From positions 102,605 through 166,604 of the IMG/VR virus record IMGVR_UViG_3300032286_000710: 64,000 bases of DNA. One strand, 5' to 3'. The stretch comes from a virus. Positions within the stretch are counted from its first letter, which is position 1, and every line of letters begins with the position of its first letter. The position numbers and the translations under genes were made by a program. The notes below the pieces were generated by a model, which had not been told where the DNA came from, made no database searches, and saw only the letters and a program-made list of their open reading frames with translations. Of the stretch, positions 1 to 64,000 are shown one piece after another.

Positions 1-568
1 CCCCGACCCAATCTAACTGTAAAGCAACCGCACTTGTAAATTTGGAAGTATTCCAAGCTTTATGATTGCCAACTAGAGTGAGAGATTCTGTGCAGTTACC
101 ATCTGTTGGAAGAGTATAGCTTATACTACTCACATACATACCACTCATTTGAACTTCTGCTGTAGCATTAGCAGCAGCATCAGCGATATGCTCAACAGTG
201 TCTGGGAAAACACCTAAATACACATTGCATCTTTGTTTTGATCTTGCTACTAGTGATAGTTTGCTGGCACTACTAAGTCCAGATTCTTGATCTACGCCAC
301 ATGTGGCAACATGATACATGAGTGGAAATCCGTCAAGCACCTTTTCTAGTGTAACTTCAACGTCTGGTACACCTTCGATATTTTCGTAAATATGGATCTG
401 ACCTAGTTCGAAAACTTGTTCTAGATTGAATGTTGTATTTAGGCCAATGCTTTGAACGCCATGTAAAGCCTGTACTCCCGTTGACATTGGCGTTAGAGTG
501 CCAGCGTTATCATATAGTGGCTCAATAGCGACCGCTTGGCAAGCGTAGAAGATTCTGTTGTTGGGCAT
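1..568 (-). CDS. Putative major tail (tube) protein, truncated by the window edge
   Basis: ATG at 568 with a GGAGAG RBS and an upstream GTGTATA motif. Translates MPNNRIFYACQAVAI...HGVQSIGLNTTFNLEQVFELGQIHIYENIEGVPDVEVTLEK, which is tail-tube-like, and follows the neck genes. Confidence 0.6.
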   Translation of the reverse strand, partial: MPNNRIFYACQAVAIEPLYDNAGTLTPMSTGVQALHGVQSIGLNTTFNLEQVFELGQIHIYENIEGVPDVEVTLEKVLDGFPLMYHVATCGVDQESGLSSASKLSLVARSKQRCNVYLGVFPDTVEHIADAAANATAEVQMSGMYVSSISYTLPTDGNCTESLTLVGNHKAWNTSKFTSAVALQLDWVG

Positions 569-606
569 AATTCTCTCCTATTTTAAGATGGTAAGCTCTA
601 GTTACT

Positions 607-613
607 TATACAC
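607..613 (-). promoter_or_regulatory. Putative late promoter motif GTGTATA
   Basis: The same motif lies shortly upstream of about 10 late-type genes in the window. Confidence 0.6.
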
Positions 614-618
614 TAAAT

Positions 619-1590
619 TTATACTGAAGTTTCAATTGTCTCAAGCGTCATCCTCACAATACCAGCATAGAAATTGCTATTTACTAGCTTCATATTTTGA
701 ACGCTAGAATTTTTTAATCTCAAACTCCCACGATAGTACTTATCTATTAAATCTGGGTATCTTAAAGCTCCAGAAACCGGAAATCCGTGATAATCTAGAG
801 GAAATGCGCCACTTCTGGCTATGTTATTACTATTAAACATGTATATAGTCTTCTCGTTTTGCAAAGAAATAATATCTACTAATTTATTTCTAGTATATTC
901 ATCCTCTGCCAAACAGTGGAAAAGTAAATCTGTTTCAACAAATTGACCACCCCCAAGCTGATATCCCCTCATTGTTCGACGGGGAACTACTTCTATAGCT
1001 ATTACTGGTAATTGAATCCTGGCCTCTGTTGGGAGTTCATATTTACCTTTATTTAATACATTAAAGTCAGTATTAAGATCTAATGATGAGTATTGAACTT
1101 CAGCCAGCCAAGGAAGGCTATTAGCATAAACTATATTGATGTACCTATAACTATACTCGGCTTTTACGATGCTGGATGTAGGAATAGGATTATTAAAGAT
1201 AATTCTACCATTAAAATAGTCTACTTTATGGGCATATGTGCCATTAGTGTTGGATGGGTAAAATGTATTGTTTACATAAACTCCAGAAATACCGGGAATT
1301 GAGTTATTATTTCCAACAATTGGAGAGGGAGTATAAGAAACCCCGCTTTGCCATACCCAGTTTTGCCTAAAACTTTCCCAAGCCTTACCGCTAGGAAAGG
1401 AGGAATTGGAGGACATTCTAAGTTTACTATAATCTACACCTTCTGGAGAAAGTTCGCCAAGGGATACATTCATGTAGTTCCCTTTTTCTAAAAGCGACCA
1501 CTCCAAAAATTCAACTATATTATCTTGCAGTTCATTATTTAACGTACTGTCAAATACACTGTCAAATCCTTTAAGATTTAGATAGTTCAT
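619..1590 (-). CDS. Putative tail terminator/tail completion protein
   Basis: 323 aa between neck genes and tail tube. The C-terminal LPVIAIE...GYQLGGG...DLLFHCLAEDEYTRNKLVDII segment resembles tail terminators. Confidence 0.45.
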   Translation of the reverse strand: MNYLNLKGFDSVFDSTLNNELQDNIVEFLEWSLLEKGNYMNVSLGELSPEGVDYSKLRMSSNSSFPSGKAWESFRQNWVWQSGVSYTPSPIVGNNNSIPGISGVYVNNTFYPSNTNGTYAHKVDYFNGRIIFNNPIPTSSIVKAEYSYRYINIVYANSLPWLAEVQYSSLDLNTDFNVLNKGKYELPTEARIQLPVIAIEVVPRRTMRGYQLGGGQFVETDLLFHCLAEDEYTRNKLVDIISLQNEKTIYMFNSNNIARSGAFPLDYHGFPVSGALRYPDLIDKYYRGSLRLKNSSVQNMKLVNSNFYAGIVRMTLETIETSV

Positions 1591-2228
1591 TATGCACCTA
1601 GTATATTTTCAAAGATTTTAGCTATTTGTTTTTCTTGTTCACTGCCGGTTAAAGCGCGAGTTATAAAATTATTTTGATCTGTTCCAGAAAATTGTGGGGG
1701 TACTCTAAAAGAACCTCCCTCTTTCATGTTACCTAATCTAGATCGTCCCAAGCCAGTTTGTGGGTTGTATTCATATCCAACTACTATAATTTCATCTCCC
1801 CTATTTAATAACCAATCTAGCCAGTGTAAATCTCCATCTTTATAAATAGAATGACCTTGGGGGAGATTTAATAAATTAGCAAAATTGTCTGGTTGAATAT
1901 TAACTTCAATACCGCCACCCTTTAGTTTATTATTATATGGAACTACCGATATACTTGTTGAGCTTACTACCGAAGATATAATAGCATTAATTATAGAAGC
2001 TGCACTAATAGTTATGCCGAACTGACCAATCAAGGATGAAGTGCCTCCAGAAGATAAAGATTCCATTTCTGGTTGGCTTGATATCCAAGACGGTAATAAC
2101 AAATTTATTTCTTGAAGTATTTTAACTTTGCTAGATTTCATAGAAGCATTGAATTGAGTAGCTATAGCAGATAGTATATTATTTTCTATCTGATCAACTG
2201 ACTCAAGTAATTTGAGCGTAATGCTCAT
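1590..2228 (-). CDS. Putative neck/tail completion protein
   Basis: 212 aa; called from synteny within the head-tail joining cluster. Confidence 0.4.
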   Translation of the reverse strand: MSITLKLLESVDQIENNILSAIATQFNASMKSSKVKILQEINLLLPSWISSQPEMESLSSGGTSSLIGQFGITISAASIINAIISSVVSSTSISVVPYNNKLKGGGIEVNIQPDNFANLLNLPQGHSIYKDGDLHWLDWLLNRGDEIIVVGYEYNPQTGLGRSRLGNMKEGGSFRVPPQFSGTDQNNFITRALTGSEQEKQIAKIFENILGA

Positions 2229-2707
2229 ACTCTACTCCATAGACAAGAAAAATATCTAGTCTGCCTTAATCCCATGGGAATATGTTCGCCCATCCTTTGA
2301 AATCTCATCTCTTTATAGTCGGCTATATCTTTATGAACTATAAGGGCTTTTGCTTTTAAAATTTGCGGCAAATCTTTCATAAATCCGATGGTTTGAATTA
2401 CATTGTCTGGCACTTGGATAGCACCGGTTACATTAATCCATTCTTTTGGATTCCAGTATACTTTAAGTTTTATATCTGTTAAGACTTCTACCTCTTTAAT
2501 TATTTTATTGCTACGCTCATAGTCACCATCATGGAGTCTATGTACATTAATAGAATTTCTCTCTGGGATATTGTTCGTTGGAGTATAAACTATTTCTTCC
2601 ATCTTATCAATAGAAACCAGCTGGCAAGTTACCCCAAAAATATCAAAGGTAGAATCTATTACGTCGTAGTACTTTTCAAAAACGCTCTCTGGCACATTTA
2701 CTGGCAT
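2225..2707 (-). CDS. Putative head closure/head-tail joining protein
   Basis: 160 aa, beta-rich; synteny. Confidence 0.4.
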   Translation of the reverse strand: MPVNVPESVFEKYYDVIDSTFDIFGVTCQLVSIDKMEEIVYTPTNNIPERNSINVHRLHDGDYERSNKIIKEVEVLTDIKLKVYWNPKEWINVTGAIQVPDNVIQTIGFMKDLPQILKAKALIVHKDIADYKEMRFQRMGEHIPMGLRQTRYFSCLWSRV

Positions 2708-2714
2708 AAGTCAC

Positions 2715-3227
2715 CTATATTGTTAGATTGATAGCGTTTAGTTCTTCTAGTGTTGTAGACTCATTAATAGATTGTTTTAAAACAGCATATGAATTGCTTA
2801 AGGTAGCTCTGGCTTGACCGTATTGTAACATTAGTTGAGTAAACTCTAATAGCGATAAACCATGAGAATTGCCTTCAGTATCAACTATATATGATGGATC
2901 AGTAAGGCCAATATTGTTGGCTTCTTTAGCTAGTATGAATGCTCCAGTTAATAACGTAATGTCTTGAATATCTATACCTAGTTTATATCCGGCCTGAGTT
3001 GTCCAGCCAGATTTTACAGTTTGAGTCCAGAGTTGATCTAATTGTTTTAATTTTTCTATCTTAGCTTTATCTAAAGGCCAAGAAGCTATAATGTTTTCAA
3101 TCTGTTGTAACTGCTGTGATGATGGATTATTATCTTTTAAGTATTTTACAGTTATAATAGAATCAGCTTCTATAACAGTTAGAACGGGAATAATATTAGA
3201 AATTTTATTTAATAGAATATTTAACAT
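2715..3227 (-). CDS. DUF4376-like tail fibre assembly protein
   Basis: AKIEKLKQL...LKQSINESTTLEELNAI pattern, directly downstream of a fibre gene. Confidence 0.55.
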   Translation of the reverse strand: MLNILLNKISNIIPVLTVIEADSIITVKYLKDNNPSSQQLQQIENIIASWPLDKAKIEKLKQLDQLWTQTVKSGWTTQAGYKLGIDIQDITLLTGAFILAKEANNIGLTDPSYIVDTEGNSHGLSLLEFTQLMLQYGQARATLSNSYAVLKQSINESTTLEELNAINLTI

Positions 3228-5023
3228 TCATATGTCCCCATTATACCATATTCGCCTTCGTATCTATTCAATAATACCAGCGGATTACCATCTGAACCTT
3301 TGTCTACGGGGAATAATTTAACATATCCAGACGGACTGTATGTTATTTTTGATATAAGGGTTTTATTCATAGTAACACCATAGCTATTGCCAATTGCGTC
3401 GGAATGCATTAAACCACTCGCTAAACTACCATAATAATAATTGCCCAATATGTCAGTACACTCTGCGTAATCGCCAGTTTCATCTTCTGGAACTATTCCG
3501 CATATATATGTACTCTCTTCAACACCATTTAAAAAACACCTGACTACTAATGACAAATCAATATTAGAATCAATCAAACCATTAACTACTTCTACTGGAT
3601 TAATTGGAATTTTATTCCAATATGAGTATGATGCTAGCCAACTTAAATTGGCTGATGATGATTTAGATGCTACTTGTCTAATTACTTTATTTTCTGAATT
3701 ATAAATCAATCTTTGCTTTGGTGTATCAGTAAATCTATGTGAACTATTTATTAGTGATGTTTTAACGGTTCCTAAGTATCTTGCTAAAGGATATCCATAT
3801 CCACCAGAGGGAGAACAATAAACACCCTTAATTTTAGAAATTGGATAAATTCTATATGAATTACCAGAATTTGGAACATATGACCCACCATCTTCGGTAT
3901 ATATATCTGTTTCATGCCCGAACCATCTTTTAGTATAAAATTTTAGTTTGCTATTTTCAATATAACCAAATACATCATGTATATTATCTGACTGTGGGGT
4001 AAAGGGTGACTGTTCCAAACTTGATGAGTTAGTAACTAAAACTCCGCTTCCAGAAACGCCATCAGAAAAATCAATAGTAGACCAAATAATTTTTCCAGAC
4101 TGTATAGATGGCAATGAGATGTAACTTCCATTATGTGGAGTAAAATATAACTGTGTACCAGATCCATCAAAAACGGACTGTGTGCTACTTAAAGACAGTC
4201 TTCCGTCATTTATACTTGCATTACCTATTTCTAAACTTTTTAAGTATACGCTAGATAAATCTGGTATATCTTCTACTGTTAATGGTCTAAAAACTGGATA
4301 GTTGGGACTACATGGTGGTGAACAGCCACTGGGAGGACCGGCAAAAAATGTTCCAGCATTTTGTTTTTTAAATAGTATATTTTGATTAACAACGCCACTT
4401 AGCTGTATTACAGAAGCAGAGTTAACATCAGTCTGGTTCATCTCAAAATGAGTTAATTGAGTTCCACCAACGTAGGATGATAATCCGTTATTACCGGACG
4501 GAAAAAATACTCCACTGTTACCAACAACAAAACCAGAAGCTTTAATATTAGAAGATGAGCTTGAACCACCAACATCTATTGATGCTGTAGGATTATTTTT
4601 ATTAATACCAATACGCCCGTTACCAGAATCTACTGTGAACTTATTACTGTATGATAAAGCATTAGAAGAATTCCAAAATGCTAAACCGCTACTTTGTGGA
4701 ACTGGAAACAGACCAGATGTACTAAACACAGCATTATTGGCTGGATAAGTAACATATATCTCTTTTAAGCCCTCGGTAAAGCTTACTAAGTTGTTACTAT
4801 TAGTACTCTTGATAGGAAATCTTTTGATCTGATTATTGGAAGATAAGTATAATCCAGAGCCGATTTCGTAGTTAGTGCCGTCAGTAACAGCATAGAACAA
4901 TTCGCCGCTGTTTGAATATACAGATGAGAATGAAGAAAATCCCTGTACAACTCCACTAAGAGAGAAGTTGCCAGTACCAATAGTATAGGTTCTTTCTTTT
5001 ATTCTATCGTATATATTTATCAT
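3221..5023 (-). CDS. Tail fibre-like virion protein
   Basis: 600 aa, Gly/Ser-rich. N-terminal DRIKERTYTIGTGNFSLSG domain and a GRIGINKNNPTASIDV fibre repeat. Confidence 0.6.
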   Translation of the reverse strand: MINIYDRIKERTYTIGTGNFSLSGVVQGFSSFSSVYSNSGELFYAVTDGTNYEIGSGLYLSSNNQIKRFPIKSTNSNNLVSFTEGLKEIYVTYPANNAVFSTSGLFPVPQSSGLAFWNSSNALSYSNKFTVDSGNGRIGINKNNPTASIDVGGSSSSSNIKASGFVVGNSGVFFPSGNNGLSSYVGGTQLTHFEMNQTDVNSASVIQLSGVVNQNILFKKQNAGTFFAGPPSGCSPPCSPNYPVFRPLTVEDIPDLSSVYLKSLEIGNASINDGRLSLSSTQSVFDGSGTQLYFTPHNGSYISLPSIQSGKIIWSTIDFSDGVSGSGVLVTNSSSLEQSPFTPQSDNIHDVFGYIENSKLKFYTKRWFGHETDIYTEDGGSYVPNSGNSYRIYPISKIKGVYCSPSGGYGYPLARYLGTVKTSLINSSHRFTDTPKQRLIYNSENKVIRQVASKSSSANLSWLASYSYWNKIPINPVEVVNGLIDSNIDLSLVVRCFLNGVEESTYICGIVPEDETGDYAECTDILGNYYYGSLASGLMHSDAIGNSYGVTMNKTLISKITYSPSGYVKLFPVDKGSDGNPLVLLNRYEGEYGIMGTYEC

Positions 5024-5961
5024 GTTACGGTTACTGTAACGGGTGGACTACCAGAACCACCCGGTTCTGTACCGAATATTACCAAATCATTTAAGTCTGC
5101 ATCTACGTATTGACCGCCATCGTCTTGTACGTAGAAAGTTAATTTTCTTAATGAAGTGGCATCATTTCCAGATCTAAATGATAAACCAACTGTATTAGTT
5201 TGAAAATCAGTGCCATTTGTGGATGTGCCTCTAGCATTACTAGATCCAATAGCAGCATAATTATTGTCAGCTAAAATGCCAGAGTGGAATGTGATAGTAA
5301 ACTTACCAACTCCATCTTTATTTATACCAGAAACACCAAACGAATCTCTAACGACGGGAAGGCTATTAACTCCACTAGCATCAAAATTGATCCAAGCTTT
5401 TGCAACTCCACGGGCAGAACTCATACGAGATTTATCTTTTAAGAAAGTAAGTGATGTTCCACTACCAACATTAATAATTTCACCGGTAGAACTTACATAA
5501 CTAAACTGTAAGCCTCTATAACCATTATTGTTTGTTACATCAGCAGAGCCGCTGGAATTAATCCAGTTATTTCTCATACCTAAACTTCCTGTCATAGCTC
5601 TGCTACCATTAGATGTTAGGTATTGAGTATGTGGATCACCAGCACTTAAATCAGCTAAATTATTGTGAGATAAACCTTGTGGGCCGGGATAAGCAACATA
5701 CTGCATCCCACCACCATTAATGAAGTTAATACCAGAACCAACATATAGTGTACCACCATTATTTCCATCTTTTTGAAGTCTTACGTCATTTACAAATGGT
5801 GTTTCAGAATTGAAATTACCACTAGCCACAATTTGGTTTATAGAATCAACAGTGTCCACAATGCTGTTTCTAACATCGGCGGCTGAAATCATACCAGCAT
5901 TGTTATCTGGTATAACGCTACCAACATATGAAATTAAACCACTTTTTGATCTAACAGTCAT
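5020..5961 (-). CDS. Tail fibre-like virion protein
   Basis: Contains the DPHTQYL motif and an AKAWINFD...GVGKFTITF C-terminal fibre domain. Confidence 0.6.
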   Translation of the reverse strand: MTVRSKSGLISYVGSVIPDNNAGMISAADVRNSIVDTVDSINQIVASGNFNSETPFVNDVRLQKDGNNGGTLYVGSGINFINGGGMQYVAYPGPQGLSHNNLADLSAGDPHTQYLTSNGSRAMTGSLGMRNNWINSSGSADVTNNNGYRGLQFSYVSSTGEIINVGSGTSLTFLKDKSRMSSARGVAKAWINFDASGVNSLPVVRDSFGVSGINKDGVGKFTITFHSGILADNNYAAIGSSNARGTSTNGTDFQTNTVGLSFRSGNDATSLRKLTFYVQDDGGQYVDADLNDLVIFGTEPGGSGSPPVTVTVT

Positions 5962-5973
5962 CTTAATCCTCCA

Positions 5974-6492
5974 TTAATATCTGAAATAGCCGCCTCTAGA
6001 ATCATAATCACCGTGGGTTCTAACAACGTAGTCACTAGCTGGACTATAGGGGCCAAGAATGGCATGTCCAACTATGCTACCACCAGCACGGTAATCTAGT
6101 AGTAGTTTAGCATATTTATCAGAGAGGTCTTTGTATAAAACTGATAGGGTAGAGGCTACTCCCCTTAAGTCTATAGCAGAGGGTCCATCTTTGATAGAGA
6201 TTGCATTTGAAGCTTCGGTCTTTAGTTCACTACCAATTATAATACAAGCAGTTTTTAATGCAGTTAAATTAATAAAAGCATTATCTTTATCCCCAGCAGT
6301 TGGGTCTGGCGAAAGATCACCGTTGGCAATATCTATAAAATAAGAATTAGTAAAATCCGTTTCTATAGTTAGCATTTGTGCGCTAACGAGAATAGATGTT
6401 TCTATCCTATCATCAGAATATTTGTAATTAGATGGTTCTAGGTCATTGATTAAATGCCTGACCATTAACGGTATCTGGCTTCTCCAAGACAT
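5974..6492 (-). CDS. Putative head-tail adaptor
   Basis: 172 aa helical protein (VRHLINDL...YSDDRI...ISIKDG) with a GTGTATA motif at 6532-6538. Confidence 0.5.
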   Translation of the reverse strand: MSWRSQIPLMVRHLINDLEPSNYKYSDDRIETSILVSAQMLTIETDFTNSYFIDIANGDLSPDPTAGDKDNAFINLTALKTACIIIGSELKTEASNAISIKDGPSAIDLRGVASTLSVLYKDLSDKYAKLLLDYRAGGSIVGHAILGPYSPASDYVVRTHGDYDSRGGYFRY

Positions 6493-6543
6493 AAAAAGTC
6501 CCCGTTTTTGTTTTTTGGCTTCTCTATGTAATATACACCAAAA

Positions 6544-7146
6544 CTAGATAGTATCTAGATCTTCGTCGTTTTCTGGAACCGGCTCATTTGCTAGCAATTT
6601 GCGGGATTTTTTAATGGCTCGACCCACCAATAACTTACCTAAAGCATCCATAAATGGAAGACCCCTTCTACTAGCCTCTTCACGAAGCCACCCAACCACA
6701 GTGTCCATATTTTGCTCACACCAATCATTTCCATGCTCATTCATTTCTAGGGCATGACGTTTACATGAGCAACTATCTGTCATTTGAATTCCAACACTTT
6801 TAATCATTTTAGAAAGAATAGTGCCGGGGTGATTGGGGTGTTCTTCTAAGGTCTTTGGGTAAAGTGAACGTATATATTTGGCAGGGTCATCGCCAAGCAT
6901 ACTTTCTATCTTTTGTTCAGCCTGAGATTTAGTCCAATCTCCAATTAAATCATAATCTGATCCACTCCAAATAACCATATTGATTGGTAAAGAAAGCATT
7001 TGGACAGAAATGGTCTTTGAAGTTGGATTATCCATAAAGATGAAGTTTAATTGATCAAATTTAACCTCTGGTGGATTAATAATCTTTCCAGAGTTATCTG
7101 AATATGGTGGGGGGTTAATAGTAATTTGATTTTTTAAAGTAATCAT
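6544..7146 (-). CDS. Hypothetical protein with a CxC motif
   Basis: 200 aa ORF. GTILSKMIKSVG...SCSCKRHALEMN resembles the motif in 58486..58752. Confidence 0.6.
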   Translation of the reverse strand: MITLKNQITINPPPYSDNSGKIINPPEVKFDQLNFIFMDNPTSKTISVQMLSLPINMVIWSGSDYDLIGDWTKSQAEQKIESMLGDDPAKYIRSLYPKTLEEHPNHPGTILSKMIKSVGIQMTDSCSCKRHALEMNEHGNDWCEQNMDTVVGWLREEASRRGLPFMDALGKLLVGRAIKKSRKLLANEPVPENDEDLDTI

Positions 7147-7215
7147 AATTTTCCTTTCATTTTAAAATGTACTCTACTATTATATAGTAGTTAGTATCAA
7201 GCTCCAAAACACTCA

Positions 7216-10200
7216 TTAACTAGCACAATCACAAGGTGAATTACCAATGTTAGACTGAGTAAAACCATCTAGAGTACAACATCTACATCTACCACCATAC
7301 TGATTGATGCACTCACCGTAAGTAATATCCCAAGTTTCTCCACCGCACCAAAGCTCACAATTGCTGTAAAATCCTTCTGGCGGGTCGCCAGTATAGTTAC
7401 ATGGAACCCATGAGCGGCCACCAAATACGGGATCTTCGTACCAACCCCGGAACTCTGGTTGGGAAATAGTACCGGCAGTCTTACAGGTTCCATTACAGCA
7501 TATTTCATTTGTAAAACATGTAGAATTACCACAAGGAATCTTGCATATTCTATAAACTCTTCCAGTAGCAGCATCTGTGATAGTAGAACAAACTTGACCG
7601 GGAGGACAGCAATTACCATCACAACAAGTATAATTAGCTGGACAACAATTACCTTCACAGCATGTTTCCCCAGCCTTACACTTATTTACACACTCATTAT
7701 TTACACATTGCAGACATTTCTCACTATTGCAGCATTGTCCTCCGCAGCAAGGAGCAACTTGCGCACATCTATCTACACAATTACCACTTATGCATTCTTG
7801 ACAAGTCGCAGCATTACACGGTGGATCACAAGGAACTGGTGGTGGATCGGGAGTAACTACGGGTATACAACTTCCAGCACTAGGTGGACAACACTGACCA
7901 CCAGTTAAACTCCATCCACATGGACAACAAGTTGGGGCTGAACTAGAACCTCCGACTTTACACAAGTTTGCAGTAGCACACGGGTCTATGGTTGGAGGGG
8001 CAGAAGTTGTTACAGCGGGAGTTGTTGTTACTTGTGATGTTGTAGTAGCTTGTGACGTAGTTGTGGCTGACGGAGTTGTAACAACAATGGGTGTAGTTGT
8101 GGCTTGTGGGGTTGTTGTAACTTGTGAAGTTGTGCTAGTACTAGTGCTTGTTGTGGTACTAGTAGTGGTGCTAGTAGTTGTAGTAACACATTCATAATAT
8201 TCACAATGTCTAGCATCGTATAATTTATTAATTGTGCCATTGCATTCTGTTGGAGGTTGTACCGCTATGCAACTTTTAGGATTACATATCCAATCAGCAA
8301 TACAGGTTCCATAAAAGTTCATTATTTTATCTGGAGGAATTACATCATTATTTTGATCATAACATGGGCCAGCTGGTTGATCTGGTTCTTTTGGGCAATA
8401 TAAATTAACATTACAATCTATATAAGAATTATCGCAAGTAGAAAATATTCTAAGTTTAACACTTGGTGGATTTCCAACAGATGCTGTTGATGGGATAACA
8501 ATATTAGTAGGATCATTAGATTCTGCCCCTATAGATATCTCATTTGGTCCAGATCCAACTATTGCCCGAACATTAGTATTTGCTGAAATACGAATAGTAA
8601 TGTTTGTGTTTGGACTATTTCCACCAATGCCCAATCCGTAATTTCCAGAAGGCGGTGGATCAGGACATGCTAGAGGCGCACAAGTTGTAGTAGCTCTAGG
8701 AGTTGTGGTAACAACTTGTCTGGTAGTTGTGGTAGTTGTATATGGGGGGTTACTTGTTGTACTAGTACTTGTGCTTGTAGAAGTACTAGTAGAAGTACTT
8801 GTGCTAGTTGTTGTGGAAGTACTTGTACTTGTTGTGGTAGTTGGATTTACTATGTCACATCCCAAACTGTATATACAATGTTTTATACAGAATTGATCAA
8901 AAAATTCTTCAATCAAACTGCCGCACAGTGGATATGTTGGCGGGCAAAAAGCTGGTCTACAAGTTGTGCTAGTAGATGTAGAAGTACTAGTACCAGTTGT
9001 AGAAGTTCCAGTAGTCGAGGTGCTAGTACTGGTACTGGTAGAAGTGCTTGTGCTAGTTCCTGTTGTAGAAGTACTAGTACTAGTGGAAGTACTTGTGCTG
9101 GTGGTCGTTGGAGCAATTGTTGTCGTTGTGGTTGTTGTAAATGGAATAGTAAAAGTTATTGTATTTGATAAAGTATCTAAAGATATTGGAGTATTTCCAA
9201 TTATGATAGTACCAGCTGGAAGATGAGATATAAAATAATCTAAAGCGTTAGATGACACAATTTGAGATGTTGTATTACCGTTAGAATCTTGAGTTACAAC
9301 TAAACATCCAATATTATCTTGATAATCTGTAGTTATTCTAATTATATAAGTGCCATCTGGCAAATTAGTAAAAGTATATGAGGGGTCTGTTGTTACAACC
9401 GGACTGCTCCAAGTTAATCCACCATCGCTAGATATTTCTATTATATATACTGGTGTTCCACCACCAGTTGTGCCACCGCCGGTTGGTAATTCCCATGTAA
9501 TTGTTCCACTATTAGGACTAGTTGGGGTTACTATAACATTAACAACTGGGCCGATTTGAACAGTATTAATAGTAAAACTATTACTATATCCATTAGTACC
9601 ATCAACGCTAGATACTATTCCAGTAATTCTGACTATGTATATTCCATCGGAAAGATCTTTTATAAGTTGACTATTCAATGCTGTTGTTGATATATTAGTC
9701 CAAGTCTGGCCGTTATTATTAGATATATCTACTCTATAAGAAGTACCACCACTAGAATCAAAAACGTCCCAAGTAACTAAAACGTCGTTTATATCGACAT
9801 GTTTAATCTGTATTCCAGTTATTGGGTCTAGTTTTCTGTCTTGTGGGCAAGGAACATCAATATTTTTAGATGATGGAGATAAGCTTATGCTTGGAGAACC
9901 ACCACAACAATTTAAATCGTAAGAACAAATACTTTTAATTGATACCAAAAGTTTTTTGTTAAATAGATTGGTTGCGATAGATTTACAATCTTGAACTACT
10001 ATTTTTTCGTCCTGTAATAAACTTATATTTTCAAATCCAAACACTGTATCAGATAAATACTGTTTTATGGAAACCTGTATAGAGTTTGTTAAGCTGACTG
10101 TAAGTGGGAACTTTTTATCCCAAAATATTTCAAGTCCAGTAATTACAATATTACCATTAATTTTACATTTTTCAGAAGTTGTTATAAATTCTTGACCATT

Positions 10201-10335
10201 ATTTAGAGTACTGTCCTCATTATGAACAAGTTTAAGAATAATCTCACCCTGAGTGTGCAGCACCCTTAAGCCAAGTCCATATTCTGAATACTTGGTTCCT
10301 TTAGGTATTAATATTGATCCGCATGGACAATTCAT
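7216..10335 (-). CDS. FN3-domain, Thr/Ser mucin-like, Cys-rich protein (likely virion surface)
   Basis: Two FN3-like units (VTW...YRVDISNNNGQTW...L.DG.YIVRI), long poly-T/TS tracts and a CCxGxCC-rich C-terminus. Confidence 0.7.
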   Translation of the reverse strand: MNCPCGSILIPKGTKYSEYGLGLRVLHTQGEIILKLVHNEDSTLNNGQEFITTSEKCKINGNIVITGLEIFWDKKFPLTVSLTNSIQVSIKQYLSDTVFGFENISLLQDEKIVVQDCKSIATNLFNKKLLVSIKSICSYDLNCCGGSPSISLSPSSKNIDVPCPQDRKLDPITGIQIKHVDINDVLVTWDVFDSSGGTSYRVDISNNNGQTWTNISTTALNSQLIKDLSDGIYIVRITGIVSSVDGTNGYSNSFTINTVQIGPVVNVIVTPTSPNSGTITWELPTGGGTTGGGTPVYIIEISSDGGLTWSSPVVTTDPSYTFTNLPDGTYIIRITTDYQDNIGCLVVTQDSNGNTTSQIVSSNALDYFISHLPAGTIIIGNTPISLDTLSNTITFTIPFTTTTTTTIAPTTTSTSTSTSTSTSTTGTSTSTSTSTSTSTSTTGTSTTGTSTSTSTSTTCRPAFCPPTYPLCGSLIEEFFDQFCIKHCIYSLGCDIVNPTTTTSTSTSTTTSTSTSTSTSTSTSTSTTSNPPYTTTTTTRQVVTTTPRATTTCAPLACPDPPPSGNYGLGIGGNSPNTNITIRISANTNVRAIVGSGPNEISIGAESNDPTNIVIPSTASVGNPPSVKLRIFSTCDNSYIDCNVNLYCPKEPDQPAGPCYDQNNDVIPPDKIMNFYGTCIADWICNPKSCIAVQPPTECNGTINKLYDARHCEYYECVTTTTSTTTSTTTSTSTSTTSQVTTTPQATTTPIVVTTPSATTTSQATTTSQVTTTPAVTTSAPPTIDPCATANLCKVGGSSSAPTCCPCGWSLTGGQCCPPSAGSCIPVVTPDPPPVPCDPPCNAATCQECISGNCVDRCAQVAPCCGGQCCNSEKCLQCVNNECVNKCKAGETCCEGNCCPANYTCCDGNCCPPGQVCSTITDAATGRVYRICKIPCGNSTCFTNEICCNGTCKTAGTISQPEFRGWYEDPVFGGRSWVPCNYTGDPPEGFYSNCELWCGGETWDITYGECINQYGGRCRCCTLDGFTQSNIGNSPCDCAS

Positions 10336-10835
10336 ATTGAGTACTTCTTATTATGTTTATTTAAGATATTTATGTATTTTGATGCTGATTCCAAATTTTG
10401 CTTTGATGTGTGATAAATTATACATTTTTTGACAGAATCTATATATTCCCCTTCTGAGAGAATAGTAACTATATTATTAAAAAAAGCATGTTTAATTTGA
10501 TTGCTTTTGTTAAAATTGTAATCTACAAATAATGCATCGTGAATAAATATTTCAATTGTTTTTTCTTTTACGAGCAAAACTATCCTATCCAATGAATATA
10601 AAGATTTAAAATTAATATCAAAGTATTCCTTTAAATATCTATACAGTTTTTTAAAATTTGTTATAGATGGATTTATTAATAGATCTATATCTTTAGTGTG
10701 TTCGCATAAGTTATATATTTTTCCAACCTCACTACCAATAAGTACAAAATTAACATCAAAAGAACGTAATGATGATATTACTTCTTCTACAGATAGAATT
10801 AATTTAGTTTTATTTTTGTAAATTTGTGATGACAT
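10332..10835 (-). CDS. Nucleotidyltransferase-like protein (Pol-beta superfamily)
   Basis: FVLIGS...TKDIDLLI motif (GS...DxD); the gene is very AT-rich. Confidence 0.55.
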   Translation of the reverse strand: MSSQIYKNKTKLILSVEEVISSLRSFDVNFVLIGSEVGKIYNLCEHTKDIDLLINPSITNFKKLYRYLKEYFDINFKSLYSLDRIVLLVKEKTIEIFIHDALFVDYNFNKSNQIKHAFFNNIVTILSEGEYIDSVKKCIIYHTSKQNLESASKYINILNKHNKKYSI

Positions 10836-11770
10836 TAAAATTTAAATATTCCCATATTGAACGAAGAAGCCTGTGGATTTGATGGCGTTACAGGAAGAAG
10901 CAAACAAGCATTTGCGCCACAAACCCATCCAAAATATGGACAACATACCATATAAGACCCATTAGATGAACACTCAGAACTACCGGGGGGACATTCGCAA
11001 ACGTTTCCAGAACAACAAGCACCATGACCATTATCAGTATATCCCGGTGGACAATTGGGTGGTGGTGGAGTTGGGGGTGAGGTAGTGGTGGTGCTAGTAC
11101 CAGTAGTACTAGTGCCGGTGGTCGAGGTGCTAGTACCAGTAGTAGAAGTTCCAGTAGTTGAAGTGCTAGTACCAGTGGTAGAAGTGCTGGTACTGGTTGA
11201 AGTACCGGTGGTGGAAGTACTGGTGCTGGTTGAAGTGCTGGTGCTAGTACCAGTTGTTGAAGTATTAGTAGTAGAAGTTCCAGTAGTGGAGGTGCTGGTG
11301 CTTGTACTAGTACTTGTGGATGTACTAGTGCTAGTGCTAGTAGTAGTTGTACTACACGGTAAAACATTCACCCCTAAAGAAAAATTAGCACTACTAAGCA
11401 CTGATCCTATTAAATTATTAGCAGTTACAGTAACGCTATAACTTCTTTGAGTTGCATTAGTATAATTAAAATATAACCCACTACTACTGATATCAAAAAA
11501 GTTTTTGTCGTTTCCAGATAGATTTAATGAATATGGTTCACATCCAATATTATTGATTAATATAGTAGATATTTTAGTAAATAGATTACTTAACTTCTTG
11601 TACTTAGGAGTAAACTGATAAAGACTATCTTTTTCTGGACATGGAACATTATTCTTTGGCAAGACAAAAAAATCAATATCTTCTGGAGATAATGTGGTGG
11701 TAGTTACCGGTTCTGCATAAGTTAAATATGGTGCTGGCTGTTTGAAGCACGGGTCATTTGGTCTGCCCAT
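10835..11770 (-). CDS. Thr/Ser mucin-like Cys-rich protein
   Basis: Start reassigned to MGRPNDPC after an AAGGA RBS. Ig/cadherin-like segment, about 90-aa TTGTST tract and Cys-rich tip. Confidence 0.7.
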   Translation of the reverse strand: MGRPNDPCFKQPAPYLTYAEPVTTTTLSPEDIDFFVLPKNNVPCPEKDSLYQFTPKYKKLSNLFTKISTILINNIGCEPYSLNLSGNDKNFFDISSSGLYFNYTNATQRSYSVTVTANNLIGSVLSSANFSLGVNVLPCSTTTTSTSTSTSTSTSTSTSTSTTGTSTTNTSTTGTSTSTSTSTSTSTTGTSTSTSTSTTGTSTSTTGTSTTGTSTSTTGTSTTGTSTTTTSPPTPPPPNCPPGYTDNGHGACCSGNVCECPPGSSECSSNGSYMVCCPYFGWVCGANACLLLPVTPSNPQASSFNMGIFKF

Positions 11771-11781
11771 AGATATATCCT

Positions 11782-14700
11782 TTAATGATTGCAGCAGACG
11801 CAAGCTGTATCGCTAGCACTCACCCATATTGGTTTATATTCATCGTTAACTCTAGCAGCTATTACATAAGCTCCAGAATGAATAACAGAAGTTGTATCTC
11901 TGTTGGTAATATAAATACTTCCAATATTTGCCCAGCTAGCATCTTTAGATATTAAAATACCACTGGTTTTAGAAGAAGAATTTACTGGGGCTTGCAAACC
12001 ATTTGGCATAAAACCTTCAATAAAAGTACTATTTATTTTGGCTATACCACTATTGGCTAGAGCTATACCACTATTCCCAAGAGCTATTCCGCTATTAGCC
12101 AGATTGGTAGCATATGGAATTCCGCTAGATGTATTGAGGGAAGTTCCATCACTAAATCTTACAAAACCTTGTAATCTTAAATCCCCATTAAGTTGAGCGT
12201 ATGGTCTTGATGAGCCATCATAAGATACTGTATTTATAAGTGGTGAAGCATTGTGGCTAAGAGTAAATAGATCTGCCGAGTTATTTCCACTAAATTTGAA
12301 AGTTAAAGTATTGTCTGGATAGTTATTACCACCGCTATCAATAACTTCAATGACATTAGCCTTTAAACATAAGCTATCAGAGTCATTTGCATTATTGATA
12401 TACAATCTTCCGCCGCTTGGCAAAGTAAGTCGCTTGTCAGTGTTTGTCGGTCCAAGTTTACCATCTAATAATACAAGCCCATTATTACCTACTAAGAAAT
12501 TATGTGATCCACTATTGCTAGCACCAATATTGTGACCAATAATTATGTTGCCGCTGGTATTAGCTAAATCGGCAGTTTTATTAAATGATTTGTTACCAAT
12601 GATAATATTATTGGATGTATTATTTAATCCGCTAGCAGATGACTCACCAATTACAATATTGTTGTTTCCTGACGATAGATTATATAAGGAATCATAACCC
12701 ATAGCAAAATTGCCAGAGCCAGATAAAATACTATAAAGAGCTTGATAACCATAAGAAATATTGTTTTTGGTTGCGCCTGTTATAGCTTTTCTTCCAGATG
12801 GAGATAAATATCCAGCAAAAGTATTACCGTTAGTGTCAGTATAAACGGCCCTACCATCTACATTATCTAGCTTATTAACAACTAAATCTGTAGAGTTGCC
12901 AGAGCCATCCATAAAATATAATGAATTGTATTGATTGGCAAATCCCTTTTCTGCTCTTAAATTATATAGTTTACCATAACCGCCGGATGGGTTTACAGTT
13001 GAATCACCAACCCCTAGGCTATCTTTTAAGCTTATAACTGGTAGTTTAGCAATACCGCTATGTCCAATTGTGATTGTAGCGTTTGTAATTCCACTAGAAA
13101 GTATACCAATCTCGTTTGTATCTTTCATTCTAATGAAATTAGTAGCATTAGAATTCTTATATATAATTACATCAGCAATGCCGCTATTGTTTAGATATGC
13201 AATTTCTACGCCGCTGGCTTCACAGTTTTCTCTTGCTAATAATTGAATAGCGGCTTTATAATATCCAGTATTTTCAGTAGTAAATCTACCGATACAATGA
13301 GTTGAGGATCTAGCATTGAAAATAGTTTTTGGTAAAACATTTTCTGTAACAGAAGCTATATTCGTAACTCCCATCACAGACCCATCTTGATCGTTTTTCA
13401 TAACGACCAAACCGTTTATAAACTTAGAGGTACGATCATATGATCCTACTACTAGCCTATCTGTAAGCGGGCCTATTATTCCTAAATTGGAATCGTCAAT
13501 GTATTTAATTTCAAATCCACTTAGCTTATCTTTGTTGCTATTTAATGAATCTTTTTGTCTAACCTTTGTGCCTGTTAAGAACCTTTGACTAACACTAACG
13601 CCAGATTCAATAGACGATACCGACATAACATAATTTGTCAACTCGCCAGAGTTAGATAAGAAGTTTACATTACCAATACCAGCTAGAACTCCATCAGATG
13701 CACCGGGATTTGATCCTAAAACATTCTTTCTAGATATGTAGCTTATACCACTATTAAAGAATAGTCCATAGCAATCGTTGTTACTAACTCCGCTATCATT
13801 ATAAGAAATAAAACTATTGGCTTGGATATAGGCTGTACTTGGGACTTGAAAACTAGTATTGGTTCTGAAGGTAGATTTTTCGTATTCACCAACAAAGCAT
13901 GGCATACCAGAACTTGGTGGATAGTAAGATAGAGTATACTGCCTACTATTAGTAGACTTTAATATCAAACCGCCGCCCGATAATCCTGTGTCTGAATATA
14001 ATGGATTAAGTTCATTATTAGTGCCTAAATATAAGTATATTCCACTATAGTTTTGAGTATTAACGATTACACGGTTGTTAATGGTAGCAGTACCATCTAC
14101 AATAATATCTTGAAAATAACCTCTAGACCATTTTCTACCTGCTGCACCAAGATCATATGTAGAGTTAAGGGCTGGTAAAAATGATCCTCTATTAGCTATA
14201 CTATAAGTCGTATCTTGGTATAAAGATGTACCATTAGAGAAATCAATAGATCTAGATAAAAATAATGTTCTCCAATTATATAATATATGACCTAGATTTA
14301 ATACGGCATTACCAGACGGTGTTATATCTCCACCAACTTGAAGCTTACCGTATGAATGTAAGCTTTTAACCCCGACGCCTAATTGTATTGTTGATAGGTC
14401 GCCGTATACTAACGGAGTTAAACCAGAGCCATTCGGGTTACTGCAAATATAACTTCCATCAACAGGATGGTAAGCAATGAATAGCTTGTTGCTAGTATTT
14501 TTATCAACATAATATCCAGCACCATGACCAATAGCAATGTTGCCATTACCAGACTTATTATTATGTAGAGTATAGTTGCCAAGCCCAAGATTTAAATTAC
14601 CGACAGTGTTGCCAGCAAGGGCATAATAACCCAACGCAACATTACTTTGACCATAGATATTGCAAGATAAAGAATATGATCCAACAGCAGTATTTTTAGC

Positions 14701-14988
14701 ACTCTGATAGCTGGATTTTAATGTAGAGAAGCCAATAGCAGTATTATCTTGACTAGAATATCCAGCTAACGCAATGTTTTCTAAAGTTAACTGACCAACT
14801 TTAGTATTTCCGTCTGAAAATGTTGCAAGATTAAGAGATGTTAAATTTTGAGATGAGGTAAGATTATGAACAGAATCTATTATATCTAATAAATTATGTC
14901 TAATGTCGTAGGGGGATATTTGACCATATGATTGATCAGATATCTCACTGTTAATATTATTTACAAGTTGAGACTTGCTTAATATCAT
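11782..14988 (-). CDS. Long tail fibre/adhesin-like protein
   Basis: 1068 aa with NTAIG/NVALG/NIAIG YadA-head-like repeats and a YDLGAAGRKW fibre motif. Confidence 0.65.
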   Translation of the reverse strand: MILSKSQLVNNINSEISDQSYGQISPYDIRHNLLDIIDSVHNLTSSQNLTSLNLATFSDGNTKVGQLTLENIALAGYSSQDNTAIGFSTLKSSYQSAKNTAVGSYSLSCNIYGQSNVALGYYALAGNTVGNLNLGLGNYTLHNNKSGNGNIAIGHGAGYYVDKNTSNKLFIAYHPVDGSYICSNPNGSGLTPLVYGDLSTIQLGVGVKSLHSYGKLQVGGDITPSGNAVLNLGHILYNWRTLFLSRSIDFSNGTSLYQDTTYSIANRGSFLPALNSTYDLGAAGRKWSRGYFQDIIVDGTATINNRVIVNTQNYSGIYLYLGTNNELNPLYSDTGLSGGGLILKSTNSRQYTLSYYPPSSGMPCFVGEYEKSTFRTNTSFQVPSTAYIQANSFISYNDSGVSNNDCYGLFFNSGISYISRKNVLGSNPGASDGVLAGIGNVNFLSNSGELTNYVMSVSSIESGVSVSQRFLTGTKVRQKDSLNSNKDKLSGFEIKYIDDSNLGIIGPLTDRLVVGSYDRTSKFINGLVVMKNDQDGSVMGVTNIASVTENVLPKTIFNARSSTHCIGRFTTENTGYYKAAIQLLARENCEASGVEIAYLNNSGIADVIIYKNSNATNFIRMKDTNEIGILSSGITNATITIGHSGIAKLPVISLKDSLGVGDSTVNPSGGYGKLYNLRAEKGFANQYNSLYFMDGSGNSTDLVVNKLDNVDGRAVYTDTNGNTFAGYLSPSGRKAITGATKNNISYGYQALYSILSGSGNFAMGYDSLYNLSSGNNNIVIGESSASGLNNTSNNIIIGNKSFNKTADLANTSGNIIIGHNIGASNSGSHNFLVGNNGLVLLDGKLGPTNTDKRLTLPSGGRLYINNANDSDSLCLKANVIEVIDSGGNNYPDNTLTFKFSGNNSADLFTLSHNASPLINTVSYDGSSRPYAQLNGDLRLQGFVRFSDGTSLNTSSGIPYATNLANSGIALGNSGIALANSGIAKINSTFIEGFMPNGLQAPVNSSSKTSGILISKDASWANIGSIYITNRDTTSVIHSGAYVIAARVNDEYKPIWVSASDTACVCCNH

Positions 14989-15003
14989 ATTAAGCTCCAG
15001 TAA

Positions 15004-15750
15004 CTATTTTAGACTAATTTCTAACGAATTTGCATCAAACCTTATGTTGTCTCCAAGGTAAACATATCGTGGGTTAGTTAACTTAGCATACATTAGCAAG
15101 TTGCCAGAACCTACAGTTTCATGATCTAAAATAGCTATACCAGAAACCCAGCCCCATTCAGTAAACGCAGAGTTAAATACCATCTGGTTTTTATTTCTGA
15201 TAAATCCATTGCCTTCATAATCTGGGTAGCTAGATTTAAGAGTAACTCCAGACTGAAAAATATTTGTGCCTTGAGGAGCAAAAAAAGTTACAGATGGAAA
15301 TTCTTTAGCAAATGTATATACTATTGCTGATCCATTGCCACCTTTTGAGGTGCTATAATCTTTTGCGGCCTGCTCGTTTATGAACATTGGATAGAAATAT
15401 CCATACTCTGGCTGTGTACTAAAAGTAACAACCCCATTAGTACCAATAGTGCCACTAGCTTTTACTCCAGATACGCTATATGCTGTGGTAACATCAACTC
15501 CAACTGAATTCCAAGTATTATCACCGCTAGTAGCTGGTGGTCCCAAAACAATTCTTTTATAATTCGTTGTAACAAAATTTAAACCATTAGCTACTCCAGA
15601 CGCTAATTCTGGTATGGTAGAGCCAGTATCAGAATCGGCTGGAACACCGCTTGTTAAAGCAATTGCTATTGTAGAAGGTCTGGGGAAAGCGGTATTTCTA
15701 AATATATGACTCAATAAGCCAGACTCAAGATAATCCGATAGTGCGGCCAT
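15004..15750 (-). CDS. Virion structural protein
   Basis: MAALSDYLE...WGWVSGIAILD...GNLLMYAKL pattern of a common phage structural family; GTGTATA at 15795-15801. Confidence 0.55.
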   Translation of the reverse strand: MAALSDYLESGLLSHIFRNTAFPRPSTIAIALTSGVPADSDTGSTIPELASGVANGLNFVTTNYKRIVLGPPATSGDNTWNSVGVDVTTAYSVSGVKASGTIGTNGVVTFSTQPEYGYFYPMFINEQAAKDYSTSKGGNGSAIVYTFAKEFPSVTFFAPQGTNIFQSGVTLKSSYPDYEGNGFIRNKNQMVFNSAFTEWGWVSGIAILDHETVGSGNLLMYAKLTNPRYVYLGDNIRFDANSLEISLK

Positions 15751-15801
15751 ATTTTTCTCCTATTCATATCCTTGGATAACGTTATCTAAGTTATTATACA
15801 C

Positions 15802-15835
15802 AAAAAAGCCACCCCCAATCGCTTGAGGATGGCTT
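15802..15835 (-). terminator. Intrinsic terminator after the major capsid gene
   Basis: Minus strand reads AAGCCATCCTCAA-GCGA-TTGGGGGTGGCTT followed by a U-tract. Confidence 0.7.
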
Positions 15836-15865
15836 GATTGCGACCGATATCTTTAGATATCTAGA

Positions 15866-16876
15866 TTAGAATGAGCCAAGGATCACTCTACGATTATCTA
15901 GAACACCAAAGCCAAGTTCAGCCCAGCCGTAATAGCCAGCTCTTTGCTGACGATGTAGGGCTGGATCTTCGAATACCTGTAGCTGTTGCTTAACGGGCAT
16001 TACGAAGCTATCACCCATAGACTGATCAATACCAACTACGAGTTCAACGTCACCGCCGGTTGCTAATGAGCCACCAAGATCAGATGTGAAGAAGCTCTGG
16101 TACTGTTGACCTTCGCCTAGTTCGTCTAGGTCATGGAGGTTAACACCAAAGATTCTAGTCACAACAGAAGCGGCTGGATCAGCATTATAAATCTCACGAC
16201 GAGTAACGTCATCAACTTGATCTAGACCCCAGTTACGAATGTCTTCTAAAGCTTCTGGCGATAGATACATATCGGTTAGACGGCCACGACCAACTGATGC
16301 CGAGTTACCACCCGAGTTTCTACGCATAACTGTCTGCATGAGTGATACTAATCTCTTTGAGAATAGACCAGCTGTTGCATCAGCATCATAGACGAGGATG
16401 TTACGATCAACGCCAGCGGCGAGAAGAGTGTGCCAGCCGTCATCGTTCATCTTCTTGGTGAAACCGGCTTCCATCACCTGCATTGCACGACCAACGATGT
16501 CCCATCTGGCTTCGCGGGCAAAGCGAAGAAGATAGTCAACCGATGAAGCGATTGTGTAGGTGGGGATCATCACATAATCGCCTTCGACCGAACGCTCTGG
16601 AATTCTACCGTGACCGGGATTAGTGTAAGCAACATGCTCACCTTCAAGGCCGGGGGAGATAAGATCAAGAGGGAATTCGGTTGTTGAACCGGCTTCTACA
16701 TTGATGGTTTCGAAAATATTACCGAGGATATTACCAACTAAAATTCCCTTACGGAGTGGGAGTTCTAGTGCTTTGGCAAACTCACGTTGAGCGGCCATAG
16801 CCACATTGATATCGGCATCCCCTGACTTACGTAGGAGAGCGATAAAATCATCGCTAGGTCTTTCTGTTATTGGCAT
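15866..16876 (-). CDS. Major capsid protein (HK97 fold)
   Basis: 336 aa downstream of the protease/scaffold and decoration genes. Strong RBS, GC-richer codon usage, and a typical C-terminus (GYYGWAELGFGVLDNRRV). Confidence 0.8.
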   Translation of the reverse strand: MPITERPSDDFIALLRKSGDADINVAMAAQREFAKALELPLRKGILVGNILGNIFETINVEAGSTTEFPLDLISPGLEGEHVAYTNPGHGRIPERSVEGDYVMIPTYTIASSVDYLLRFAREARWDIVGRAMQVMEAGFTKKMNDDGWHTLLAAGVDRNILVYDADATAGLFSKRLVSLMQTVMRRNSGGNSASVGRGRLTDMYLSPEALEDIRNWGLDQVDDVTRREIYNADPAASVVTRIFGVNLHDLDELGEGQQYQSFFTSDLGGSLATGGDVELVVGIDQSMGDSFVMPVKQQLQVFEDPALHRQQRAGYYGWAELGFGVLDNRRVILGSF

Positions 16877-16901
16877 GTTTAATTCTCCTTGTTTATATTA
16901 G

Positions 16902-17369
16902 TCAGGGAAGGTTTACTTCTACTTTAGCATAACCGTCAGCATCCTTATTACTAAGGAAACGGCCCACTAATAGAAGACCAGAAAGTGCTGGACTGTCTAC
17001 GCGAACATTGCCAGCATTTACGTGGCAAGCATAAGCTCCACTACCAGCAATAGCACTGCCGGTAATGTTATTTGTTACAACGTAACCCTTGCGGAGTACT
17101 GTAACCTTGCCACCCTTCTGAACCTCATCTTTATACTGATTGAGGTGAGTACGGGTTAGATCCTTATTCACAACATCATTTAATAAAATACCTACTGGTG
17201 CTGTTAAGCTTGTGGCAGCAGCATACTTTACAAGGTTAACGCCTTGATCCATAGCTGCACCAGAACCAGCTGTATCATGAACTACTACGCCGCCGCGAGT
17301 TGCTGTCCCGGCATTGTAGAAGAAACTGATATCAGTTTGAAACTCATATCTATCTGCTTTTAGGGCCAT
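16902..17369 (-). CDS. Capsid decoration/cement protein
   Basis: 155 aa between scaffold and capsid genes; PVGILLNDV...GGKVTVLRKG pattern. Confidence 0.65.
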   Translation of the reverse strand: MALKADRYEFQTDISFFYNAGTATRGGVVVHDTAGSGAAMDQGVNLVKYAAATSLTAPVGILLNDVVNKDLTRTHLNQYKDEVQKGGKVTVLRKGYVVTNNITGSAIAGSGAYACHVNAGNVRVDSPALSGLLLVGRFLSNKDADGYAKVEVNLP

Positions 17370-17386
17370 AGTTTTTCTCCTTTATA

Positions 17387-18790
17387 TCACTTACGTAAAA
17401 CGTTGTTTGTTAGCCACTCTGCCACACTAGCTCTTGTGGACTCTAGTTCTTCGCCTTCATCAGAAGCAGCTACAAGAGTGGCTTCTGTTGTTTTTACTTC
17501 TTCAAAAAGTTGTTCTGGGACTTCTGATTCAGAAGCTTTACTAGAAACTTCTTTTTCTTCGTCTACAGAATTATCTTTTTTGTCTTCTTCTATATCTTTT
17601 TTAGTTTCTTTTTTTGCTACCATCTTCTTTTTATAAACGGCAACAATAGCTTCGAAAGCTGAGTCATCTAAAGCATCATGAAGTGGAAGAACTTCATCAG
17701 CTTCTGTTTCTTCAAAGCCAGCACTAACAAGTTGACCTTTTCTATCACGGTCTTTTTCTTTCTTCTTCATGTTCTTCATTTCATCATTTAGTCCAGCTAA
17801 TTCTTTTTCTAGATTAGCAAGAGTCTCTTCTAGGGTTGCAACCTTTGAAGCATAAGCTTGAATTTCAGTATCTTTAGCAGCTAAAGCGGCTTCTAATTCT
17901 GAAGTATTGTTTTCAATCTTGACTTCTTCGGCTACAACTTGTACAGCTTCTTCTACCACTGGGGCAGTATCTAGCTGCTTCTCTTCGATGTTTTCTGACA
18001 TATTAACTTCTCCTTCTGAAACATTGGAAATAGTTTGTTCTTCATTAACAGAGAAAGCCTTGCTAGAATCAAGAATTATACTTCTTGGGTTTGCTGGTCT
18101 GGATACTAGACCCTTACCAGAAAAAGAAATATCTCTCAATAATCTACCAATTTGATAGCCTTCGTATTCTCCGGTTCCACCGTATGCTCTAAGATGTTTT
18201 GTTAAAAATGCCGAGTCTTCACTTCGTGCTACAACTTTGGTCTGGCCAGAGGTGTCTTTAACGGAGTAATCAAAACCGGCGAATAAACATTCCATCGAAA
18301 CGAACCACTTACCTTGCTCTATCTCTGATATAATCTTACTCATCCTCTCTCTGTTCTCTGGATTAGTCCAACTGTTATAAATTACAGCTTCGGTTACAAT
18401 GTCAAACTGAGATGGGGCGGCATCATTTTCAGTTGCGCCTATTTTATTGCCATCTTGATCAACAACATAACTTCCAGTGATATGTCCTATAATGTCATTT
18501 TCATTATGCATTAAGTTGAATTGTTTATCTTCTGGAGTACTACGAGCCGCCCAAGTTTGCTGCGGATCGAAAACATCGTCGTTTTTATTCCATCCAGTAG
18601 AAACAAGAATTGACTTGATATAGTAAAGATCAATTTGATTAGGATTACTAGAAGCCTTTACTTTATCAATCAATCTCTTAATTGAATTTTTTTCGGTTGT
18701 TAAAACTGCTTGCGAACAATAAGCTATAGTCGTATCACTTTTGATACGTTCTGATAGCCCGTCAGATATTTCTTGTGCATAAATCTTCAT
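17387..18790 (-). CDS. Prohead protease with C-terminal acidic coiled-coil scaffold
   Basis: NKNDDVF, H...IIGHI, VSMEC and FSGKGLVSRPANPRS protease motifs, then an acidic coiled coil; GTGTATA at 18819-18825. Confidence 0.75.
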   Translation of the reverse strand: MKIYAQEISDGLSERIKSDTTIAYCSQAVLTTEKNSIKRLIDKVKASSNPNQIDLYYIKSILVSTGWNKNDDVFDPQQTWAARSTPEDKQFNLMHNENDIIGHITGSYVVDQDGNKIGATENDAAPSQFDIVTEAVIYNSWTNPENRERMSKIISEIEQGKWFVSMECLFAGFDYSVKDTSGQTKVVARSEDSAFLTKHLRAYGGTGEYEGYQIGRLLRDISFSGKGLVSRPANPRSIILDSSKAFSVNEEQTISNVSEGEVNMSENIEEKQLDTAPVVEEAVQVVAEEVKIENNTSELEAALAAKDTEIQAYASKVATLEETLANLEKELAGLNDEMKNMKKKEKDRDRKGQLVSAGFEETEADEVLPLHDALDDSAFEAIVAVYKKKMVAKKETKKDIEEDKKDNSVDEEKEVSSKASESEVPEQLFEEVKTTEATLVAASDEGEELESTRASVAEWLTNNVLRK

Positions 18791-18856
18791 ATTTTTTCCT
18801 TGGTGTCTCTCAAGATAATATACACAAAAATCGTATAAACATATTAAATTGATTGC

Positions 18857-19237
18857 TTAACGATCACCAATTAGAGAGGCATTAAAGTTTTGAGGAGTCT
18901 GTGGCGGGAGGTTATCATTGTCGATAACTGTTACAGTTCCATCTTGGTTCATAGTAAACTGACCAACTAAAGATAATGAATTATATATTGCTTCGGGCTT
19001 TATACTAGCAATAAATTGGCCTAAAGCGTAGTGTAATCTAAATACTTCCACCGCGTTTGGCCCAAGGGCTTCAGCAATTTCTGATGGTTTTAATCCATAG
19101 GGATTTCTCCAAAATAAAACCGTACCATCATTAAAAGAGTCAGTTATTTGATGAAATGTCTGACGGGCTTGATCGATCATTTGCTTGGCAGATTGTTCTG
19201 CTAGATTTGGCTGAACATTACCATCTAAAATACTCAT
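18857..19237 (-). CDS. Hypothetical protein
   Basis: 126 aa ORF with a GGAG RBS. Confidence 0.6.
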   Translation of the reverse strand: MSILDGNVQPNLAEQSAKQMIDQARQTFHQITDSFNDGTVLFWRNPYGLKPSEIAEALGPNAVEVFRLHYALGQFIASIKPEAIYNSLSLVGQFTMNQDGTVTVIDNDNLPPQTPQNFNASLIGDR

Positions 19238-19410
19238 ATTATTTCTCCATTATTTAGACTTGATAAGTAGCTTTCAACCACAGTATTTACTTCTTCTTGA
19301 GTTGGATAATGATCAAATTTGAAGAATTGAGTTGAGTTTTCATCAACCGATACTCTCACTCTGTATTTATCAGCAGCATCAAGAAAAACTTCAGTAATTT
19401 TATAGTTCAT
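19234..19410 (-). CDS. Small hypothetical protein (58 aa)
   Basis: MNYKITEVFLDAADKYRV...; AGGTG RBS; the stop overlaps the next ATG (ATGA). Confidence 0.6.
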   Translation of the reverse strand: MNYKITEVFLDAADKYRVRVSVDENSTQFFKFDHYPTQEEVNTVVESYLSSLNNGEII

Positions 19411-19418
19411 AATTCACC

Positions 19419-22400
19419 TTAAACTTGAGTTATACTTAAATCATCTACATATCCAGTATATGTTGATCCTCCCCAGCATTCTGCCAAAATTTCAACAACG
19501 CCAGTTTCTGTTGGGGTAAAACTTAAACTAACTTGTTGCCAAGTATCTGCCGATTCTGTCATATACGAAACAACATCGCTAGATACACCACCTATTTGAC
19601 CCCCCTTTATTCTTAATCTCATTACTAAACCAACATTAGTTCTTCTCATCCACGCCCTTACTGTAACTAAACTATTAGCACTAACAGCTATTTTTGCTAA
19701 ACTTAAATCTAAAGGATAGTCAATATATCTAGCTGTATTAGTGGGAGCCATGGCCCAAGCTATACCATTGTTAGTATTCCTTACGCTCGTAGTAGTATAT
19801 ATTAATCCATATTCACAGAAAATATTATGATTATTTGTAGTTTGATCATGATTATGAGAAAATATTTTAGAGTTTAATCCATATCCAGCTGCATTATAAA
19901 TTGTTTCTGTGGTATCGTTCACCGCACAATTTACTAAATATAATGCTGGAGAATATGATCTAACTGATGCTGTTGAATTGGTAGAAAAAGTACAATTTTT
20001 AACTGTAATATCAGATCCAAATGAATTATCTATACCATATGTCCAGCTATCAGAAATAATACCACTATTACAAATCAATAAATTTCCCGGTGTAGGATTA
20101 ATACCAACAATATTATTTTTGATGATGAAATTATTTAAATAGTTACCCTGCACATTATAGTATGTAAGACCATTTCCATTATTACTCATAATAGTAAAAT
20201 TATTTAAGTAGCATTGACCAGCATTACTAAACATATAAACGCCACCAAGACTATTATAACAACAATAAATATTATTGTATACAACATTCTTAATTTCTCT
20301 TAGGTATAATCCACCATTTCCTTCATTGTTATTAAAATGACAATTAGAAACTGTAGATGAGGTTGCTCCGTTAGGAGAAAATCCAAAATAAAATCTAACA
20401 CAACACATTCTATCTACATTTAAGCATGATCCCGGTATATAATAATTATACATTCCATAACCATAACCATTTCTACCATCAAACCAACTTTCTCCCGTCC
20501 TTGTACTCATGTCTGTTCTATTCCATCCAAATAAATAATTAATTGGATTTGTTGGAACAGCACCGCCTCTTTGAAAATTTAACAAAGAAACATTATTTGT
20601 GCTTGTTGCTGTGGCAAGTGGTACTTTAATAGTTTCTCTTTTGTATGTTGTTACTGTTTCGCTTGTCCCATCATATCCCGGTATCTGCATGTTTGCGGTC
20701 CCAATTGAAATTGGACCCCACTGACCACCAGTATCAAGCATCACTCTTGTTCCGTTAATACTTTGGATACCACACCAAGTTTCTCCGCTGGTATTTTTAC
20801 CAATCAACGAACAAAGATTAAGACTATCGGCACTAGAACTTGCTTTGCAGGCAATAATATTAGATAGCAGGAATGTTTGAGTACCATTGTCGGTATTCAC
20901 ATAGAAACCTATGCTTTGAATGCTAGATCCTAAATTTGTTGCAAGATCTATGGTTATCGGTGTCCATCTATTAAGTACCGTTAAATTCTCAATATTGAAT
21001 GTATTTACTGCTGTTGCTCCAGCAGTATCACTACATAATACTAATGATATTGCTCCACTTGCGCCAATAGTTCCTGCTGTTTGTTTGATCCAAAAACTTA
21101 GTTGTTGATATCCACTTAAGTTTAATGATCCAGTAGCTTTATAAGCGGCTAATCCCGTTGTAAAATTTGGTCCAACTGCTATGGAATCTGAACAGTCGCC
21201 CTCTTTAATACCGCCTGCGACATCAGTAGTAACTAAAGATGTTGTTATATCAGCAGTTTGTGGTGTCCAAGCTGTTCGTCCATTTCCTCTATTTCCGTGA
21301 CTAGCAATATTAACTATTGGGGATGATGATAATATTACTCTTTGATTGGAAACTTTTCTTAAAAATCCAACAGTTCCTCCAACTGCATTTCCCGTTGATC
21401 CTACAAGTGCGCAGGTTGAACCGGTAACACTAGTCACTTCCCATGTTCCATTAGCATTAATATTAGTTGTATGGCCTGTTATTACAACAGTATCTCCATT
21501 ACTTATTCCTAAAGTTGCCATAGTGCTAGCACAACTTACAACAATAGGAGATGCATTTGTAGTGCTATTTATACTAGAACTTCCTTGCATTTTTGAACCA
21601 ACCCATGTGGCACTACCAATGCTGGTAGGGTCTGGACTACTCATTATTTTGACCGTATCATCACTAACTAATCTTGTTGATAAAGCTCCATTAGTTATAG
21701 TTTTCCATCTTCCGCCAATATAATATTGTCTAATAGCACTTTGAACAGATACGGGCGATGCAGAAGTAGGTGATTGATTTATTCGTAAACTAGTAGAACT
21801 AAGCCATTGAGTAATATAATATTGAATATAACTAGTACCATTATATATACTTAAACATTGTTCTGGTGGTTTTTCATAACTCGTTGCTGATGATCCTTGT
21901 TCTATTTGTAATCCACAAATATATAAACCACTTAATGAATCTCCATTATAATTAACAGTAGTCAAACCGGTATCAGTATTAGGTATTAAAATAATTTGTA
22001 TATTATCACCAACCCCAGCCGTTGTGGCGGTTAATGTTAATCTATACCACCCATTTCCTAATGGAGTACTTATTGATGATGTTGCACTTGCTCCGGTTGC
22101 TTCTACTGTTCCATTACTAAGATTAAACCTTGCGGCTTTTGCATCACTATCTAGTCTTAAAATAATTTTTGTTCTTTCAGAAGCTTTTGCATAAACAGAT
22201 ATTGTATATGGTGTGGTTGCTAAAAAAGGAGTATAATATGTTGCACTTTGAAAATAATGAAAATTAAGAATTGAATCTTCAGTAAGTCTATATACAGACG
22301 CATCTACACCGGTTGGACCAGTTATGGAATCTTTTGATAAGATAACGGAAGTTAAAATAGAATTTAAATAAAGTGAATTAGAGTACCAAGCTAAATTTTT

Positions 22401-22574
22401 AGTTGGTGCTAAAGTATTATTGTTTAGAAAATTTGCAGTTGCAGATGAGAATGTGCCAAATACTGTACTGACTCCAGTTGCTGTTGCTCCGTCAGCAGCA
22501 TTAGCTAATAAAGTAAAGCTACTACCAGCATAATTATCGTTTCCATTATCATAATCTACAAAAAATGTTGTCAT
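19419..22574 (-). CDS. Tailspike/receptor-binding protein with carbohydrate-binding and beta-helix regions
   Basis: 1051 aa. GNGWYRL...GLQIEQGSSATSY CBM-like motif and Asn-rich parallel beta-helix repeats. Confidence 0.6.
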   Translation of the reverse strand: MTTFFVDYDNGNDNYAGSSFTLLANAADGATATGVSTVFGTFSSATANFLNNNTLAPTKNLAWYSNSLYLNSILTSVILSKDSITGPTGVDASVYRLTEDSILNFHYFQSATYYTPFLATTPYTISVYAKASERTKIILRLDSDAKAARFNLSNGTVEATGASATSSISTPLGNGWYRLTLTATTAGVGDNIQIILIPNTDTGLTTVNYNGDSLSGLYICGLQIEQGSSATSYEKPPEQCLSIYNGTSYIQYYITQWLSSTSLRINQSPTSASPVSVQSAIRQYYIGGRWKTITNGALSTRLVSDDTVKIMSSPDPTSIGSATWVGSKMQGSSSINSTTNASPIVVSCASTMATLGISNGDTVVITGHTTNINANGTWEVTSVTGSTCALVGSTGNAVGGTVGFLRKVSNQRVILSSSPIVNIASHGNRGNGRTAWTPQTADITTSLVTTDVAGGIKEGDCSDSIAVGPNFTTGLAAYKATGSLNLSGYQQLSFWIKQTAGTIGASGAISLVLCSDTAGATAVNTFNIENLTVLNRWTPITIDLATNLGSSIQSIGFYVNTDNGTQTFLLSNIIACKASSSADSLNLCSLIGKNTSGETWCGIQSINGTRVMLDTGGQWGPISIGTANMQIPGYDGTSETVTTYKRETIKVPLATATSTNNVSLLNFQRGGAVPTNPINYLFGWNRTDMSTRTGESWFDGRNGYGYGMYNYYIPGSCLNVDRMCCVRFYFGFSPNGATSSTVSNCHFNNNEGNGGLYLREIKNVVYNNIYCCYNSLGGVYMFSNAGQCYLNNFTIMSNNGNGLTYYNVQGNYLNNFIIKNNIVGINPTPGNLLICNSGIISDSWTYGIDNSFGSDITVKNCTFSTNSTASVRSYSPALYLVNCAVNDTTETIYNAAGYGLNSKIFSHNHDQTTNNHNIFCEYGLIYTTTSVRNTNNGIAWAMAPTNTARYIDYPLDLSLAKIAVSANSLVTVRAWMRRTNVGLVMRLRIKGGQIGGVSSDVVSYMTESADTWQQVSLSFTPTETGVVEILAECWGGSTYTGYVDDLSITQV

Positions 22575-23668
22575 TATACATTCCTATTTAAAGAAGCTTG
22601 AAAAGATTTAATTATATTGTAGTAAGTTGAAACTTCTGTAGAATTCATTTGGTTTCCTATTGAATATGCTCCAAGTCGGTCTGCACCAAAACCGGCTAGA
22701 GTTCCTTTCCTATTAGTTGCAAAAATTGCTACTCCATAAGCTGGAAAAGTTTGATAAGTAGGAACTCTAGATGATAAAGATCCAGTATCTTGTAAACCAT
22801 TTCTATATAAAATTTGTGATGATCCGGCAGAGCGAGAAGAAGAACATAAGCTAAAGAATGCTGATGTTGTAGATGTGTCGCCTTGACTACCAACACTAGA
22901 TGCCAAACATGATCTTAATACATTGGAACTACCATAATCCATATTAAAAGTAGTCCAACCAGAATCAAACGCATTATCACATCCAAGTATATGCTGAGAT
23001 ATTACTGGGCTTGGAACACAATTAAAAGCAGCAAGATGACATCCATCATTCATAGAAGTTGGTAATAATCCAGTAAATAATCCTTTAGTAGAACTATTTC
23101 CTATTAATCCACCGTTAGATCCCGTTTCATTATAATCAGATGAAACAAAGTTAAAATTTATATCTGAAGCATAACCAAAAATTGTTTGACTGCCACCGGC
23201 TGAATAATTAGTTGGCCCAACATATATTGGAACTAGACAAGCTTGCAAATTATTTCCACAAAATAAATTGAGCCTATAGAATTTATTTCTTAGCCCCGCA
23301 TTATCTATAGCATTACAAAAAATATTTAACGATGATATCGTAGAACTGTTAACAGTACCACCATTCCAATAAACAGTATTAAGCCAGTTTTGCACATCTC
23401 TATGATTAGAGGTTAGATCTATTTTTTTAATATCAATTGAATAAGCATTATTACTAGCATAGAATGGCTGACCCAAAGACGCAAAATCCAAACTTCTAGT
23501 ATCTTGAAATTTTGAAGCTATATTAACAAATGGTTGACCAAGATAAGCAAAATCCATAGTTTGTATTTTATCTTTGGCTGGTAGTTTGTTAACATTAGTA
23601 ACTCTACCCTTGTTACCAATATAACTAAGTTTAAATGAGTTTCCAGCTTTTCTAACATTAAATGACAT
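22574..23668 (-). CDS. Virion protein, possibly lectin/LamG-like
   Basis: Start reassigned to MSFNV after a GGAG RBS; lies in the fibre cluster. Confidence 0.5.
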   Translation of the reverse strand: MSFNVRKAGNSFKLSYIGNKGRVTNVNKLPAKDKIQTMDFAYLGQPFVNIASKFQDTRSLDFASLGQPFYASNNAYSIDIKKIDLTSNHRDVQNWLNTVYWNGGTVNSSTISSLNIFCNAIDNAGLRNKFYRLNLFCGNNLQACLVPIYVGPTNYSAGGSQTIFGYASDINFNFVSSDYNETGSNGGLIGNSSTKGLFTGLLPTSMNDGCHLAAFNCVPSPVISQHILGCDNAFDSGWTTFNMDYGSSNVLRSCLASSVGSQGDTSTTSAFFSLCSSSRSAGSSQILYRNGLQDTGSLSSRVPTYQTFPAYGVAIFATNRKGTLAGFGADRLGAYSIGNQMNSTEVSTYYNIIKSFQASLNRNV

Positions 23669-23682
23669 TATTATTCTCCATA

Positions 23683-25341
23683 TTACGGTATTACTGTCCA
23701 ACCCTTACTAAGAGCAATACCAGTATTGCTAGCAGATGCTCCCCAATTGCCGGTAATAACAATAGTTGTACCAGCAGAAACACCGCTGCTAAGAAGATTA
23801 GTATATATATTATTTAATGCTCCAGATGATAGCGATAACCCGCCTAGATTAATGCTAGCACTTAAACCAGATCCATTTATAGTTTCCAAGGAAACGCACC
23901 CATTAAACATATTGTTAGTATTTCCTACTGTCGCATTATACCCTGTTGTTGCGCTGGTAGCACTCATATTTAAACCAGATACTATTCTAAGTTTAGTACA
24001 ACCGGTAAACATGCCAGTAAAATTATTTACATTTCTGGTATCTAGTCCAGATACTGCTTCTAGATTTCTACAATTTTGAAACATATTACTCATATTGGTT
24101 ACGCCACTAGTATTAGTTAATATTGGTATAGTTTTTAGTAGACCGCAATTACCAAACATAAAATCAGTTCTTGTTGCTGACGCTAAATTAAAAGGACCAG
24201 CCCCTGTTATGCTAGTAGCTAAATAGGCAAAATTTTGAAAAGTAGTATTTTTACTAGTATCAAATGATGGAATGTTTTGTAAACTAAAAGCTTGAAAGAA
24301 TATACTGGCCATATTTGTAACACCGCTAGTATTAAATAATGGTACTTGTTTAAGTCTTGAAGCACCACTAAACATTCCGTTCATACCTGTACAAGATATA
24401 GTATTAAAGAATGGCACTGACTCAAGAGAGGAGCATCCTCCGAACATATTACTCATATTTGTAACTTTAGAAGTATCAAAAAATGGTACTGTTTTTAGTA
24501 AATAACAGGATTGAAACATAGAATTCATAGCAGTAACTTTTCTAGTATCATATGGGGGTACATACTTTAATGAAGTGCAAGTATTAAAGAACGGGCCAAC
24601 TGTTGCATTGCTACTATCATAAAAGGGGGCATGTTCTAGTGAGCTACAATTATCAAAAAATGAAGTATTTGTTAATAAAGAAGTATTTGGTAAAATAACA
24701 TTTTTTAATGAATAGCAAAATCTAAATAGAGATGACATACCTACGCCTATACTATCACTTACCTTATTAAGTATAATTGCGCTTTCTAAATATGGTGGTA
24801 TATTAACATTACTTCCACCACCTAAACTCAAAGTAACAAGTCCACTACCATTAACTATAAACTCTAACCATTTACTCTGGTAGGTACTTAAAGATGATTG
24901 ATTATGTTTTCTATCTTGAGCAAATCCAACCAGTTCAACACCAGCACTTCCAGAAGGTATTATACTAACAATAACCTGTTTATATCCTAAAGATGATGCA
25001 TTGCCACTATTACTAGTAGAACTATCTGCTATATTAGCATAGTTGTATTTATATTGAATATTAGTCATAGTATTATTAGTAACAAAACTTTGAACAGTTC
25101 CATCTCCCCAATCAACTGTAACTCCATTAGGGGTAGCTCCTTGGGCTTGAGCACCAAAACATATGAAGTTATTATCACTATCGTCTACTCTATATAATCC
25201 TACTATTCTTTGAGTACCAGTAGCACTAATATCTGGCATGGTCATCCATAGTGGATTACGCACCCAAGGAGTTATTGCTAATTCTTGGTTAACTAAGTTT
25301 CTAGTATTAGCATTTCTACTAACATTAGTGTTAATACTCAT
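23683..25341 (-). CDS. BspA/DUF285-type leucine-rich repeat protein
   Basis: Tandem DTSKVTNMSNMFxxCxxLxxVP repeats and a VDWGDG PKD-like motif. Confidence 0.8.
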   Translation of the reverse strand: MSINTNVSRNANTRNLVNQELAITPWVRNPLWMTMPDISATGTQRIVGLYRVDDSDNNFICFGAQAQGATPNGVTVDWGDGTVQSFVTNNTMTNIQYKYNYANIADSSTSNSGNASSLGYKQVIVSIIPSGSAGVELVGFAQDRKHNQSSLSTYQSKWLEFIVNGSGLVTLSLGGGSNVNIPPYLESAIILNKVSDSIGVGMSSLFRFCYSLKNVILPNTSLLTNTSFFDNCSSLEHAPFYDSSNATVGPFFNTCTSLKYVPPYDTRKVTAMNSMFQSCYLLKTVPFFDTSKVTNMSNMFGGCSSLESVPFFNTISCTGMNGMFSGASRLKQVPLFNTSGVTNMASIFFQAFSLQNIPSFDTSKNTTFQNFAYLATSITGAGPFNLASATRTDFMFGNCGLLKTIPILTNTSGVTNMSNMFQNCRNLEAVSGLDTRNVNNFTGMFTGCTKLRIVSGLNMSATSATTGYNATVGNTNNMFNGCVSLETINGSGLSASINLGGLSLSSGALNNIYTNLLSSGVSAGTTIVITGNWGASASNTGIALSKGWTVIP

Positions 25342-25670
25342 GTTATTTCGCTTCCGAATACGTTAAAGGATAAACCGCTGTTACTTGGAGTATAAACACT
25401 AATAATATCACCAGAACCAAGTGATAATCCAAGACTTAAAAAATTACTATCATTACCAGCAACTTGGGCGTCATATGCTATATAATGCTGACTAACAATC
25501 GATGCTCCGCTAGGGCGAACTGCTATTCTGTATGTATTAACAAATCCCGCTAAGTTACAAACGCTTAGAGTCGAACAAACCGCCTGTGTTCCGCTAGGAA
25601 CTGTATATAGTGTAGTTAAACCGCTAGCGGCTGGAACTACTTGTCCTAAGACCTTATAATTTACTGCCAT
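25338..25670 (-). CDS. Small virion protein
   Basis: YKVLGQ...TLYTVP...FNVFGSEI pattern typical of proteins that follow fibre genes. Confidence 0.55.
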   Translation of the reverse strand: MAVNYKVLGQVVPAASGLTTLYTVPSGTQAVCSTLSVCNLAGFVNTYRIAVRPSGASIVSQHYIAYDAQVAGNDSNFLSLGLSLGSGDIISVYTPSNSGLSFNVFGSEIT

Positions 25671-25671
25671 A

Positions 25672-28600
25672 TTACATTCCTGCTAATAAGAAGGGGTGAA
25701 TAAAATTAACTGTATTTACTACTAATGTGTCACTACTGCTATTATAATCTAAAGATACTCCATTTCCACCAGATAAAGATGTGGTAGCATTACTGTCTAT
25801 AGTAAGGGTATTGGCACTGTCATTATATGTTAAACTCATTCCAGAACCAGCAATAAGAAGTCCCGCTACTTCATCATCTATTATTTCGCCTAGTGGAACA
25901 CCGCTTACGCTTAAAACTCCACTAACATTAACATTTCCATTGACATCTAACTTGTATTGTGGATTAGTTGTACCAATTCCAACATTATTTGCAAAATAAG
26001 CACCGCCAGAACTATTTATATATGAAAGAACGTTTGATGCAATATCTCTTGTCTCAATAGCATTAGCAGTTTGACTAGATACTTGTTCAATAAGTAATCC
26101 TCTTCTTCCCGGCGCTACAGTATTAACCTCTAAGCTTGCAAAATTACTCCAACCGGTTTTAGAAACTGCTAAAGTTGTATTATTAATAAATCCAGTTGGT
26201 CCAAATGATAAATATCTAGCTCCTCCACCTTGAGTAACATAGAAAGCGTTGGTGCTGTTGGTTCTTACATCTAAATCATACGTTGGGGTTGTAGTTCCAA
26301 TACCAACTCCAGAAGAAAATATTCCTGTACCTATAACATGTAGTTGACCACTTGGAGAAGTTGTTCCTATCCCAACGCTACCAAAAATACCACTGTTAGT
26401 AACATTTATTCCATTACTAAATTGAGCAGTAGTTCCACTGAAAGTTAGTCCACCGCCATTGCCATCTTGAGATATACTACCATTATTTGACAATTCAATA
26501 GCGGTAGCTGAAACACCATTTCCAAGTCTTATTTTTGATGCTTGAATTCTAAATGCCGTAGCGGTAGGTGAATTAAAGTATAATGCTCCATTGTCTGCTA
26601 GAATTGATCCACCATAACCATCAGCATTTTCTAATCTTATACCTTGAGCATTTGCAGACGAGCCACTAACATGAATTAAGTCTAATGGAGAATTCGTTCC
26701 AACGCCTATTCCAGAAGAAAAGATACCAGTACCAACAACATGAAGTTGTCCGCTTGGAGTGGTTGTTCCAATACCAACTAAACCGCTATTTGTAACACGA
26801 ATTCTTTCGGTTCCAGCAGTACGAATTCTAACTTGTTGATTAACATTACTGCCATCATACGATTGACCCAAAGTTACTGGTTGGTTTGCAGATTGTATGT
26901 CAACAGCGCCGTCTTGATTTCCTACTTTTACAGATGCACTTCCAGCATCAAGAAATAAATTACCATTAATATCTGCTCTAACTTTTAATGCTGTATCAGA
27001 AGATGCACTAGATTTAAAATATACTGTCCCTAAATTATTTCCAGTGCCTCTAACATAAACATCACCAGCAACATCCAAAAATCCAGATGGAGTAATAGTT
27101 CCTATACCAACGTTACCATTACTTAATACGCTTAATCTTTCAGTTCTGCCCTGTGTTCCATCTCCATTATTCATTAACACTGCAAACCTACTAGCCCCAC
27201 TAACACTTGTGGATGCTATAGAATGAAGAGTATTATAACCATCATATGCACTAGAACCATTCCATAATCCATTATAAAATCTAAGTTCATTAGGATTACT
27301 TTGAGTTGCGATAGAAGTTGGAGTAGAGGTTTTTGGAAAAGTTAAAGTGCCATTAGCATAAGTGGTCCCACCAAGATATGTACTTGCACTGAAAAATAAA
27401 TTAGTTGCTGTAATATCTATTCTATTAGTAGCACTATTATTAAATTGAATATTAGCATTACCAGATGGACCATAAATATAACCGTTAGTTGAACTATCAC
27501 CCACAATGATACCACTACTGAATATACCGCTACCTATAACATGAAGTCTGGATGTTGGATTTGTTGTTCCAATACCAACATTAGTACCATTATCAAAAAC
27601 TAAACTATTACTTAGTCCACTACCATTAGTTCCAAACTTGCTTAAATAATTAGCAGTCCCTACCGGTAGTAGTCCGCTTACACTACTATTGAAGTTTGTA
27701 ATGTCGCTAGGTGAATGAGTATGACCACTAGCACTAACATCAACGTTATTAACTTTTAGCGAAGTAAAATTTCCACTGGGGCCACTAATACTTCCAGTAA
27801 AAATTGCACCACTAAGACTTGCTTTAGTGCCGATGTTAGTATTTACAGTAGTAGCAAAATTAGCATCATTGCCAAGAGCAGCTGCTAGCTCATTAAGAGT
27901 ATCTAGTGCGGTTGGTGCAGAAGCTACTAGGTTGCTTATTTCTGTACGAACGAATGCTGTACTAGCAATTTGAGTGTTATTAGTTCCAGCACTTGCTGTT
28001 GGAGTTAGTGGGGTTCCGGTGAATGTTGGACTACTTAGCGGTGCATAAACTCCGTTAGTTAAAGTGTTTACTCTAGAATCTACTTGAGTTTGAGTTAAAC
28101 CAAATGTTCCAGTAGTAGATATTGTATAATTAGAACCAACGGCAGATATACCAATACCATTACCAGCAGTTAATAATGTTATTGGTAATAATCCACTAAC
28201 ACTAGTATTGAAATCTGTTATATTACTAGAAGGGTGATTGTGTGAACTAGAAGCATAATTTCCAGATGGTTGTTTATTATCAAGAGTTGTTTGAAGTGAT
28301 ATAATATCAGCTATATTGTGAGTATGCCCACTAAGTGCAACACCAGTAGCTCCAACCCTAAGAGAAGTAAATGTACCGCTATTAAATATAGTAGGGCTAG
28401 TAAAAGTTTTTGGTCCAGTAATAACTTGACCCCCAGCGGTCATAACAAAGTCTGAATCAGCACCAGCTTCTGGTAAGTAATAAGTTCTATCTACATAAAG
28501 ATTGTTTGTTGGAGTAATGGTTATAGTATTATTAAATAGTGAGCCAATATTGCCTTTAATCAAAATATCTTTTTTATTATTGTATACGCCATCACCAGAA

Positions 28601-29253
28601 CTAGCAGTAAATCTTACGCCACTATTACTAGAAAAAGTTTTTATACCGCTTATAGATTGATCTAAATTTGTTGACCTTACAACGGTAGAAGAGTCTACAG
28701 CAATACTGTCTGCACTTACAATTAATCCATCACCCTGACCAACATCAAAACTTCTACTAGATGAAAGATTGCCACCCCCAGCTAAACCACTACCAGCTGA
28801 AAAAATGACACCAGATAATGCAATGTTCTGAACATTATTTAAAGCAAGATCTGACTTAATTTGTGAAGATGTTCTAGTGTATATATTACGAGAGAATGTA
28901 GATGGGTCAGATACTAGTACTGGAAAATAAGATGGTGTTAGTAATGTGGGTTGAAATTTAAAAGATGAATTTCCAGAAGATATAATATCTCCAGTAAATA
29001 TTTTAGATCCGCTTATTGCTTGATCGTCAAATGTTCTTACTATAGTGTTACCACTAGTTAAGTTCTCAATTAAGTATCCACTACCAACCCTACTAACAGG
29101 AAGAATTCCGCTAGTAAATAATATTGGATAGCCACTAGGAGTATCAAATGTAATAAAATTATCAGAAGATTTTATCTCTATGATAATATCGTGATCTTTG
29201 AGAACATCAAGATTAACTACATTTTCAATAACTTCTATAGTGTAGTTGCTCAT
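25672..29253 (-). CDS. Long tail fibre protein
   Basis: 1193 aa with PTFTGTP...TQIASTAFV, APTALDTLNELAAALGND and repeated VGIGTTxP motifs. Confidence 0.8.
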   Translation of the reverse strand: MSNYTIEVIENVVNLDVLKDHDIIIEIKSSDNFITFDTPSGYPILFTSGILPVSRVGSGYLIENLTSGNTIVRTFDDQAISGSKIFTGDIISSGNSSFKFQPTLLTPSYFPVLVSDPSTFSRNIYTRTSSQIKSDLALNNVQNIALSGVIFSAGSGLAGGGNLSSSRSFDVGQGDGLIVSADSIAVDSSTVVRSTNLDQSISGIKTFSSNSGVRFTASSGDGVYNNKKDILIKGNIGSLFNNTITITPTNNLYVDRTYYLPEAGADSDFVMTAGGQVITGPKTFTSPTIFNSGTFTSLRVGATGVALSGHTHNIADIISLQTTLDNKQPSGNYASSSHNHPSSNITDFNTSVSGLLPITLLTAGNGIGISAVGSNYTISTTGTFGLTQTQVDSRVNTLTNGVYAPLSSPTFTGTPLTPTASAGTNNTQIASTAFVRTEISNLVASAPTALDTLNELAAALGNDANFATTVNTNIGTKASLSGAIFTGSISGPSGNFTSLKVNNVDVSASGHTHSPSDITNFNSSVSGLLPVGTANYLSKFGTNGSGLSNSLVFDNGTNVGIGTTNPTSRLHVIGSGIFSSGIIVGDSSTNGYIYGPSGNANIQFNNSATNRIDITATNLFFSASTYLGGTTYANGTLTFPKTSTPTSIATQSNPNELRFYNGLWNGSSAYDGYNTLHSIASTSVSGASRFAVLMNNGDGTQGRTERLSVLSNGNVGIGTITPSGFLDVAGDVYVRGTGNNLGTVYFKSSASSDTALKVRADINGNLFLDAGSASVKVGNQDGAVDIQSANQPVTLGQSYDGSNVNQQVRIRTAGTERIRVTNSGLVGIGTTTPSGQLHVVGTGIFSSGIGVGTNSPLDLIHVSGSSANAQGIRLENADGYGGSILADNGALYFNSPTATAFRIQASKIRLGNGVSATAIELSNNGSISQDGNGGGLTFSGTTAQFSNGINVTNSGIFGSVGIGTTSPSGQLHVIGTGIFSSGVGIGTTTPTYDLDVRTNSTNAFYVTQGGGARYLSFGPTGFINNTTLAVSKTGWSNFASLEVNTVAPGRRGLLIEQVSSQTANAIETRDIASNVLSYINSSGGAYFANNVGIGTTNPQYKLDVNGNVNVSGVLSVSGVPLGEIIDDEVAGLLIAGSGMSLTYNDSANTLTIDSNATTSLSGGNGVSLDYNSSSDTLVVNTVNFIHPFLLAGM

Positions 29254-29649
29254 TTAGCACTCCATTTGGGTAGAATTTTTGCTATTTCTTTTGATGATTG
29301 TTATAAGACCAAACAATACCCTTGTTGTATATTGGCCACCATTAGTATAAAAAATATCGTTTGATTCTAACTCAAAATCATATTTTGCCGTTTTGAACGT
29401 AAAGTTATTGGTGGTGGAGGCTGGTAACATAAGAGTGATCTTACCATTAACTCCATCTATAGACATTTTATAATCTGAATTAGAGTTTCCAGATGTGTAA
29501 GTTATTGTTTGATTATCGCTGGTCGTAATTAGCATTCTGGCGCACCAGTTAGTAATGTCAATTGGTGTGCCTGTATTGTTTTTATAAATGAATGTTAGGT
29601 TATAAGAAGAACCTTGTTCAACATCAAAATCATATTTTGCAGCTGCCAT
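29254..29649 (-). CDS. Fibre-attachment/baseplate (BppU N-terminal-like) protein
   Basis: EQGS...PIDIT...GKITLML...YDFEL pattern. Confidence 0.5.
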   Translation of the reverse strand: MAAAKYDFDVEQGSSYNLTFIYKNNTGTPIDITNWCARMLITTSDNQTITYTSGNSNSDYKMSIDGVNGKITLMLPASTTNNFTFKTAKYDFELESNDIFYTNGGQYTTRVLFGLITIIKRNSKNSTQMEC

Positions 29650-29650
29650 T

Positions 29651-31744
29651 TTATTCTTCCATTTCTGCTAATTGTGATTGGATATATAAACTTATGACAC
29701 GCATTCTATACTTGTCTATATTCATAGACTCTGGATTAATACTTTCTTCTTGTAGAACACTAGCAAAAGCTGCGGGGGTCTTTCTATTTTCACTAAGTAT
29801 GTCTCTTATTGAAGTAGCATTGACTTCAGACATAATATCTACATTAGTAAGAACATCTACTTTTAATTTTTCTAGTTCTTTTACTTCTGATTTTGTTAGC
29901 TGTCTTAAGTTCTTTTTAGATTTAGAATTTAGATATGCGTCAGTAAGAACATCTGAAATTTCTTTCCAACTTTCTTCTGCCCAATATACAAACTCAGCTA
30001 CTCCCGGTTTCTTTTTTGGAGTTGCTACTCTTTGTTTTCTTGGTCCAGTATCTTGTTTAAATTGTGGTCTGCCATTTGGATTGCTAGGTTTAGGTGCATT
30101 AGGAAGACCTCCACCCGGTGTTACTGGCTTTGGCATTAATATATCCTTTGGAACACTTGTTTTTAAACCAACATCTTGGGGATTAACCTTTCCAGCCTGT
30201 AGAGCAATCTTTTCAAGATCCATTTTATGATTAGCATTATGAAATGGACTAGCTTTGTCTGGAGTATCTTCACCTTGTCGTTCTTCAAATTCTCTTTGCA
30301 GTCTAATCTTTTCAATCTGAGGAATTTCCTTAAATCTTTCAAGAACAGTTTCTTGGCTAATAATATCTCTATCAACAAGTTGTAGTAGAAGGGCTTTCTC
30401 TGCGGCTTCATCAGATAGTGTCATTTGGTCAAACTGAATATAGGCTTTGTATCTAAAACCCATAGCTTGTCTTACCATTTCAATTTCTTTTTCCCAAAAT
30501 CTAGTTAGCTGATCTCTACCGTACTGAAGTCTTTCTACTAGAGTCTTGAGGGAGATAAAGTTATTAGTAAAACCACCGCCGCCAGTAGCCATACCAGTTA
30601 ATGTTGGGGGAACACCTAATCCAGCATATATACTATTAAGTACCGAAGTATATTTTTCAGAACCAAGGAATTTGTATACTTCGCTGCTAGATTCTTGAAA
30701 GGATAGTTCTGGCCCCCAAACTAATTCCATCGTGCCACCACCAACATTACTGGCTAGAATATCTCGTAGTTTATTAATAGCTGTTTTGTTTGGTAAAATT
30801 TTGTGTTCAAGATTACCAAGTGTCCATAAGCGAATATTAGATATAGCACCATCCAAAGCGGACATATCTGCTAATCTCATCTTTTCTAACATGATAATAT
30901 CATCTAGGATAGCATAGATCATGGGATTTGCCCACATCTGCCAATCATCTTTCTTATAGTGAAAAACACAGAGTCTTTCTGAATCAAGCGGGATTCTTTT
31001 TTCTTTATTTAGTAATGCTTTCTTAATATCAGTTGGTAAGCTATCAAGAACATCATTAGGAAGTGAGCCTGACTGAAAAGTATCTAGGAATGTTCCAGCA
31101 CTTAAGGTATAGTTTGAAACACCCATAAACAATGCCATCTTACCATCTTTTAAATCTACAGTAAGGGGGCTAAAGAAGTTGTATCTCCAAGGAATTTGAT
31201 TTTGTTTCATATTTGGAGTTTCAACTTTGATATCCTTTGCTAGAGATTTCATATATTTTTCAAGCTCTGGAGTCACATTCGCATAACTACGATACATGAT
31301 AACATTACCAGTTTTATAAAGATTGTTTAAGAATCTTTCTGATCTTTCTTTTCCATTTACACTCTTAAACCACTGTTGGTAGAATTTTTCAACAGTTTTA
31401 TTAGGGTGAACAATGCTGATACCCTGACTACCAAAGTCGCCCATCAAATCAATAATATTTCTTATAATTCCAACTTTATCATAAGCGTCCATACACATCT
31501 TAATGATACGCTTTTGTTGAGTAGGTACAGACTCGGTTTGTCTGAATGCGTAATAGTCAAGTTTATTAAAACCGGGTCTTACTGACCTATTTGGCTCAAT
31601 GTCTGTAAAGTTTCTGTAGGCATCACTACCAGTAGATTTATTTAAGCCAGAATAAGAATTGATATTGTCGGACAATCTCTCCATAGCATTAGATTTGCTA
31701 GAAAAATTGTCATCAGACCAAGTTATCATGTCTTCTTCACTCAT
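29651..31744 (-). CDS. Portal protein
   Basis: 697 aa directly downstream of TerL; IIRNIIDLM and IYAGLGVPPTL portal-like motifs. Confidence 0.75.
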   Translation of the reverse strand: MSEEDMITWSDDNFSSKSNAMERLSDNINSYSGLNKSTGSDAYRNFTDIEPNRSVRPGFNKLDYYAFRQTESVPTQQKRIIKMCMDAYDKVGIIRNIIDLMGDFGSQGISIVHPNKTVEKFYQQWFKSVNGKERSERFLNNLYKTGNVIMYRSYANVTPELEKYMKSLAKDIKVETPNMKQNQIPWRYNFFSPLTVDLKDGKMALFMGVSNYTLSAGTFLDTFQSGSLPNDVLDSLPTDIKKALLNKEKRIPLDSERLCVFHYKKDDWQMWANPMIYAILDDIIMLEKMRLADMSALDGAISNIRLWTLGNLEHKILPNKTAINKLRDILASNVGGGTMELVWGPELSFQESSSEVYKFLGSEKYTSVLNSIYAGLGVPPTLTGMATGGGGFTNNFISLKTLVERLQYGRDQLTRFWEKEIEMVRQAMGFRYKAYIQFDQMTLSDEAAEKALLLQLVDRDIISQETVLERFKEIPQIEKIRLQREFEERQGEDTPDKASPFHNANHKMDLEKIALQAGKVNPQDVGLKTSVPKDILMPKPVTPGGGLPNAPKPSNPNGRPQFKQDTGPRKQRVATPKKKPGVAEFVYWAEESWKEISDVLTDAYLNSKSKKNLRQLTKSEVKELEKLKVDVLTNVDIMSEVNATSIRDILSENRKTPAAFASVLQEESINPESMNIDKYRMRVISLYIQSQLAEMEE

Positions 31745-31783
31745 AATTTTTCCTTAATTGGAATGTAATCGGAATGCTACTTT

Positions 31784-33772
31784 TTAATACACATCTTTCA
31801 TATTATCAGAGAACCAACTGGGGCCAATATATAGCTTTTCGTCTTCTTTTGCTGGAACATGACCACCAGTAGCAAAACCCCCATAAAACTGATAGGCTTC
31901 TGGGGTTGGAGTCCTGTGTATTATTCTGCCAGCCATATTAGCCATTAATAGTGCAGAATATCTATCTTTTCTCATTTTACTTTTTCGACCAGTGCCAACT
32001 ATGACCTCTGGAGTGTCCCATCTATCTCTACCATTAGATGTTTGGGTCATCTGAATCATAGATAGTTCATCCTTAAGTTCCTCTATATCCATGACGCACT
32101 CTTCTAAAGTGTCAAACATTCTGCTTTTTAAACCATCTTCAGAGTTTGATAATCCAAGTGTTATAGAATCAAAGAAAGGAAATAATAAAACTTTATCTTC
32201 TAGATCTTTTCTCATTCCGTGATTAGCTTCTGCAAGCCAATCATATCTGGCAAATTGGCACATCTCTAATATATGTAATCCTCTTTCTCCATCTGTATCT
32301 TTGGGTTTATCGTCATCAATAGTGGGCCAGATTGGCATTTCGTCATCTTTAAGTTTGTCTTTATCGTGCAAAGACTCCATGACTGCTACACCACCACCTT
32401 GAGCATCCATAGCAATATGAACACATGGAAATAGTCTCATTAAATCTCTAATTTTTCTAGCACAATATGCATAGAAATCTGATTCTTTAGCATACCCCTT
32501 CTTTACTTTCTCTTTATGTTCTTGCCTTGTTGTTGTCCAGCAATGAACTATCTTTCGGCAGTCTCCACCGATCTCTAATACTACAATGCTGAAATTATCT
32601 ACTTCAGATGCGGGGTCAACGCCAAAAACATATCGTTTATTTGTATCACCAATAAGACATGCCTCAAATTTGATAATATCACCCTTAGAGTCCATAACGG
32701 GATTCTCATTACTACCAACAACGCAAGATTCTATTAATGATCTTTTAAAGAAGCCCTGACTATCCCTAGTAAAACAAGCCCCATATTCCATCTGATAAAT
32801 ACCAGCATGTACTGTAGCCTTAGACCTTGCTACTTGATCAGCGTCCATGAAACCCACTGGTAATAGTTCATATGGTATTCTTATTATAGAGTATTGCCGC
32901 CAATCAAATGTGTCTGGGGGTTGTTCTCCACTAAATACTTCCGTTAACTTGGCTCTATTTCCACGACTTTTTATAATAGCTTTCCACTTTTTCCAATATG
33001 TAGCAAAGTGATTAAAGTCATAGTAAGCGGTTCCAGACAGAATAATTTGATTATCTTTTATCTCAGTATTCTCTTCTTCAGTTTCTATCTCTATTCCAAG
33101 CTCTGCCGCTTTTTTCCTTGCGGATATTCTTTTCACATTTTGCACAGGGTCAGCACTAACAGCAGCAAAGCCCGCAACTACATTTTCAAATATATCTCTA
33201 GGAATAGAAGCAAATTCGTCTGCAACAATGTCGTTAGCACGTTGACCTCTAATCTTTTGACCATCACCTAACGGCAAACAGGTTATAACACTCTCATTAA
33301 TTCTCATGGTACATCTGTCAACATCTCTAGTGGGGCCGCTGTTACCATCGCACATATCTCTCAACATTGGGGCATTACGCCAGATAGTTTCCATATATTC
33401 AAATAACACTTTAGACTGTCTAAATGCAGCACCGACAATAACAATCTTTCGTTTGGGCATTAACATGGCTCTTAATATAGAATAAAGAGCTAGCTGGAAC
33501 GACTTACCAAGACCTCGACTACCAATTAACATGGGGAACTTTCTGTTCCACAACTCATGCATAATTAATGACTGAGATGGTAAAAGCTGTATATTAAGTA
33601 CTTGATGACATAAGAATGGTAGATATTCGGGTCTACTCATTAACCAAGACAACTTAAGATGAAAGTCATCATCTGATGGATTAATGATGGACATAGGATT
33701 AAAGATGTCCGTATCTATAACATCTAATCCTAGCCAAGCCTCATCTATAAGTTTGAGATTATTTTTTTTCAT
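31784..33772 (-). CDS. terL: Terminase large subunit
   Basis: Walker A GSRGLGKS, Walker B IVADEF, RGQRAN, nuclease FGVDPA and C-terminal KDRYSAL. Confidence 0.9.
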   Translation of the reverse strand: MKKNNLKLIDEAWLGLDVIDTDIFNPMSIINPSDDDFHLKLSWLMSRPEYLPFLCHQVLNIQLLPSQSLIMHELWNRKFPMLIGSRGLGKSFQLALYSILRAMLMPKRKIVIVGAAFRQSKVLFEYMETIWRNAPMLRDMCDGNSGPTRDVDRCTMRINESVITCLPLGDGQKIRGQRANDIVADEFASIPRDIFENVVAGFAAVSADPVQNVKRISARKKAAELGIEIETEEENTEIKDNQIILSGTAYYDFNHFATYWKKWKAIIKSRGNRAKLTEVFSGEQPPDTFDWRQYSIIRIPYELLPVGFMDADQVARSKATVHAGIYQMEYGACFTRDSQGFFKRSLIESCVVGSNENPVMDSKGDIIKFEACLIGDTNKRYVFGVDPASEVDNFSIVVLEIGGDCRKIVHCWTTTRQEHKEKVKKGYAKESDFYAYCARKIRDLMRLFPCVHIAMDAQGGGVAVMESLHDKDKLKDDEMPIWPTIDDDKPKDTDGERGLHILEMCQFARYDWLAEANHGMRKDLEDKVLLFPFFDSITLGLSNSEDGLKSRMFDTLEECVMDIEELKDELSMIQMTQTSNGRDRWDTPEVIVGTGRKSKMRKDRYSALLMANMAGRIIHRTPTPEAYQFYGGFATGGHVPAKEDEKLYIGPSWFSDNMKDVY

Positions 33773-34413
33773 TCTGTGAAATGCCAGTGGTCTAATACGG
33801 CATCAGCAAACCCATAATATACGGCTTCTTCTGCCGTTAAATACCAATCACCAGACTTAAGTTTTCTAATCAAGTATTGCTTTACTTGTTTTTCGCTAGG
33901 CTTTTTACCAAACTTCTCATAGAAGAACTTACCATCAACGCATCTTGAAGCATATATGTTAAACATAACATCAGCAGTTTTTCTTTCATAATCTGCTTGA
34001 TTCATAGCACTAAGATAATCTGTATTAATATTACTAGAACCATAATGAGATAAAAAATGAGTATTGGGCGTCATGTATCTATAATCTGCGGCTTGCATAA
34101 ATATACTACTCATAGATTCTGCTTGACCATACATAATTATTGTTACATATGATCTACACATTTTTATAGCATCATAGATAGCCATGCCATCAGCCCATTC
34201 GCCACCAATACTGTGGCAGTGAATAGTAATATTTGCATTACTACGTAAATCTAATGCTCTCAAATTCTTCATGAAAGTATTAGACATTCTATATTCTACA
34301 CCTAGATTTTGATTATCTTCGGTGTCATAATAGTTATGTAAGAAAATTTCTCTGGAGGCAATATTTGCTCCATAATCGTGGAAGTCTTTTAGTAGTTCTG
34401 GTTCAGCCATCAC
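33769..34413 (-). CDS. clpP: ClpP-like serine protease
   Basis: HSIGG, GQAESMSS (Ser), LSHY (His) and GDWYLTAEEAVYYGFAD (Asp) match ClpP motifs. Confidence 0.8.
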   Translation of the reverse strand: MMAEPELLKDFHDYGANIASREIFLHNYYDTEDNQNLGVEYRMSNTFMKNLRALDLRSNANITIHCHSIGGEWADGMAIYDAIKMCRSYVTIIMYGQAESMSSIFMQAADYRYMTPNTHFLSHYGSSNINTDYLSAMNQADYERKTADVMFNIYASRCVDGKFFYEKFGKKPSEKQVKQYLIRKLKSGDWYLTAEEAVYYGFADAVLDHWHFTE

Positions 34414-34910
34414 TTTTTTCTCCCTATGGTGTACATTTCATTGACTCTTTTTAAGATACTGCTAACTGCAAGAAAAGCATTATATTTATTACCACAAAAC
34501 AATATTTGTACATTGTTATATAGCTGAAATTCAAATAAACATTTTAACATATACTTACCAGTAATCTTCAAAGAAGCCTTGTTTTTAACTGGTATTCTTG
34601 TTTCGTCTGGGAACTTTATTAAGTCCTCAAGAGAAAATTCTAAGACAATAAATTTATGAGGAAATGGTGTCATTCGCTCTACTTCCGCCAAGAATGCGTG
34701 TTTCTTTTGCCCTAGATTAACTGCTAGTTCCTCAACGCAACCCTTTCTTTCTATACATATTTTATCTTCCATTCCAAGTATAGAATAATCGCCAGTATCA
34801 AGTTTTTGATCTATCATTCCAGCGCAAGTATTGAACTCGCTAAAGAAATAGCCGTCCTGCTCTCTGGTGTCTTTTATAACAGTGAATGGTGGAGCAACTT
34901 TATAGGTCAT
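34410..34910 (-). CDS. ERCC4-domain nuclease
   Basis: DTREQ, LDTGDYS and IERK motifs. Confidence 0.85.
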   Translation of the reverse strand: MTYKVAPPFTVIKDTREQDGYFFSEFNTCAGMIDQKLDTGDYSILGMEDKICIERKGCVEELAVNLGQKKHAFLAEVERMTPFPHKFIVLEFSLEDLIKFPDETRIPVKNKASLKITGKYMLKCLFEFQLYNNVQILFCGNKYNAFLAVSSILKRVNEMYTIGRKK

Positions 34911-35160
34911 CGACTATGATCCTAAATAATGATTCGTATTGGTGTTCATAACCCTTTATTGAGTCATGGCACTTTCTACATAATGTTATACCATTTGAAA
35001 CGTCATATCTTAATGCACTAGCTCTAGACCACTTTTTAATATGGTGTACTTGTAAGGATAGCTTTTTACCGCATCCCGGCATCATACACTTTCTTTTGTC
35101 CCGATTTAATACGGCTTTCCTAAAGTTCTCGTATGCGGGGTCATCGTAATTTCTTTTCAT
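34900..35160 (-). CDS. HNH endonuclease (packaging-associated type)
   Basis: RD..C..C...VHHI...NGITLCRKCH. Confidence 0.85.
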   Translation of the reverse strand: MKRNYDDPAYENFRKAVLNRDKRKCMMPGCGKKLSLQVHHIKKWSRASALRYDVSNGITLCRKCHDSIKGYEHQYESLFRIIVDDL

Positions 35161-35405
35161 AATTCGTATATTTTATCTATTCTAGATTTTCTTCTAATTT
35201 CTATACAGGCTATTCTCATCTCTATTGAAGGATTTTGTTTCATAATAATTTTTACGAGATCGTTTAAGACTACAAAACAGGCATCGTCTGGATCATCTGC
35301 GTTTACAAATATAGTAGGAAATGGGCTATTATATGATTTAAGAAATAGATGTTTTATCCTGCTAAACACATTTGATATGTCGAGCATTATTCTGTAAGTT
35401 TTCAT
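35157..35405 (-). CDS. Hypothetical protein
   Basis: 82 aa ORF with ATGA coupling to the HNH gene. Confidence 0.55.
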   Translation of the reverse strand: MKTYRIMLDISNVFSRIKHLFLKSYNSPFPTIFVNADDPDDACFVVLNDLVKIIMKQNPSIEMRIACIEIRRKSRIDKIYEL

Positions 35406-36450
35406 TAATTTTCTCTTCTAGCATGAGCTTAATAAGACTGTTCAAGTCATATTTTGGTGTCCATCCCAGTTTAGCTCTGGCCTTAGTTGATCTGCCTCTT
35501 AAGTAATCTACTTCTGCCGGTCTATAGAACTTAGGGTCTATTCCAACATAATTACTCCAATCATAAATACCAAAATAGCCAAAAGCAGCATCTAGTAAAT
35601 CACGAATAGAATAACTATTTTCTGTACATATAACATAGTCATCTGGTTCATCTTGCTGTACCATTAACCACATTGCCTCTACATAATCTCCAGCATATCC
35701 CCAATCTCTGTAGGCGTCTAAATTGCCCAACATTAACTTAGGGAAGGTCACATCGTTATATACAATATTATTGTCTAAAGATTGAATATATTCAGTATTA
35801 GTAATATTAGTGTCATGTATCCAATCTACGAAAGAGACTACCCAATTTACTACTTTTTTAGTAACAAAGTTATCTCCACGCCTTGGACCTTCGTGGTTAA
35901 ATAGTATGCCACAACTACCGTGTATTCCGTAAGCCTGACGATATAAACCAACGGCGTAATGGGAGGCACATTTTGCTACAGCGTATGGGGACTGAGGCAA
36001 AAACCTAGTATTTTCATCTTGGTATTTCGTACCATCCCTGTCGATATCATAAGCTTTACCAAACATCTCGCTGGAGGAGGCTTGATAAAACCTACTACCC
36101 AACATCTCTAAATCTACCATAGTCTGTAAGATATTTAAGCACCCTTTACCAGTTATATCCCAAGTCAGGGAAGGCTGAGTGAATGAGGTTCCCACATGAG
36201 ACTGAGCGGCTAGGTTGTAGACTTCATCTACGTGTTCGTTATTACGAAGAATATTCAAAACACTACTAGAATCGGTTATGTCCCCCTCGACTAGACTGAA
36301 CCTAGAATGATTCAATATATGCTTTATTCTTTGGGTATTATCTACACTAGAGCGTCGAGTCACCCCCAATACATCGTACCCCTTATCTAGAAGTAAATCT
36401 GCTAGGTGGCTACCATCTTGTCCTGTTATTCCAAAAATGATTGATTTCAT
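35362..36450 (-). CDS. gmd: GDP-mannose 4,6-dehydratase
   Basis: GITGQDGS, YNLAAQSHV, FYQASSSEMFG, SPYAVAK, LFNHEGPRRG, RDWGYAGDYV and RPAEVD. Confidence 0.95.
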   Translation of the reverse strand: MKSIIFGITGQDGSHLADLLLDKGYDVLGVTRRSSVDNTQRIKHILNHSRFSLVEGDITDSSSVLNILRNNEHVDEVYNLAAQSHVGTSFTQPSLTWDITGKGCLNILQTMVDLEMLGSRFYQASSSEMFGKAYDIDRDGTKYQDENTRFLPQSPYAVAKCASHYAVGLYRQAYGIHGSCGILFNHEGPRRGDNFVTKKVVNWVVSFVDWIHDTNITNTEYIQSLDNNIVYNDVTFPKLMLGNLDAYRDWGYAGDYVEAMWLMVQQDEPDDYVICTENSYSIRDLLDAAFGYFGIYDWSNYVGIDPKFYRPAEVDYLRGRSTKARAKLGWTPKYDLNSLIKLMLEEKINENLQNNARHIKCV

Positions 36451-37097
36451 TTGTTATCCTTAGTGTTATTTTTTAAACCTGTATGTGGACAAAGTTTGTC
36501 TGGATACCAAGTGCTGTATGATTGACTGTTGCTAGTATATATATCTGTTAATCCACATGTATCTATATTAAGACCGTGCCATTCTGGGAAAAATTTGTGA
36601 GCTTTACGCTCTGTATATACATTCTCATTAGATTCATTAATAGTTTTATCAAATAAGTATGGTCCGCACGTTTCTCCAGACAGTAATAATTCTTTTGTAC
36701 ATAACTCAAACATAATTTTATTTATAGAACTATTTACTTTTGATGCCATTAATCCATTTTGTATAGTTCCTCCGTAGTCAACACAGAAAAAATCCATACT
36801 TGTAAAATCATATTCCCAATTTTTTATAGAGGTGATACATTTAAAATCTACATCAAAATAAAAGCCGCCATATTGATATAATATTTTGTATCTAAAATAG
36901 TCACTTATAAATACGGTTGATACACTATCTATATTAAGATAATTATTATTATCTATTTCATTTTTTATTTTGTTTTCATCCCAAAATATGTATTCATACT
37001 CTGGATTATTTGTAACCCAAGTCTTAGTAAAAGGCTCCCAAAGATCTGGCAATTTGTTTTTACCAATCCATATTTGATATATTATTTTAGGAATCAA
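36447..37097 (-). CDS. Glycosyltransferase, GT32/OCH1-like
   Basis: MIPKIIYQIW, SDYFRYKILYQYGGFYFDVD (DxD) and GPYLF. Confidence 0.85.
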   Translation of the reverse strand: MIPKIIYQIWIGKNKLPDLWEPFTKTWVTNNPEYEYIFWDENKIKNEIDNNNYLNIDSVSTVFISDYFRYKILYQYGGFYFDVDFKCITSIKNWEYDFTSMDFFCVDYGGTIQNGLMASKVNSSINKIMFELCTKELLLSGETCGPYLFDKTINESNENVYTERKAHKFFPEWHGLNIDTCGLTDIYTSNSQSYSTWYPDKLCPHTGLKNNTKDNK

Positions 37098-37882
37098 TCT
37101 ATCACCGTATCTGGCGTTAAGAATGGCTGATCAATCTGTCCGTCTTCGTATTGATGGAACTGACTCAAACGTTCCTTTTCTTTAAGCATAGCTAGTCTCA
37201 TCTTCTCCATTTCAATCCCATATCTCTTTAGCGTTTCGGGGTCTTGCATAAGGTGAGCAACCCAAGATGTAAAGCTTTGTTTACTATCTTCAAGTCGCTT
37301 GATTCTCTGCTCTCTAGTTCCCTTCATCTCACGCAACATGCTAGCCTTTTTGCTTTGGAGTTCACGATAGTCCCTATTGAGGGCTTCTTGCGAAGCCCGT
37401 AAGGAAGCTAGTTGACGCTCTAGATTTAAAACGTAGTCATGGTCACGCTGATCCTTATCAACGGCCCGCTCATCTGCTAACATTTTTTCTAAAGTGGTCA
37501 TCTCATTAAGGTTATCCTTATTACTCTTTAAGCAGCGGTTCATAAGTATTTCTAGTTTAATAACGTCTACTACCTGTAGCTCTTCTGTTGGAAATACATC
37601 GTCCTTGAACTGTGAAATTATGCGCGACCAGTGGTACTTAAAAAGCTCTAATTCTGAAGGAGTAAACTGATTCTCTAATTCAATCCAATAGGGGCGGTCT
37701 TCTAATGAATATGCGGCGGCTTCTTCGTTTGACAATCCAACCTTGAATTTGCGTTTAACGAAGTTGTCAACGGACTCAACATCACGGTCGAGTTGTTTAG
37801 CGATATCTTCTACGGTCAAGCTATTAATTAGCCTGCCGATTATACGTTCTTCTTCTTTGGATATCCTACCCTTCTTCATCAA
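37094..37882 (-). CDS. HTH plus coiled-coil protein, candidate terminase small subunit
   Basis: N-terminal HTH (VEDIAKQLDRDVESV) followed by a coiled coil; upstream of TerL. Confidence 0.4.
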   Translation of the reverse strand: MMKKGRISKEEERIIGRLINSLTVEDIAKQLDRDVESVDNFVKRKFKVGLSNEEAAAYSLEDRPYWIELENQFTPSELELFKYHWSRIISQFKDDVFPTEELQVVDVIKLEILMNRCLKSNKDNLNEMTTLEKMLADERAVDKDQRDHDYVLNLERQLASLRASQEALNRDYRELQSKKASMLREMKGTREQRIKRLEDSKQSFTSWVAHLMQDPETLKRYGIEMEKMRLAMLKEKERLSQFHQYEDGQIDQPFLTPDTVID

Positions 37883-38354
37883 TCAACTCCTTGATTATAG
37901 ATATGATTTCTTCTCTTCTTTTCTTGGGAACGTAAACGTCATTAATTATTTTTAGGTAATCAGATCGGTATTCTGCTGGTAATTTCATATCAATAGTCTT
38001 TTGTAATGATTGGGCGTCTATTTTGTCATCCTCAACCAATTCTTCATGAGGAACATAATCTTCATAAGATAAACTACTGGGTTTTAGGATCTTCTTCTTT
38101 TCTTCTTCATCTTTAGTATAGAAATTGTCACGAACGAAGTTTTTAAGTCTATTAGATAAGTGGACTGATAAGAAATTCTCCAAGGGGCGACTTGGATCAT
38201 AACGATTTAGCGCATCCATACAAATAATAAAAGCTTCTTGTTTTATATCCTCAACTTCATAACCGTGGAATGTATAACGGGCCGATATCCTATTAACGAC
38301 AATGTTAATTTGATCTACCACTTGTTGTTCTGTCATGTGTTTGGGTATTTTCAT
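37866..38354 (-). CDS. Phage sigma factor (sigma70 region 2-like)
   Basis: EDIKQEAFIICMDALNRYDPSRPLENFLSVHLSNRLKNFVRD. Start taken at MKIPK, which overlaps the upstream stop. Confidence 0.75.
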   Translation of the reverse strand: MKIPKHMTEQQVVDQINIVVNRISARYTFHGYEVEDIKQEAFIICMDALNRYDPSRPLENFLSVHLSNRLKNFVRDNFYTKDEEEKKKILKPSSLSYEDYVPHEELVEDDKIDAQSLQKTIDMKLPAEYRSDYLKIINDVYVPKKRREEIISIIKELIDEEG

Positions 38355-39130
38355 TCCTGCTCTTCGTCTACCCATTGTAATGTTCTCCATTTCGAACCGT
38401 TATAGAACTTAACGGTGTCCGTTGTTTCATCGTATATGAAAGTACCCTTCTTAACGTTAAGATCGATGGAAGACTCTAATTGTAAATGTTTTACTGATAG
38501 TTTGTTAGCACTAAGTTTTGAGGCTTTAAGCGATAGCTGTTTGGTATACTTCGTTAAAGCTTCAGCTATGATATCACTAAAAACCTTACTGTCGAAAGAC
38601 ACGCTAGAAATATCGTTAACGTCTATGCGAGCTAAGAAAGAATTTTCTTTAATCTTGACTGAGCTAGCAACAAACGGGCCGGTAGAAGATAAGACACAAT
38701 TATCTTCATATAAGCACATGAAATAATGTTCGGGCAGAGTAGATCGTAATACTGTTACTAGATCTTTATCACAGGGGAAATAGTCGGTCTGTTTAAAACA
38801 AAATAACTTATCCTCTATGGACTTACCACTATATATCTGAAGAAATCTTTTAAAATAAGCTTTATCGTCTTGCTGGTAAGCATAGCCAAGACCATGCTCG
38901 TATCTAACAACTTTATTATTGGGGCCGTATGTTTCTAGAATGTAGAAGAATTTATTATCTTCGCCATATCCAATAACATTAGATATAGAGTTATCTTCAG
39001 TAATAAGCTTGTTATAAACGGCAGCTGAATAGTCGTAAGAAGCTTTAAATAGATTAGTAATTCCGCAAACTAAGAGATCGTTAGATCCATCTTGATTTAC
39101 TACAGTCTCAATCGCTTGACTTGGTTTCAT
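38351..39130 (-). CDS. Hypothetical protein
   Basis: 259 aa with a C-terminal GTFIYDETTDTVKFYNGSKW motif. Confidence 0.6.
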   Translation of the reverse strand: MKPSQAIETVVNQDGSNDLLVCGITNLFKASYDYSAAVYNKLITEDNSISNVIGYGEDNKFFYILETYGPNNKVVRYEHGLGYAYQQDDKAYFKRFLQIYSGKSIEDKLFCFKQTDYFPCDKDLVTVLRSTLPEHYFMCLYEDNCVLSSTGPFVASSVKIKENSFLARIDVNDISSVSFDSKVFSDIIAEALTKYTKQLSLKASKLSANKLSVKHLQLESSIDLNVKKGTFIYDETTDTVKFYNGSKWRTLQWVDEEQE

Positions 39131-39278
39131 CGTTTTCCTCTTCAGTATCCTTATCCTTAGTGGAGAGTAACGATGCTAGTGATTTATCCGTCTGATTTAA
39201 GTCAGATTCTATTTGTTGCTGTAAAGAAGCGGTAGCGCGACAATCCAATTGCGTTTCAATTGTTTGTTTCTTTTTCAT
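39108..39278 (-). CDS. Small hypothetical protein (56 aa), first gene of the late arm
   Basis: MKKKQTIETQLDCRATASLQQQ...; AGGAG RBS; GTGTATA at 39300-39306. Confidence 0.55.
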   Translation of the reverse strand: MKKKQTIETQLDCRATASLQQQIESDLNQTDKSLASLLSTKDKDTEEENDETKSSD

Positions 39279-39492
39279 AAAAAGTCTCCTATACGGTATT
39301 ATACACCTTATAGATATAATTTGACAGATTCACTGATCCAAACAGGGGCGATGGGGGAGGATTGGGTAGTACATTAGTTTATATGTTGGTAATTGTGAAT
39401 GGACCACCCCCGGTTTTTTCGACGTATCTTGCCTAGACTACTTATAAGATAAAACCCCCCCATATCCCCCATCTTAACATTATAGTGTGTGT

Positions 39493-39536
39493 GGTGGGCC
39501 GCGTTCGCCGTAAACCCTTATGGGGTATGGACTTAC
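39493..39536. repeat. Paired-palindrome element E1 (half copy)
   Basis: GC core followed by TAAACCCTT-N7-ATGGACTTA. Confidence 0.7.
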
Positions 39537-39585
39537 GACTAATCATATGAATGATACGATCAGCTCATTAAGGGAATAATATATT

Positions 39586-39601
39586 TGGCACAGCATTTGC
39601 T
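39586..39601 (+). promoter_or_regulatory. Sigma54-type -24/-12 site
   Basis: TGGCAC-AGCAT-TTGCT. Confidence 0.6.
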
Positions 39602-39660
39602 CTAGAGAATATTTATTGCTTTGGCACAAGATTATATTCAAAAATATTTTAGATTGCCAC

Positions 39661-39688
39661 TTGACATGGCCGATAAGTATGGTATAAT
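39661..39688 (+). promoter_or_regulatory. Early sigma70-type promoter
   Basis: TTGACA-16 bp-TATAAT with CGATA in the spacer. Confidence 0.8.
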
Positions 39689-39719
39689 AAGAGCATAAGA
39701 AAGAAAGAGAGAAAGAAAA

Positions 39720-39914
39720 ATGACAATCAACACTGAAATCAAGACAACCTACAATGGCAAGACTTATACGGGCTTCGTTGTAGAAAGCAAACTGGTCAAG
39801 GGTCGTGAGATGATCACGATCATGATTGAAGATAGTTCGCGGAATGAAGGTATTGGATACCGTAGCATGTATGTCGATATGATGTCTCAAACGTCAGAAA
39901 ATCTTTTTGCTTGA
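39720..39914 (+). CDS. Early hypothetical protein
   Basis: 64 aa after a promoter and a purine-only leader. Confidence 0.65.
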   Translation: MTINTEIKTTYNGKTYTGFVVESKLVKGREMITIMIEDSSRNEGIGYRSMYVDMMSQTSENLFA

Positions 39915-39917
39915 GGC

Positions 39918-39946
39918 TTGACACGGGAAAAGACGATAGATATAAT
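39918..39946 (+). promoter_or_regulatory. Early sigma70-type promoter
   Basis: TTGACA-17 bp-TATAAT. Confidence 0.8.
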
Positions 39947-39974
39947 AGAGAGAAAGAAAGAGAGAGAAAAGAAA

Positions 39975-40142
39975 ATGACATACTTCATTCAAATCTTAGA
40001 CGCTTGGGATTGTGAGATAGACTTTATCGGCCCCTTCAATACTGAAAACGAAGCCTATGAGGCTGGTTGGAGTAAGTGGGAAGGCGATGAAAATGCCTAT
40101 AGCAGTCATATCGTCAAGAGGCTCCCCGCTTCTACTCACTGA
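39975..40142 (+). CDS. Early small acidic protein
   Basis: MTYFIQILDAW...; start placed after the purine leader. Confidence 0.6.
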   Translation: MTYFIQILDAWDCEIDFIGPFNTENEAYEAGWSKWEGDENAYSSHIVKRLPASTH

Positions 40143-40218
40143 AAAAATATTTCCTAGGGGCTTGACACGGCGAAAGCCGATGTATATAATAGAGCGAAAG
40201 AAAGAAAAGGGAAAGAAA

Positions 40219-40347
40219 ATGACAACGCTGATTCTAATCGTGGTAGGAAAGAAGTATAAGGTATACAAGGATATGGGCAATGGTAAGCGTAGGCTTCTCG
40301 GCTCTTTCAATAGTTCGACTGAGGCCGAACGATTCATGAACGCTTGA
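40219..40347 (+). CDS. Early small basic protein (paralog of 42737..42886)
   Basis: GKKYKVYK...RRLL..F....EAERFMN; has its own promoter at 40162. Confidence 0.65.
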   Translation: MTTLILIVVGKKYKVYKDMGNGKRRLLGSFNSSTEAERFMNA

Positions 40348-40408
40348 CAAATAGATAGACGATAGATATAATATCCACAGTTATCTAACCCTAAGAAAGA
40401 AAAAGAAA

Positions 40409-40624
40409 ATGTTTGGCACTGCATACGCTGTCCGTAAGAATAACCTCAACACTATCTTCGCATCTATGATCGCTGGTAAGTATACCAGTGTGATCGACCC
40501 GAAGGGTAGGGTATATGCTGGCCTTATCAATGCTATCATGCGTGAGGATGGTAGTGGTCGCAACTGGATCGTAACCATCACGAATCAGACCAAGAGTGAA
40601 CAAGTGTTCATTCATGCAGTCTAG
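40409..40624 (+). CDS. Early hypothetical protein
   Basis: 71 aa behind a TTGACA/TATAAT promoter at 40344. Confidence 0.65.
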   Translation: MFGTAYAVRKNNLNTIFASMIAGKYTSVIDPKGRVYAGLINAIMREDGSGRNWIVTITNQTKSEQVFIHAV

Positions 40625-40678
40625 AGCGTACTATCTAATCCGCAGGGGTAAGCAGCACCCCCAACAGGGGGGAGCAAC

Positions 40679-40718
40679 AGCAAATCCTGTGCCAAAAAAT
40701 CTTGGCATACCATTTGCG
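40679..40718. promoter_or_regulatory. Back-to-back pair of sigma54-type sites
   Basis: Minus TGGCACAGGATTTGCT (40679-40694) and plus TGGCATACCATTTGCG (40703-40718), 8 bp apart. Confidence 0.6.
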
Positions 40719-40731
40719 TATAGATTTGTTC

Positions 40732-40809
40732 TAAACCCTTACCCTATAAGGACTTAGGGCGAGGGCGGCGGGCCGGATTTGACGTAAACCCTTACTGTAT
40801 ATAGACTTA
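40732..40809. repeat. Paired-palindrome element E2
   Basis: 25-bp palindrome, 28-bp GC core, 25-bp palindrome. Confidence 0.85.
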
Positions 40810-40896
40810 CGACTAGTAAGGACATCGCATCGAAGAGGTGTTTAAGGGAATAAAATATGCCATGCTCAAAAAATGGGCGTGGTAAGATAGGGGGAC

Positions 40897-41064
40897 TGTT
40901 GCAAAATCATACAGTGATGCAGTTTCTCGGCCAAAAGTGCTATAGCAAAATGCAACACACTGTAGCAAAATGCTACGCTTAATCTCTAGGCACAGAAAAT
41001 AGCATAGCGTTTTTCCCGCGAAATACGCACAAAAAAATAATCTATGATTGGCACGGGGTTTGCT
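40897..41064 (+). promoter_or_regulatory. Putative enhancer-dependent sigma54 promoter, copy 1
   Basis: Three TGTWGCAAAATGCWACA-like boxes (40897, 40941, 40961) and TGGCACGGGGTTTGCT at 41049-41064. Confidence 0.6.
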
Positions 41065-41100
41065 CTATATATAGATAGAGAAAGAAAGAGAGAGTTTAAG

Positions 41101-41532
41101 ATGATCGGTTTTTTTGATTTTGACATGACTACAGCGATTACAAAAGGTAAGGAAACTCCAAGTTTTAGCCAGTTTAAGAATCCTGAGTTTGCTGTAGAAG
41201 ATATTCTGAATGCAAAGCCTACAAAGATTACGAAAAACGTAATGAATAGGTATAAGAAAGTTTTTATTCTAACCGCTAGAAATGATGGAAAGAATAATGA
41301 AATGAGTAATGCAATGCAAAAGTATTTTATGCAAAATGGGATATATATTCCGAATAATCAGATTTTGATGCTTGGGGATTATATGAAAGATAGAAAGACT
41401 GCTGAAAAGAAATCAGTTGTGCTAAATAGGTTAAGTAAGCATTTTAAGCAAACTATTCATTTTTGGGATGATGATAACGATAACGTAAGATACGCAAGAT
41501 GCTTAGATAGGGTAAAGACATTCCAAGTCTGA
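41101..41532 (+). CDS. HAD-superfamily phosphatase-like protein
   Basis: FFDFDMT (motif I), ILTAR (II), K (III) and FWDD (IV). Confidence 0.7.
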   Translation: MIGFFDFDMTTAITKGKETPSFSQFKNPEFAVEDILNAKPTKITKNVMNRYKKVFILTARNDGKNNEMSNAMQKYFMQNGIYIPNNQILMLGDYMKDRKTAEKKSVVLNRLSKHFKQTIHFWDDDNDNVRYARCLDRVKTFQV

Positions 41533-41613
41533 AAAATATTTTCTGGGGCTTGACAAGCAAAAAGCCGATATATATAATAGGGAAAGAAGAAAGAAAGAGA
41601 AAAGGAAAAGAAA

Positions 41614-41826
41614 ATGAAGAATCTTAAGGTTTTCAATACGCTGAACGAGTTGATCGACTATCTTGACGAAAACGAAGTTGATACGCTTGTGGGTTATGCT
41701 GCTTTCGGGCTTGATCTTCTGGATCATGCTAGAAACAATGACAACGAAATCGAAATCGGTTGGGATGGTGGATTCATCCAGATTGACGATATGGGATACG
41801 TTGTTGCAGACTTTGCAATCTGCTAA
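41614..41826 (+). CDS. Early acidic hypothetical protein
   Basis: 70 aa; promoter at 41549. Confidence 0.65.
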   Translation: MKNLKVFNTLNELIDYLDENEVDTLVGYAAFGLDLLDHARNNDNEIEIGWDGGFIQIDDMGYVVADFAIC

Positions 41827-41900
41827 TCCCCCATAGGTGGGGTTGACACGTTAGAAAATCTTTATAGAATATATTTCATCACTTCAAAAGGAAAAAGAAA

Positions 41901-42086
41901 ATGACCAACGACTTTGTATACAATATGAGCGAAATCAACGAAGAGGATATCTACAGGGGCTGGGAAGAAATGGCAAACGAAGATAGCGAGTTATTTTTGG
42001 TAGTCTACGGTGTTCCCGGTGAAGATGAAGAAGATGAGGAAGATGGGTATGATGAGGACTTTTGGGGAGAGCAGTATTTCGCGTGA
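41901..42086 (+). CDS. Early highly acidic protein
   Basis: 61 aa, D/E-rich. Confidence 0.6.
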   Translation: MTNDFVYNMSEINEEDIYRGWEEMANEDSELFLVVYGVPGEDEEDEEDGYDEDFWGEQYFA

Positions 42087-42245
42087 GCAAATCCCGTGCC
42101 AAACGCGAATGGCACACGGTTTGCCCTAGGATTTGACCTAAACCCTTACTACCAAAGGACTTAGGGCGAATCCGGCGGGCCGGGTTTGCCGTAAACCCTT
42201 GATACATAAGGACTTAGGGCGAGTATCGACGCAAAGGCTGTGCCA
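42086..42245. repeat. Paired-palindrome element E3 (42139-42216) flanked by sigma54-type sites
   Basis: Sites at 42086-42101 (-), 42110-42125 (+) and 42230-42245 (-). The two inward-facing sites each lie 13 bp from the element. Confidence 0.85.
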
Positions 42246-42296
42246 AAAAATAATATATTCCAAGCCTAAAAAAGAGGCATGTTAAGATGGGCAATC

Positions 42297-42463
42297 CGTT
42301 GCAAAATGCTACACTACCTCAGTTTCACGGCGGAAATCACTAACGCAAAATGCTACAGGGTGTTGCAAAATGCTACGCTCAAAAACTAGGCACAAAAAAT
42401 GTCATAGCGTTTTTCCCGAGCGAAACGCAAAAAAAATAATCTATGTTTGGCACGGTAGTTGCT
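42297..42463 (+). promoter_or_regulatory. Putative enhancer-dependent sigma54 promoter, copy 2
   Basis: Three boxes (42297, 42341, 42361) with the same spacing as copy 1, then TGGCACGGTAGTTGCT at 42448-42463. Confidence 0.6.
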
Positions 42464-42497
42464 CTATATATAGGTATAAGAAAGAGAGTTTGAAAGA

Positions 42498-42664
42498 TGA
42501 GAAAGTCAAGTTATTACCGTGGTTCTGATGATGGATACGATTATTCCCGAGACAATCGGGATGGATATGTTGACGTTGAACTCCGTTTGTTGGAGATAGA
42601 TCGTCAGAATCGTGAGAATCAAAAGCGGTTCGAAGAATCGAAAAACAAAAACGAAAAATCGTAA
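42498..42664 (+). CDS. Small hypothetical protein (about 55 aa)
   Basis: MRKSSYYRGSDDGYDYSRD... Occupies the same position behind the duplicated promoter as the HAD gene; the 3' end is approximate. Confidence 0.5.
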
Positions 42665-42736
42665 GTTTTTCCGCTTGCGTCTTCAAGATTAGACGCTAGA
42701 ATGTCGATAGATAAGAAAGAGAAAAAGGAAAAGAAA

Positions 42737-42886
42737 ATGGAAACCACAGTTCTGATTTTTGATCGTAAGGGTAAAAAGTATAAGGTTTATAAGCAGACTA
42801 ACCATACAAACGGTTGGTATCGTCGTTTGCTTGCTACGTTCAAAACTTCTCAGGAAGCCGAAAGATTTATGAACTCCCGCCCATAA
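42737..42886 (+). CDS. Early small basic protein (paralog of 40219..40347)
   Basis: Shares GKKYKVYK and EAERFMN with the paralog. Confidence 0.65.
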   Translation: METTVLIFDRKGKKYKVYKQTNHTNGWYRRLLATFKTSQEAERFMNSRP

Positions 42887-42952
42887 GGGGGGTATGCAAG
42901 GCTGAAAAAGTTTCTTAGAATCATACCAGTATCACCAACCAAGAGAGAAAAA

Positions 42953-43282
42953 ATGGCTACAAAGTTTAAAATCATCGAAGATGCCAAGCGTCAAATCCGC
43001 TCATGCTTTTTGGGAATCGCCGTTCCCCACCAACCTAGCCTAGCCGATGGCGAATATGGGCCAATCAAGAGCGAAAAGGTAATCAAGTTTAATAAAACGG
43101 CTTTGCGAAATATGGGCAAGATGAAGAAAGAGAAAGTCGATCCCCGTCTTTTGGGGGGTAGTGATCTTATGGTTGATAAGGTAGGCAAACCGGGAAGCAA
43201 AGATAGAGTAGAGGCTTTACGGGCTTTCTATGAACTACAGAATATGGCAGGACAGGAAACCTCCGTGTTTTACGAAGAATAG
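42953..43282 (+). CDS. Early hypothetical protein
   Basis: 109 aa; GKPGSKDRVEALRAFY motif. Confidence 0.65.
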   Translation: MATKFKIIEDAKRQIRSCFLGIAVPHQPSLADGEYGPIKSEKVIKFNKTALRNMGKMKKEKVDPRLLGGSDLMVDKVGKPGSKDRVEALRAFYELQNMAGQETSVFYEE

Positions 43283-43290
43283 GGGTTTTT

Positions 43291-43402
43291 GGTAAGATAG
43301 GTAATCTGGGTAATCTTGGTAAGATAGGCAAGGGGGGTAATCTAGGCAAAATGGGGGGTTTGGGCGATCTGGGAAAACTGGGTAGTCTCGGCCAAAGTGG
43401 CC
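43291..43402. repeat. 9-bp-periodic G-rich tandem repeat
   Basis: GGTAAGATA, GGTAATCTG, GGTAATCTT, GGCAAAATG and similar; about 12 units. Confidence 0.6.
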
Positions 43403-43494
43403 GGATCATGTGGTAGTCAGCGTTGTCAGCGAGAAATCCCCTTGACAACTAAAGTCTAGAGTGTAGAATGTCGATATAAAGGAAAGAGGAAACA

Positions 43495-43716
43495 ATGAAC
43501 GAGTACCAAAAAGTATATAAGTTTGATAATGGGTACGGTGCTAGTGTGGTGTGTAACTCACTACTAGGAACCTATGGGTCTAAGGATGGATTGTTCGAAG
43601 TTGCCATTCTGAAAGGCGACGATATTTGCTACGATACCCCTATCTCCCCAGATGTTGTGGGGTGGCTTGACTTTGCCGGTGTGGCCGATATACTTAATCA
43701 AATCAAGGCTCTCTAA
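43495..43716 (+). CDS. Conserved phage hypothetical protein
   Basis: FDNGYGASVV...GLFEVAIL...DVVGWL motif. Confidence 0.75.
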   Translation: MNEYQKVYKFDNGYGASVVCNSLLGTYGSKDGLFEVAILKGDDICYDTPISPDVVGWLDFAGVADILNQIKAL

Positions 43717-43729
43717 CTAAGGAAAAAAG

Positions 43730-44032
43730 ATGAATCACACTGAAGCAACAAAGATGGTTCTTGGTAAGACTAATCGTGGTCAACGTAAGGTGGGAAATAA
43801 TACCTACGCTTACATTGAACATGACGGAAGTGTGGCGATTGAGTTGCACGGTACTAAGGTGGTGGTTTTTTATCCTAACGGGCTGGTAAAGTTGAACAGT
43901 GGTGGATATCGAACCAGCACTACTAAAAAGCGTATTAACCAGTATAGCCCCGTGAGTGTGTACCAGAAAAACTTTGAATGGTTTTTGCGTGATGGTACTC
44001 AGTTTGAAGATAATGTTTTGGTTACTAACTAA
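43730..44032 (+). CDS. Conserved phage hypothetical protein
   Basis: LHGTKV...LNSGGYRTSTTKKRINQY...VYQKNFEWF. Confidence 0.75.
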   Translation: MNHTEATKMVLGKTNRGQRKVGNNTYAYIEHDGSVAIELHGTKVVVFYPNGLVKLNSGGYRTSTTKKRINQYSPVSVYQKNFEWFLRDGTQFEDNVLVTN

Positions 44033-44047
44033 AGAAAGGGATCACGG

Positions 44048-44146
44048 ATGGTCGATATTAACTGGGTACAAATAGGTGTGGGATTTGTTATTGGCATTGG
44101 TTGCTCTTGGATTGTTTCTGATCTTGTTTTTCCAATAAGGAAGTGA
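44048..44146 (+). CDS. Small membrane peptide (32 aa)
   Basis: MVDINWVQIGVGFVIGIGCSWIVSDLVFPIRK. Confidence 0.5.
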   Translation: MVDINWVQIGVGFVIGIGCSWIVSDLVFPIRK

Positions 44147-44148
44147 AA

Positions 44149-44226
44149 ATGCGTACAGGTGATGCGATTGTTCTTTCTATTTCATTCGTGATCGGATGTA
44201 TAGCGGCTTGGATTGTGAATAGTTGA
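44149..44226 (+). CDS. Small membrane peptide (25 aa)
   Basis: MRTGDAIVLSISFVIGCIAAWIVNS; AAGGA RBS. Confidence 0.5.
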   Translation: MRTGDAIVLSISFVIGCIAAWIVNS

Positions 44227-44228
44227 CG

Positions 44229-44286
44229 TAACTCTATATCTGATAAGGGTTTAGGGCGAATGGGGCGGGCCGCGATTTTCGTGCCA
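44229..44286. repeat. Element E4 (half copy ending in a sigma54-like site)
   Basis: One palindrome, the GC core, then minus-strand TGGCACGAAAATCGCG. Confidence 0.75.
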
Positions 44287-44385
44287 AATCACCTTTCATC
44301 TTTTTAAGGAAAAAATATTGTTGGAGGGGGCTTGACGTTGCCGATAATCCCTGTATAATCGAAGTATCACCAAGGGAGAAAAGCG

Positions 44386-44556
44386 ATGTACGAGTTTGAT
44401 GATGTAGAGCGTGTTCTGGCTGAAGCAGCGGCTATTCAAGCAGAGCAGCATATGGTAGAGCCGATTGACGATCCGGCTGTGCTGTGCGATTTCTACGATT
44501 ATGCCGCGATTGTTGGTATTGACGTTGACGATTACCTTCCCGTAGAGTATACTTGA
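44386..44556 (+). CDS. Early acidic protein (56 aa)
   Basis: MYEFDDVERVLAE...; GGGAG RBS; promoter at 44332. Confidence 0.6.
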   Translation: MYEFDDVERVLAEAAAIQAEQHMVEPIDDPAVLCDFYDYAAIVGIDVDDYLPVEYT

Positions 44557-44566
44557 GGAGAGAAAG

Positions 44567-44767
44567 ATGAGTTGCCCCGATCCTACCCACGATTACGAGG
44601 ACTATGATATGGATCACCATGATGATACTGCCGACCCGAACGATTATCGTGACGATTACTATGATGATAGTATGGATGGCGACCACGATAGTGCTATGAA
44701 CTCTATCGGTTGGGACGTTGATGAAGGTTATGGATGTTTTGGTGACACTTACGGAGATGATTTCTGA
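44567..44767 (+). CDS. Extremely Asp-rich protein
   Basis: 66 aa; DDSMDGDHDSAMNSIGW motif; GAGGAG RBS. Confidence 0.7.
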   Translation: MSCPDPTHDYEDYDMDHHDDTADPNDYRDDYYDDSMDGDHDSAMNSIGWDVDEGYGCFGDTYGDDF

Positions 44768-45171
44768 TGAATGATGCGTTTACTTTGGGCATTTGTTTTG
44801 CTTGTGCCGTTGCGGTTATTGGTGTTTTTCTTCTATATAACATTTATAGGGGTGTAAATGATAGTCTTACTAATGCTGTTATTGGTACTGTATATAACTT
44901 TCGATACTTCCAGCCAGTAACGGGAGACTATGAAAGGTATCTCGCCAAGGTTGTTGGTGTTCGTAAGTTGAGTCAGGCTGAAATCTCACGTTTGAACTGG
45001 ACGAGCGATTACCGCCAATATGATAGTGAGTTTAAGCGTAGTCCTACGCTTGTTACATGCGAAATGGGTAACGGTGACTTTCGACAGTTCTATGCTGAAC
45101 GTAGTGACATGTGCAGACGTTCAGCTGTAGGTGAACTTTTGTTCAAGGCGGGTGTGGCACACCTGTTTTAA
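44767..45171 (+). CDS. Membrane-anchored hypothetical protein
   Basis: N-terminal transmembrane helix; 134 aa. Confidence 0.7.
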   Translation: MNDAFTLGICFACAVAVIGVFLLYNIYRGVNDSLTNAVIGTVYNFRYFQPVTGDYERYLAKVVGVRKLSQAEISRLNWTSDYRQYDSEFKRSPTLVTCEMGNGDFRQFYAERSDMCRRSAVGELLFKAGVAHLF

Positions 45172-45195
45172 TGTACACTACCTAGACCCTTCTCC

Positions 45196-45273
45196 TAAGT
45201 CCTTACGGGCAAAGGAGTTAGGGCTAGGCGGGCGGGCCGGATTTGATGTAAAGTGTTGTCAGATATAGACTTA
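45196..45273. repeat. Paired-palindrome element E5
   Basis: 25+28+25 geometry. Confidence 0.85.
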
Positions 45274-45353
45274 GAACAAGTTAAAGATTGGGCTTGACAA
45301 AAGCCGATAATATGCTAGGATACCTAAGTCGTTACAGTACAAGGAGTTATACC

Positions 45354-45530
45354 ATGTCAAAATGGGATGATTGGGTACATTGTGAGGAAACGGCAGATTT
45401 GGTAGTTTGGGAGGAATGGGAGGCTTGGGTAAGGGAGGAAAACTGCGGGGGAGTGTCTCTCCCTAAGAATGAAGATCGATGCTGTGGGGATAGTCAGCGA
45501 GAGTATGACTTGACAGACCTTCCATTTTAG
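45354..45530 (+). CDS. Trp-rich acidic small protein
   Basis: MSKWDDWVHC...; AAGGAG RBS. Confidence 0.55.
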   Translation: MSKWDDWVHCEETADLVVWEEWEAWVREENCGGVSLPKNEDRCCGDSQREYDLTDLPF

Positions 45531-45576
45531 AGTAAACTGTTAAGAGTCAATAGCCGATAACATTATAAGGGAAAAC

Positions 45577-45855
45577 ATGGGAATATTAGACACATATAGT
45601 GCGTATGAAGTGCGTGATATTTGGCGTGACGATACCAATGGTTGGCCCGAAGACTTTATTCTATGCGTGAATGATCTACTGGCTAATGATCTTCTGGATT
45701 CATGGCTTGACAACCACAGCGATGAGGAGTATCGTGAGCGTATTCGTGAAATCATTGAAGATGAAACATATGGATATGAGGATGAGGATGGCAATGAAAT
45801 GCTTGACTTTAATCCTAGTAAAGATAATGATGGACAGTTCAGATTATTTGAATAG
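45577..45855 (+). CDS. Acidic hypothetical protein
   Basis: 92 aa, D/E-rich. Confidence 0.6.
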   Translation: MGILDTYSAYEVRDIWRDDTNGWPEDFILCVNDLLANDLLDSWLDNHSDEEYRERIREIIEDETYGYEDEDGNEMLDFNPSKDNDGQFRLFE

Positions 45856-45939
45856 TTGATAAACTGGGGGCTTATGGCATAATGATATCAAAGAAGCCAT
45901 AAGTAAAAGACAGTCGAGTATGGCAGACACCCCCATTTT

Positions 45940-46013
45940 GGGTCATTAGCTCAGTTGGTTAGAGCATCGGACTTTTAATCCGTTGGTCGTAGGTTCGAAT
46001 CCTACATGACTCA
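45940..46013 (+). tRNA. trnK: tRNA-Lys(TTT)
   Basis: Cloverleaf; anticodon loop CT-TTT-AA; T-loop TTCGAAT; no encoded CCA. Confidence 0.92.
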
Positions 46014-46074
46014 TTGACTTTTTGGTGTGTATACAGTATAATAGATAAAACCATTCCTTTAACCCCTAAATACT

Positions 46075-46218
46075 ATGTACAACGAAAATGTTATGAAGTG
46101 GTGCGGCCCTTATTATACTGAAGAGTACGATGATCTTATCGTATATGATGAGGAGATTATCGTAGTAGATGACAGTGGGGAATGGTACAATATTTATGAT
46201 TCGGAGGCTGGCGATTGA
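46075..46218 (+). CDS. Small acidic protein (47 aa)
   Basis: MYNENVMKWCGPYYTEEYDD... between tRNA genes. Confidence 0.45.
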   Translation: MYNENVMKWCGPYYTEEYDDLIVYDEEIIVVDDSGEWYNIYDSEAGD

Positions 46219-46228
46219 GTTGCGGGTA

Positions 46229-46299
46229 GCCTGCATAGTATAGTGGTATTACAGTTGATTTGTAATCATCGGACGGGGGTTCGATTCCCTCTGTGGGCT
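46229..46299 (+). tRNA. trnT: tRNA-Thr(TGT)
   Basis: Cloverleaf; loop TT-TGT-AA; some acceptor-stem wobbles or mismatches. Confidence 0.85.
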
Positions 46300-46304
46300 T
46301 TTGA

Positions 46305-46570
46305 TCGGGAATGGTGTAACGGTAGCACAAATGACTTTAACTAACCGGAGTGCATTATAGGGAAACCTTAAATTGTATAACCTCTCAAATTCGGGGAACG
46401 CTTAACTGCCAATCCCGAGCCAAGCCTATATGGAAGGTGTAACGACTTTACGGGAGGCGTCTAAAGCAATGCTATGACGAAGAGAAAGTCTAGACTACAA
46501 ACCGCAAGGGTAACGAAAGTTATAGTAGTATGTGGATCATTTTGTCTAGGTTCAAATCCTAGTTCCCGAA
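46305..46570 (+). tRNA. trnQ: tRNA-Gln(TTG) interrupted by a group I intron
   Basis: Exon 1 (46305-46337) joined to exon 2 (46533-46570) rebuilds AATGA-CT-TTG-GA-TCATT and the TCGGGAA/TTCCCGA acceptor stem. Confidence 0.88.
46338..46532 (+). ncRNA. Group I intron (IC3-like, 195 nt, no ORF)
   Basis: P AAATTCGGGGAA, Q AATCCCGAGC, R GTGTAACGACT, S AAGAGAAAGTC. P1 has a U·G wobble with the IGS GGAGTGCAT, and the intron ends in G. Confidence 0.88.
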
Positions 46571-47236
46571 CTTATTATAAGATTTAATCCATTTTCTTAC
46601 GGCGTTGTCACTAACGCCATACATTTTACCAATTGTAGTCATTGGATGATTTTTAATTAAATAATCTAATTCTTCTTTTGTTGGCCTGTCTACCTTCCTC
46701 AACCAAGGTTTTGGGCCTTGCTTACCTTTTTTAATTTTTGGTGGTTTTTTGAATCTTTTACCAGCATAAGTGTCTGTTTGACTATGACAATTTGGACATA
46801 AGAAACATAAATTTTCTAGTCTATTATCATTGGGAATACCATTTTTATGTTCAAGTTGTAATGATATCTTTTTGCCGTTCCACGTATTTAATAGTCCACA
46901 CTCTGCGCATTTATACTCAATTAAATTATTACGAATGATTCTTTGTTTAATACAGTTGCGATTCATAGTTCCATTTTCACAAAAATATTCGTGATTAGAT
47001 TTTTTAGGAGTAAATCGTTTTCCCTTATTTGAACCTTTACCAAGAGATATATGAGACATGTCTATATTTTCTTGCTTGGCCCTTCTTTTAACAGTGTTAT
47101 GGTTTCCACCCTTATTATTCATTCCAAAGTATCTTAAAATATCTGCAATTGTATTAGACTTAGAAACGAGATCTTTAAACTCATCTCTTGATATTGACCA
47201 TATAACGCTTCTATTTTTTCTTTTTTGTTCTTGCAT
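46559..47236 (-). CDS. Free-standing HNH homing endonuclease
   Basis: LQLEHKNG...DNRLENLCFLCPNCHSQT plus HTH modules; GTGTATA at 47294-47300. Confidence 0.85.
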   Translation of the reverse strand: MQEQKRKNRSVIWSISRDEFKDLVSKSNTIADILRYFGMNNKGGNHNTVKRRAKQENIDMSHISLGKGSNKGKRFTPKKSNHEYFCENGTMNRNCIKQRIIRNNLIEYKCAECGLLNTWNGKKISLQLEHKNGIPNDNRLENLCFLCPNCHSQTDTYAGKRFKKPPKIKKGKQGPKPWLRKVDRPTKEELDYLIKNHPMTTIGKMYGVSDNAVRKWIKSYNKFGN

Positions 47237-47307
47237 TTTTATTCCAAGTATGGTAAGATAACTGTGAATAGTAGATGTGTGATACCATATTATTATACAC
47301 AAAACAT

Positions 47308-47379
47308 ACGTAGGTAGCATAATGGTAGTGCCACAAACTGTTAATTTGTCATGTGTAGGTTCGACTCCTACCCTACGTG
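47308..47379 (+). tRNA. trnN: tRNA-Asn(GTT)
   Basis: Cloverleaf; loop CT-GTT-AA. Confidence 0.9.
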
Positions 47380-47383
47380 CTAT

Positions 47384-47455
47384 GGCCCCATCTTCTAACG
47401 GTTAGGAAATCGGATTTTCGCTCCGAGAATCAGGGTTCGATTCCCTGTGGGGTCA
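47384..47455 (+). tRNA. trnE: tRNA-Glu(TTC)
   Basis: Cloverleaf; loop TT-TTC-GC. Confidence 0.88.
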
Positions 47456-47459
47456 TTTT

Positions 47460-47533
47460 GGGAATGTAGATCAATTGGTTAGATCGCTAGCCTGTCACGC
47501 TAGAGGTTGCGGGTTCAAGTCCCGTCATTCTCG
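47460..47533 (+). tRNA. trnD: tRNA-Asp(GTC)
   Basis: Cloverleaf; loop CT-GTC-AC. Confidence 0.92.
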
Positions 47534-47544
47534 TTATCTTTTCG

Positions 47545-47602
47545 TAAGTCCTTATCTATCAAGGATTTAGGAACAACGGGGCGGGCCGCGTTTTTCGTGC
47601 CA
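47545..47602. repeat. Element E6 (half copy ending in a sigma54-like site)
   Basis: TAAGTCCTT-ATCTATC-AAGGATTTA, the GC core, then minus TGGCACGAAAAACGCG. Confidence 0.75.
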
Positions 47603-47708
47603 AATGCCCTAGGATTCAGTTGTTTTATTTTTTGCAACAACTGCTAAATATTTCCCCTTGACCATGCCGATATAGAGTGTAGAATGATGGCATACAAGGG
47701 AGAAAGTT

Positions 47709-48413
47709 ATGAAAGTTGCAGACGGTAACGATAAGTTGGGTAAGGGTTGTTTGGTGGTTTCTCGCCCCGTTGGCGATACTTGCCCACCTACTTGTGCATT
47801 TCTTGGCGACGGTTGCTATGCAGAGCAAACCGAGAAAATGTATCCTAATGTTCGTCCCGCTGGTATGCAAAATCTCATTACGGAAAAGAATCGTATTCGT
47901 GCTATGATTCTGGAAGCCATCCGTAAAGAGAAGTCTATTCGTTGGCATGAGCGTGGCGATTGGTTTCTCAATGGTGAGTTGGATACCGATTACGTTGATA
48001 ATGTAACGTGGGCTTGTGAGAGTATTCTATCGGAAGGTACGGCATTGCCCGATATGTGGTTCTATACTCATATCTATGATAGTCGCCTTGTGGCATTTGA
48101 AAAGTATATGAATGTATATGCTAGTGTCCACAATGATACCGATATGAATGAGGCAAAGGCTCAAGGTTTCAAACTGTTTGCGTGGTGCGATAGTGATCAA
48201 AAGATTGCACCTAAACGTCCACGTAATAAAGTAAAGGCTGACGCATGGCGTAAGGCGTTACCTAAACTCGTCGTACTAAATGGTACGAAGTTTATCACTT
48301 GCCCCGAAATCCGTCGTGGTCGTGGCGTTGTCACTTGCACACCGACTAAGGGTAGTGTATCATGTGATTTGTGCGTCAAGGGTTTGGCTAACGTGTTGTT
48401 TCCCTCTCACTAA
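47709..48413 (+). CDS. GP88-like (radical-SAM-related) phage protein
   Basis: GNDKLG...TCPPTC...CYA, IRWHERGDW, WFYTH and C-terminal CP...C...CDLC. Confidence 0.65.
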   Translation: MKVADGNDKLGKGCLVVSRPVGDTCPPTCAFLGDGCYAEQTEKMYPNVRPAGMQNLITEKNRIRAMILEAIRKEKSIRWHERGDWFLNGELDTDYVDNVTWACESILSEGTALPDMWFYTHIYDSRLVAFEKYMNVYASVHNDTDMNEAKAQGFKLFAWCDSDQKIAPKRPRNKVKADAWRKALPKLVVLNGTKFITCPEIRRGRGVVTCTPTKGSVSCDLCVKGLANVLFPSH

Positions 48414-48422
48414 GGATAAAAG

Positions 48423-48641
48423 ATGATTTTATATTCCCATAACTATGTCACACTAAAGAGTGTGTGCGATCATAACAGTTTAGATTATATAGAAGTAATG
48501 GACGAGATTTGTCATAGTGATGTTAGTTTTGGTAATAACTATGATACTCTAATCCATAGGCGTGTTTTAGAAGATATTCTATTGAAAGAGTTAGATTGGG
48601 CAAGGCTTGACGATTCCGTACTCATTAGTTTGGGGAGTTGA
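48423..48641 (+). CDS. Hypothetical protein
   Basis: 72 aa; AAGGA RBS. Confidence 0.6.
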   Translation: MILYSHNYVTLKSVCDHNSLDYIEVMDEICHSDVSFGNNYDTLIHRRVLEDILLKELDWARLDDSVLISLGS

Positions 48642-49147
48642 TTATGTATACTATTGTAAAGAAAAAGAGCGGTTCGGGTTGCTCGTCCTCATTCTATAAA
48701 CTAAAGGGAATGAAGAATAGTGGCTTCAAGGTATTCGATTCTAAAGAGAGTGCAGACATTGCACACGCTAACCAGACTGAACTCTCTATTTATAATCTTG
48801 CCCCATATGTTTATAGTCAAGTAGGTCGCGTTCGTAAGAGTGATAAGAGTCTCAGCGGATGGGGCTTTATTACTGAAATCGCTGAACTAATCTGCTGTCC
48901 CGGTAATGGTTGTGAATGTTGTGATCGTGAAAGTATGTATGATGATTATCAACATGAGATTAGTAATCTAGTTGGAAGTATGGAAGACTGCGGATTTCAT
49001 TTTGGCGATGATCATCCCGGTAACTTAGGATTTGTAATGCGTGATGGTCTTCCCGTTATGGTGTGTATTGATACTGGCGATGAAAGCGTTACCAGCGATA
49101 ACTGTTATTGTATCACTTGCAGAAAGGGCGGTTGCTGCTATGAGTAA
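48638..49147 (+). CDS. Protein kinase-like fold protein
   Basis: GSGCSS loop, GFKVF Lys, LAPYV, FGDDHPGNLG catalytic loop and CIDTG. Confidence 0.65.
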   Translation: MIMYTIVKKKSGSGCSSSFYKLKGMKNSGFKVFDSKESADIAHANQTELSIYNLAPYVYSQVGRVRKSDKSLSGWGFITEIAELICCPGNGCECCDRESMYDDYQHEISNLVGSMEDCGFHFGDDHPGNLGFVMRDGLPVMVCIDTGDESVTSDNCYCITCRKGGCCYE

Positions 49148-49382
49148 GTTTTATATTAAGTCTAACACGTTGGAGTTAATCTACTCTACGGATAAAAGTC
49201 CACTACAGGCCGCTGTTGTAGCACTAGGGGAAACTAATAAGTTTGACGTACTAGATGAACATTTTTATATAGACGAGCGTGGTATGAAAGATTATGCCAC
49301 AGCAAAACCGGATACTATTGTAATCCCTACTAAACTAGTTGCCGCCGAAGCTGGCTGGACATTAGGGAAAGACGATACATGA
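49140..49382 (+). CDS. Hypothetical protein
   Basis: MSKFYIKS...; start overlaps the end of the kinase gene. Confidence 0.6.
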   Translation: MSKFYIKSNTLELIYSTDKSPLQAAVVALGETNKFDVLDEHFYIDERGMKDYATAKPDTIVIPTKLVAAEAGWTLGKDDT

Positions 49383-49384
49383 CG

Positions 49385-49462
49385 TAAACCCTTGCCACCA
49401 CTAGAGTTATGGTGAGCGGGGCCGGGGAGATTTTACGTAAACCCTTACCAGATATAGACTTA
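49385..49462. repeat. Paired-palindrome element E7
   Basis: 25+28+25 geometry. Confidence 0.85.
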
Positions 49463-49531
49463 GGATCATTAAAGATAGAGTATTGACTTGACCGATAACT
49501 ATGGTAGAGTACGTATATAGGAGAAACAGTT

Positions 49532-49681
49532 ATGTATGTATGGAGAGTTTGGAAGAATAACCGGTTTGCGGGATATGTGACATCCCCTAGCCAGTTTGAA
49601 GCGTATGTTAAGGCGACTGAGCAATATGGGCAAAATGTATGGGTTGAAAAGACTGCGGAATATAAGGTTGTCTTTGCCTAA
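49532..49681 (+). CDS. Small hypothetical protein (49 aa)
   Basis: MYVWRVWKNNRFAGYV...; AGGAG RBS. Confidence 0.6.
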   Translation: MYVWRVWKNNRFAGYVTSPSQFEAYVKATEQYGQNVWVEKTAEYKVVFA

Positions 49682-49753
49682 CAAGCCCGATCATTTTCGC
49701 AGGGGTAGTCAGCCAGCCTAAAGTTTGTTGAACAGAATGTCGATAATCCTTAT

Positions 49754-50101
49754 ATGAAAAAGGAGAAAGGCATCATGATTCAGTGGATTGGCGTGATTAT
49801 CACGATTTGTGGATTGGTGTATACAGGTTTTAAGGATGTTCAAAACGGGAATATAAAAATCCCAGCAATATCTCAAAACGAGGTCTTGACAAAAACAAAC
49901 TATCCTATACAATACTGTGTAATGGCTTACGACCCTAATACTGACAAAGTTTACTATCAACACGAAAACGGAATATGGTATGATTACCCTCCACAACAAC
50001 GACGATACTCGGCCACGCCGCAACGTAATCAAAATCAAGAAAGTTATGCCGTGGGAAATGCGGCAGGGACACCAAGAACACAAGTATACGGTGTTCGATA
50101 A
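49754..50101 (+). CDS. Membrane-anchored hypothetical protein
   Basis: N-terminal hydrophobic helix; the true start may be MIQW. Confidence 0.5.
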   Translation: MKKEKGIMIQWIGVIITICGLVYTGFKDVQNGNIKIPAISQNEVLTKTNYPIQYCVMAYDPNTDKVYYQHENGIWYDYPPQQRRYSATPQRNQNQESYAVGNAAGTPRTQVYGVR

Positions 50102-50168
50102 TCGTCCCAAACGTCAACGTACTCGTAAGTCTATTGACAGGAGGTGGCGTGATGAGTATGATATGTGA
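49980..50168 (+). CDS. Small basic protein
   Basis: 62 aa; an internal TTGACA-17-TACAAT promoter lies upstream at about 49887. Confidence 0.45.
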   Translation: MITLHNNDDTRPRRNVIKIKKVMPWEMRQGHQEHKYTVFDNRPKRQRTRKSIDRRWRDEYDM

Positions 50169-50297
50169 AGATTGTAAGAGTTACAACATTGGTTGGGATG
50201 CTTGGGTTGACCAAGATGGTGAACTTTTGGCTGGCCCATACGATAACTGTCAATGTATGGATTGTGGATCAGATAACATCATTGAAGAAAGATACGC

Positions 50298-50708
50298 ATG
50301 ATTAAGGTACGTTATCATCTTCAGAAGGGTCAGTATTACAAGCACTGGCAGTTCAAAGATACTGAGACTAAGAGAGTGTGGTATGTTCATCCAGAAGAGC
50401 AAATCATTGAACTCCATAACTGTGTTCTCCACAATAACCGTAATGTGGCAAACAAGATTTATACGGGGGCTAATAAGGATGTTTGTGCATGGATAAAGTT
50501 CAAGGATGGTTTTAGGTATGATGAATCATTCATCCCCTCATATTCTACTCACCTAAAGTATGACCCTAGGAAACTCCCTTACTGGCATACTTGGTCAGGA
50601 AGAAACATTGACGGTTTTGCATTTGACATTCTACACCTTACATCCAAGGGTGTGTTCTACAATGAATGTAGGCAAAATATTTTGAATCCTCTAAAGATTG
50701 CCCCTTGA
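50298..50708 (+). CDS. Hypothetical protein
   Basis: 136 aa; KVRYHLQKGQYYKHWQ. Confidence 0.65.
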   Translation: MIKVRYHLQKGQYYKHWQFKDTETKRVWYVHPEEQIIELHNCVLHNNRNVANKIYTGANKDVCAWIKFKDGFRYDESFIPSYSTHLKYDPRKLPYWHTWSGRNIDGFAFDILHLTSKGVFYNECRQNILNPLKIAP

Positions 50709-50895
50709 CAAGCCGATAACATAGTGTATAATGAGAGAGTAAGACATGGAGAATGTAGCGTAATGGTAGCGTGTGGGAAGTTCCGAACTGCGACAATAGT
50801 GCAGAGTAGGCAAACAAATGCCCATGAAGTGGTTCGATTCCACTCTTCTCCCCTTGACAAGTCGATAACATAGTGTAGAATGATGGAGTAAGACA
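50701..50895 (+). promoter_or_regulatory. Tandem duplicated sigma70 promoters (about 46-bp direct repeat)
   Basis: TTGACA-agccgataacatagtg-TATAAT (50705) and TTGACA-agtcgataacatagtg-TAGAAT (50854). Confidence 0.8.
50748..50852 (+). ncRNA. tRNA-like RNA with an expanded anticodon loop of about 43 nt
   Basis: Acceptor GGAGAA(T)G/CTTCTCC, D-arm GCGT-AATGGTA-GCGT, T-arm AGTGG-TTCGATT-CCACT. Confidence 0.65.
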
Positions 50896-50905
50896 AAACA
50901 AATAT

Positions 50906-51039
50906 GCGTGCGTCTAGCGACTAGATTGGGATAACCTATACGATAAACCTACGGCTGTTATGCAGCGTGGGGTTGCCTAACGGGGTTATACGTTAGGATA
51001 GTATACCAATCTACGGGGGTGCGATTCCTCTGCCACGCT
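50906..51039 (+). ncRNA. tRNA/tmRNA-like structured RNA with a pseudoknot
   Basis: GCGTG/CACGC closing stem, T-like arm GGGGG-TGCGATT-CCTCT, helix TAGATTGG/CCAATCTA and two inner hairpins. Confidence 0.6.
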
Positions 51040-51046
51040 CTAATAC

Positions 51047-51267
51047 AACCAGTAACCGTTACTAAGAGCCAGACCAGAGCGGCAATGCCCGCTTTGCAGG
51101 GAGGATTTCCGTGGGCGGTTTACAACAGTTCCGTAATAGGGTAGACTGTTGAGTAAGGATTTGGGCGTAAATGATCCGCTGGTTATAACTCTGCTGGTAG
51201 TTTCCTTACAAAAGGTTGAACGGATTAGTACCGAGAGGCTGTTCGTAAAACTACCAGTGGTCGGTAC
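51047..51267 (+). ncRNA. Candidate structured RNA(s): a multibranch domain and a pseudoknotted three-way junction
   Basis: AACCAG/CTGGTT, CAACAG/CTGTTG, CTGGTAGTTT/AAACTACCAG, and loop GTACCGA pairing with TCGGTAC. Confidence 0.5.
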
Positions 51268-51303
51268 ACTTGACTTGACGATAACTAATGGTATAATAAT
51301 AGT

Positions 51304-51519
51304 ATGAAAGTTACCGCTAAACAAAATGGTCGTAAGTGGACTAAGGAACGTTTGAAACGTCATCCCGGCGAATGGGAAGTTGAGCAGGAAACGAAGTTCG
51401 TACCATGTTGGCCGGGAGAAGCGGCTATTCTGATTAAGAATACAACTGATGGGTGGAGTGGCTGGTTTCCTGTTAAAGATATTGACATTGTACTAGGGGA
51501 AAATAATGGAATGGATTAG
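51304..51519 (+). CDS. Hypothetical protein
   Basis: 71 aa, probably leaderless behind a promoter ending at about 51297. Confidence 0.6.
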   Translation: MKVTAKQNGRKWTKERLKRHPGEWEVEQETKFVPCWPGEAAILIKNTTDGWSGWFPVKDIDIVLGENNGMD

Positions 51520-51781
51520 TTTTCATGGCCCTCGTCGCCCTGTTAATGGTCAAAAGATCATCTATTATGGTGAGGCTATTGGTGTGTGGCGTGGTACATA
51601 CAAGATAAACTATGATGATAAGTTTTGTATTCATAATATCTATTGTGGTGAAACTTGGGGAAATGTAGACTATATGGATGCCCCGTGGTGGATGCCAGAT
51701 TTAGGACAAGAGAAACCACAACCACCTAGCGAAGATTACCCCTCCGATTACCCTTGGATTAATAATAAGGAAAACAAATGA
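51506..51781 (+). CDS. DUF551-like hypothetical protein
   Basis: MEWIS...P...WMP motif. Confidence 0.55.
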   Translation: MEWISFHGPRRPVNGQKIIYYGEAIGVWRGTYKINYDDKFCIHNIYCGETWGNVDYMDAPWWMPDLGQEKPQPPSEDYPSDYPWINNKENK

Positions 51782-52137
51782 TTAACGTTGGAATGACGAT
51801 TCGTGAGATGGTGAGCATTGCTTCTAATGGTAGTTGCAATGGTGATCTGTATGAGCGGATTATCAAGGCTCTGGAACTGGCTACTGGCAATGAGAAGTTG
51901 CTGGTTGGCTGTAACGGTGTCAAGTATGATACTCAGTATTGGGATGGCAAGATTCCTGCTATCAAGAGCCTGCGTCTGGCTACTGGTATGGGATTGAAGG
52001 ATGCCAAGGATTGGGTTGAGGATGCCCAATACCACAGTGGAACTAAGTACACTGGCCCTCTTGATCCCGAAGTTGCACAAAAACTGTGCGACGAACTCAA
52101 GAAGTGTGGTATGGATTGCTGGACCACTAACTCTTGA
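51778..52137 (+). CDS. Ribosomal protein bL12 (L7/L12) C-terminal-domain protein
   Basis: KIPAIKSLRLATGMGLKDAKDWVE...EVAQKLCDELKKCG matches the bL12 CTD signature. Confidence 0.7.
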   Translation: MINVGMTIREMVSIASNGSCNGDLYERIIKALELATGNEKLLVGCNGVKYDTQYWDGKIPAIKSLRLATGMGLKDAKDWVEDAQYHSGTKYTGPLDPEVAQKLCDELKKCGMDCWTTNS

Positions 52138-52146
52138 AGCTCGCCT

Positions 52147-52224
52147 TAAGTCCTTATCCCACAAGGATTTAGGACCAAGGGGGCGGGCCGCGTTCGTCGT
52201 AAGTCCTTACCCCACAACGACTTA
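52147..52224. repeat. Paired-palindrome element E8
   Basis: 25+28+25 geometry. Confidence 0.85.
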
Positions 52225-52329
52225 TGACAAAAAAATATTTTTTCAAGGAACCCGCTTGACAAGGCCGATAGTAGATGTATAATCAGTAGAGTAATGGTTG
52301 ATAACACTAACTTGAAAATGGAGATTATT

Positions 52330-52599
52330 ATGCAGAAGTTTACGTTTGTTGTTGATATTGTGACCGATTCGCCGGTTGGTATTGAGCCGCAGGCTGTTCG
52401 TGATACGCTTCTGGCGTCTGTCGATGGCATTGGCAATATCGCCGCTGTTCATCCTGTCAAGACCGAGACTCTCAAAGAGCAGGGTTTCAAGGTTTGGCGG
52501 GCAAGGGTTGCTGGTATCAAGGAACCGGCCAAGGTCAAGGTTCCCAAGGCTCCCAAGGCCAAGAAGGTCGAGGCCGAAGTCGCAACGGCGACGGCTTGA
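52330..52599 (+). CDS. Protein with a Lys/Ala/Pro-rich tail
   Basis: GGAG RBS; C-terminal KVKVPKAPKAKK. Confidence 0.65.
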   Translation: MQKFTFVVDIVTDSPVGIEPQAVRDTLLASVDGIGNIAAVHPVKTETLKEQGFKVWRARVAGIKEPAKVKVPKAPKAKKVEAEVATATA

Positions 52600-52716
52600 T
52601 TTTCTAAAGAACGTCGTGTAGAATACCGATATACCTTATAGGCGGTGGAAGTCAAAAACGCAACTGGACGTTAGACCAGTATAGGTATATCATTTTCCAC
52701 TAACTAGGAGTTTACA

Positions 52717-53076
52717 ATGGGTTTGGATCAGTTCGCATTTGCTATCGACAACAATGGAGAGAAGGAAGAACTTGCTTACTGGCGTAAGCATCCTAATCTT
52801 CAAGGTTGGATGGAGAATCTGTGGGAAAGTAAGGGTCGCCCTAACGCCAACGAAGATCATCCGCATGAGTTCAACTGTATTCAACTTGAACTTACTAAGG
52901 AAGATCTGGATAGTCTAGAGCAGGATGTTACTAATGCTAATCTGCCAGACACCGTAGGATTTTTCTTTGGTAGTAACAGCGATGGAGAGTACGGGCAGCA
53001 GGATTTGGAGTTTGTTCAGAAAGCCCGAGAAGCACTTGACAGCGGACTAACGGTAGTGTATGATAGTTGGTGGTGA
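52717..53076 (+). CDS. Conserved phage hypothetical protein
   Basis: MGLDQ...YWRKHPNLQGWM...FNC...GFFFG...YDSWW family. Confidence 0.8.
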   Translation: MGLDQFAFAIDNNGEKEELAYWRKHPNLQGWMENLWESKGRPNANEDHPHEFNCIQLELTKEDLDSLEQDVTNANLPDTVGFFFGSNSDGEYGQQDLEFVQKAREALDSGLTVVYDSWW

Positions 53077-53242
53077 CATTACGATAACAATGAGGAACGA
53101 CATGAAGATTCTTGGATTGGGCGATGAGACTGATGCTGGCAAGGTGCTTAGTATTAGTCGTGATGGTGTGACGTTTGAGAAGAACGGTGCAAGGGTTGTG
53201 TTGACCCTCACTGAAGTTGAGTCGATGGTTTTTTCTAACTAA
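53060..53242 (+). CDS. Hypothetical protein
   Basis: ORF of up to 60 aa; start uncertain (possibly MKILG). Confidence 0.5.
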   Translation: MIVGGDITITMRNDMKILGLGDETDAGKVLSISRDGVTFEKNGARVVLTLTEVESMVFSN

Positions 53243-53249
53243 GGGAGAT

Positions 53250-53465
53250 ATGATGTCTAATAACTTTGCTAGTCTGCGTAAGAACCGCCATATCAAGTGT
53301 AAGTATCCCCTGCATGGTACTAAGAACGTGCTGAAGTATCATGTTGGTCGTATTGAGCGTGTTGGTACTGGCCCTAATGGCCGATATGCCGTGGTTCGTG
53401 CTATGAATCAGACCGTTCGCACTCTGCTGTGCGATAAGATGATCGAAACGCAGTGCTATCGTTGA
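53250..53465 (+). CDS. Hypothetical protein
   Basis: MMSNNF... after a GGGAG RBS. Confidence 0.55.
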   Translation: MMSNNFASLRKNRHIKCKYPLHGTKNVLKYHVGRIERVGTGPNGRYAVVRAMNQTVRTLLCDKMIETQCYR

Positions 53466-53523
53466 TTCTCCCTTGAGTGTATGGGTGGCGTATGGTACAA
53501 TACTATGCGTCACCCGTATCTAT

Positions 53524-53599
53524 GGGGCGTAAGGTAAGCCGGTTGCATCCGCCAATCTTATAAGTTGGTCATAGGTCTGTTCGACTCAGACACGCCCTA
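53524..53599 (+). tRNA. trnI: tRNA-Ile(TAT)
   Basis: GGGGCGT/ACGCCCT acceptor, CCAAT-CT-TAT-AA-GTTGG anticodon arm, GTCTG-TTCGACT-CAGAC T-arm; atypical D-arm. Confidence 0.75.
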
Positions 53600-53662
53600 T
53601 TTTAGTAGTCTTATAATGCTTTTCGTGTATAGTATAATATCAACTACTATACAGGAGCATAT

Positions 53663-54097
53663 ATGAATACTAAAACTTGTACGGATTGTAAACAAGAACT
53701 AACAGTAGACCAGTTCTCAAAAAATGACCAGAAAAAGGATGGACTAAACTATAGATGCAAGGCGTGTCAAAAGATTTATTTCAAGCAGCATTATCAAAAT
53801 AATAAACAATACTATGTAGATAAAGCCGCTGAACAAACTCAAAAGTTTTTAGCAATAATAGAAGAAGCAAAGCAGGATAAACTTAAAAAAGGATGTTCTA
53901 TATGCGGCATGTATCATCCCGGCGTATTAGACTTCCATCATGTAGATCCTTCTAAGAAAGATTTCACTATTGCTAAATCTAGGACTAAAAGCAAAGAAAA
54001 GTTTCTACGGGAACTTGACAAGTGCATCGTCTTGTGTTCTAACTGTCATCGTATCCTTCATTGGAGAGAACGCAACTTAGATGCGGAGACTTCTTGA
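53663..54097 (+). CDS. HNH endonuclease
   Basis: CxxC motifs and LDFHHVDP...ELDKCIVLCSNCHR; GTGTATA at 53625-53631. Confidence 0.85.
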   Translation: MNTKTCTDCKQELTVDQFSKNDQKKDGLNYRCKACQKIYFKQHYQNNKQYYVDKAAEQTQKFLAIIEEAKQDKLKKGCSICGMYHPGVLDFHHVDPSKKDFTIAKSRTKSKEKFLRELDKCIVLCSNCHRILHWRERNLDAETS

Positions 54098-54212
54098 TAG
54101 AACTAATGATTATGATTTTCGTTTGGAGTATGCTGTTTACAGAAGAATAAATAGGACGTTGTTTGAATACTAAAAGTCAACACGCCCCCAACCATTTAGG
54201 AGATAGTATATT

Positions 54213-54422
54213 ATGAACGAGAAAGTAGCCACCTATGTTATGGATGATGTACAGTATGATATTTATGCGTGTTATGATTCTTGGCATGATATGGATATTC
54301 GTAATGTATCTTTCTATGACGTTTACAACCAGAAAACGGGAGCGTGTGTAAACGAGGGAGATCCTTTCTACGAGTTTCCAACGTGGGATGATATTTTCAG
54401 CAACTACTACTCAAAGGTCTAA
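54213..54422 (+). CDS. Hypothetical protein
   Basis: 69 aa; AGGAG RBS. Confidence 0.65.
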   Translation: MNEKVATYVMDDVQYDIYACYDSWHDMDIRNVSFYDVYNQKTGACVNEGDPFYEFPTWDDIFSNYYSKV

Positions 54423-54423
54423 T

Positions 54424-54612
54424 ATGTACCATTACGTTACTATCAATGCTGTTATGCGAGACTGTAACTCTATTGAGGATGCTATTAAAAAGTGTGGCAT
54501 TTTACTCCCACAGTATCCAGATGAAAATACTGTACATATGGAATCGTGGGCGATTTCTGAAGTGTACGAAACTGCTACTGGTAAAACATATGTAGAAACT
54601 CAGGAGTGCTAA
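54424..54612 (+). CDS. Hypothetical protein
   Basis: MYHYVTINAV... Confidence 0.55.
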   Translation: MYHYVTINAVMRDCNSIEDAIKKCGILLPQYPDENTVHMESWAISEVYETATGKTYVETQEC

Positions 54613-55076
54613 TCATGGGTATGGGTAGTTATGCGGTAAGTAGTTATGTTATTCCATACGATGAACTGAAAAAGATTTGTCCAGATGAAATAGCGGCTAT
54701 TGAAAAGGAAAAGTATTTTGATTCTATTGGTTGGAATAGTATTGGATGTTGGATGTCGTGGAGCGATCCCGATCAGTTCAAAGAGAATATCTTAGAATCT
54801 TTTGATAATCCAGAAAGCGAAGATAGCGAAAAGATTGCAGAGGAAATGGTTAAGGTGTATGACAATCGTATTATCAATCTTACAAAGGCTTTCAACGAAA
54901 AAACTGGATTGGCTTTATACTTTGATATTTACGATGAAGATCAAGGCGATAGATACGATGAGCCGGGAGATGAAGATGGTTGTATATTCTGCGTGAATGG
55001 TATGGTACAACTTACTCCTGCGGGCGAGAAATATAAAGATATTATTACTGAGCGTAGATGGACTCAGTATGGATAA
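54606..55076 (+). CDS. Acidic hypothetical protein
   Basis: About 153 aa; likely start MGMG. Confidence 0.65.
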   Translation: MLIMGMGSYAVSSYVIPYDELKKICPDEIAAIEKEKYFDSIGWNSIGCWMSWSDPDQFKENILESFDNPESEDSEKIAEEMVKVYDNRIINLTKAFNEKTGLALYFDIYDEDQGDRYDEPGDEDGCIFCVNGMVQLTPAGEKYKDIITERRWTQYG

Positions 55077-55107
55077 TGCTTGGGAAGAATAGCACCGTGA
55101 TTCGTTC

Positions 55108-55185
55108 TAAGTCCTTTAGCCACAAGGATTTAGGGCGAACGCGGCCCGCCCCGCTGATCGTAAGTCCTTATCTACCAACAACTTA
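55108..55185. repeat. Paired-palindrome element E9 (inverted core)
   Basis: 25+28+25 geometry; the core reads CGGCCCGCCCC. Confidence 0.85.
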
Positions 55186-55280
55186 CGTCAAAAAGAAAAA
55201 ACTAATGCTGACCCCTTGACATGCCCGATATATAGGGTATGATGGTTGAAGTTGATAACCCACTACTAGGAGATTTGATA

Positions 55281-56477
55281 ATGAGTTACGATAAGTTGAC
55301 GATTCAGAGCAAGCCGAGCGAAGGCGATTTTGTTCGTACCCTCCAAGGTGCTACTGGCACTGGTTTTGAGAAGGGTACGCATGTTCACAAGGATTGGTGG
55401 GCAAAGACCAAGACCTACGAGCAGGTCATGCAGGATGCCAACGTCGCTGTAGAGAACCGCGAAGATATTCTGACTGAGCGTAAGAACATTACCTGTGTTG
55501 GTAATGATAAGGGATTCTTTTTGAAGTTGAACGATGGACGAGAGTTTCGCCCTACGGATCACGCCATTGAACAGTTTAGTGTCCGCGTGGGTGTTACCTC
55601 GTCCTCGTTCCTTCGTGAGATGCGTAACATCGAAAACTTCGATCTTGCGGATGCTGATACCATGGCATATGTTGGCAACAATGCTTTGCGTCGAATCGAC
55701 GCCGATAAGACTTTCCGACTCCGTACATATACGGATGGAACGTGTCGTGCGTTCGTGACTGAGCAATATGCTCCTGTGGATAATCGCTGGTATCTGGAAA
55801 CCCTGTCGGAGTTTGTTCCCGGCGGTCGTTTCAGTCACTGGCGTGGCGATGAGGATACTATCTATGGTAATATCCTTATCCCCGATACTATCATGGACTA
55901 CGGTGCTGACGATAGTGATTATGGTGGAATGATTAGCGTGGGCAACTGCGAAATCGGCACTCGCCGCATTAGCCAGACGCCTAGCCTTTTTCGTGCCATC
56001 TGTATGAACGGTTGCATCTGGGGTCAGACTAAGGGTGAGAAGATTCGCCGCGTTCATCGTGGCAATATCGACCTCGCTGTGCTGAAACTGGAAATCGCCC
56101 GTAATATTCAAGATCAGATTCCGCTTCTTGCTCCCGGCATCAAGCAGTTTCTGGCTACCCGTGCCTTGGAAACTGGCAAGGCTAGCGTGAAGGGTGTTGT
56201 GGCTACGGTATCGTCGGATTACAAACTGAGCAAGCGTGAGGCTACGGAGTTTCTTGAGCAGTATGTTACTATGGAATCTGGAGAGCGTAACCTGTTTGGT
56301 ATTATCAACGGTCTGACCCGTGCTGGTCAGGTTTTCGATAATAAGACTTGGGTGAAGTTCGATGAAATCGCTGGCAGTCTGCTTGATACTAATGCAGACC
56401 GCTGGGCTACGATTCTGCGTCGTGCTGATACTTTCACCGACAAGGATTACGAAAAGGTTTTCGCTCTTACCGCTTAG
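55281..56477 (+). CDS. DUF932-family protein
   Basis: RAFVTEQYAPVDN...GMISVGNCEIG...FRAICMNG...RRVHRG; AGGAG RBS. Confidence 0.75.
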   Translation: MSYDKLTIQSKPSEGDFVRTLQGATGTGFEKGTHVHKDWWAKTKTYEQVMQDANVAVENREDILTERKNITCVGNDKGFFLKLNDGREFRPTDHAIEQFSVRVGVTSSSFLREMRNIENFDLADADTMAYVGNNALRRIDADKTFRLRTYTDGTCRAFVTEQYAPVDNRWYLETLSEFVPGGRFSHWRGDEDTIYGNILIPDTIMDYGADDSDYGGMISVGNCEIGTRRISQTPSLFRAICMNGCIWGQTKGEKIRRVHRGNIDLAVLKLEIARNIQDQIPLLAPGIKQFLATRALETGKASVKGVVATVSSDYKLSKREATEFLEQYVTMESGERNLFGIINGLTRAGQVFDNKTWVKFDEIAGSLLDTNADRWATILRRADTFTDKDYEKVFALTA

Positions 56478-56479
56478 TT

Positions 56480-56526
56480 AGTGGGAGGGTTGGGGTTGGG
56501 GGGAAACCCCCTTCCCCACTCTCACT
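56480..56526 (+). terminator. Hairpin/terminator after the DUF932 gene
   Basis: AGTGGGAG...GGGG-GAAA-CCCC...CTCTCACT inverted repeat. Confidence 0.55.
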
Positions 56527-56542
56527 GACTTCTGGCTTGTCG

Positions 56543-56670
56543 TAAGCCCTTTAGCAGTAAGGGTTTAGGGCAACCGGGGCCGGGGCGATCATTCATAAGT
56601 CTTTTATTTTCAAGTACTTACGTCAAGTCTAATGGTGAATGAACGTAAGTCGTTTGTTCTCAAGTACTTG
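56543..56670. repeat. Paired-palindrome element E10 with a third palindrome
   Basis: Palindromes start at 56543, 56596 and 56646. Confidence 0.8.
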
Positions 56671-56838
56671 TGTCGAGTGTGTCGATATGGTACAATGGGG
56701 TAGTGTGTCTTTGGTAAGATGCACAGGATGGATAAGATAGGGCAAATATATAAGCTGGGCAAATGGGGCTGTACTTCCCCATATAAACGGTTCAACATAT
56801 TGCAATACAGTCAGCGACATTTACTTTAGGAGGTATAT

Positions 56839-57102
56839 ATGGCAAAGGTTAGTAAGACGATTGAAGAAACTCCAGTGAAGAAGGTTAATAGTGGATTTAC
56901 GCCGTGTAATGTTATTTTTGATTATGTAGAAAAGCCCGCTGATTATATATTCTCAAGGTGCTTTAATGTATTTGATGATAAGTGGCGGGTCAACATATAT
57001 AGTAAGCGTTATGTTAATGATATTCAAGGTCAGTATATCAGTCATAGCTATTTTGTCAAGTTTAATTGTGATGACAATAAATTGGTATTTGTATCACCTT
57101 AA
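56839..57102 (+). CDS. Hypothetical protein
   Basis: 87 aa; AGGAGG RBS. Confidence 0.7.
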   Translation: MAKVSKTIEETPVKKVNSGFTPCNVIFDYVEKPADYIFSRCFNVFDDKWRVNIYSKRYVNDIQGQYISHSYFVKFNCDDNKLVFVSP

Positions 57103-57106
57103 TTAA

Positions 57107-57276
57107 TAAGATCGCCAAAGTAGCTATAGTCAGTGAAACTTTACTTTTGTATCTATAAATATACTGTTGGTATATTCTTAGAAACATTTTTAAAGTTGAC
57201 AACCCGTTATAGACGATGTATACTGGACTGTATCACTCAATTCTTTAAGATCGCCAAGGTAGCTATAGTCAGTGAA
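57107..57276 (+). repeat. 31-bp direct repeat flanking a promoter
   Basis: TAAGATCGCCAA(A/G)GTAGCTATAGTCAGTGAA at 57107-57137 and 57246-57276. Confidence 0.8.
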
Positions 57277-57286
57277 GGAGACAAAA

Positions 57287-57724
57287 ATGAAAGTTAAGCG
57301 TGGACAGAAATTGTGTAAGAGTTGTAATGGTATTAATGGTGCTAGGTCACACTCCTGTAAGCATTGTAACACACCATTCAATATCGGGGCTACTTCTAAA
57401 AGTAAGAAGCCAACTAAGGTTAAAAAGGTAAAAAAGTTTGAAGAGATTGAGGATTGGAAGTCTCTTACTAATGGAGATAATATTAAGGTCATTGGACGAT
57501 CTGGTAATTACTATCTTGGTAGTAATGGGGAAAAACAATACATGACAGATGCTGGAGTATATACTGTTAAGAACAAAGACACTAATGGTTTAATAGTTTA
57601 TGCTAGAGATGGCGGATTCGGGTATATTTATATGGGACCAGAAATACAGTCTGACACTATCCCAAACATGTATCGCAGCCCACATAAGATAGTAAAGACT
57701 AATATTCTCGTTCGTGCAAAATAG
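57287..57724 (+). CDS. Zinc-ribbon protein
   Basis: RGQKLCKSC...CKHC; AAGGAG RBS. Confidence 0.65.
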   Translation: MKVKRGQKLCKSCNGINGARSHSCKHCNTPFNIGATSKSKKPTKVKKVKKFEEIEDWKSLTNGDNIKVIGRSGNYYLGSNGEKQYMTDAGVYTVKNKDTNGLIVYARDGGFGYIYMGPEIQSDTIPNMYRSPHKIVKTNILVRAK

Positions 57725-57812
57725 GTCAAATTCCTCTAATATTTATGTTTTAGCATCTTTATTTATAGATATAAGGGGCAAAACGCCCCAAATCTCAAGG
57801 GGATAAAATAAT

Positions 57813-58079
57813 ATGATTACAAAGAAAGAATTCTTCTTATACATGAGTGAACTGTATGAGGAACCATATACTGATAGTGACTCTTATAGAGCCTATAAGG
57901 AAATAGTAAATTGCACTGATAAGTCAAAATTAAAAGAATTAAGATCTCTTCCTAAAATGAAGACTAAGGAAAGACTATTATATAGGCACGCCCTTGCTGC
58001 TAATGGCAAGGAATTTACTCCTAGACAGCTAGACCAATACCTTAGTATGATAGAACTAGCACTGTCTAATATAGAGTAG
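57813..58079 (+). CDS. Hypothetical protein
   Basis: 88 aa ORF. Confidence 0.6.
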   Translation: MITKKEFFLYMSELYEEPYTDSDSYRAYKEIVNCTDKSKLKELRSLPKMKTKERLLYRHALAANGKEFTPRQLDQYLSMIELALSNIE

Positions 58080-58485
58080 TATATATACCATATACATACA
58101 TATATACCAATAGACCCATATAGCCCCCTAAAGGTTACTGTGGGTCTTACTCTTTATATACCTTCTACACTTACCCTAGTACCCATAGACTCTAGAAAAA
58201 TAGGCATATATGAATATTTATTATTTAAGTGAATTATCCACGTTCAAATCAAAATTATGGGTAGCAATATGTAGTGTGTTATTACTCTTATGTATATGGT
58301 TTGTAGTATGTATATTATGTATATGTTTTTATGGTGTTAAATGCATCTCTAGGTATATGCTCTAACATCCCAGAATTAGTCTCTTTTTGAGTGTATATTA
58401 CTTATGTAATGATGGAAAAGTACCCACAGAAAACCATCAAAAAAAATACTAAAAGGGATTAAAACCCACAATTGGGAGAAAAAAA

Positions 58486-58752
58486 ATGAGCGACATCAAA
58501 CAAGAAAGCGACATCAAACAAGAAGTGGATCAAGTAATACAACAATTAGAGAGTCAAGGTATTAGTCCTAATAGCCACGTAAGTGATAATGTAGTAGGTT
58601 TGGGCGATGTTGTTGAGGGGGCATTAAAATCAGTAGGAATTACTGAAGATCGATTTAAGGAATTTTTCAATTTACAAGAATGCAATTGTAGCAAAAGGAA
58701 AGCTTGGTTAAATAGTCTATTCAGTTGGCACAAAAATAACAACAAATCATAG
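58486..58752 (+). CDS. GLGD...CxC...R..WLN motif protein
   Basis: 88 aa; GTGTATA at 58391. Confidence 0.65.
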   Translation: MSDIKQESDIKQEVDQVIQQLESQGISPNSHVSDNVVGLGDVVEGALKSVGITEDRFKEFFNLQECNCSKRKAWLNSLFSWHKNNNKS

Positions 58753-58839
58753 TTTTTGGCTTAAGAAAAAACTCAAGGTTGACAAGTACGTTATCCGAAG
58801 TATAATAGGATAGCGGACACATACCTACGAGTAAATTAT

Positions 58840-59754
58840 ATGAAATTTGGCCTTTGTTGTATATCTCTAAAGTTACAAGAACTTGACCCTCCAGTTAAGT
58901 TCCAAACTATGACATTTAAAAGATTCTCTAGCCTACCTAGGGAAGAAGCGTTGTCCGTATTGGGAGATAGAATTCTTAACAATATGGAGACTACAAATGC
59001 CGTTATTGAATATTGCGGGCAATGCGATTATAGTTACAGGATTAGTAGTGATTTGTTTCCTCTTATCACATATGACGAGGCTGGCATTGAGTTAGACGAT
59101 CTGCCAAATTATGATGATATTCAAGACAGTTTTGACATTCTAGAAAATACTATTAAAAACACTGGGGTGCGTATATCATGCCATCCCAGTGAATTTAATG
59201 TTCTTGCTTCTATGAACCAACAAGCAGTAAACAAAACAATTACAGAACTTAATTTTTATTCATCTTTCATGGATCGTATAGGATGCCCAACAGACTACCG
59301 ATCACCCATGAATTTACACGTTAATAATAAGACGGGCGACTATGACTCTATTATATCTAGATTTACTAACAGTTTTAATCTTCTTGATCCCAATTGCCGT
59401 AGCAGGCTTGTCATCGAAAACGATGATAAAGTAAATTGCTGGAGTGTACGTGAACTTACCTCTATATTCCATTCTAAGACCAATATACCCATCACATTCG
59501 ACTATTTACACCATGCCTGCCATCCAGATGGTTTGTCAGAGGAAGAGGCTATAAACGCTTGCTATGCAACGTGGGGCGATTATAAACCCCTGTTCCACTA
59601 TAGTGAAAGCCGCCCCGGTAATAACCCAAGAGCACACGCTGATTACGCAAATAATTCTTTTAACACTTATGGATTAGATTTTGATCTTGACTTTGAACTC
59701 AAGATGAAGGATAATGCAATATCTCGTTACACTAATAATTTGATAGGTGCATAA
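58840..59754 (+). CDS. uvsE: UV DNA damage endonuclease
   Basis: YRISSDLFP, RISCHP, RLVIENDD, FDYLHH, HYSE, HADY and ELKMKD. Confidence 0.92.
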   Translation: MKFGLCCISLKLQELDPPVKFQTMTFKRFSSLPREEALSVLGDRILNNMETTNAVIEYCGQCDYSYRISSDLFPLITYDEAGIELDDLPNYDDIQDSFDILENTIKNTGVRISCHPSEFNVLASMNQQAVNKTITELNFYSSFMDRIGCPTDYRSPMNLHVNNKTGDYDSIISRFTNSFNLLDPNCRSRLVIENDDKVNCWSVRELTSIFHSKTNIPITFDYLHHACHPDGLSEEEAINACYATWGDYKPLFHYSESRPGNNPRAHADYANNSFNTYGLDFDLDFELKMKDNAISRYTNNLIGA

Positions 59755-60098
59755 TGGAAGACCCACTAGTTAGAATTAAACATTTAAAAAAGACAGCAAA
59801 ACATATTGGCAAAGATGTTGCCAGAAATAGAGAAATACCATTAGATCAACTTACTGGCTTTATAAAACCAAGTGAGATAGTATCTATTATAAAACAACAC
59901 GCCATTGAAAGAGATGGAGATTACTTACTAAATACTAAACTTTTACAAAAGATATTCACTGATGTAAATGATTGGGTTTTAGGTGTTCATCTATCTAAAA
60001 TGGCTTCTAAAGACTTAATTGACACTTATTGGGATACTGATTTAAATTGTATGACTTTTGCAGCAAAGGATAATAAAAATGGCAAGAAAACTATTTAA
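59754..60098 (+). CDS. Hypothetical protein
   Basis: 114 aa, translationally coupled to uvsE. Confidence 0.65.
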   Translation: MEDPLVRIKHLKKTAKHIGKDVARNREIPLDQLTGFIKPSEIVSIIKQHAIERDGDYLLNTKLLQKIFTDVNDWVLGVHLSKMASKDLIDTYWDTDLNCMTFAAKDNKNGKKTI

Positions 60099-60354
60099 GG
60101 CCCGCCAGCATGAATCTGGCACAATTGTAACAACCAAAACACCATATGGTAGCGATTCATCTATGATCGTTGACCCATCAAAATACAAAACAATTTCAAT
60201 TAATGCAGATGAAGTAGTCTGCAAGGATGATCGTGGATTTTACGTAACAAAAAAGAATCGTATAGACAGTGGAATGGCCGACCCTAACCGTTATAGTAGT
60301 TATAAATCTAGGGTGAGCCTTGAAGAACCAGTAGAAGAAACTTCAAGTACTTGA
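60079..60354 (+). CDS. Hypothetical protein
   Basis: MARKLF...; AAGGA RBS. Confidence 0.6.
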   Translation: MARKLFKARQHESGTIVTTKTPYGSDSSMIVDPSKYKTISINADEVVCKDDRGFYVTKKNRIDSGMADPNRYSSYKSRVSLEEPVEETSST

Positions 60355-60400
60355 CACAAGGAAGACGATACTGTATAATACGTTCAATCGCAAAGGAGTT

Positions 60401-60574
60401 ATGATGACTTGGCGAGAACTGATGAAATTTATAGCAGATCAAGATACAGAAACATTAGATGAAGACGTTAGAATATATGATTACGAAGATGGAAAAGAAC
60501 ACGAAGCAGAAATAACGGAATTACTGCAAGACGGTTGGACTCCATATTTAGCAATCAACAACATAGAGGAATAA
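60401..60574 (+). CDS. Small acidic protein (MTW paralog 1)
   Basis: AAGGAG RBS; promoter at 60351. Confidence 0.65.
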   Translation: MMTWRELMKFIADQDTETLDEDVRIYDYEDGKEHEAEITELLQDGWTPYLAINNIEE

Positions 60575-60578
60575 AACA

Positions 60579-60758
60579 ATGACTTGGGGCGAAATAAAAG
60601 AGTATATTGACAAACACCCTAACATACACGGCGATGTTGCGTATGTTTATGATTTTACTAATGGATCAGAATATGAGGCGGGTATTGATGAATTCAAGGT
60701 TAATGATAAGGAATGGTTTCCTAGTATAACTATTAATGAGTCATCTTTGGAGGAATAA
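60579..60758 (+). CDS. Small acidic protein (MTW paralog 2)
   Basis: MTWGEIKEYI... aligns by eye with the preceding ORF. Confidence 0.65.
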   Translation: MTWGEIKEYIDKHPNIHGDVAYVYDFTNGSEYEAGIDEFKVNDKEWFPSITINESSLEE

Positions 60759-60759
60759 T

Positions 60760-61092
60760 ATGAAGATTGCAAACAAGAAAAGGAAGCAAGTATCTGTAGA
60801 ATTTCTTGAACATATCAAGAATACAGTTAATGATATGCTTTCAACCAGAATTCCTCAGTCAACTAAACAGAAGCTTTGTATACTAATAGAAAAGATGCTT
60901 ATGGAAACTAAAAGTTATGAGGGTTTCAAATATCTTTATTGGAGTAGATTTGGTTGCCTTGATTGGGAAGAGGCAAAACAAAAGGGAGTTTACAAGCATG
61001 TTCCACAGGAATATATTCTTGGGCCAGATGCTACTGACAATCCTGACTTTATTAGTGATATACAGGGCGAATATTCTAGACGTTATACATGA
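60760..61092 (+). CDS. Hypothetical protein
   Basis: MKIANK...; GGAGG RBS. Confidence 0.65.
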   Translation: MKIANKKRKQVSVEFLEHIKNTVNDMLSTRIPQSTKQKLCILIEKMLMETKSYEGFKYLYWSRFGCLDWEEAKQKGVYKHVPQEYILGPDATDNPDFISDIQGEYSRRYT

Positions 61093-61295
61093 TCAAGTTA
61101 GGTTCATTAATAATCATTTGTTCCACAATACCGACTGTTGATTACAGTCCACCAATTAAATATGTGCTTGACAATGATTATTCTGAAACCATTAGAATGT
61201 ATTACCCACAATTGATTAAAGAAGATGATTTGACAGATTTACTTTATAAAACTTTAATAAAAGAAATAGAAAGAGGACAACATGGACCGCTTTGA
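61089..61295 (+). CDS. Hypothetical protein
   Basis: 68 aa; ATGA coupling. Confidence 0.45.
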   Translation: MIKLGSLIIICSTIPTVDYSPPIKYVLDNDYSETIRMYYPQLIKEDDLTDLLYKTLIKEIERGQHGPL

Positions 61296-61620
61296 ACTTG
61301 AAGATAAGATAACTGCAATGAATAATATTGTTGAGGAAATAAACCTTCTAGCGAAAATGGTATTGGAACATGATCTAGATAAGGATGATATTGCTAGCAC
61401 ACTATTTGGTATTAGAATTCTACACGAAGGACGGCAGGCAGAATTGTTTGATACTTTTACGCAAGTTTTTAAGCTTGATGAATATGCTGAAATTGACACA
61501 GAGACATTCAATAATGCGTGGTCTACCTATTCATCTAATGCAGAGAATACCAATCCTTCAGTTGATCTAGACTTTAATGGTGTACGAAGCTGTTGTCGCA
61601 AAAATTACGGTAATGACTGA
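61282..61620 (+). CDS. Hypothetical protein
   Basis: MDRFELEDKI...; GAGGA RBS. Confidence 0.65.
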   Translation: MDRFELEDKITAMNNIVEEINLLAKMVLEHDLDKDDIASTLFGIRILHEGRQAELFDTFTQVFKLDEYAEIDTETFNNAWSTYSSNAENTNPSVDLDFNGVRSCCRKNYGND

Positions 61621-61738
61621 TTCTGACGATTGTGAACAAAGTTTGCCAATATTGGATTTGCAGATAAATACTGACTGTCCAATATTTGGTGAACTATATT
61701 TAGATCTTTTTCCCGAATGGTATGATGTGGAGTAAAAT

Positions 61739-62167
61739 ATGGACCAAGTATTACAAGATGAACTATTTGAAAAATACCCAGAATTCTTTTCTAACAAAGA
61801 TCTTGGGCCACGAAATAGTTGCATGGCTTTTGGTATAACGTGCGGAAATGGATGGTATGATCTTATAAATTCAATTTGCCAGATAGTAGCAAGTCTTAAT
61901 AAGAATATCAAAGATAGAAATAGAATTATTGCTGGGAACAATGAAGAAATTATTGATTTCAAATTTGATCAGATTAAAGAAAAGTTTGGCGGACTTAGGG
62001 CTTATTATTCTGGTGGAAATGATTACATTCGTGGTTTGGTTAGTATGGCTGAAACGATGAGTTATAAAACTTGTGAAGTGTGCGGCAATAAAGGAAAACC
62101 AAATAAGGGCGGCTGGATCAGTACACTTTGTGATTCATGTAGGAGTAAAAATGAACAAGGACTCTAA
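61739..62167 (+). CDS. Conserved phage protein (QIKEKFGGLR family)
   Basis: CGNGW...QIKEKFGGLRAY...TCEVCG...WISTLC. Confidence 0.8.
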   Translation: MDQVLQDELFEKYPEFFSNKDLGPRNSCMAFGITCGNGWYDLINSICQIVASLNKNIKDRNRIIAGNNEEIIDFKFDQIKEKFGGLRAYYSGGNDYIRGLVSMAETMSYKTCEVCGNKGKPNKGGWISTLCDSCRSKNEQGL

Positions 62168-62321
62168 TCCAATAGACTATTTGATTGAATGTTGCGAGAA
62201 GTCTATTAGTACAGGATACTGGACTATAACTAATTTCAATATTTTAAATGCTAAAGATGAACTAAAAAGATTAAGATCTAATGAAGAAGAACTAAAGAAG
62301 TGTCTTGACAAGAACCGATAA
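62151..62321 (+). CDS. Small hypothetical protein
   Basis: MNKDSNPIDYL...; AGGAG RBS. Confidence 0.5.
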   Translation: MNKDSNPIDYLIECCEKSISTGYWTITNFNILNAKDELKRLRSNEEELKKCLDKNR

Positions 62322-62342
62322 TAGTGGTATGATGATAGATAC

Positions 62343-62425
62343 GCCGCTGTGGTGGAATTGGCATACACATGGGACTTAAAATCCCACGCCCTTTAGGCTT
62401 GCGAGTTCAAGTCTCGCCAGCGGTA
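62343..62425 (+). tRNA. trnL: tRNA-Leu(TAA)
   Basis: Class II cloverleaf; loop CT-TAA-AA. Confidence 0.92.
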
Positions 62426-62437
62426 TTAAAAATTTTT

Positions 62438-62511
62438 GCCCCAATAGCTCAATTGCATAGAGCAACGCACTTCTAATGCGTAGGTTACAGGTTGGAGTCC
62501 TGTTTGGGGTA
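62438..62511 (+). tRNA. trnR: tRNA-Arg(TCT)
   Basis: Cloverleaf; loop CT-TCT-AA; variant D- and T-loops. Confidence 0.85.
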
Positions 62512-62569
62512 CTTTTACTTTTGGTGTATAATTGGATAGATAAATGTTCTCTATCCAAAGGAATTAAAA

Positions 62570-62941
62570 ATGAAATGTGTCAAATGTAATGAAGAAAAAT
62601 CTAAAAATAATTTCTATATTGTAAAGAGTGGCCCAAGAAAGGGTAAAATTCAATCATATTGTAAATCTTGCAATAGTAAACATGCCGCAGAAAGATTAAG
62701 AAAATTTAAAGAAAAACTGGTAGAGTATAAAGGTAATAAATGTAAAATTTGTGGATATAATAAATGTATAGCAGCATTAGACTTACACCACAGAGATCCA
62801 AGTAAAAAAGATTTTACATTATCACAAATAAAAATGACATCATTTGAAAAAAATAAAGAATTAATCTGTAAAGAACTAGACAAATGCGATTTACTTTGTT
62901 CTAATTGCCATAGAGAAATTCATTTTTTGGAGAATAACTAA
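62570..62941 (+). CDS. HNH endonuclease (paralog of 53663..54097)
   Basis: LDLHHRDPSKKDF...ELDKCDLLCSNCHR; GTGTATA at 62524-62530. Confidence 0.85.
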   Translation: MKCVKCNEEKSKNNFYIVKSGPRKGKIQSYCKSCNSKHAAERLRKFKEKLVEYKGNKCKICGYNKCIAALDLHHRDPSKKDFTLSQIKMTSFEKNKELICKELDKCDLLCSNCHREIHFLENN

Positions 62942-63105
62942 TGAGTAAATCCGTAATAACATACTTGAAAAAAGTTCTAAAAGAACGTAAGGAATATGAC
63001 AAACATCTAGATCTTAAAGGTCCGCTAATGTATAATGCAGATTTGATGATCGCTCTTGAGTTTGTTATTAAGCATTTAAAACGAGAGGAATCAAAACATG
63101 AATAA
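62941..63105 (+). CDS. Small hypothetical protein (54 aa)
   Basis: MSKSVITYLKKVL...; TAATG coupling. Confidence 0.5.
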   Translation: MSKSVITYLKKVLKERKEYDKHLDLKGPLMYNADLMIALEFVIKHLKREESKHE

Positions 63106-63134
63106 TAATATGCGGCCTCTGTTTGTTAAGAGAA

Positions 63135-63677
63135 TCAATATAACTCTCTTTCTGGTCTAGTTTTGATTCCACTTAAACAATATATTGACTGTTCTAAGCA
63201 ATACCAAAACATAAAGTAATTCAACACTGGATTAACAATCATAGTAATAATACAGTAATTTGTATCATACGGTCTTTTGTGGTGTAGCGAATGAGTCTTT
63301 TTGTCTTGTAGAATTCCACAGTTTTGTAACAGCCGAATCAAACGGTTCGTTTTAGTATGCTCCCAACAATGTATTTCATTACTTTGAGAAACAAACAAAA
63401 ACACTAAAGATAAGAAGTATAAACCGTAGTAATAGAAACAAGCAGACAATGTTAATGAAGGAATTAGAGTAGTCCAGTTTCGGGCAAGATAACTACCCTC
63501 ACAAAACATTCTAGGATGTTTGTGGTGATTGATATTAGGCTCAACAATATACTTACCAATTATGGGCCAGTTTGGATTACCATACCTATCTTCCCACCAA
63601 TGAAATATACCAGAAATCAAATCTGCCAATAGTATAGCAAATATTACCCATAAAATGTATACCATATGTTCCTCCAT
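63135..63677 (-). CDS. TMEM189/CarF/FAD4-family lipid desaturase-like membrane protein
   Basis: DLISGIFHWWED, NHHKHP, NEIHCWEH and HSLHH...TNYC His boxes; GTGTATA at 63687-63693. Confidence 0.8.
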   Translation of the reverse strand: MEEHMVYILWVIFAILLADLISGIFHWWEDRYGNPNWPIIGKYIVEPNINHHKHPRMFCEGSYLARNWTTLIPSLTLSACFYYYGLYFLSLVFLFVSQSNEIHCWEHTKTNRLIRLLQNCGILQDKKTHSLHHKRPYDTNYCIITMIVNPVLNYFMFWYCLEQSIYCLSGIKTRPERELY

Positions 63678-63769
63678 ATATTAGGATATACACTTTTCTT
63701 AAAGATGCATCTTGACAAGTTACGATACTGCTGTATACTTGATTAAAACCCCCTACTTAGAGGAAAATA

Positions 63770-64000
63770 ATGAGTAAAAATAAAGCTCCTAAAATTTCTG
63801 TCAATGTTCCAAGTCATTTTGAATTTCAAACATATGATTATTATAAATTTGATTTTATACAATATGTACTTAAATCCATATTAGGACTAAAGTATAATTT
63901 CAAAGAAATTAGATGTAATGGAATGTATCACGTCATATTTTGGATCGGAAAGAAACCAACTGAATTCATAAAGAAAAAAATTGACGCTCTGGAGAAAAAT
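63770..64000 (+). CDS. Hypothetical protein, truncated by the window edge
   Basis: MSKNKAPKISVNV...; GAGGA RBS; promoter at 63711. Confidence 0.55.
   Translation, partial: MSKNKAPKISVNVPSHFEFQTYDYYKFDFIQYVLKSILGLKYNFKEIRCNGMYHVIFWIGKKPTEFIKKKIDALEKN

What the first reader, a model, noticed from the sequence alone, without database searches (positions are those of the whole stretch)
39493..56670. Dispersed paired-palindrome element with invariant 25+28+25 bp geometry punctuating the early region
Seen in the sequence: seven full copies (palindromes starting at 40732/40785, 42139/42192, 45196/45249, 49385/49438, 52147/52200, 55108/55161, 56543/56596) and three half copies (39511, 44229, 47545). 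Each palindrome is TAARYCCTT-N7-AAGGACTTA-like, with 9-bp arms and a freely varying 7-bp centre. The two palindromes always start exactly 53 bp apart (about 5 helical turns) around a GC core (GGGCGGGCCG), which is inverted in one copy. All copies are intergenic, between the end of one transcription unit and the promoter of the next; I saw none in the late arm. Conserved spacing with drifting sequence points to a phased two-dimer nucleoprotein complex. Established: the half-sites resemble the IHF consensus WATCAANNNNTTR (exact match TATCAAGGATTTA at 47557), and a 9-7-9 layout is typical of tyrosine-recombinase core sites. Inference: cassette-shuffling sites, an insulator or architectural scaffold on first-injected DNA, or decoys titrating a host nucleoid protein.
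Basis: partly seen in the sequence, partly recalled or inferred. Interest (0 to 1): 0.9.

Follow-up and report, generated by a model that had tools for sequence, protein, structure and literature searches.

The report
Phased palindrome pairs before early promoters
The early-gene region of this uncultured 167-kb phage is punctuated by ten copies of a rigid pair of DNA palindromes that sit a whole number of helix turns upstream of strong host-type promoters; they are most likely landing pads for a still unknown DNA-binding protein that controls early transcription, and the same apparently undescribed element is common in related uncultured phages.

Summary
Seven full and three half copies of a ~95-bp unit (palindrome, GC core, palindrome; starts 53 bp apart) lie only in window 39.5-56.7 kb; none elsewhere in the 166.6-kb genome and none in a reversed-sequence control. 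The same element occurs in more than 100 uncultured viral contigs, with 112 distinct pairs at 53 bp and 24 at 52 bp.

It reads as double-stranded DNA, not as an RNA hairpin:
- The arms show no compensatory change.
- The GC core is a third dyad, centred on the pair's axis. It covaries even where a hairpin loop would be only 2 nt.
- The distance from the promoter-side palindrome to the -35 box of the next sigma-70 promoter falls at 33, 43-44, 54-55, 63-66 and 74-78 bp. The period is 10.7 bp, and the linkers are unrelated.

The IHF, tyrosine-recombinase and cassette-shuffling readings are not supported. Best reading: docking sites for an unidentified dyad-symmetric protein acting on RNA polymerase at the adjacent promoter. 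Whether it activates or represses is unknown.

New here: a sigma-54-type motif often sits at a fixed 27-28 bp from the outer palindrome.

This scan found the same element on two other genomes (e1-5739595, e1-5785856). I found no published description.

The parts
39493..39541 (+). Half copy 1: GC core remnant plus right palindrome (39511-39535). It lies in the divergent region between the leftward and rightward gene blocks.
   Evidence: (D4). The orthologous site in relative L069 is a full pair.
40726..40817 (+). Full copy 2: palindromes 40732-40756 and 40785-40809 with the core between. It is preceded at 27 bp by a sigma-54-type motif (40703-40717, +).
   Evidence: (D3)
42133..42224 (+). Full copy 3: palindromes 42139-42163 and 42192-42216. 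It is part of a 1.4-kb duplicated block and is bracketed by convergent sigma-54-type motifs (42110-42124 + and 42231-42245 -), each 27 bp from the nearer palindrome centre.
   Evidence: (D3, D6, D9)
44223..44290 (+). Half copy 4: left palindrome 44229-44253 plus core. A degenerate antisense sigma-54-type motif stands where the right palindrome should be. The next promoter is at 44332-44359.
   Evidence: (D11)
45190..45281 (+). Full copy 5: palindrome 45196-45220, core, and degenerate right palindrome 45249-45273. The -35 box at 45294 lies 33 bp from the right palindrome centre.
45325..45349 (+). Solitary palindrome between the -10 box (45316-45321) and the start codon at 45354. It lies 129 and 76 bp from the two palindromes of copy 5, and its right arm carries the ribosome-binding site.
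47539..47610 (+). Half copy 6: left palindrome 47545-47569 plus core, 11 bp after tRNA-Asp. The next promoter is at 47658-47685. It is a full pair in relatives L038 and L123.
   Evidence: (D11)
49379..49470 (+). Full copy 7: palindromes 49385-49409 and 49438-49462, with a variant core kept in the orthologues. It starts 3 bp after the stop at 49382. The -35 box at 49483 is 33 bp from the right centre.
52141..52232 (+). Full copy 8: palindromes 52147-52171 and 52200-52224. The upstream stop is at 52137. The -35 box at 52256 is 44 bp from the right centre.
55102..55193 (+). Full copy 9: palindromes 55108-55132 and 55161-55185. The core is in the opposite sense, as in the orthologues of L044 and L123. 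The -35 box at 55216 is 43 bp from the right centre.
56537..56670 (+). Full copy 10 with a third palindrome: 56543-56567, 56596-56620 and 56646-56670. The third overlaps the weak -35 box of an extended -10 promoter (56668-56696).
39661..55243 (+). Array of near-consensus sigma-70 promoters on the gene strand, many sharing a conserved spacer motif. Those at 45294, 49483, 52256 and 55216 follow an element in helical register.
   Evidence: (D5, D13, D17)

Best explanation
The element is a protein-docking site on double-stranded DNA. It consists of two 25-bp dyad-symmetric operators, each with half-sites made of two conserved blocks 5.5 bp apart. Their centres are 53 bp (five helix turns) apart, and a GC-rich dyad lies exactly on the axis between them.

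The platform stands at the boundary between early transcription units, on one face of the helix relative to the next sigma-70 promoter, three to seven turns upstream of the -35 box. I infer that dimers of an unidentified sequence-specific protein (phage early protein or host factor) bind the two palindromes and touch RNA polymerase at the adjacent promoter from upstream. This is the geometry of phase-dependent upstream regulators.

Because the promoters are already near consensus, I lean towards a timed switch that holds or shuts off these early promoters, as phi29 p4 does. Activation or insulation from upstream read-through remain possible.

Shown: the anatomy, family-wide conservation, lack of pairing selection, symmetry and phasing. 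Inferred: that a protein binds, which protein, and the direction of the effect.
For: 1. Restricted and non-random. There are 17 sites at up to 3 mismatches, all in the 17.4-kb early segment, with 0 elsewhere and 0 in the control.

2. Family-wide rigidity. 112 distinct pairs are spaced 53 bp and 24 are spaced 52 bp. The rare variants at 40-41 and 62-64 bp differ by about one turn.

3. No selection for pairing. 69.6% of cells are paired against 68.0% in shuffles, and 22 pairs have double changes against 25.6 expected. The inner arms have 0-2 double changes but many fixed mismatches: 42 of 69 unpaired at one position and 50 of 69 at another. The same holds in an anchor-based sample free of pattern bias. 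At one position A never meets T (0 of 65) while A opposite C occurs 32 times.

4. The conserved blocks lie 5.5, 11 and 22 bp apart, on one helical face.

5. The core's self-complementarity peaks at the pair's axis. It covaries at the innermost pair (CG 40, GC 14), which would enclose a sterically impossible 2-nt loop.

6. Phasing with the promoter. 66 distinct cases cluster at 33-34, 43-44, 54-55, 63-66 and 74-78 bp. Rayleigh R is 0.56 at 10.7 bp. After collapsing related linkers to 18 groups, R is 0.81 and the best period is 10.7 bp. 0 of 10,000 random sets reach this. The linkers of different classes are unrelated in sequence. Solitary palindromes in relatives follow the same series. The window values are 33, 33, 44 and 43.

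7. Orthologous copies keep their position and their peculiarities at about 70% flanking identity, and are better conserved than the genes around them.

8. No Rfam family matches, and the region holds no excess of intrinsic terminators.
Against: - No binder was found. 187 small ORFs of the phage gave no recognisable DNA-binding domain in Pfam, and 53 early ORFs gave none in PHROGs. For one set only 25 of 40 families were listed.
- The most widespread early protein near the elements (109 aa) is missing from a 95%-complete relative that has many pairs, and its model is of low confidence.
- The host is unknown.
- Many consensus early promoters in the same region have no element, and the promoters look strong without help.
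- Copies 2 and 3 have no sigma-70 promoter within 160 bp.
- The half copies are about half a turn out of the series (91 and 101 bp from their palindrome).
- Fixed orientation relative to the genes, and a start a few bases after stop codons, would also suit an RNA element.
- G opposite T outnumbers A opposite C in the outer arm of the left palindrome on the sense strand.
- Orthologous sites are not independent, which inflates the raw p-values.
Confidence: 0.6

Rival explanations
1. RNA-level punctuation. The two hairpins and the GC stem, read as part of the early transcripts, terminate, process (RNase III or RNase E type) or stabilise the upstream message and protect the downstream one.
For: - Each copy starts 3-100 bp after a stop codon or tRNA and lies before the next promoter.
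- Orientation relative to the genes is fixed.
- All copies fold.
- The region lacks canonical terminators.
- G-U-type pairs outnumber A-C in the left outer arm.
- T4-type PeSL stem-loops in the same position terminate transcription (PMC2839356).
Against: - There is no compensatory change in the inner arms, and there are fixed mismatches in both hairpins.
- About half of the left palindromes have a tandem A-C/C-A mismatch on the sense strand.
- The core covaries at a pair that cannot form in a hairpin.
- No U-tract follows any stem.
- RNA function does not predict a 10.7-bp register with the -35 box.
- Neither strand folds clearly better.
- The phage has no RNase III gene.
Confidence: 0.12
2. 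Part of a sigma-54 system. The palindromes and the core are the binding platform (enhancer or operator) for a host enhancer-binding protein, or for a regulator of the sigma-54-type sites that flank the element.
For: - The motif TGGCAY-N5-TTGC occurs 83 times in 374 kb of relatives, where about 1.4 are expected.
- 55 of the 83 lie within 120 bp of a pair.
- In 19 of 65 oriented elements the motif lies antisense just after the right palindrome, mostly at 27-28 bp from its centre.
- In the window, copy 3 is bracketed by two such motifs at 27 bp.
- Tandem dyads on one helical face are the usual form of sigma-54 enhancers (established knowledge).
Against: - Only about 30% of elements have the motif.
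- The palindromes lie on the transcribed side of it, 27 bp away, not 80-150 bp upstream.
- The phage has no AAA+ activator.
- The phasing with sigma-70 promoters holds where no sigma-54 motif is present.
Confidence: 0.1
3. Recombination substrates. The repeated elements exist mainly to shuffle early-gene cassettes, either by homologous exchange as with PeSLs or by a site-specific enzyme.
For: - Homology blocks with more distant relatives often begin at an element, for example at 47543, 52147 and 56533.
- The early genes between elements are highly variable: most window ORFs are found in fewer than 8 of about 60 related loci.
- PeSLs offer a precedent.
Against: - None of 5 indels against a ~90% identical relative ends in a palindrome, and one ends in promoter repeats.
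- The elements are orthologous and stable in place.
- There is no integrase and no Y1 transposase.
- The centres differ between all copies.
- Breakpoints at gene boundaries are expected anyway.
- Recombination does not explain the dyad symmetry, the 53-bp rigidity or the promoter register.
Confidence: 0.08
4. Selfish or host-derived repeat: a REP/BIME/REPIN-like or MITE-like element, or a decoy for IHF or another host nucleoid protein.
For: Paired imperfect palindromes with a fixed linker at the 3' ends of transcription units resemble BIMEs and REPINs (established knowledge).
Against:
- There is no RAYT-type transposase.
- The long-hairpin fold is not supported, because the centres and outer flanks of the two palindromes are not complementary.
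- The IHF consensus fits 2 of 17.
- Copies are orthologous between relatives, not recently spread.
Confidence: 0.04

Closest known systems
PeSLs (promoter-early stem-loops) of T4-type phages (Arbiol et al. 2010, PMC2839356; Comeau et al. 2014, PMC4122927)
   Same: Both are repeated composite intergenic motifs in the variable early region. Each has a self-complementary GC-rich segment, then an AT-rich stretch, then a consensus sigma-70 promoter and the next small gene. Both sit between the stop codon and the next promoter.
   Different: - PeSLs have one G-run/C-run stem-loop shown to terminate transcription. Here two sequence-conserved AT-rich palindromes flank the GC segment at a rigid 53 bp, show no pairing selection and are in helical register with the promoter.
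- PeSL indels between close relatives have crossovers inside the motif. Here none of 5 indels did.
- The phage is not T4-like: its large terminase is at most 27% identical to any cultured phage's.
phi29 p4 binding sites 1-4 between promoters A2c, A2b and A3 (Camacho and Salas 2010, PMC3100819)
   Same: Both consist of imperfect inverted repeats with a long non-specific centre, arranged in pairs next to early promoters. In phi29 each is bound by a dimer of a small early phage protein that switches early promoters. The half-sites are pseudo-symmetric, differing systematically between the two sides.
   Different: - The sequences are unrelated.
- phi29 sites 1 and 3 overlap the -35 boxes, whereas these palindromes lie 33-78 bp upstream.
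- phi29 has one such control region; this phage has ten.
- No p4- or p6-like protein was recognised.
Phase-dependent upstream regulators of sigma-70 promoters (class I CRP sites near -61.5, -71.5, -82.5 and -92.5; Fis sites at rrnB P1). From established knowledge, not re-read here.
   Same: In both, a dyad site works from variable distances that differ by whole helix turns, which implies contact with RNA polymerase from one face. The palindrome centres here fall near -68, -79, -90, -100 and -111.
   Different: The sequence is different, the series is offset by about 4 bp from CRP's, the sites come as rigid pairs with a third central dyad, and the protein is unknown.
Stoperators of cluster A mycobacteriophages (L5 gp71). 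From established knowledge.
   Same: Both are many copies of one protein-binding site spread through short intergenic gaps, with a fixed orientation relative to transcription.
   Different: Stoperators are single asymmetric 13-14-bp sites spread over the whole genome of a temperate phage. These are paired 25-bp dyads confined to 17 kb of a phage without an integrase.
BIME/REP and REPIN elements of bacterial chromosomes. From established knowledge.
   Same: Both are doublets of imperfect palindromes with a set linker at the ends of transcription units.
   Different: Those are chromosomal, number in the hundreds, are linked to RAYT transposases and fold as one long hairpin. Here none of these features was found.

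Membership tests
PeSL (T4-type promoter-early stem-loop) | Composite of a stem-loop sequence followed by an AT-rich stretch and a consensus sigma-70 early promoter, located between small early genes | tested here: met
   Seven of ten copies are followed within 110 bp by a sigma-70 promoter. The family-wide layout is shown.
PeSL (T4-type promoter-early stem-loop) | Insertions, deletions and replacements between close relatives have their crossover points inside the motif | tested here: not met
   Between the window and L044 (~90% identity, 8.5 kb) there are 5 indels. None is at a palindrome, and one lies between promoter copies.
PeSL (T4-type promoter-early stem-loop) | The stem-loop acts as a transcription terminator or attenuator | not testable with these tools
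   This needs a reporter or a transcript map. By sequence there is no U-tract and no pairing selection.
Structured RNA element (terminator, RNase III site, stabiliser hairpin) | Base pairing maintained by compensatory substitutions | tested here: not met
   69.6% of cells are paired against 68.0% in shuffles. Double changes number 22 against 25.6. The inner arms have 0-2 double changes and fixed mismatches.
Intrinsic terminator | GC-rich stem followed directly by a U-tract | tested here: not met
   No copy is called by the terminator scan, which finds 14 sites against 12.7 expected in the region, none of them at an element. One search agrees.
Tyrosine-recombinase core site or integron attC | A cognate tyrosine recombinase gene | tested here: not met
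   PF00589 is absent from the complete 166.6-kb record, while all 14 control genomes score positive.
Tyrosine-recombinase core site or integron attC | Identical overlap (central) sequence between partner sites, or for attC a long hairpin pairing the two ends | tested here: not met
   The central 7 bp differ in all copies. The centres and outer flanks of the two palindromes are not complementary.
IHF binding site | Match to WATCAANNNNTTR as a property of the element | tested here: not met
   2 of 17 window palindromes and 3 of 65 family elements match, through the variable centre only.
REP/BIME/REPIN or MITE | Many copies in a cellular genome together with a RAYT/Y1 transposase | tested here: not met
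   No PF01797 was found.
Operator array of a phage transcription regulator (phi29 p4 type) | Dyad-symmetric sites with conserved half-sites, no pairing selection, and a fixed geometric relation to promoters | tested here: met
Operator array of a phage transcription regulator (phi29 p4 type) | A protein that binds the sites and changes promoter activity | not testable with these tools
   No candidate was recognised among 187 small ORFs. The 109-aa family is not universal.
Sigma-54 enhancer (upstream activator sequence) | Tandem dyad sites 80-150 bp upstream of a -24/-12 promoter, with an AAA+ activator | tested here: inconclusive
   -24/-12-type motifs are strongly associated with the element but lie 27-28 bp away and point into it. 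The phage has no PF00158. A host activator cannot be tested.

The most novel reading that the evidence does not exclude
The element may be the core of an undescribed boundary switch. In this reading three evenly spaced dyads (palindrome, GC core, palindrome; 26.5 bp apart) assemble a multimeric protein. That protein couples a rightward sigma-70 early promoter to a back-to-back, leftward sigma-54-type site, both held at fixed helical distances. Holoenzyme parked or activated on the antisense site, together with the bound platform, would then decide whether each early unit is read, silenced by antisense transcription, or insulated. This would be a phage-wide timing device built from two host polymerase forms.
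Probability: 0.12. Interest if true: 0.85.

Novelty: new variant of a known kind. Interest (0 to 1): 0.6.

Why it matters
Early-gene control in large uncultured phages is almost unknown. Here a single, easily recognised DNA element marks the early region of a whole clade, found in more than 100 contigs. Its geometry is precise enough to design experiments directly: 5-bp versus 10-11-bp spacer changes, pull-downs, and binding screens with an expressed ORF set.

Finding the binder would give a new DNA-binding family and a handle on how these phages time or insulate host-takeover genes. The element is also a practical marker for locating early regions and orienting fragments in metagenomes. The fixed link to sigma-54-type motifs, if real, would be an unusual use of that polymerase form by a phage.

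Tried and rejected
- **Known RNA families.** An Rfam scan of 38-60 kb at E up to 1 found only tRNAs and an intron-like hit.
- **Folding both strands of every copy.** The energies are similar, so no strand can be chosen.
- **Terminators.** They occur at chance level in the region, and only 2 perfect ones exist in the genome.
- **Gene searches in the phage.** Searches for a recombinase, Y1 transposase, HU/IHF, a sigma-54 activator and RNase III were all negative, with working controls.
- **IHF consensus.** The match is incidental.
- **Host repeat family.** The genome-collection scan gave single chance hits. It is capped at 120 rows, so this negative is weak.
- **Close cultured relatives.** None exists: DNA similarity is limited to tRNA and HNH pieces, and the large terminase is at most 27% identical.
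- **Hunt for the binder.**
  - Pfam on 187 small ORFs and PHROGs on 53 early ORFs found no regulator-type domain.
  - The Xre_MbcA_ParS_C hit is a 65-aa protein without an HTH domain.
  - The 259-aa protein beside the phage sigma factor is clade-specific but looks structural, judged by its C-terminal repeat-like motif.
  - The 109-aa early protein found in 18 nearby loci is absent from a 95%-complete relative with many pairs. Its AlphaFold model is poor (pLDDT 68, pTM 0.35), so no fold search was run. The ESM Atlas gave nothing.
- **First gene-strand call by longest ORFs alone.** It was unreliable, so I oriented elements only where ORF content and GC skew agreed: 66 of 118.
- **Literature.** Searches for the motif words and for conserved early-region palindromes found no description.

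Full report
**What the window is.** The window is the last 64 kb of a 166,604-bp viral record with short terminal repeats. Earlier notes of this scan describe it as an uncultured freshwater phage. It has no close cultured relative. DNA similarity to known phages is limited to tRNA and HNH pieces, and its large terminase is at most 27% identical to any in the phage collection. Genes run leftward up to about 39.3 kb of the window. From about 39.6 kb they run rightward and continue over the record's start. The finding lies at the start of this rightward block. That block is dense in near-consensus sigma-70 promoters and very small genes.

- The repeat finder returns a 7-copy family of 92 nt and two families that tie in the half copies.
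- In register, every copy shows a 25-bp palindrome, a 28-bp GC-rich linker and a second palindrome, with starts 53 bp apart.
- All matches in the whole genome fall in window 39511-56620, with none for the reversed pattern.
- At up to 3 mismatches the count is 17 inside, 0 outside and 0 in the reversed genome.
The symmetry extends into the flanks, to about 15-16 bp per arm, and the flanks differ between the left and right palindrome. The palindrome at 45249 is degenerate. Palindromes at 45325 and 56646 were missed.
- Each copy begins 3-100 bp after a stop codon or a tRNA. Seven are followed within 110 bp by a sigma-70 promoter.

**It is a clade-wide element.** Dozens of these carry many pairs, one every 1-1.5 kb. 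Among distinct close pairs, 112 are spaced 53 bp and 24 are spaced 52 bp. Small lineages show 40-41, 50 or 62-64 bp, and their linkers differ but stay GC-rich. Copies are orthologous between relatives whose flanking DNA is about 70% identical. Positions are kept, as are oddities such as the opposite-sense core at 55108 and the variant core at 49385. The window's half copies at 39511 and 47545 are full pairs in relatives. So the copies are old and under selection, not recently spread.

**RNA or DNA?** I oriented 65 distinct elements by the gene strand, keeping only those where ORF content and GC skew agreed.
- The element is asymmetric and its orientation is fixed. The first half-site alternates between two forms, and the last half-site carries a different fixed base.
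- The arms do not behave as stems. Pairing is explained by column composition: 69.6% of cells are paired against 68.0% in shuffles. Double changes are fewer than expected, and the inner arms have 0-2 of them. Two positions are unpaired in 42 and 50 of 69 sequences.
- An anchor-based sample that takes the partner palindrome by position, whatever its sequence, shows the same. Departures are mismatches, not compensated pairs.
- At one position A never faces T but faces C 32 times.
- The conserved blocks lie 5.5, 11 and 22 bp apart, as expected for a dimer reading one face of B-DNA.
- The linker's self-complementarity peaks exactly on the axis of the pair. It covaries even at the innermost pair (CG 40, GC 14), which would leave a 2-nt loop. 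That is possible for a duplex dyad and not for a hairpin.
- The centres and outer flanks of the two palindromes are not complementary, so a single long hairpin is not supported.

**Register with promoters.** Two earlier reports on other genomes claimed helical register, so I tested it on my own data.
- The distance from the promoter-side palindrome centre to the first base of the next -35 box clusters at 33-34, 43-44, 54-55, 63-66 and 74-78 bp in 66 distinct cases. Rayleigh R is 0.56 at 10.7 bp.
- After collapsing related linkers to 18 groups, R is 0.81, the best period is 10.7 bp, and 0 of 10,000 random sets reach this.
- Linkers of different classes are unrelated in sequence.
- Solitary palindromes in relatives follow the same series.
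- In the window the values are 33, 33, 44 and 43.
- 53 bp is five such turns, so both palindromes and the promoter share a face. An RNA or recombination role does not predict this.

- The IHF consensus fits 2 of 17 palindromes, through the variable centre. The phage has no HU/IHF gene.
- There is no integrase or Y1 transposase, and the centres differ between all copies.
- Against a ~90% identical relative, five indels in 8.5 kb all miss the palindromes. One is a 72-codon gene with its own promoter, inserted between promoter copies. Cassette gain therefore seems to use the promoter repeats.
- The 120 hits listed from the scan of 185,579 species genomes were single, chance-level matches. The exception is one 141-kb contig that looks like a relative of the phage.

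**A new link.** A sigma-54-type motif is about 60-fold over-represented in the relatives, and two thirds of its copies lie within 120 bp of a pair. In 19 of 65 oriented elements it lies just after the promoter-side palindrome and antisense to the genes. It is mostly 27-28 bp from the palindrome centre and back to back with the sigma-70 promoter. In the window, copy 3 is bracketed by two such motifs at 27 bp, and the half copies carry a degenerate one in place of the second palindrome. The phage has no sigma-54 activator gene. I cannot explain this link.

**Who binds?** This is unknown.
- No regulator-type domain was found among 187 small ORFs.
- The commonest early protein near the elements is missing from a near-complete relative rich in pairs, and it models poorly.
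- A clade-specific 259-aa protein beside the phage's sigma-factor gene looks structural.

**Comparison with known systems.** The layout most resembles PeSLs of T4-type phages, which combine a stem-loop with an early promoter between variable genes. It fails their defining recombination test, however, and adds two phased, sequence-conserved dyads. In mechanism it most resembles the paired pseudo-symmetric sites of phi29 p4 beside early promoters and phase-dependent upstream regulators such as CRP or Fis (established knowledge). Searches of the paper library for the motif and for such elements found no description.

**Verdict.** The 'phased nucleoprotein complex' reading is supported. The IHF, recombinase and shuffling readings are not. 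This is a new variant of a known kind, a phage operator array, with an unidentified protein and an unexplained tie to sigma-54-type motifs.

Noticed in passing
window 39586-42462; relatives L007-L125: Perfect sigma-54-type motifs cluster here on both strands, 8 in 3 kb. In relatives they sit at a fixed 27-28 bp from the outer palindrome, pointing into the element. Two pairs form divergent inverted repeats (40680-40717 and 42087-42124).
   Followed up: partly
window 46228-47320: A group I intron-like hit at 46327-46508 scores 47.4 bits, just under the Rfam cut-off of 50. It lies directly after tRNA-Thr and before an HNH endonuclease ORF on the other strand (46559-47320).
   Followed up: no
window 50701-50895: Two 91%-identical copies of one promoter flank a weak tRNA-like hit (50749-50851, 29.9 bits). 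The close relative L044 has a single promoter copy and lacks the insert.
   Followed up: partly
window 37866-39278 (- strand): The leftward block opens with an early-type promoter, a 56-aa ORF, a clade-specific 259-aa protein (30 homologue clusters, no Pfam domain) and a sigma-70-family protein (174 aa, region 2 only).
   Followed up: partly
window 39661-55243, and relatives: The early sigma-70 promoters share a conserved motif (GCCGATA) inside the spacer between the -35 and -10 boxes. This suggests an extra recognition element.
   Followed up: no
window 39720-63105 (+ strand ORFs): One small early ORF matches the C-terminal domain of ribosomal protein L7/L12 (E 6.4e-7), another matches a Lar-like restriction-alleviation family, and two match HNH/endonuclease VII families. 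I did not resolve which ORFs these are.
   Followed up: no
window 45325-45349: A solitary palindrome lies between the -10 box and the start codon of the gene at 45354, and its right arm doubles as the ribosome-binding site. This downstream position is rare in relatives (2 of 59 solitary sites).
   Followed up: partly
L044 (reverse strand) 5022-5281 versus window 55250: The relative carries a 72-codon gene plus a second promoter inserted right after the promoter homologous to 55216-55243. This is cassette gain at promoter repeats.
   Followed up: yes
window 43289-43352 and 56711-56747: A short repeated motif (GGTAAGAT-like units) forms a small tandem cluster after the 109-aa gene and recurs near the last element. 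Its meaning is unknown.
   Followed up: no

Follow-up and report, generated by a model that had tools for sequence, protein, structure and literature searches.

The locus lies within a 64,000-nt window (positions 102,605 to 166,604 of the IMG/VR record IMGVR_UViG_3300032286_000710) of the 166,604-bp genome of an uncultured lake phage, and consists of eight sites matching the sigma-54 (RpoN) promoter consensus, packed into 2.9 kb (39586 to 42462) of the early region among small open reading frames, sigma-70 promoters, palindromic elements and arrays of short dyads (Table 1). Three of the sites look like classical activator-dependent promoters, and the others sit in fixed back-to-back or tandem arrangements that recur in many unrelated phages.

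Table 1. Features of the sigma-54 site cluster and its surroundings (window coordinates; L numbers denote related phage sequences; a period denotes no strand)
Coordinates	Strand	Feature	Context and support
39586..39600	+	S1, sigma-54 site (TGGCACAGCATTTGC)	60 nt upstream of the -35 of the first consensus sigma-70 early promoter; predicted start about 39612; the same composite (TTTAAGrGAATAAtATATT + site + TCTAGAG...) occurs in relatives L008, L010, L013, L020 and L024 with a variable N5
39661..39688	+	Sigma-70 promoter P1	12/12 match to consensus; predicted to drive the 64-aa ORF at 39720-39914; first of the perfect sigma-70 promoters of the early block
40680..40694	-	S2, sigma-54 site	Left arm of a back-to-back pair (gap 8); 56 nt after the stop of the ORF at 40409-40624, pointing antisense into that ORF
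40703..40717	+	S3, sigma-54 site (TGGCAT variant)	Right arm of the pair; reads into palindromic element A
40726..40817	.	Palindromic punctuation element A	Dyad, GGCGGGCCG box, dyad
40897..40977	.	Enhancer A (predicted)	Three 17-bp dyads (consensus TGTwGCAAAATGCwACA), 12-mer cores starting at 40901, 40945 and 40965
41049..41063	+	S4, predicted enhancer-dependent sigma-54 promoter	Predicted start about 41075; ATG at 41101
41101..41532	+	143-aa ORF, putative HAD-like phosphatase	Predicted to be driven by S4; N-terminal FDFDMT (DxDxT); weak match to HAD_PNKP (E 0.0016, below the family cut-off)
42087..42101	-	S5, sigma-54 site	Left arm of the second back-to-back pair (gap 8); starts directly after the stop of the ORF at 41901-42086, pointing antisense into it
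42110..42124	+	S6, sigma-54 site	Right arm of the pair and outer left arm of a 136-nt palindrome that ends at S7
42133..42224	.	Palindromic punctuation element B	Dyad, GGCGGGCCG box, dyad
42231..42245	-	S7, predicted leftward sigma-54 promoter	Shares enhancer B; predicted start about 42219; reads into element B
42297..42377	.	Enhancer B (predicted)	Three 17-bp dyads, cores starting at 42301, 42345 and 42365, between the divergent sites S7 and S8
42448..42462	+	S8, predicted enhancer-dependent sigma-54 promoter	Predicted start about 42474; ATG at 42497 (55-aa ORF, 42497-42664)
44272..44286	-	Degenerate site TGGCACGAAAATCGC	Abuts a GGGGCGGGCC box and a dyad; divergent from the sigma-70 promoter at 44332; conserved in L008, L009, L010 and L013
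47588..47602	-	Degenerate site TGGCACGAAAAACGC	Next to a dyad and GC box, just after tRNA-Asp

The cluster reported in the first-pass annotation, namely seven exact TGGCAC-N5-TTGC sites, one TGGCAT variant and two degenerate copies, is real, although the minus-strand starts given there are off by one base. The expectation from shuffled sequence is 0.05 exact sites (maximum of 1), and in the whole genome all seven exact sites fall within this 2.9 kb, with none recovered by a reversed-pattern control. The sites at 40680/40703/41049 and 42087/42110/42448, however, belong to two copies of a module duplicated about 1400 bp apart at about 75% identity, such that the number of independent occurrences is about five, still far above chance. 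Within the duplicates, the -24/-12 letters are kept (29 of 30) while the N5 spacer differs (9 of 15 identical).

Several lines of evidence indicate that these are sigma-54 sites. Four near-complete relatives of 145 to 161 kb each carry 6 to 10 sites in a single 2.4- to 3.7-kb block, again with a reversed-pattern control of 0. The GG-N10-GC spacing, whose loss in related phages had been set beforehand as grounds for rejecting the assignment, is strictly conserved, and the N5 spacer varies while GG and GC are invariant. Across 130 unique sites, the positions left free in the search reproduce the extended consensus, TTGGCACG-N4-TTGCW (TT before TGGCAC, R after it, T before TTGC and T after it), and only the N5 spacing is enriched, with 46 unique sites against 1 to 11 for the other spacings from N2 to N9.

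Sites 41049+ and 42448+ each have three dyads with GCAAAATGCTAC cores at -148/-104/-84, and their ATGs lie 37 and 34 nt, respectively, after the GC. In most of 31 unique cassettes across relatives the offsets are the same and the ATG is typically 34 nt after the GC, and 15 of the 31 have a leftward site with a variable N5 on the far side of the enhancer, mostly at about -218 (range, -187 to -221); here, that leftward site is 42231-, which shares the second enhancer in the opposite direction. Dyads within the canonical -70 to -150 interval are present for 41049+, 42448+ and 42231- but not for 39586+, 40680-, 40703+, 42087- and 42110+, although all of these except 39586+ lie within about 300 bp of an enhancer. 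Five of the eight sites have no ORF within 120 nt downstream and read into palindromes or antisense to ORFs, with no Rfam family matching there, whereas 39586+ points at the first early gene, in tandem with a consensus sigma-70 promoter (ATG at +120 from the GC). No AAA+ activator with a GAFTGA loop, sigma-54 or Fis-type HTH is encoded by the phage, with profile searches of its genome returning no match to PF00158, PF14532 or PF02954, nor any match to PF04552, the sigma-54 DNA-binding domain; a host activator would be required. A search for a tyrosine integrase (PF00589) was likewise negative, which fits a virulent lifestyle but does not prove it.

The two arms of the back-to-back pairs are not complementary in N5 (40/110 positions here and 96/260 in other phages), indicating that they are DNA-level sites and not RNA hairpins. 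Gaps are fixed within this family, and across 68 independent viral families the back-to-back gaps are periodic at about 10.5 bp (vector strength of 0.55, with 0 of 5000 random sets as strong), which points to a protein-bound, helically phased architecture. Some geometries in relatives look unproductive for transcription, including face-to-face sites 5 to 6 bp apart and three tandem sites 28 bp apart.

Attempts to identify the host yielded no single candidate. A scan of bacterial genomes for the enhancer core plus a sigma-54 promoter gave 23 hits from many phyla, one of which (L113) is a viral contig binned into a Flavobacteriales MAG, and the genes downstream of those bacterial promoters belong to no common regulon. 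The dyad is at chance level in 401 Burkholderiales genomes (7 matches against 6 for the reversed control; the sample included one unpublished genome, on which no claim rests). A Bacteroidota host is unlikely, given that Shine-Dalgarno sequences are used and that there are 11 perfect TTGACA-N16-18-TATAAT promoters. WhiB, a marker of actinobacterial phages, gave only a subthreshold hit with an internal stop codon, and the nearest protein-atlas clusters for Gmd are viral. No cultured phage relative was found by DNA or by major head protein search, and literature searches for rpoN in freshwater lineages gave nothing useful.

We consider it somewhat more likely than not that the sites are genuine binding sites for the sigma-54 RNA polymerase of the host, built into two duplicated regulatory modules, plus one leader site, at the head of the early region. 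Each module has a back-to-back pair of sites behind the stop codon of the preceding sigma-70-driven gene block, a palindromic punctuation element, and an enhancer of three 17-bp dyads for a putative host activator of the NtrC/LuxO-type AAA+ class. In this view, the enhancer would drive a rightward promoter ahead of the next ORF and, in module B, also a leftward promoter. When the host activator is active, all sites within reach of the enhancers would fire, giving sense mRNA for the next block and antisense or noncoding RNA across the boundary and the 3' end of the previous block, and when it is inactive, the sites would hold closed complexes. The motif, its conservation, the enhancers and the geometry are established from sequence, whereas binding and firing, the identity of the activator, and the presence of rpoN and a matching activator in the host are inferred. 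The absence of a phage-encoded activator, the five sites without an enhancer in the canonical interval, the seemingly unproductive geometries, and the perfect sigma-70 promoters that neighboring genes already possess all weigh against this view.

The proposal in the first-pass annotation that the sites act as a sponge or roadblock for host sigma-54 polymerase, or produce short noncoding RNAs, is only partly supported. It was correct that the motif is the RpoN consensus and far beyond chance, and that most sites do not point at an ORF. Yet at least three sites (41049+, 42448+ and 42231-) have a full enhancer at canonical distance, two of them 34 to 37 nt before an ORF, and we interpret these as ordinary enhancer-dependent promoters, not decoys. 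The roadblock idea was tested and rejected for intragenic sigma-54 sites in Escherichia coli (PMC4591121), while the sponge idea is neither shown nor excluded. Noncoding RNA is plausible for 42231-, which reads into the palindromic element, but no compensatory changes supporting a conserved RNA fold were found, and the dyad elements show neither clear covariation nor a consistent strand bias that would distinguish a role in RNA from one in protein binding.

A possible but less favored alternative is that most sites lacking their own enhancer are not promoters but docking sites that hold sigma-54 holoenzyme in closed complexes, acting on replicated phage DNA as a decoy that drains the small host sigma-54 pool or as boundary or insulator elements between the constitutive sigma-70 blocks and the activator-controlled genes. 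The sites are near-perfect consensus, no activator is encoded, the pairs sit at ORF ends where no intrinsic terminator is predicted, and sigma-54 holoenzyme binds stably without firing (PMC4591121). Moreover, the geometries, which include helically phased back-to-back pairs, sharply fixed face-to-face pairs (gap 4 to 5 in 35 of 52 families) and tandem triplets at 28 bp, recur in phages with no sequence similarity to this one and with 32 to 68% GC. Conversely, roadblock repression was not seen in E. coli (PMC4591121), 8 to 10 sites per genome is a weak sponge until the DNA has replicated, and a sponge would not need conserved position, orientation and distance to enhancers. Additionally, all four paired sites lie within about 300 bp of an enhancer, and enhancers of this type act at that range and from either side. 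In its broadest form, which we likewise regard as tentative, phase-locked pairs and arrays of sigma-54 sites would be a widespread phage device whose main job is to capture host polymerase, either as a decoy that shuts down the sigma-54 stress and repair regulons of the host or as protein-built boundaries between transcription units, with the few sites that have enhancers being the only true promoters.

It is unlikely that the motif is read by something other than sigma-54, such as a phage DNA-binding protein, or marks the ends of a mobile palindromic regulatory cassette copied around the early region, with the RpoN resemblance being secondary. In favor of this reading, S6 and S7 are the outer arms of a palindrome, the sites travel with the dyad/GC-box elements, homologous genes sit behind sigma-54 cassettes in one phage and sigma-70 promoters in another (suggesting cassette shuffling), and the host could lack sigma-54. 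But the match extends to consensus positions that the search did not constrain, the spacing is strict, single nonpalindromic copies sit with enhancers at the right distance from start codons, and the same motif and geometries occur in unrelated phages that lack the dyad elements (62 of 72 loci). That the pairs act as RNA hairpins that terminate or process early transcripts is very unlikely, since, although they follow stop codons and fold into hairpins within significantly stable structures (z of -3.5 to -4.0), no U-tract follows them, no terminator is called there, the N5 segments are not complementary beyond what base composition gives, back-to-back and face-to-face versions would give different RNA hairpins but share the same DNA-level site, and gap lengths follow the DNA helical repeat.

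Sigma-54 transcription is treated as a bacterial stress and nutrient system and, apart from single promoters, is almost unstudied in virulent phages. Recognition of sigma-54 promoters is conserved. Here, an abundant lake phage lineage (more than 599 related terminase hits) would tie part of its early program to a host activator that it does not encode, and its early gene expression would therefore read out a host physiological signal. The helically phased geometry of the paired sites, shared by dozens of unrelated phage families, points to a general way for phages to engage this polymerase, and our literature searches found no description of clustered or paired sigma-54 sites in phages. A preprint on Htm concerns an activator-like AAA+ protein without GAFTGA in a T4-like phage and is not related to these sites.

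Among known systems, the classical glnAp2 promoter of E. coli, with its NtrC sites, shares the -24 GG and -12 GC elements 10 bp apart, 17-bp dyads of 6-N5-6 form with an A/T-rich center about 100 to 140 bp upstream, a tandem sigma-70 promoter, and even the TCGC -12 variant seen at 44272. It differs in that the phage half-site is TGTAGC instead of TGCACC, that the phage has three sites at fixed 44- and 20-bp steps, that one enhancer serves two divergent promoters, that extra sites lack an enhancer of their own, and that the element sits in a virulent-type phage encoding no activator. The E. coli PspF sites upstream of pspA do not resemble the phage dyad. In the qrr promoters of two Vibrionaceae, which drive noncoding RNAs, the same 12-mer core, GCAAAATGCAAC, forms the LuxO box 62 nt upstream of TGGCAC-N5-TTGC, against 71 to 72 nt here. 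Qrr is found downstream of those bacterial hits, but no Qrr or any other Rfam RNA lies downstream in the window, and the phage comes from lakes and has a dyad extending to TGT...ACA. The similarity probably reflects a shared NtrC-family HTH type, not LuxO itself. The promoter-early stem-loop cassettes of T4-type phages are likewise repeated promoter-plus-palindrome units punctuating arrays of tiny early genes, with the same gene behind different cassettes in different relatives, but they use sigma-70 early promoters only and are not known to contain sigma-54 sites or enhancers. Pseudomonas phage YuA is a lytic phage without its own RNA polymerase that uses host sigma-54, through a sigma-54-like promoter, as well as sigma-70 promoters (PMC10914365), but it has a single such promoter, compared with 8 to 10 sites in one block with enhancers, inverted pairs and conserved geometry here. 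Finally, the intragenic and antisense sigma-54 binding sites of E. coli (Bonocora et al. 2015; PMC4591121) include many bound sites that are transcriptionally silent under most conditions and often antisense or far from genes, but they are dispersed, unpaired and weaker matches to the motif, whereas the phage sites are near-consensus, clustered and phase-locked in pairs.

The virus whose early region carries the cluster of sigma-54 (RpoN) consensus sites is represented by a 166,604-bp IMG/VR record with terminal repeats, of which the window forms the last 64 kb, and the public sequencing runs that contain parts of it are lake and freshwater metagenomes. No cultured relative was recovered by searches with its DNA or with its major head protein, but its large terminase has more than 599 relatives at 75-99% identity in IMG/VR, such that the lineage is abundant. 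A search for a tyrosine integrase in the genome returned none.

Scanning the sequence for TGGCAC-N5-TTGC recovered seven exact sites, against an expectation of 0.05 and a maximum of 1 in 100 shuffles, together with one TGGCAT variant and two copies bearing TCGC or ACGC at -12; there is no exact site in the rest of the genome. The clustering described in the first-pass annotation therefore holds. Six of the sites, however, belong to two copies of a module of about 400 bp that is duplicated 1400-1407 bp apart at about 75% identity, so that independent occurrences number about five. Between the two copies, the ten motif letters are kept while the spacers diverge, which is the pattern expected under selection on the motif itself.

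Features of the early region and of other parts of the window, by position in the window
Feature	Position	Strand	Remarks
Exact site	39586	+	60 nt upstream of the -35 of the first of several perfect sigma-70 promoters
Exact site	40680	-	back to back with 40703+, gap of 8 bp; pair 56 nt after a stop codon
TGGCAT variant	40703	+	right arm of this pair
Exact site	41049	+	three dyads upstream; ATG 37 nt after the GC
Exact site	42087	-	back to back with 42110+, gap of 8 bp; pair 1 nt after a stop codon
Exact site	42110	+	right arm of this pair; also the outer arm of a 136-nt palindrome whose other arm is 42231-
Exact site	42231	-	leftward-facing, on the far side of the dyads of 42448+; predicted start near 42219
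Exact site	42448	+	three dyads upstream; ATG of a 55-aa protein 34 nt after the GC; the last exact site, ending at 42462
Degenerate copy	44272-44286		TCGC or ACGC at -12
Degenerate copy	47588-47602		TCGC or ACGC at -12
Palindromic punctuation element	39480-39541		
Palindromic punctuation element	40726-40817		
Palindromic punctuation element	42133-42224		predicted transcript from 42231- would run into it
Palindromic punctuation element	44227-44270		
Palindromic punctuation element	45190-45281		
Palindromic punctuation element	47543-47590		
Array of tiny early genes	39661-42890		42-71 aa
ORF in the array	40220-40347		paralogue of 42718-42886
ORF in the array	42718-42886		paralogue of 40220-40347
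HAD-like phosphatase gene (weak match)	41101-41532		143 aa, behind 41049+; A+T rich
Gene behind a sigma-70 promoter	41614 (start)		directly behind a sigma-54 cassette in a related contig
Borderline Rfam tRNA match	50749-50851		29.9 bits against a cut-off of 29; not called by ARAGORN

To ask whether these are sigma-54 sites, we considered four lines of evidence, all of which point the same way. First, in four near-complete relatives (145-161 kb), the sites again form one block of 2.4-3.7 kb with 6-10 sites each, and the reversed pattern gives none. Second, in 130 unique sites from related contigs, the positions that were not constrained in the search reproduce the extended RpoN consensus: T precedes TGGCAC in 102 of 130 (with T also favored one base further upstream), a purine follows TGGCAC in 125 of 130, T precedes TTGC in 87 of 130, and T follows TTGC in 90 of 130. 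Third, in loci retrieved by protein similarity only, the N5 spacing gives 46 unique sites, against 1-11 for every other spacing from N2 to N9. Fourth, two sites have a complete promoter anatomy, as follows.

Upstream of 41049+ and of 42448+ lie three copies of a 17-bp dyad, TGTwGCAAAATGCwACA, whose cores start at -148, -104 and -84 from the TGGCAC; an A-tract-rich linker follows the dyads, and a purine-rich leader separates the promoter from the ATG. The product of the ORF behind 41049+ has an N-terminal DxDxT motif. Among 31 unique cassettes of this kind in related contigs, most share these offsets, and the ATG is typically 34 nt after the GC. The downstream genes differ between phages: in L132 (a related contig), a sigma-54 cassette directly precedes the gene that here starts at 41614, whereas in the window the phosphatase gene appears inserted between the two. 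The promoter cassettes are therefore exchangeable units. The surrounding block is an array of tiny early genes, each behind its own consensus or near-consensus sigma-70 promoter and a purine-rich leader without a strong Shine-Dalgarno sequence.

In 15 of the 31 cassettes, a leftward-facing site lies on the far side of the dyads, mostly at about -218 (range, -187 to -221), and its N5 varies freely. The site of this type in the window is 42231-, from which the three palindromic dyads are 56-132 bp distant, compared with 72-147 bp from 42448+. The simplest reading is that one enhancer serves two divergent promoters.

Of the other five sites, 39586+ sits in a composite that is conserved in relatives with a variable N5, and many relatives have one or two such sites 37-40 nt before a sigma-70 promoter; we read these as tandem promoters, as at glnA. 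The remaining four form the two back-to-back pairs. These pairs are not RNA hairpins under selection, given that the N5 segments of the two arms match at only 40 of 110 positions (about what base composition gives), that no U-tract follows, and that no terminator is called there.

The dispersed palindromic punctuation element consists of a 27-nt dyad (TAAryCCTTA...TAAGGryTTA type), a GGCGGGCCG box, and a second dyad, and it always travels with sigma-54 sites. Its inner positions vary without clear compensation, and it may be a protein site or an RNase III-type hairpin. In the whole genome, GGTGTATA occurs 7 times and TGGTGTA 20 times, which may represent the late promoter for a phage-encoded sigma factor.

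To establish how general the paired arrangement is, we compared pair geometry first within the lineage and then across phages. Within the lineage, the pairs come in fixed forms: back-to-back pairs have a gap of 8 (11 unique) or 15-18 (4 unique), and face-to-face pairs have a gap of 5-6 (7 unique). The exact gap-8 form occurs in 76 IMG/VR stretches, and of 72 further loci analyzed, 59 have no DNA similarity to this phage, and their G+C ranges from 32 to 68%. A scan allowing gaps of 0-30 gave at least 68 families after grouping by flank similarity; in these 68, gaps fall at 5-11, 14-21 and 25-30, and none fall at 0-4, 12-13 or 22-24. Vector strength is 0.55 at a 10-10.5 bp period, which none of 5000 uniform random sets reached, and the two GG elements are thus about 1, 2 or 3 helical turns apart, on the same face of the helix. 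Face-to-face pairs show a sharp preference for a gap of 4-5 (35 of 52 families), forming a 34-35-bp palindrome that occurs in at least 35 independent viral families (IMG/VR loci L350-L428 and others), and some contigs carry arrays of 3-4 such pairs at 47-bp steps (for example, L252, L258, L263, L267 and L276). Such phasing is what protein complexes bound to DNA produce, although it does not by itself tell promoters from docking sites.

Based on these features, the promoter reading explains three sites fully and a fourth well, and it can cover the pairs, because all four paired sites lie within about 300 bp of a predicted enhancer and enhancers of this type, as established for NtrC, act at such distances and from either side. 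The promoter reading predicts starts near 39612, 40729, 41075, 42136 and 42474 on the plus strand and near 40668, 42075 and 42219 on the minus strand. The motif, its conservation, the dyads and the geometry are read directly from the sequences, whereas binding by sigma-54 polymerase, firing and the identity of the activator are inferred. The phage has no match to the sigma-54 activator AAA+ domains, to the Fis-type HTH or to sigma-54 itself, and we conclude that a host NtrC-family activator is used. The main weakness of this account is that rpoN is presumed in a host that our searches did not identify: Shine-Dalgarno use and eleven perfect sigma-70 consensus promoters argue against Bacteroidota, and no candidate emerged. 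A 15.6-kb contig filed in a marine Flavobacteriales MAG (NZWA01000009.1; L113/L149) carries the same enhancer-promoter cassette as a marine relative, but the same record name and length appear as an IMG/VR viral contig, and it is probably a mis-binned phage contig and not evidence for the host.

The main alternative is that most of the sites without their own enhancer act as decoys for sigma-54 polymerase or as boundaries. It draws on geometries that appear unproductive for transcription, including three same-strand sites exactly 28 bp apart in relative G409 (the record holding L141; positions 6613-6683), a spacing of about the length of a closed-complex footprint, and on the lack of any terminator at block ends. 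Against it, roadblock repression by bound sigma-54 polymerase was looked for and not found in E. coli (PMC4591121), and a sponge would not need conserved positions. The proposal in the first-pass annotation that the sites act as a sponge or roadblock for host sigma-54 polymerase is only partly supported. A reader other than sigma-54 is unlikely, given the extended consensus and the spread of the motif to unrelated phages without the dyad elements.

In the literature that we could search, a single sigma-54-like promoter is described in Pseudomonas phage YuA (PMC10914365), and we found nothing on clusters or pairs of such sites. In Syntrophorhabdus-type contigs (L098, L100, L103 and L108), the same GCAAAATGCAAC box plus a sigma-54 promoter lies directly after the 3' end of an ORF whose C terminus, judged by eye from the sequence, looks like an activator-type helix-turn-helix, and this may be an activator-adjacent target operon. 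The phage dyad has the 6-N5-6 form of the NtrC sites of glnAp2, although the half-sites are TGTAGC here and TGCACC there. Its core 12-mer, at almost the same distance from the promoter, heads Qrr sRNA genes in two Vibrionaceae genomes, where these are LuxO boxes.

Follow-up and report, generated by a model that had tools for sequence, protein, structure and literature searches.

In bacteria, sigma-54 promoters depend on enhancers, and divergent pairs can be served by a single enhancer, examples being glnAp2/NtrC and pspA/PspF. Intergenic palindromes form another well-known group: the REP/BIME elements of enterobacteria are inverted pairs, largely RNA or single-stranded DNA hairpins, and are associated with RAYT transposases. 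Among phages, the T4-type members RB49 and phi1 carry promoter-early stem-loop (PeSL) cassettes, which contain a proven stem-loop terminator (PMC2839356), and dependence of a cultured phage on host sigma-54 is reported for Pseudomonas phage YuA alone (PMC5053324; bioRxiv 10.1101/2023.10.13.562163). In Salmonella Typhimurium, intragenic and antisense sigma-54 sites have been described that have no downstream gene; the roles proposed for them are repression, transcriptional interference, synthesis of antisense RNA and modulation of a neighbouring sigma-70 promoter (PMC3844500). Our literature search for phage intergenic modules with sigma-54 boxes yielded no more than YuA and general papers on sigma-54, none describing a coupling to palindromes. 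The arrangement analyzed here, found in a large uncultured phage and in dozens of its relatives, looks like a promoter-plus-operator layout for which we found no published description.

The phage is represented by IMG/VR record IMGVR_UViG_3300032286_000710, a virus sequence of 166,604 bp with direct terminal repeats. The window, to which all positions refer, is the right-hand 64 kb of this record (64,000 nucleotides). Structural genes, the tail fibre and large terminase among them, run on the minus strand up to 39130, and an early-type region of small plus-strand ORFs extends from ~39.5 to 57 kb, with some 25 near-consensus sigma-70 promoters and eight tRNA genes. Intrinsic terminators are not enriched in this early region (14 against 12.7 expected). 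Positions 39000-45000 had no match among cultured-phage records in DNA searches at near and at distant range, and as the large terminase is at best ~25% identical to proteins of Bacillus and Microcystis phages, the phage has no cultured relative. The DNA and protein searches made revealed no relation to YuA either.

Two families of motifs occur in the early region. The first is a palindromic element present in seven full and three half copies, ten in 17 kb. A full copy consists of a 25-bp palindrome, a 28-bp linker with a GC-rich core and a second palindrome; each palindrome, a TAA...TTA 25-mer, has 9-bp arms of the TAAGTCCTT or TAAACCCTT type around a 7-bp centre. The GC-rich core lies between AT-rich arms. 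Copies are placed 3' of gene ends and ahead of the next promoter, and consensus sigma-70 promoters follow elements at 44332, 45294, 47658, 52256 and 55216. Two of the copies listed in Table 1, E4 and E6, are paralogues (79% over 68 nt). The second motif is the box TGGCAC-N5-TTGC, in which GG and GC lie 10 bp apart around a free N5, as in the -24/-12 region of sigma-54 promoters. The whole genome contains seven perfect boxes, all within 2.9 kb of the window (39586-42462), and none for the reversed control pattern; when one mismatch is allowed the window holds 16 matches, with 2.1 expected. This clustering is not due to chance. Three of the perfect boxes (39586+, 41049+ and 42448+) are placed as ordinary promoters would be. 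The gene at 41101 encodes a PNKP-phosphatase-like protein. Only about one element in eight has a sigma-54 box, and since most elements thus lack one, the main role of the element should be independent of sigma-54.

Table 1. Palindromic elements, sigma-54-type boxes and enhancer-like boxes in the window
Feature	Position	Strand	Description
Element E2	40732-40809		palindromes 40732-40756 and 40785-40809, the latter with a degenerate right arm; 28-bp linker containing the GC core
Element E3	42139-42216		palindromes 42139-42163 and 42192-42216, their starts 53 bp apart; GC core CCGGCGGGCCGG in the linker
Element E4	44229-44286	-	one degenerate palindrome, GC core, one-mismatch sigma-54-like box TGGCACGAAAATCGC at 44272-44286(-)
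Element E6	47545-47602	-	palindrome 47545-47569, GC core, two-mismatch sigma-54-like box TGGCACGAAAAACGC at 47588-47602(-)
Perfect sigma-54 box	39586-39600	+	sense; 50 nt past half-element E1 and ~60 nt ahead of the first sigma-70 early promoter (39661)
Perfect sigma-54 box TGGCACAGGATTTGC	40680-40694	-	back-to-back partner at E2, directed left into the upstream gene
Sigma-54 box, TGGCAT variant	40703-40717	+	directed at E2, 14 nt before palindrome 40732; rare sense orientation
Perfect sigma-54 box, uncoupled	41049-41063	+	ATG of gene 41101-41532 lies 37 nt on
Perfect sigma-54 box	42087-42101	-	back-to-back partner at E3; begins one base past the stop codon of gene 41901-42086
Perfect sigma-54 box	42110-42124	+	directed at E3, 14 nt before palindrome 42139; sense orientation
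Perfect sigma-54 box	42231-42245	-	directed at E3 from the right, 14 nt past the palindrome end; usual backward-facing type
Perfect sigma-54 box, uncoupled	42448-42462	+	ATG of gene 42497-42664 lies 34 nt on
Three enhancer-like boxes (GTAGCA-N3-TGCTAC type)	40898-40976		upstream of the putative sigma-54 promoter at 41049
Three enhancer-like boxes	42298-42376		common to the divergent sigma-54 boxes 42231(-) and 42448(+)

The two motifs meet at E2 and E3. An initial annotation of the sequence had described inward-facing sigma-54 sites lying 13 bp from both ends of E3 and from the left end of E2; the sites are as described, but direct counting gives a distance of 14 bases in each case (42125-42138 and 42217-42230 at E3, 40718-40731 at E2). 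The right-hand box of E3 has no counterpart at E2. The same annotation correctly gave the left-hand sites of both elements a back-to-back partner at exactly 8 bp (40695-40702 and 42102-42109), and it was also right that in E4 and E6 a degenerate sigma-54-like box stands where the second palindrome would be, abutting the GC core; in both, 18 nt separate this box from the palindrome that is left. Under the standard numbering of sigma-54 promoters, in which the C of TTGC is -12, the predicted +1 falls at the edge of the palindrome as had been proposed: the TAA begins 3 nt further on, and the extended arm CGTAA 1 nt further on. The palindrome spans ~+4 to +28 of such a promoter, or +2 onward when the CG flank is counted.

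This geometry is widespread in related phages. A scan of IMG/VR with the palindrome pattern gave 118 loci, totalling 1.18 Mb; the strict box occurs 127 times in them and the reversed control 7 times. Measured from each box to the palindrome that follows it downstream, gaps in these loci are most often 14-15 nt (31 sites), and a minor class is at 9-11 nt (8 sites). A second scan covered all of IMG/VR and accepted box and palindrome at any gap from 0 to 30. It yielded 106 unique pairs: 10 at 9-11 nt, 9 at 16-17, 9 at 19-20 and as many as 69 at 14-15 nt, so the distance is kept in homologous elements. When pairs were grouped into 86 clusters (<85% identity), 56 clusters had a gap of 14-15 nt, where a flat distribution across 0-30 would give ~3 clusters per bin. 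In an alignment of 46 modules, GG (G2, G3), A5 and TTGC are invariant, N5 is variable and the sequence of the box-palindrome spacer is essentially free. The nearby sigma-70 -35, measured in these modules too, lies anywhere from 21 to 110 nt from the box, so indels are frequent in these regions yet are excluded from the box-palindrome spacer. The palindrome-to-palindrome distance is 53 bp in 40 of 46 modules, which we read as about five helical turns. As to the minor spacing class, the 9-10-nt modules look like the progeny of one 5-nt deletion inherited by a subfamily, and the existence of two classes 5 nt apart (9-10 and 14-15 nt) argues against a rigid face-of-helix contact between polymerase and protein.

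Bacterial genome collections gave nine matches to the composite of box and palindrome, all on MAG contigs of at most 10.5 kb assigned to unrelated bins: four Planctomycetaceae, Gammaproteobacteria, Micavibrio, Vicinamibacterales, Thiobacillus and Bathyarchaeia. Mis-binned phage DNA is their probable source, and they point neither to a host nor to a native bacterial system. With its bacterial occurrences confined to small MAG contigs in unrelated bins, the composite looks phage-specific.

We propose that the TGGCAC-N5-TTGC boxes are -24/-12 promoter elements for the host sigma-54 (RpoN) RNA polymerase, and that this phage clade has built them into modules separating early-gene cassettes, next to a double palindrome that would be a protein-binding site and not an RNA hairpin. 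We give this reading, in which a host sigma-54 promoter starts right beside an operator occupied by protein, a probability of roughly 45%; it corresponds to the first of the two mechanisms suggested initially, RNAP-sigma54 next to a bound protein, which is the one that fits the data. As the predicted start lies 1-3 bp before the palindrome, a protein bound to the palindrome would cover ~+2 to +30, DNA that the polymerase must load. The closed complex of sigma-54 polymerase extends to about -5, which would leave room for a protein on the palindrome. The polymerase would thus sit in a stable closed complex beside the palindrome-bound protein, with opening and the loading of downstream DNA blocked until that protein leaves, and firing would need an activator on its enhancer and, in addition, an operator that is free or has been cleared.

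Candidate enhancers are found at suitable positions. Across the clade, GTAGCA-N3-TGCTAC boxes are enriched and their distribution peaks at -80 to -180 of sigma-54 boxes. For 42231(-) in the window, their positions are about -86, -130 and -150; counted from 42448(+), they are -105, -125 and -169, and the range over these two sites and 41049(+) is -86 to -169. From this layout, 42231(-) and 42448(+) are predicted to be a divergent pair with one common enhancer. Upstream of 40703(+) and 42110(+) no enhancer boxes were found, the DNA there being coding sequence. A second palindromic box near some of the sigma-54 boxes, CCTTAC-N5-GTAAGG, showed no positional enrichment. Searches for a phage-encoded sigma-54 or enhancer-binding ATPase gave no match to PF00158, PF04552 or PF04963.

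Orientation bears directly on what the boxes may do. Strand calls based on ORFs were unreliable, the early genes being tiny, and GC skew and the direction of sigma-70 promoters were used instead. By GC skew, 45 modules face backward, against the early genes, and 10 forward; by the direction of consensus sigma-70 promoters, the numbers are 54 and 15. In the commonest layout, the end of the upstream gene is followed by the double palindrome, a backward-facing box and a forward promoter firing away from it. The inward-facing pair of boxes on which the module was first modelled is not its general form: relatives usually carry a single backward-facing box, a type represented in the window by 42231(-) alone. 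Three features seen in the window are in the minority: the forward orientation of 40703(+) and 42110(+), partners at 8 bp, and flanking on both sides as at E3. Elements flanked on both sides occur in this window and on three other contigs (loci L111, L118 and L094), and the E4/E6-type arrangement, sought in relatives, was found nowhere outside this genome. The GC core has no fixed orientation relative to the box, its G-rich and C-rich strands both occurring.

Under the promoter-operator reading, a backward box such as 42231(-) would start transcription just upstream of the next forward promoter and direct it into the boundary element. Its output could be enhancer-dependent counter-transcription into the boundary, or a polymerase parked there, with effects on the boundary and on the promoter next to it, a protein-coding message being unlikely. 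The sites 40703(+) and 42110(+), with their 8-bp partners, would be variants of the same promoter-operator module.

The main rival takes the boxes as docking sites, occupied by free sigma-54, by a closed polymerase that is never activated or by a look-alike phage protein, which together with the palindrome protein would make up a static nucleoprotein boundary; this could insulate, serve as a roadblock or soak up host sigma-54. Several features of the relatives invite this view. Boxes occur back to back exactly 8 bp apart in 9 cases on 7 contigs and face to face at 4-6 bp in 13 cases; at these gaps the sites overlap and holoenzyme cannot occupy all of them at once, and such alternating arrays are no less in keeping with docking than with promoters. 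Most boxes also point backward with no coding target, and the unenriched terminators leave a need for some other boundary device. In the 22 of 76 modules that have a consensus sigma-70 promoter within 160 nt, distances from the box to the sigma-70 -35 cluster at 21-23, 31-33, 41-44, 55-57 and 67-69 nt, a ladder with periods of 10.5-11 bp (Rayleigh R 0.5-0.67, n=22, p about 0.0001-0.004 depending on sample and period) that is suggestive only, given the small sample and the several periods tried. The Salmonella study moreover proposed that sigma-54 sites repress or activate adjoining promoters (PMC3844500). A dimeric phage protein, however, would be expected on a symmetric site, and the box is strongly asymmetric, with the RpoN consensus and a free N5. 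Static docking also leaves aside the enhancer-like boxes found at -80 to -180 of many sites, 42231(-) included, and the uncoupled boxes 41049 and 42448, which are placed as ordinary promoters 34-37 nt ahead of start codons. We regard docking as less likely than the promoter-operator reading, and rank the three explanations that follow, pure hitch-hiking, an RNA product and an origin function, lower.

Conserved spacing can also be a legacy of duplication, and E2 and E3 are indeed parts of a segmental duplication of ~385 bp with ~75% identity. Differences between the two copies are unevenly distributed. Of the sigma-54 box positions, 19/20 are identical, as are 9/9 positions in each of the three fully palindromic arms and 7/9 in the fourth, the degenerate right arm of E2's second palindrome; identity falls to 2/8 in the 8-bp spacer, 7/14 in the 14-nt spacer, and 2/7 and 3/7 in the palindrome centres. 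Free positions have been randomised while motifs and spacer lengths were kept, which makes the duplication old, so that a single recent duplication does not account for the coupling. With the spacing also kept in relatives, the proposal that box and palindrome form one composite module stands.

Shared ancestry on a longer time scale could act through hitch-hiking, if a repeated cassette of ~130 bp had spread by recombination between early-region boundaries and the box-palindrome distance simply reflected common descent. All modules are homologous, the 9-10-nt class resembles one inherited deletion, E2/E3 and E4/E6 are paralogue pairs, and the PeSL cassettes of T4-type phages do spread in this manner (PMC2839356). 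Common descent nevertheless explains where the arrangement came from and not how it is maintained: the spacer has been randomised in sequence and kept in length, neighbouring distances vary over 21 to 110 nt in the same modules, and the box positions are invariant over 46 diverged copies. Hitch-hiking as the full explanation is improbable.

The second mechanism suggested in the initial annotation was that the boxes transcribe structured element RNAs of ~80-100 nt, convergent and complementary at E3, with the palindromes as hairpins. The predicted +1 at the palindrome edge is what such a system would have, and E3 folds as one long hairpin on both strands (about -38 kcal/mol, z about -4.8). E2, however, folds no better than shuffled sequence (z -0.2 and -1.6), and the 46-module alignment argues against conserved pairing. 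RNAalifold found no helix in the element, with a consensus energy of -1.2 kcal/mol. Under a two-hairpin model 81.2% of cells are paired, compared with 82.6% in shuffles, and covariation is below that of all 500 shuffles; a one-long-hairpin model does no better (82.9% against 83.6%, covariation below 483/500 shuffles). Compensatory base pairs, the mark of a structured RNA, thus fail to appear under either hairpin model. In favour of pairing, the distal palindrome of backward-facing modules usually pairs with two G-U wobbles when read on the sigma-54 strand, where the opposite strand has mismatches; 27 of 39 informative cases have this polarity (27 against 12). Yet in the box-proximal palindrome, whose near half is usually TAAGTCGTT, the inner positions are unpaired in more than half of modules, and in the 9-10-nt class transcription would start inside the left arm. 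No U-run was seen directly 3' of the stems, and a scan for terminator-like sites had no match inside the element. Convergent hairpin RNAs are thus distinctly improbable.

Variation in the arms is better suited to a protein site. Half-site identity between arms is 0.56, compared with 0.65 in shuffles, and the arms vary independently or anti-correlate. Mixed half-sites (ACCC with GTCC) make up 99/281, while like half-sites are scarce, with 10 GTCC/GTCC (~39 expected) and 4 ACCC/ACCC (~20 expected), and perfect palindromes are depleted to 6/163 oriented copies. The four half-sites of the element differ in their preferred variants. The palindrome shares with symmetric operators its 9-bp arms, a centre of fixed 7-bp length that has diverged between paralogues in sequence, and the lack of arm-arm covariation. 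By our geometric reasoning, these data fit a protein that reads the DNA duplex from one helical face; its outer contacts would be ~20 bp apart and its inner ones ~11 bp apart. Pfam scans of 30 early ORFs revealed no plausible regulator as the palindrome binder. The best-conserved neighbouring protein, encoded at 42953-43282 and present in 55 loci, had no Atlas match and no PDB sequence match, and its low-confidence model (pLDDT 69, pTM 0.34) gave no fold match.

Least probable is a transcription-primed replication origin or DNA-processing site, in which a sigma-54 transcript would enter the GC core and serve there as a primer or make an R-loop. In its favour are the GC-rich core between AT-rich arms and the precedent of T4 and T7 origins, where a promoter is followed by a structured region, but there are ten elements in 17 kb, most of them boxless, the core is not oriented with respect to the box, and no replication-initiator site was found.

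If the boxes do fire, these phages would read host signalling through ATP-dependent activators and could sense the state of the host in early infection. One specific form of the promoter-operator reading, which we consider unlikely as it stands, makes the palindrome factor a new type of sigma-54 gate acting from +2 to +30 on a parked closed complex, with host enhancer-binding proteins that respond to a stress, nutrient or defence signal switching on backward transcription at the boundaries of cassettes together with a few forward genes, such as that at 41101. Were this gate real, a clade of uncultured lake and marine phages would tie its early programme to host sigma-54 signalling. If the boxes only dock, they would be a new structural use of the stable sigma-54 closed complex, at a genome boundary. 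Either outcome would add to our understanding of how large phages organise and insulate their early-gene cassettes. In a large clade of uncultured phages, a sigma-54 box is held at a conserved distance from a second motif (86 non-redundant modules in IMG/VR), and with spacing, orientation and partner motifs defined to the base, the system can be tested with standard sigma-54 tools.

Comparison with the described systems shows partial likenesses to each. The REP/BIME elements and the phage element are both paired imperfect palindromes, intergenic at operon ends, with strand-asymmetric G-T/A-C positions; the phage pair differs in being direct, in showing no pairing signal, in having no known transposase and in its phage setting. 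PeSL cassettes are alike in context: both are repeated intergenic units in a hyperplastic early region, between small ORFan genes, and combine a strong sigma-70 early promoter and an AT-rich upstream part with a GC-containing symmetric element, the repeat beside which the promoter lies. The PeSL cassettes, however, have no sigma-54 box, and the phage unit is a double palindrome of 25+28+25 bp in which conserved pairing is absent and terminator-like sites are not enriched, in contrast to the PeSL stem-loop terminator. YuA, a lytic phage, uses host sigma-54 beside sigma-70 promoters, as the boxes suggest for the present phage; in YuA a single sigma-54-like promoter region is mentioned, with no palindrome coupling, backward boxes or arrays (PMC5053324; bioRxiv 10.1101/2023.10.13.562163). 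The Salmonella sites share with the phage boxes the lack of a downstream gene, but they are scattered, whereas the phage boxes keep a fixed distance from another conserved motif. In promoter architecture the layout resembles the bacterial enhancer-dependent promoters, with a downstream operator added: the phage boxes have an exact -24/-12 consensus with a variable N5, and 42231(-), 42448(+) and 41049(+) each have three palindromic boxes at about -85 to -170, the usual enhancer distance. They differ from these promoters in belonging to a virus that encodes neither sigma-54 nor an activator, in pointing, when coupled, mostly against the genes and at no coding target, in forming overlapping arrays with 8-bp and 4-6-bp gaps in relatives, and in the 25-bp palindrome fixed at +4 to +28.

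Across all copies of the 25-bp palindrome, in the window as well as in the related loci recovered from IMG/VR scans, perfect palindromes are strongly depleted. The two halves of a palindrome favour unlike variants, TAAACCCTT being paired with TAAGTCCTT, and each of the four half-sites (palindrome arms) of an element has its own favoured variant. Neither the depletion nor these preferences are accounted for by any of the models proposed here.

The sigma-54 boxes present regularities of their own. In the related loci, distances from the -35 of the divergent sigma-70 promoter to the sigma-54 box step by about 10.5-11 bp, with rungs at 21-23, 31-33, 41-44, 55-57 and 67-69, a pattern that is suggestive only, the sample being small (n = 22) and several periods having been tried. 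E4 and E6, the copies of the window's element in which a sigma-54-like box replaces the second palindrome, are consistent with this ladder at 45 nt and 55 nt, respectively. Related loci also contain face-to-face sigma-54 boxes with 4-6 bp between them (13 cases, e.g. L101:4973-5030, L103, L083 and L108), together with +/-/+ triplets; in such overlapping arrays, all boxes cannot be occupied by holoenzyme simultaneously. In relatives, many early promoters are closely preceded by a further inverted repeat, TGTCAA-N6-TTGACA (e.g. L094:5140-5310, L008), which may be an additional operator.

A short repeated word was also observed around the modules, the pairings of a sigma-54 box with a palindrome. 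Its GGTAAGATAGG-type form lies directly upstream of the enhancer boxes in the E2 and E3 modules alike, and is found again close to the modules of relatives. About twelve 9-bp units (GGTAAGATA / GGTAATCTN) form a head-to-tail array at 43289-43400, after the gene of the 109-aa protein, and single copies of the unit occur at 40881 and 42281.

Early-region proteins of the window and their matches
Feature	Position	Strand	Observation
109-aa protein	42953-43282	+	early gene with the widest sharing among related loci (55 loci)
Gene behind uncoupled sigma-54 box 41049	41101-41532	+	weak, sub-threshold PNKP phosphatase (HAD) match, E 0.0016
Small early protein	51778-52137	+	match to the ribosomal protein L7/L12 C-terminal domain (E 6e-7)
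ORF in tRNA cluster	46559-47320	-	weak matches to HNH and helix-turn-helix

The 109-aa protein contains the invariant motifs GKPGS and SEK..KF, and had no match in Pfam, Atlas or PDB sequences, or by fold (predicted model of low confidence, pLDDT 69). The ORF in the tRNA cluster, the sole minus-strand ORF of considerable size within the early region, is probably a free-standing homing endonuclease, judging by its two weak matches. If the PNKP match is real, an RNA-repair-type enzyme would be controlled by sigma-54.

Four of the nine matches of the composite in bacterial genome collections are on short contigs (L219, L220, L223 and L224) from two Planctomycetaceae MAGs, which may represent mis-binned phage DNA or hint at the host.
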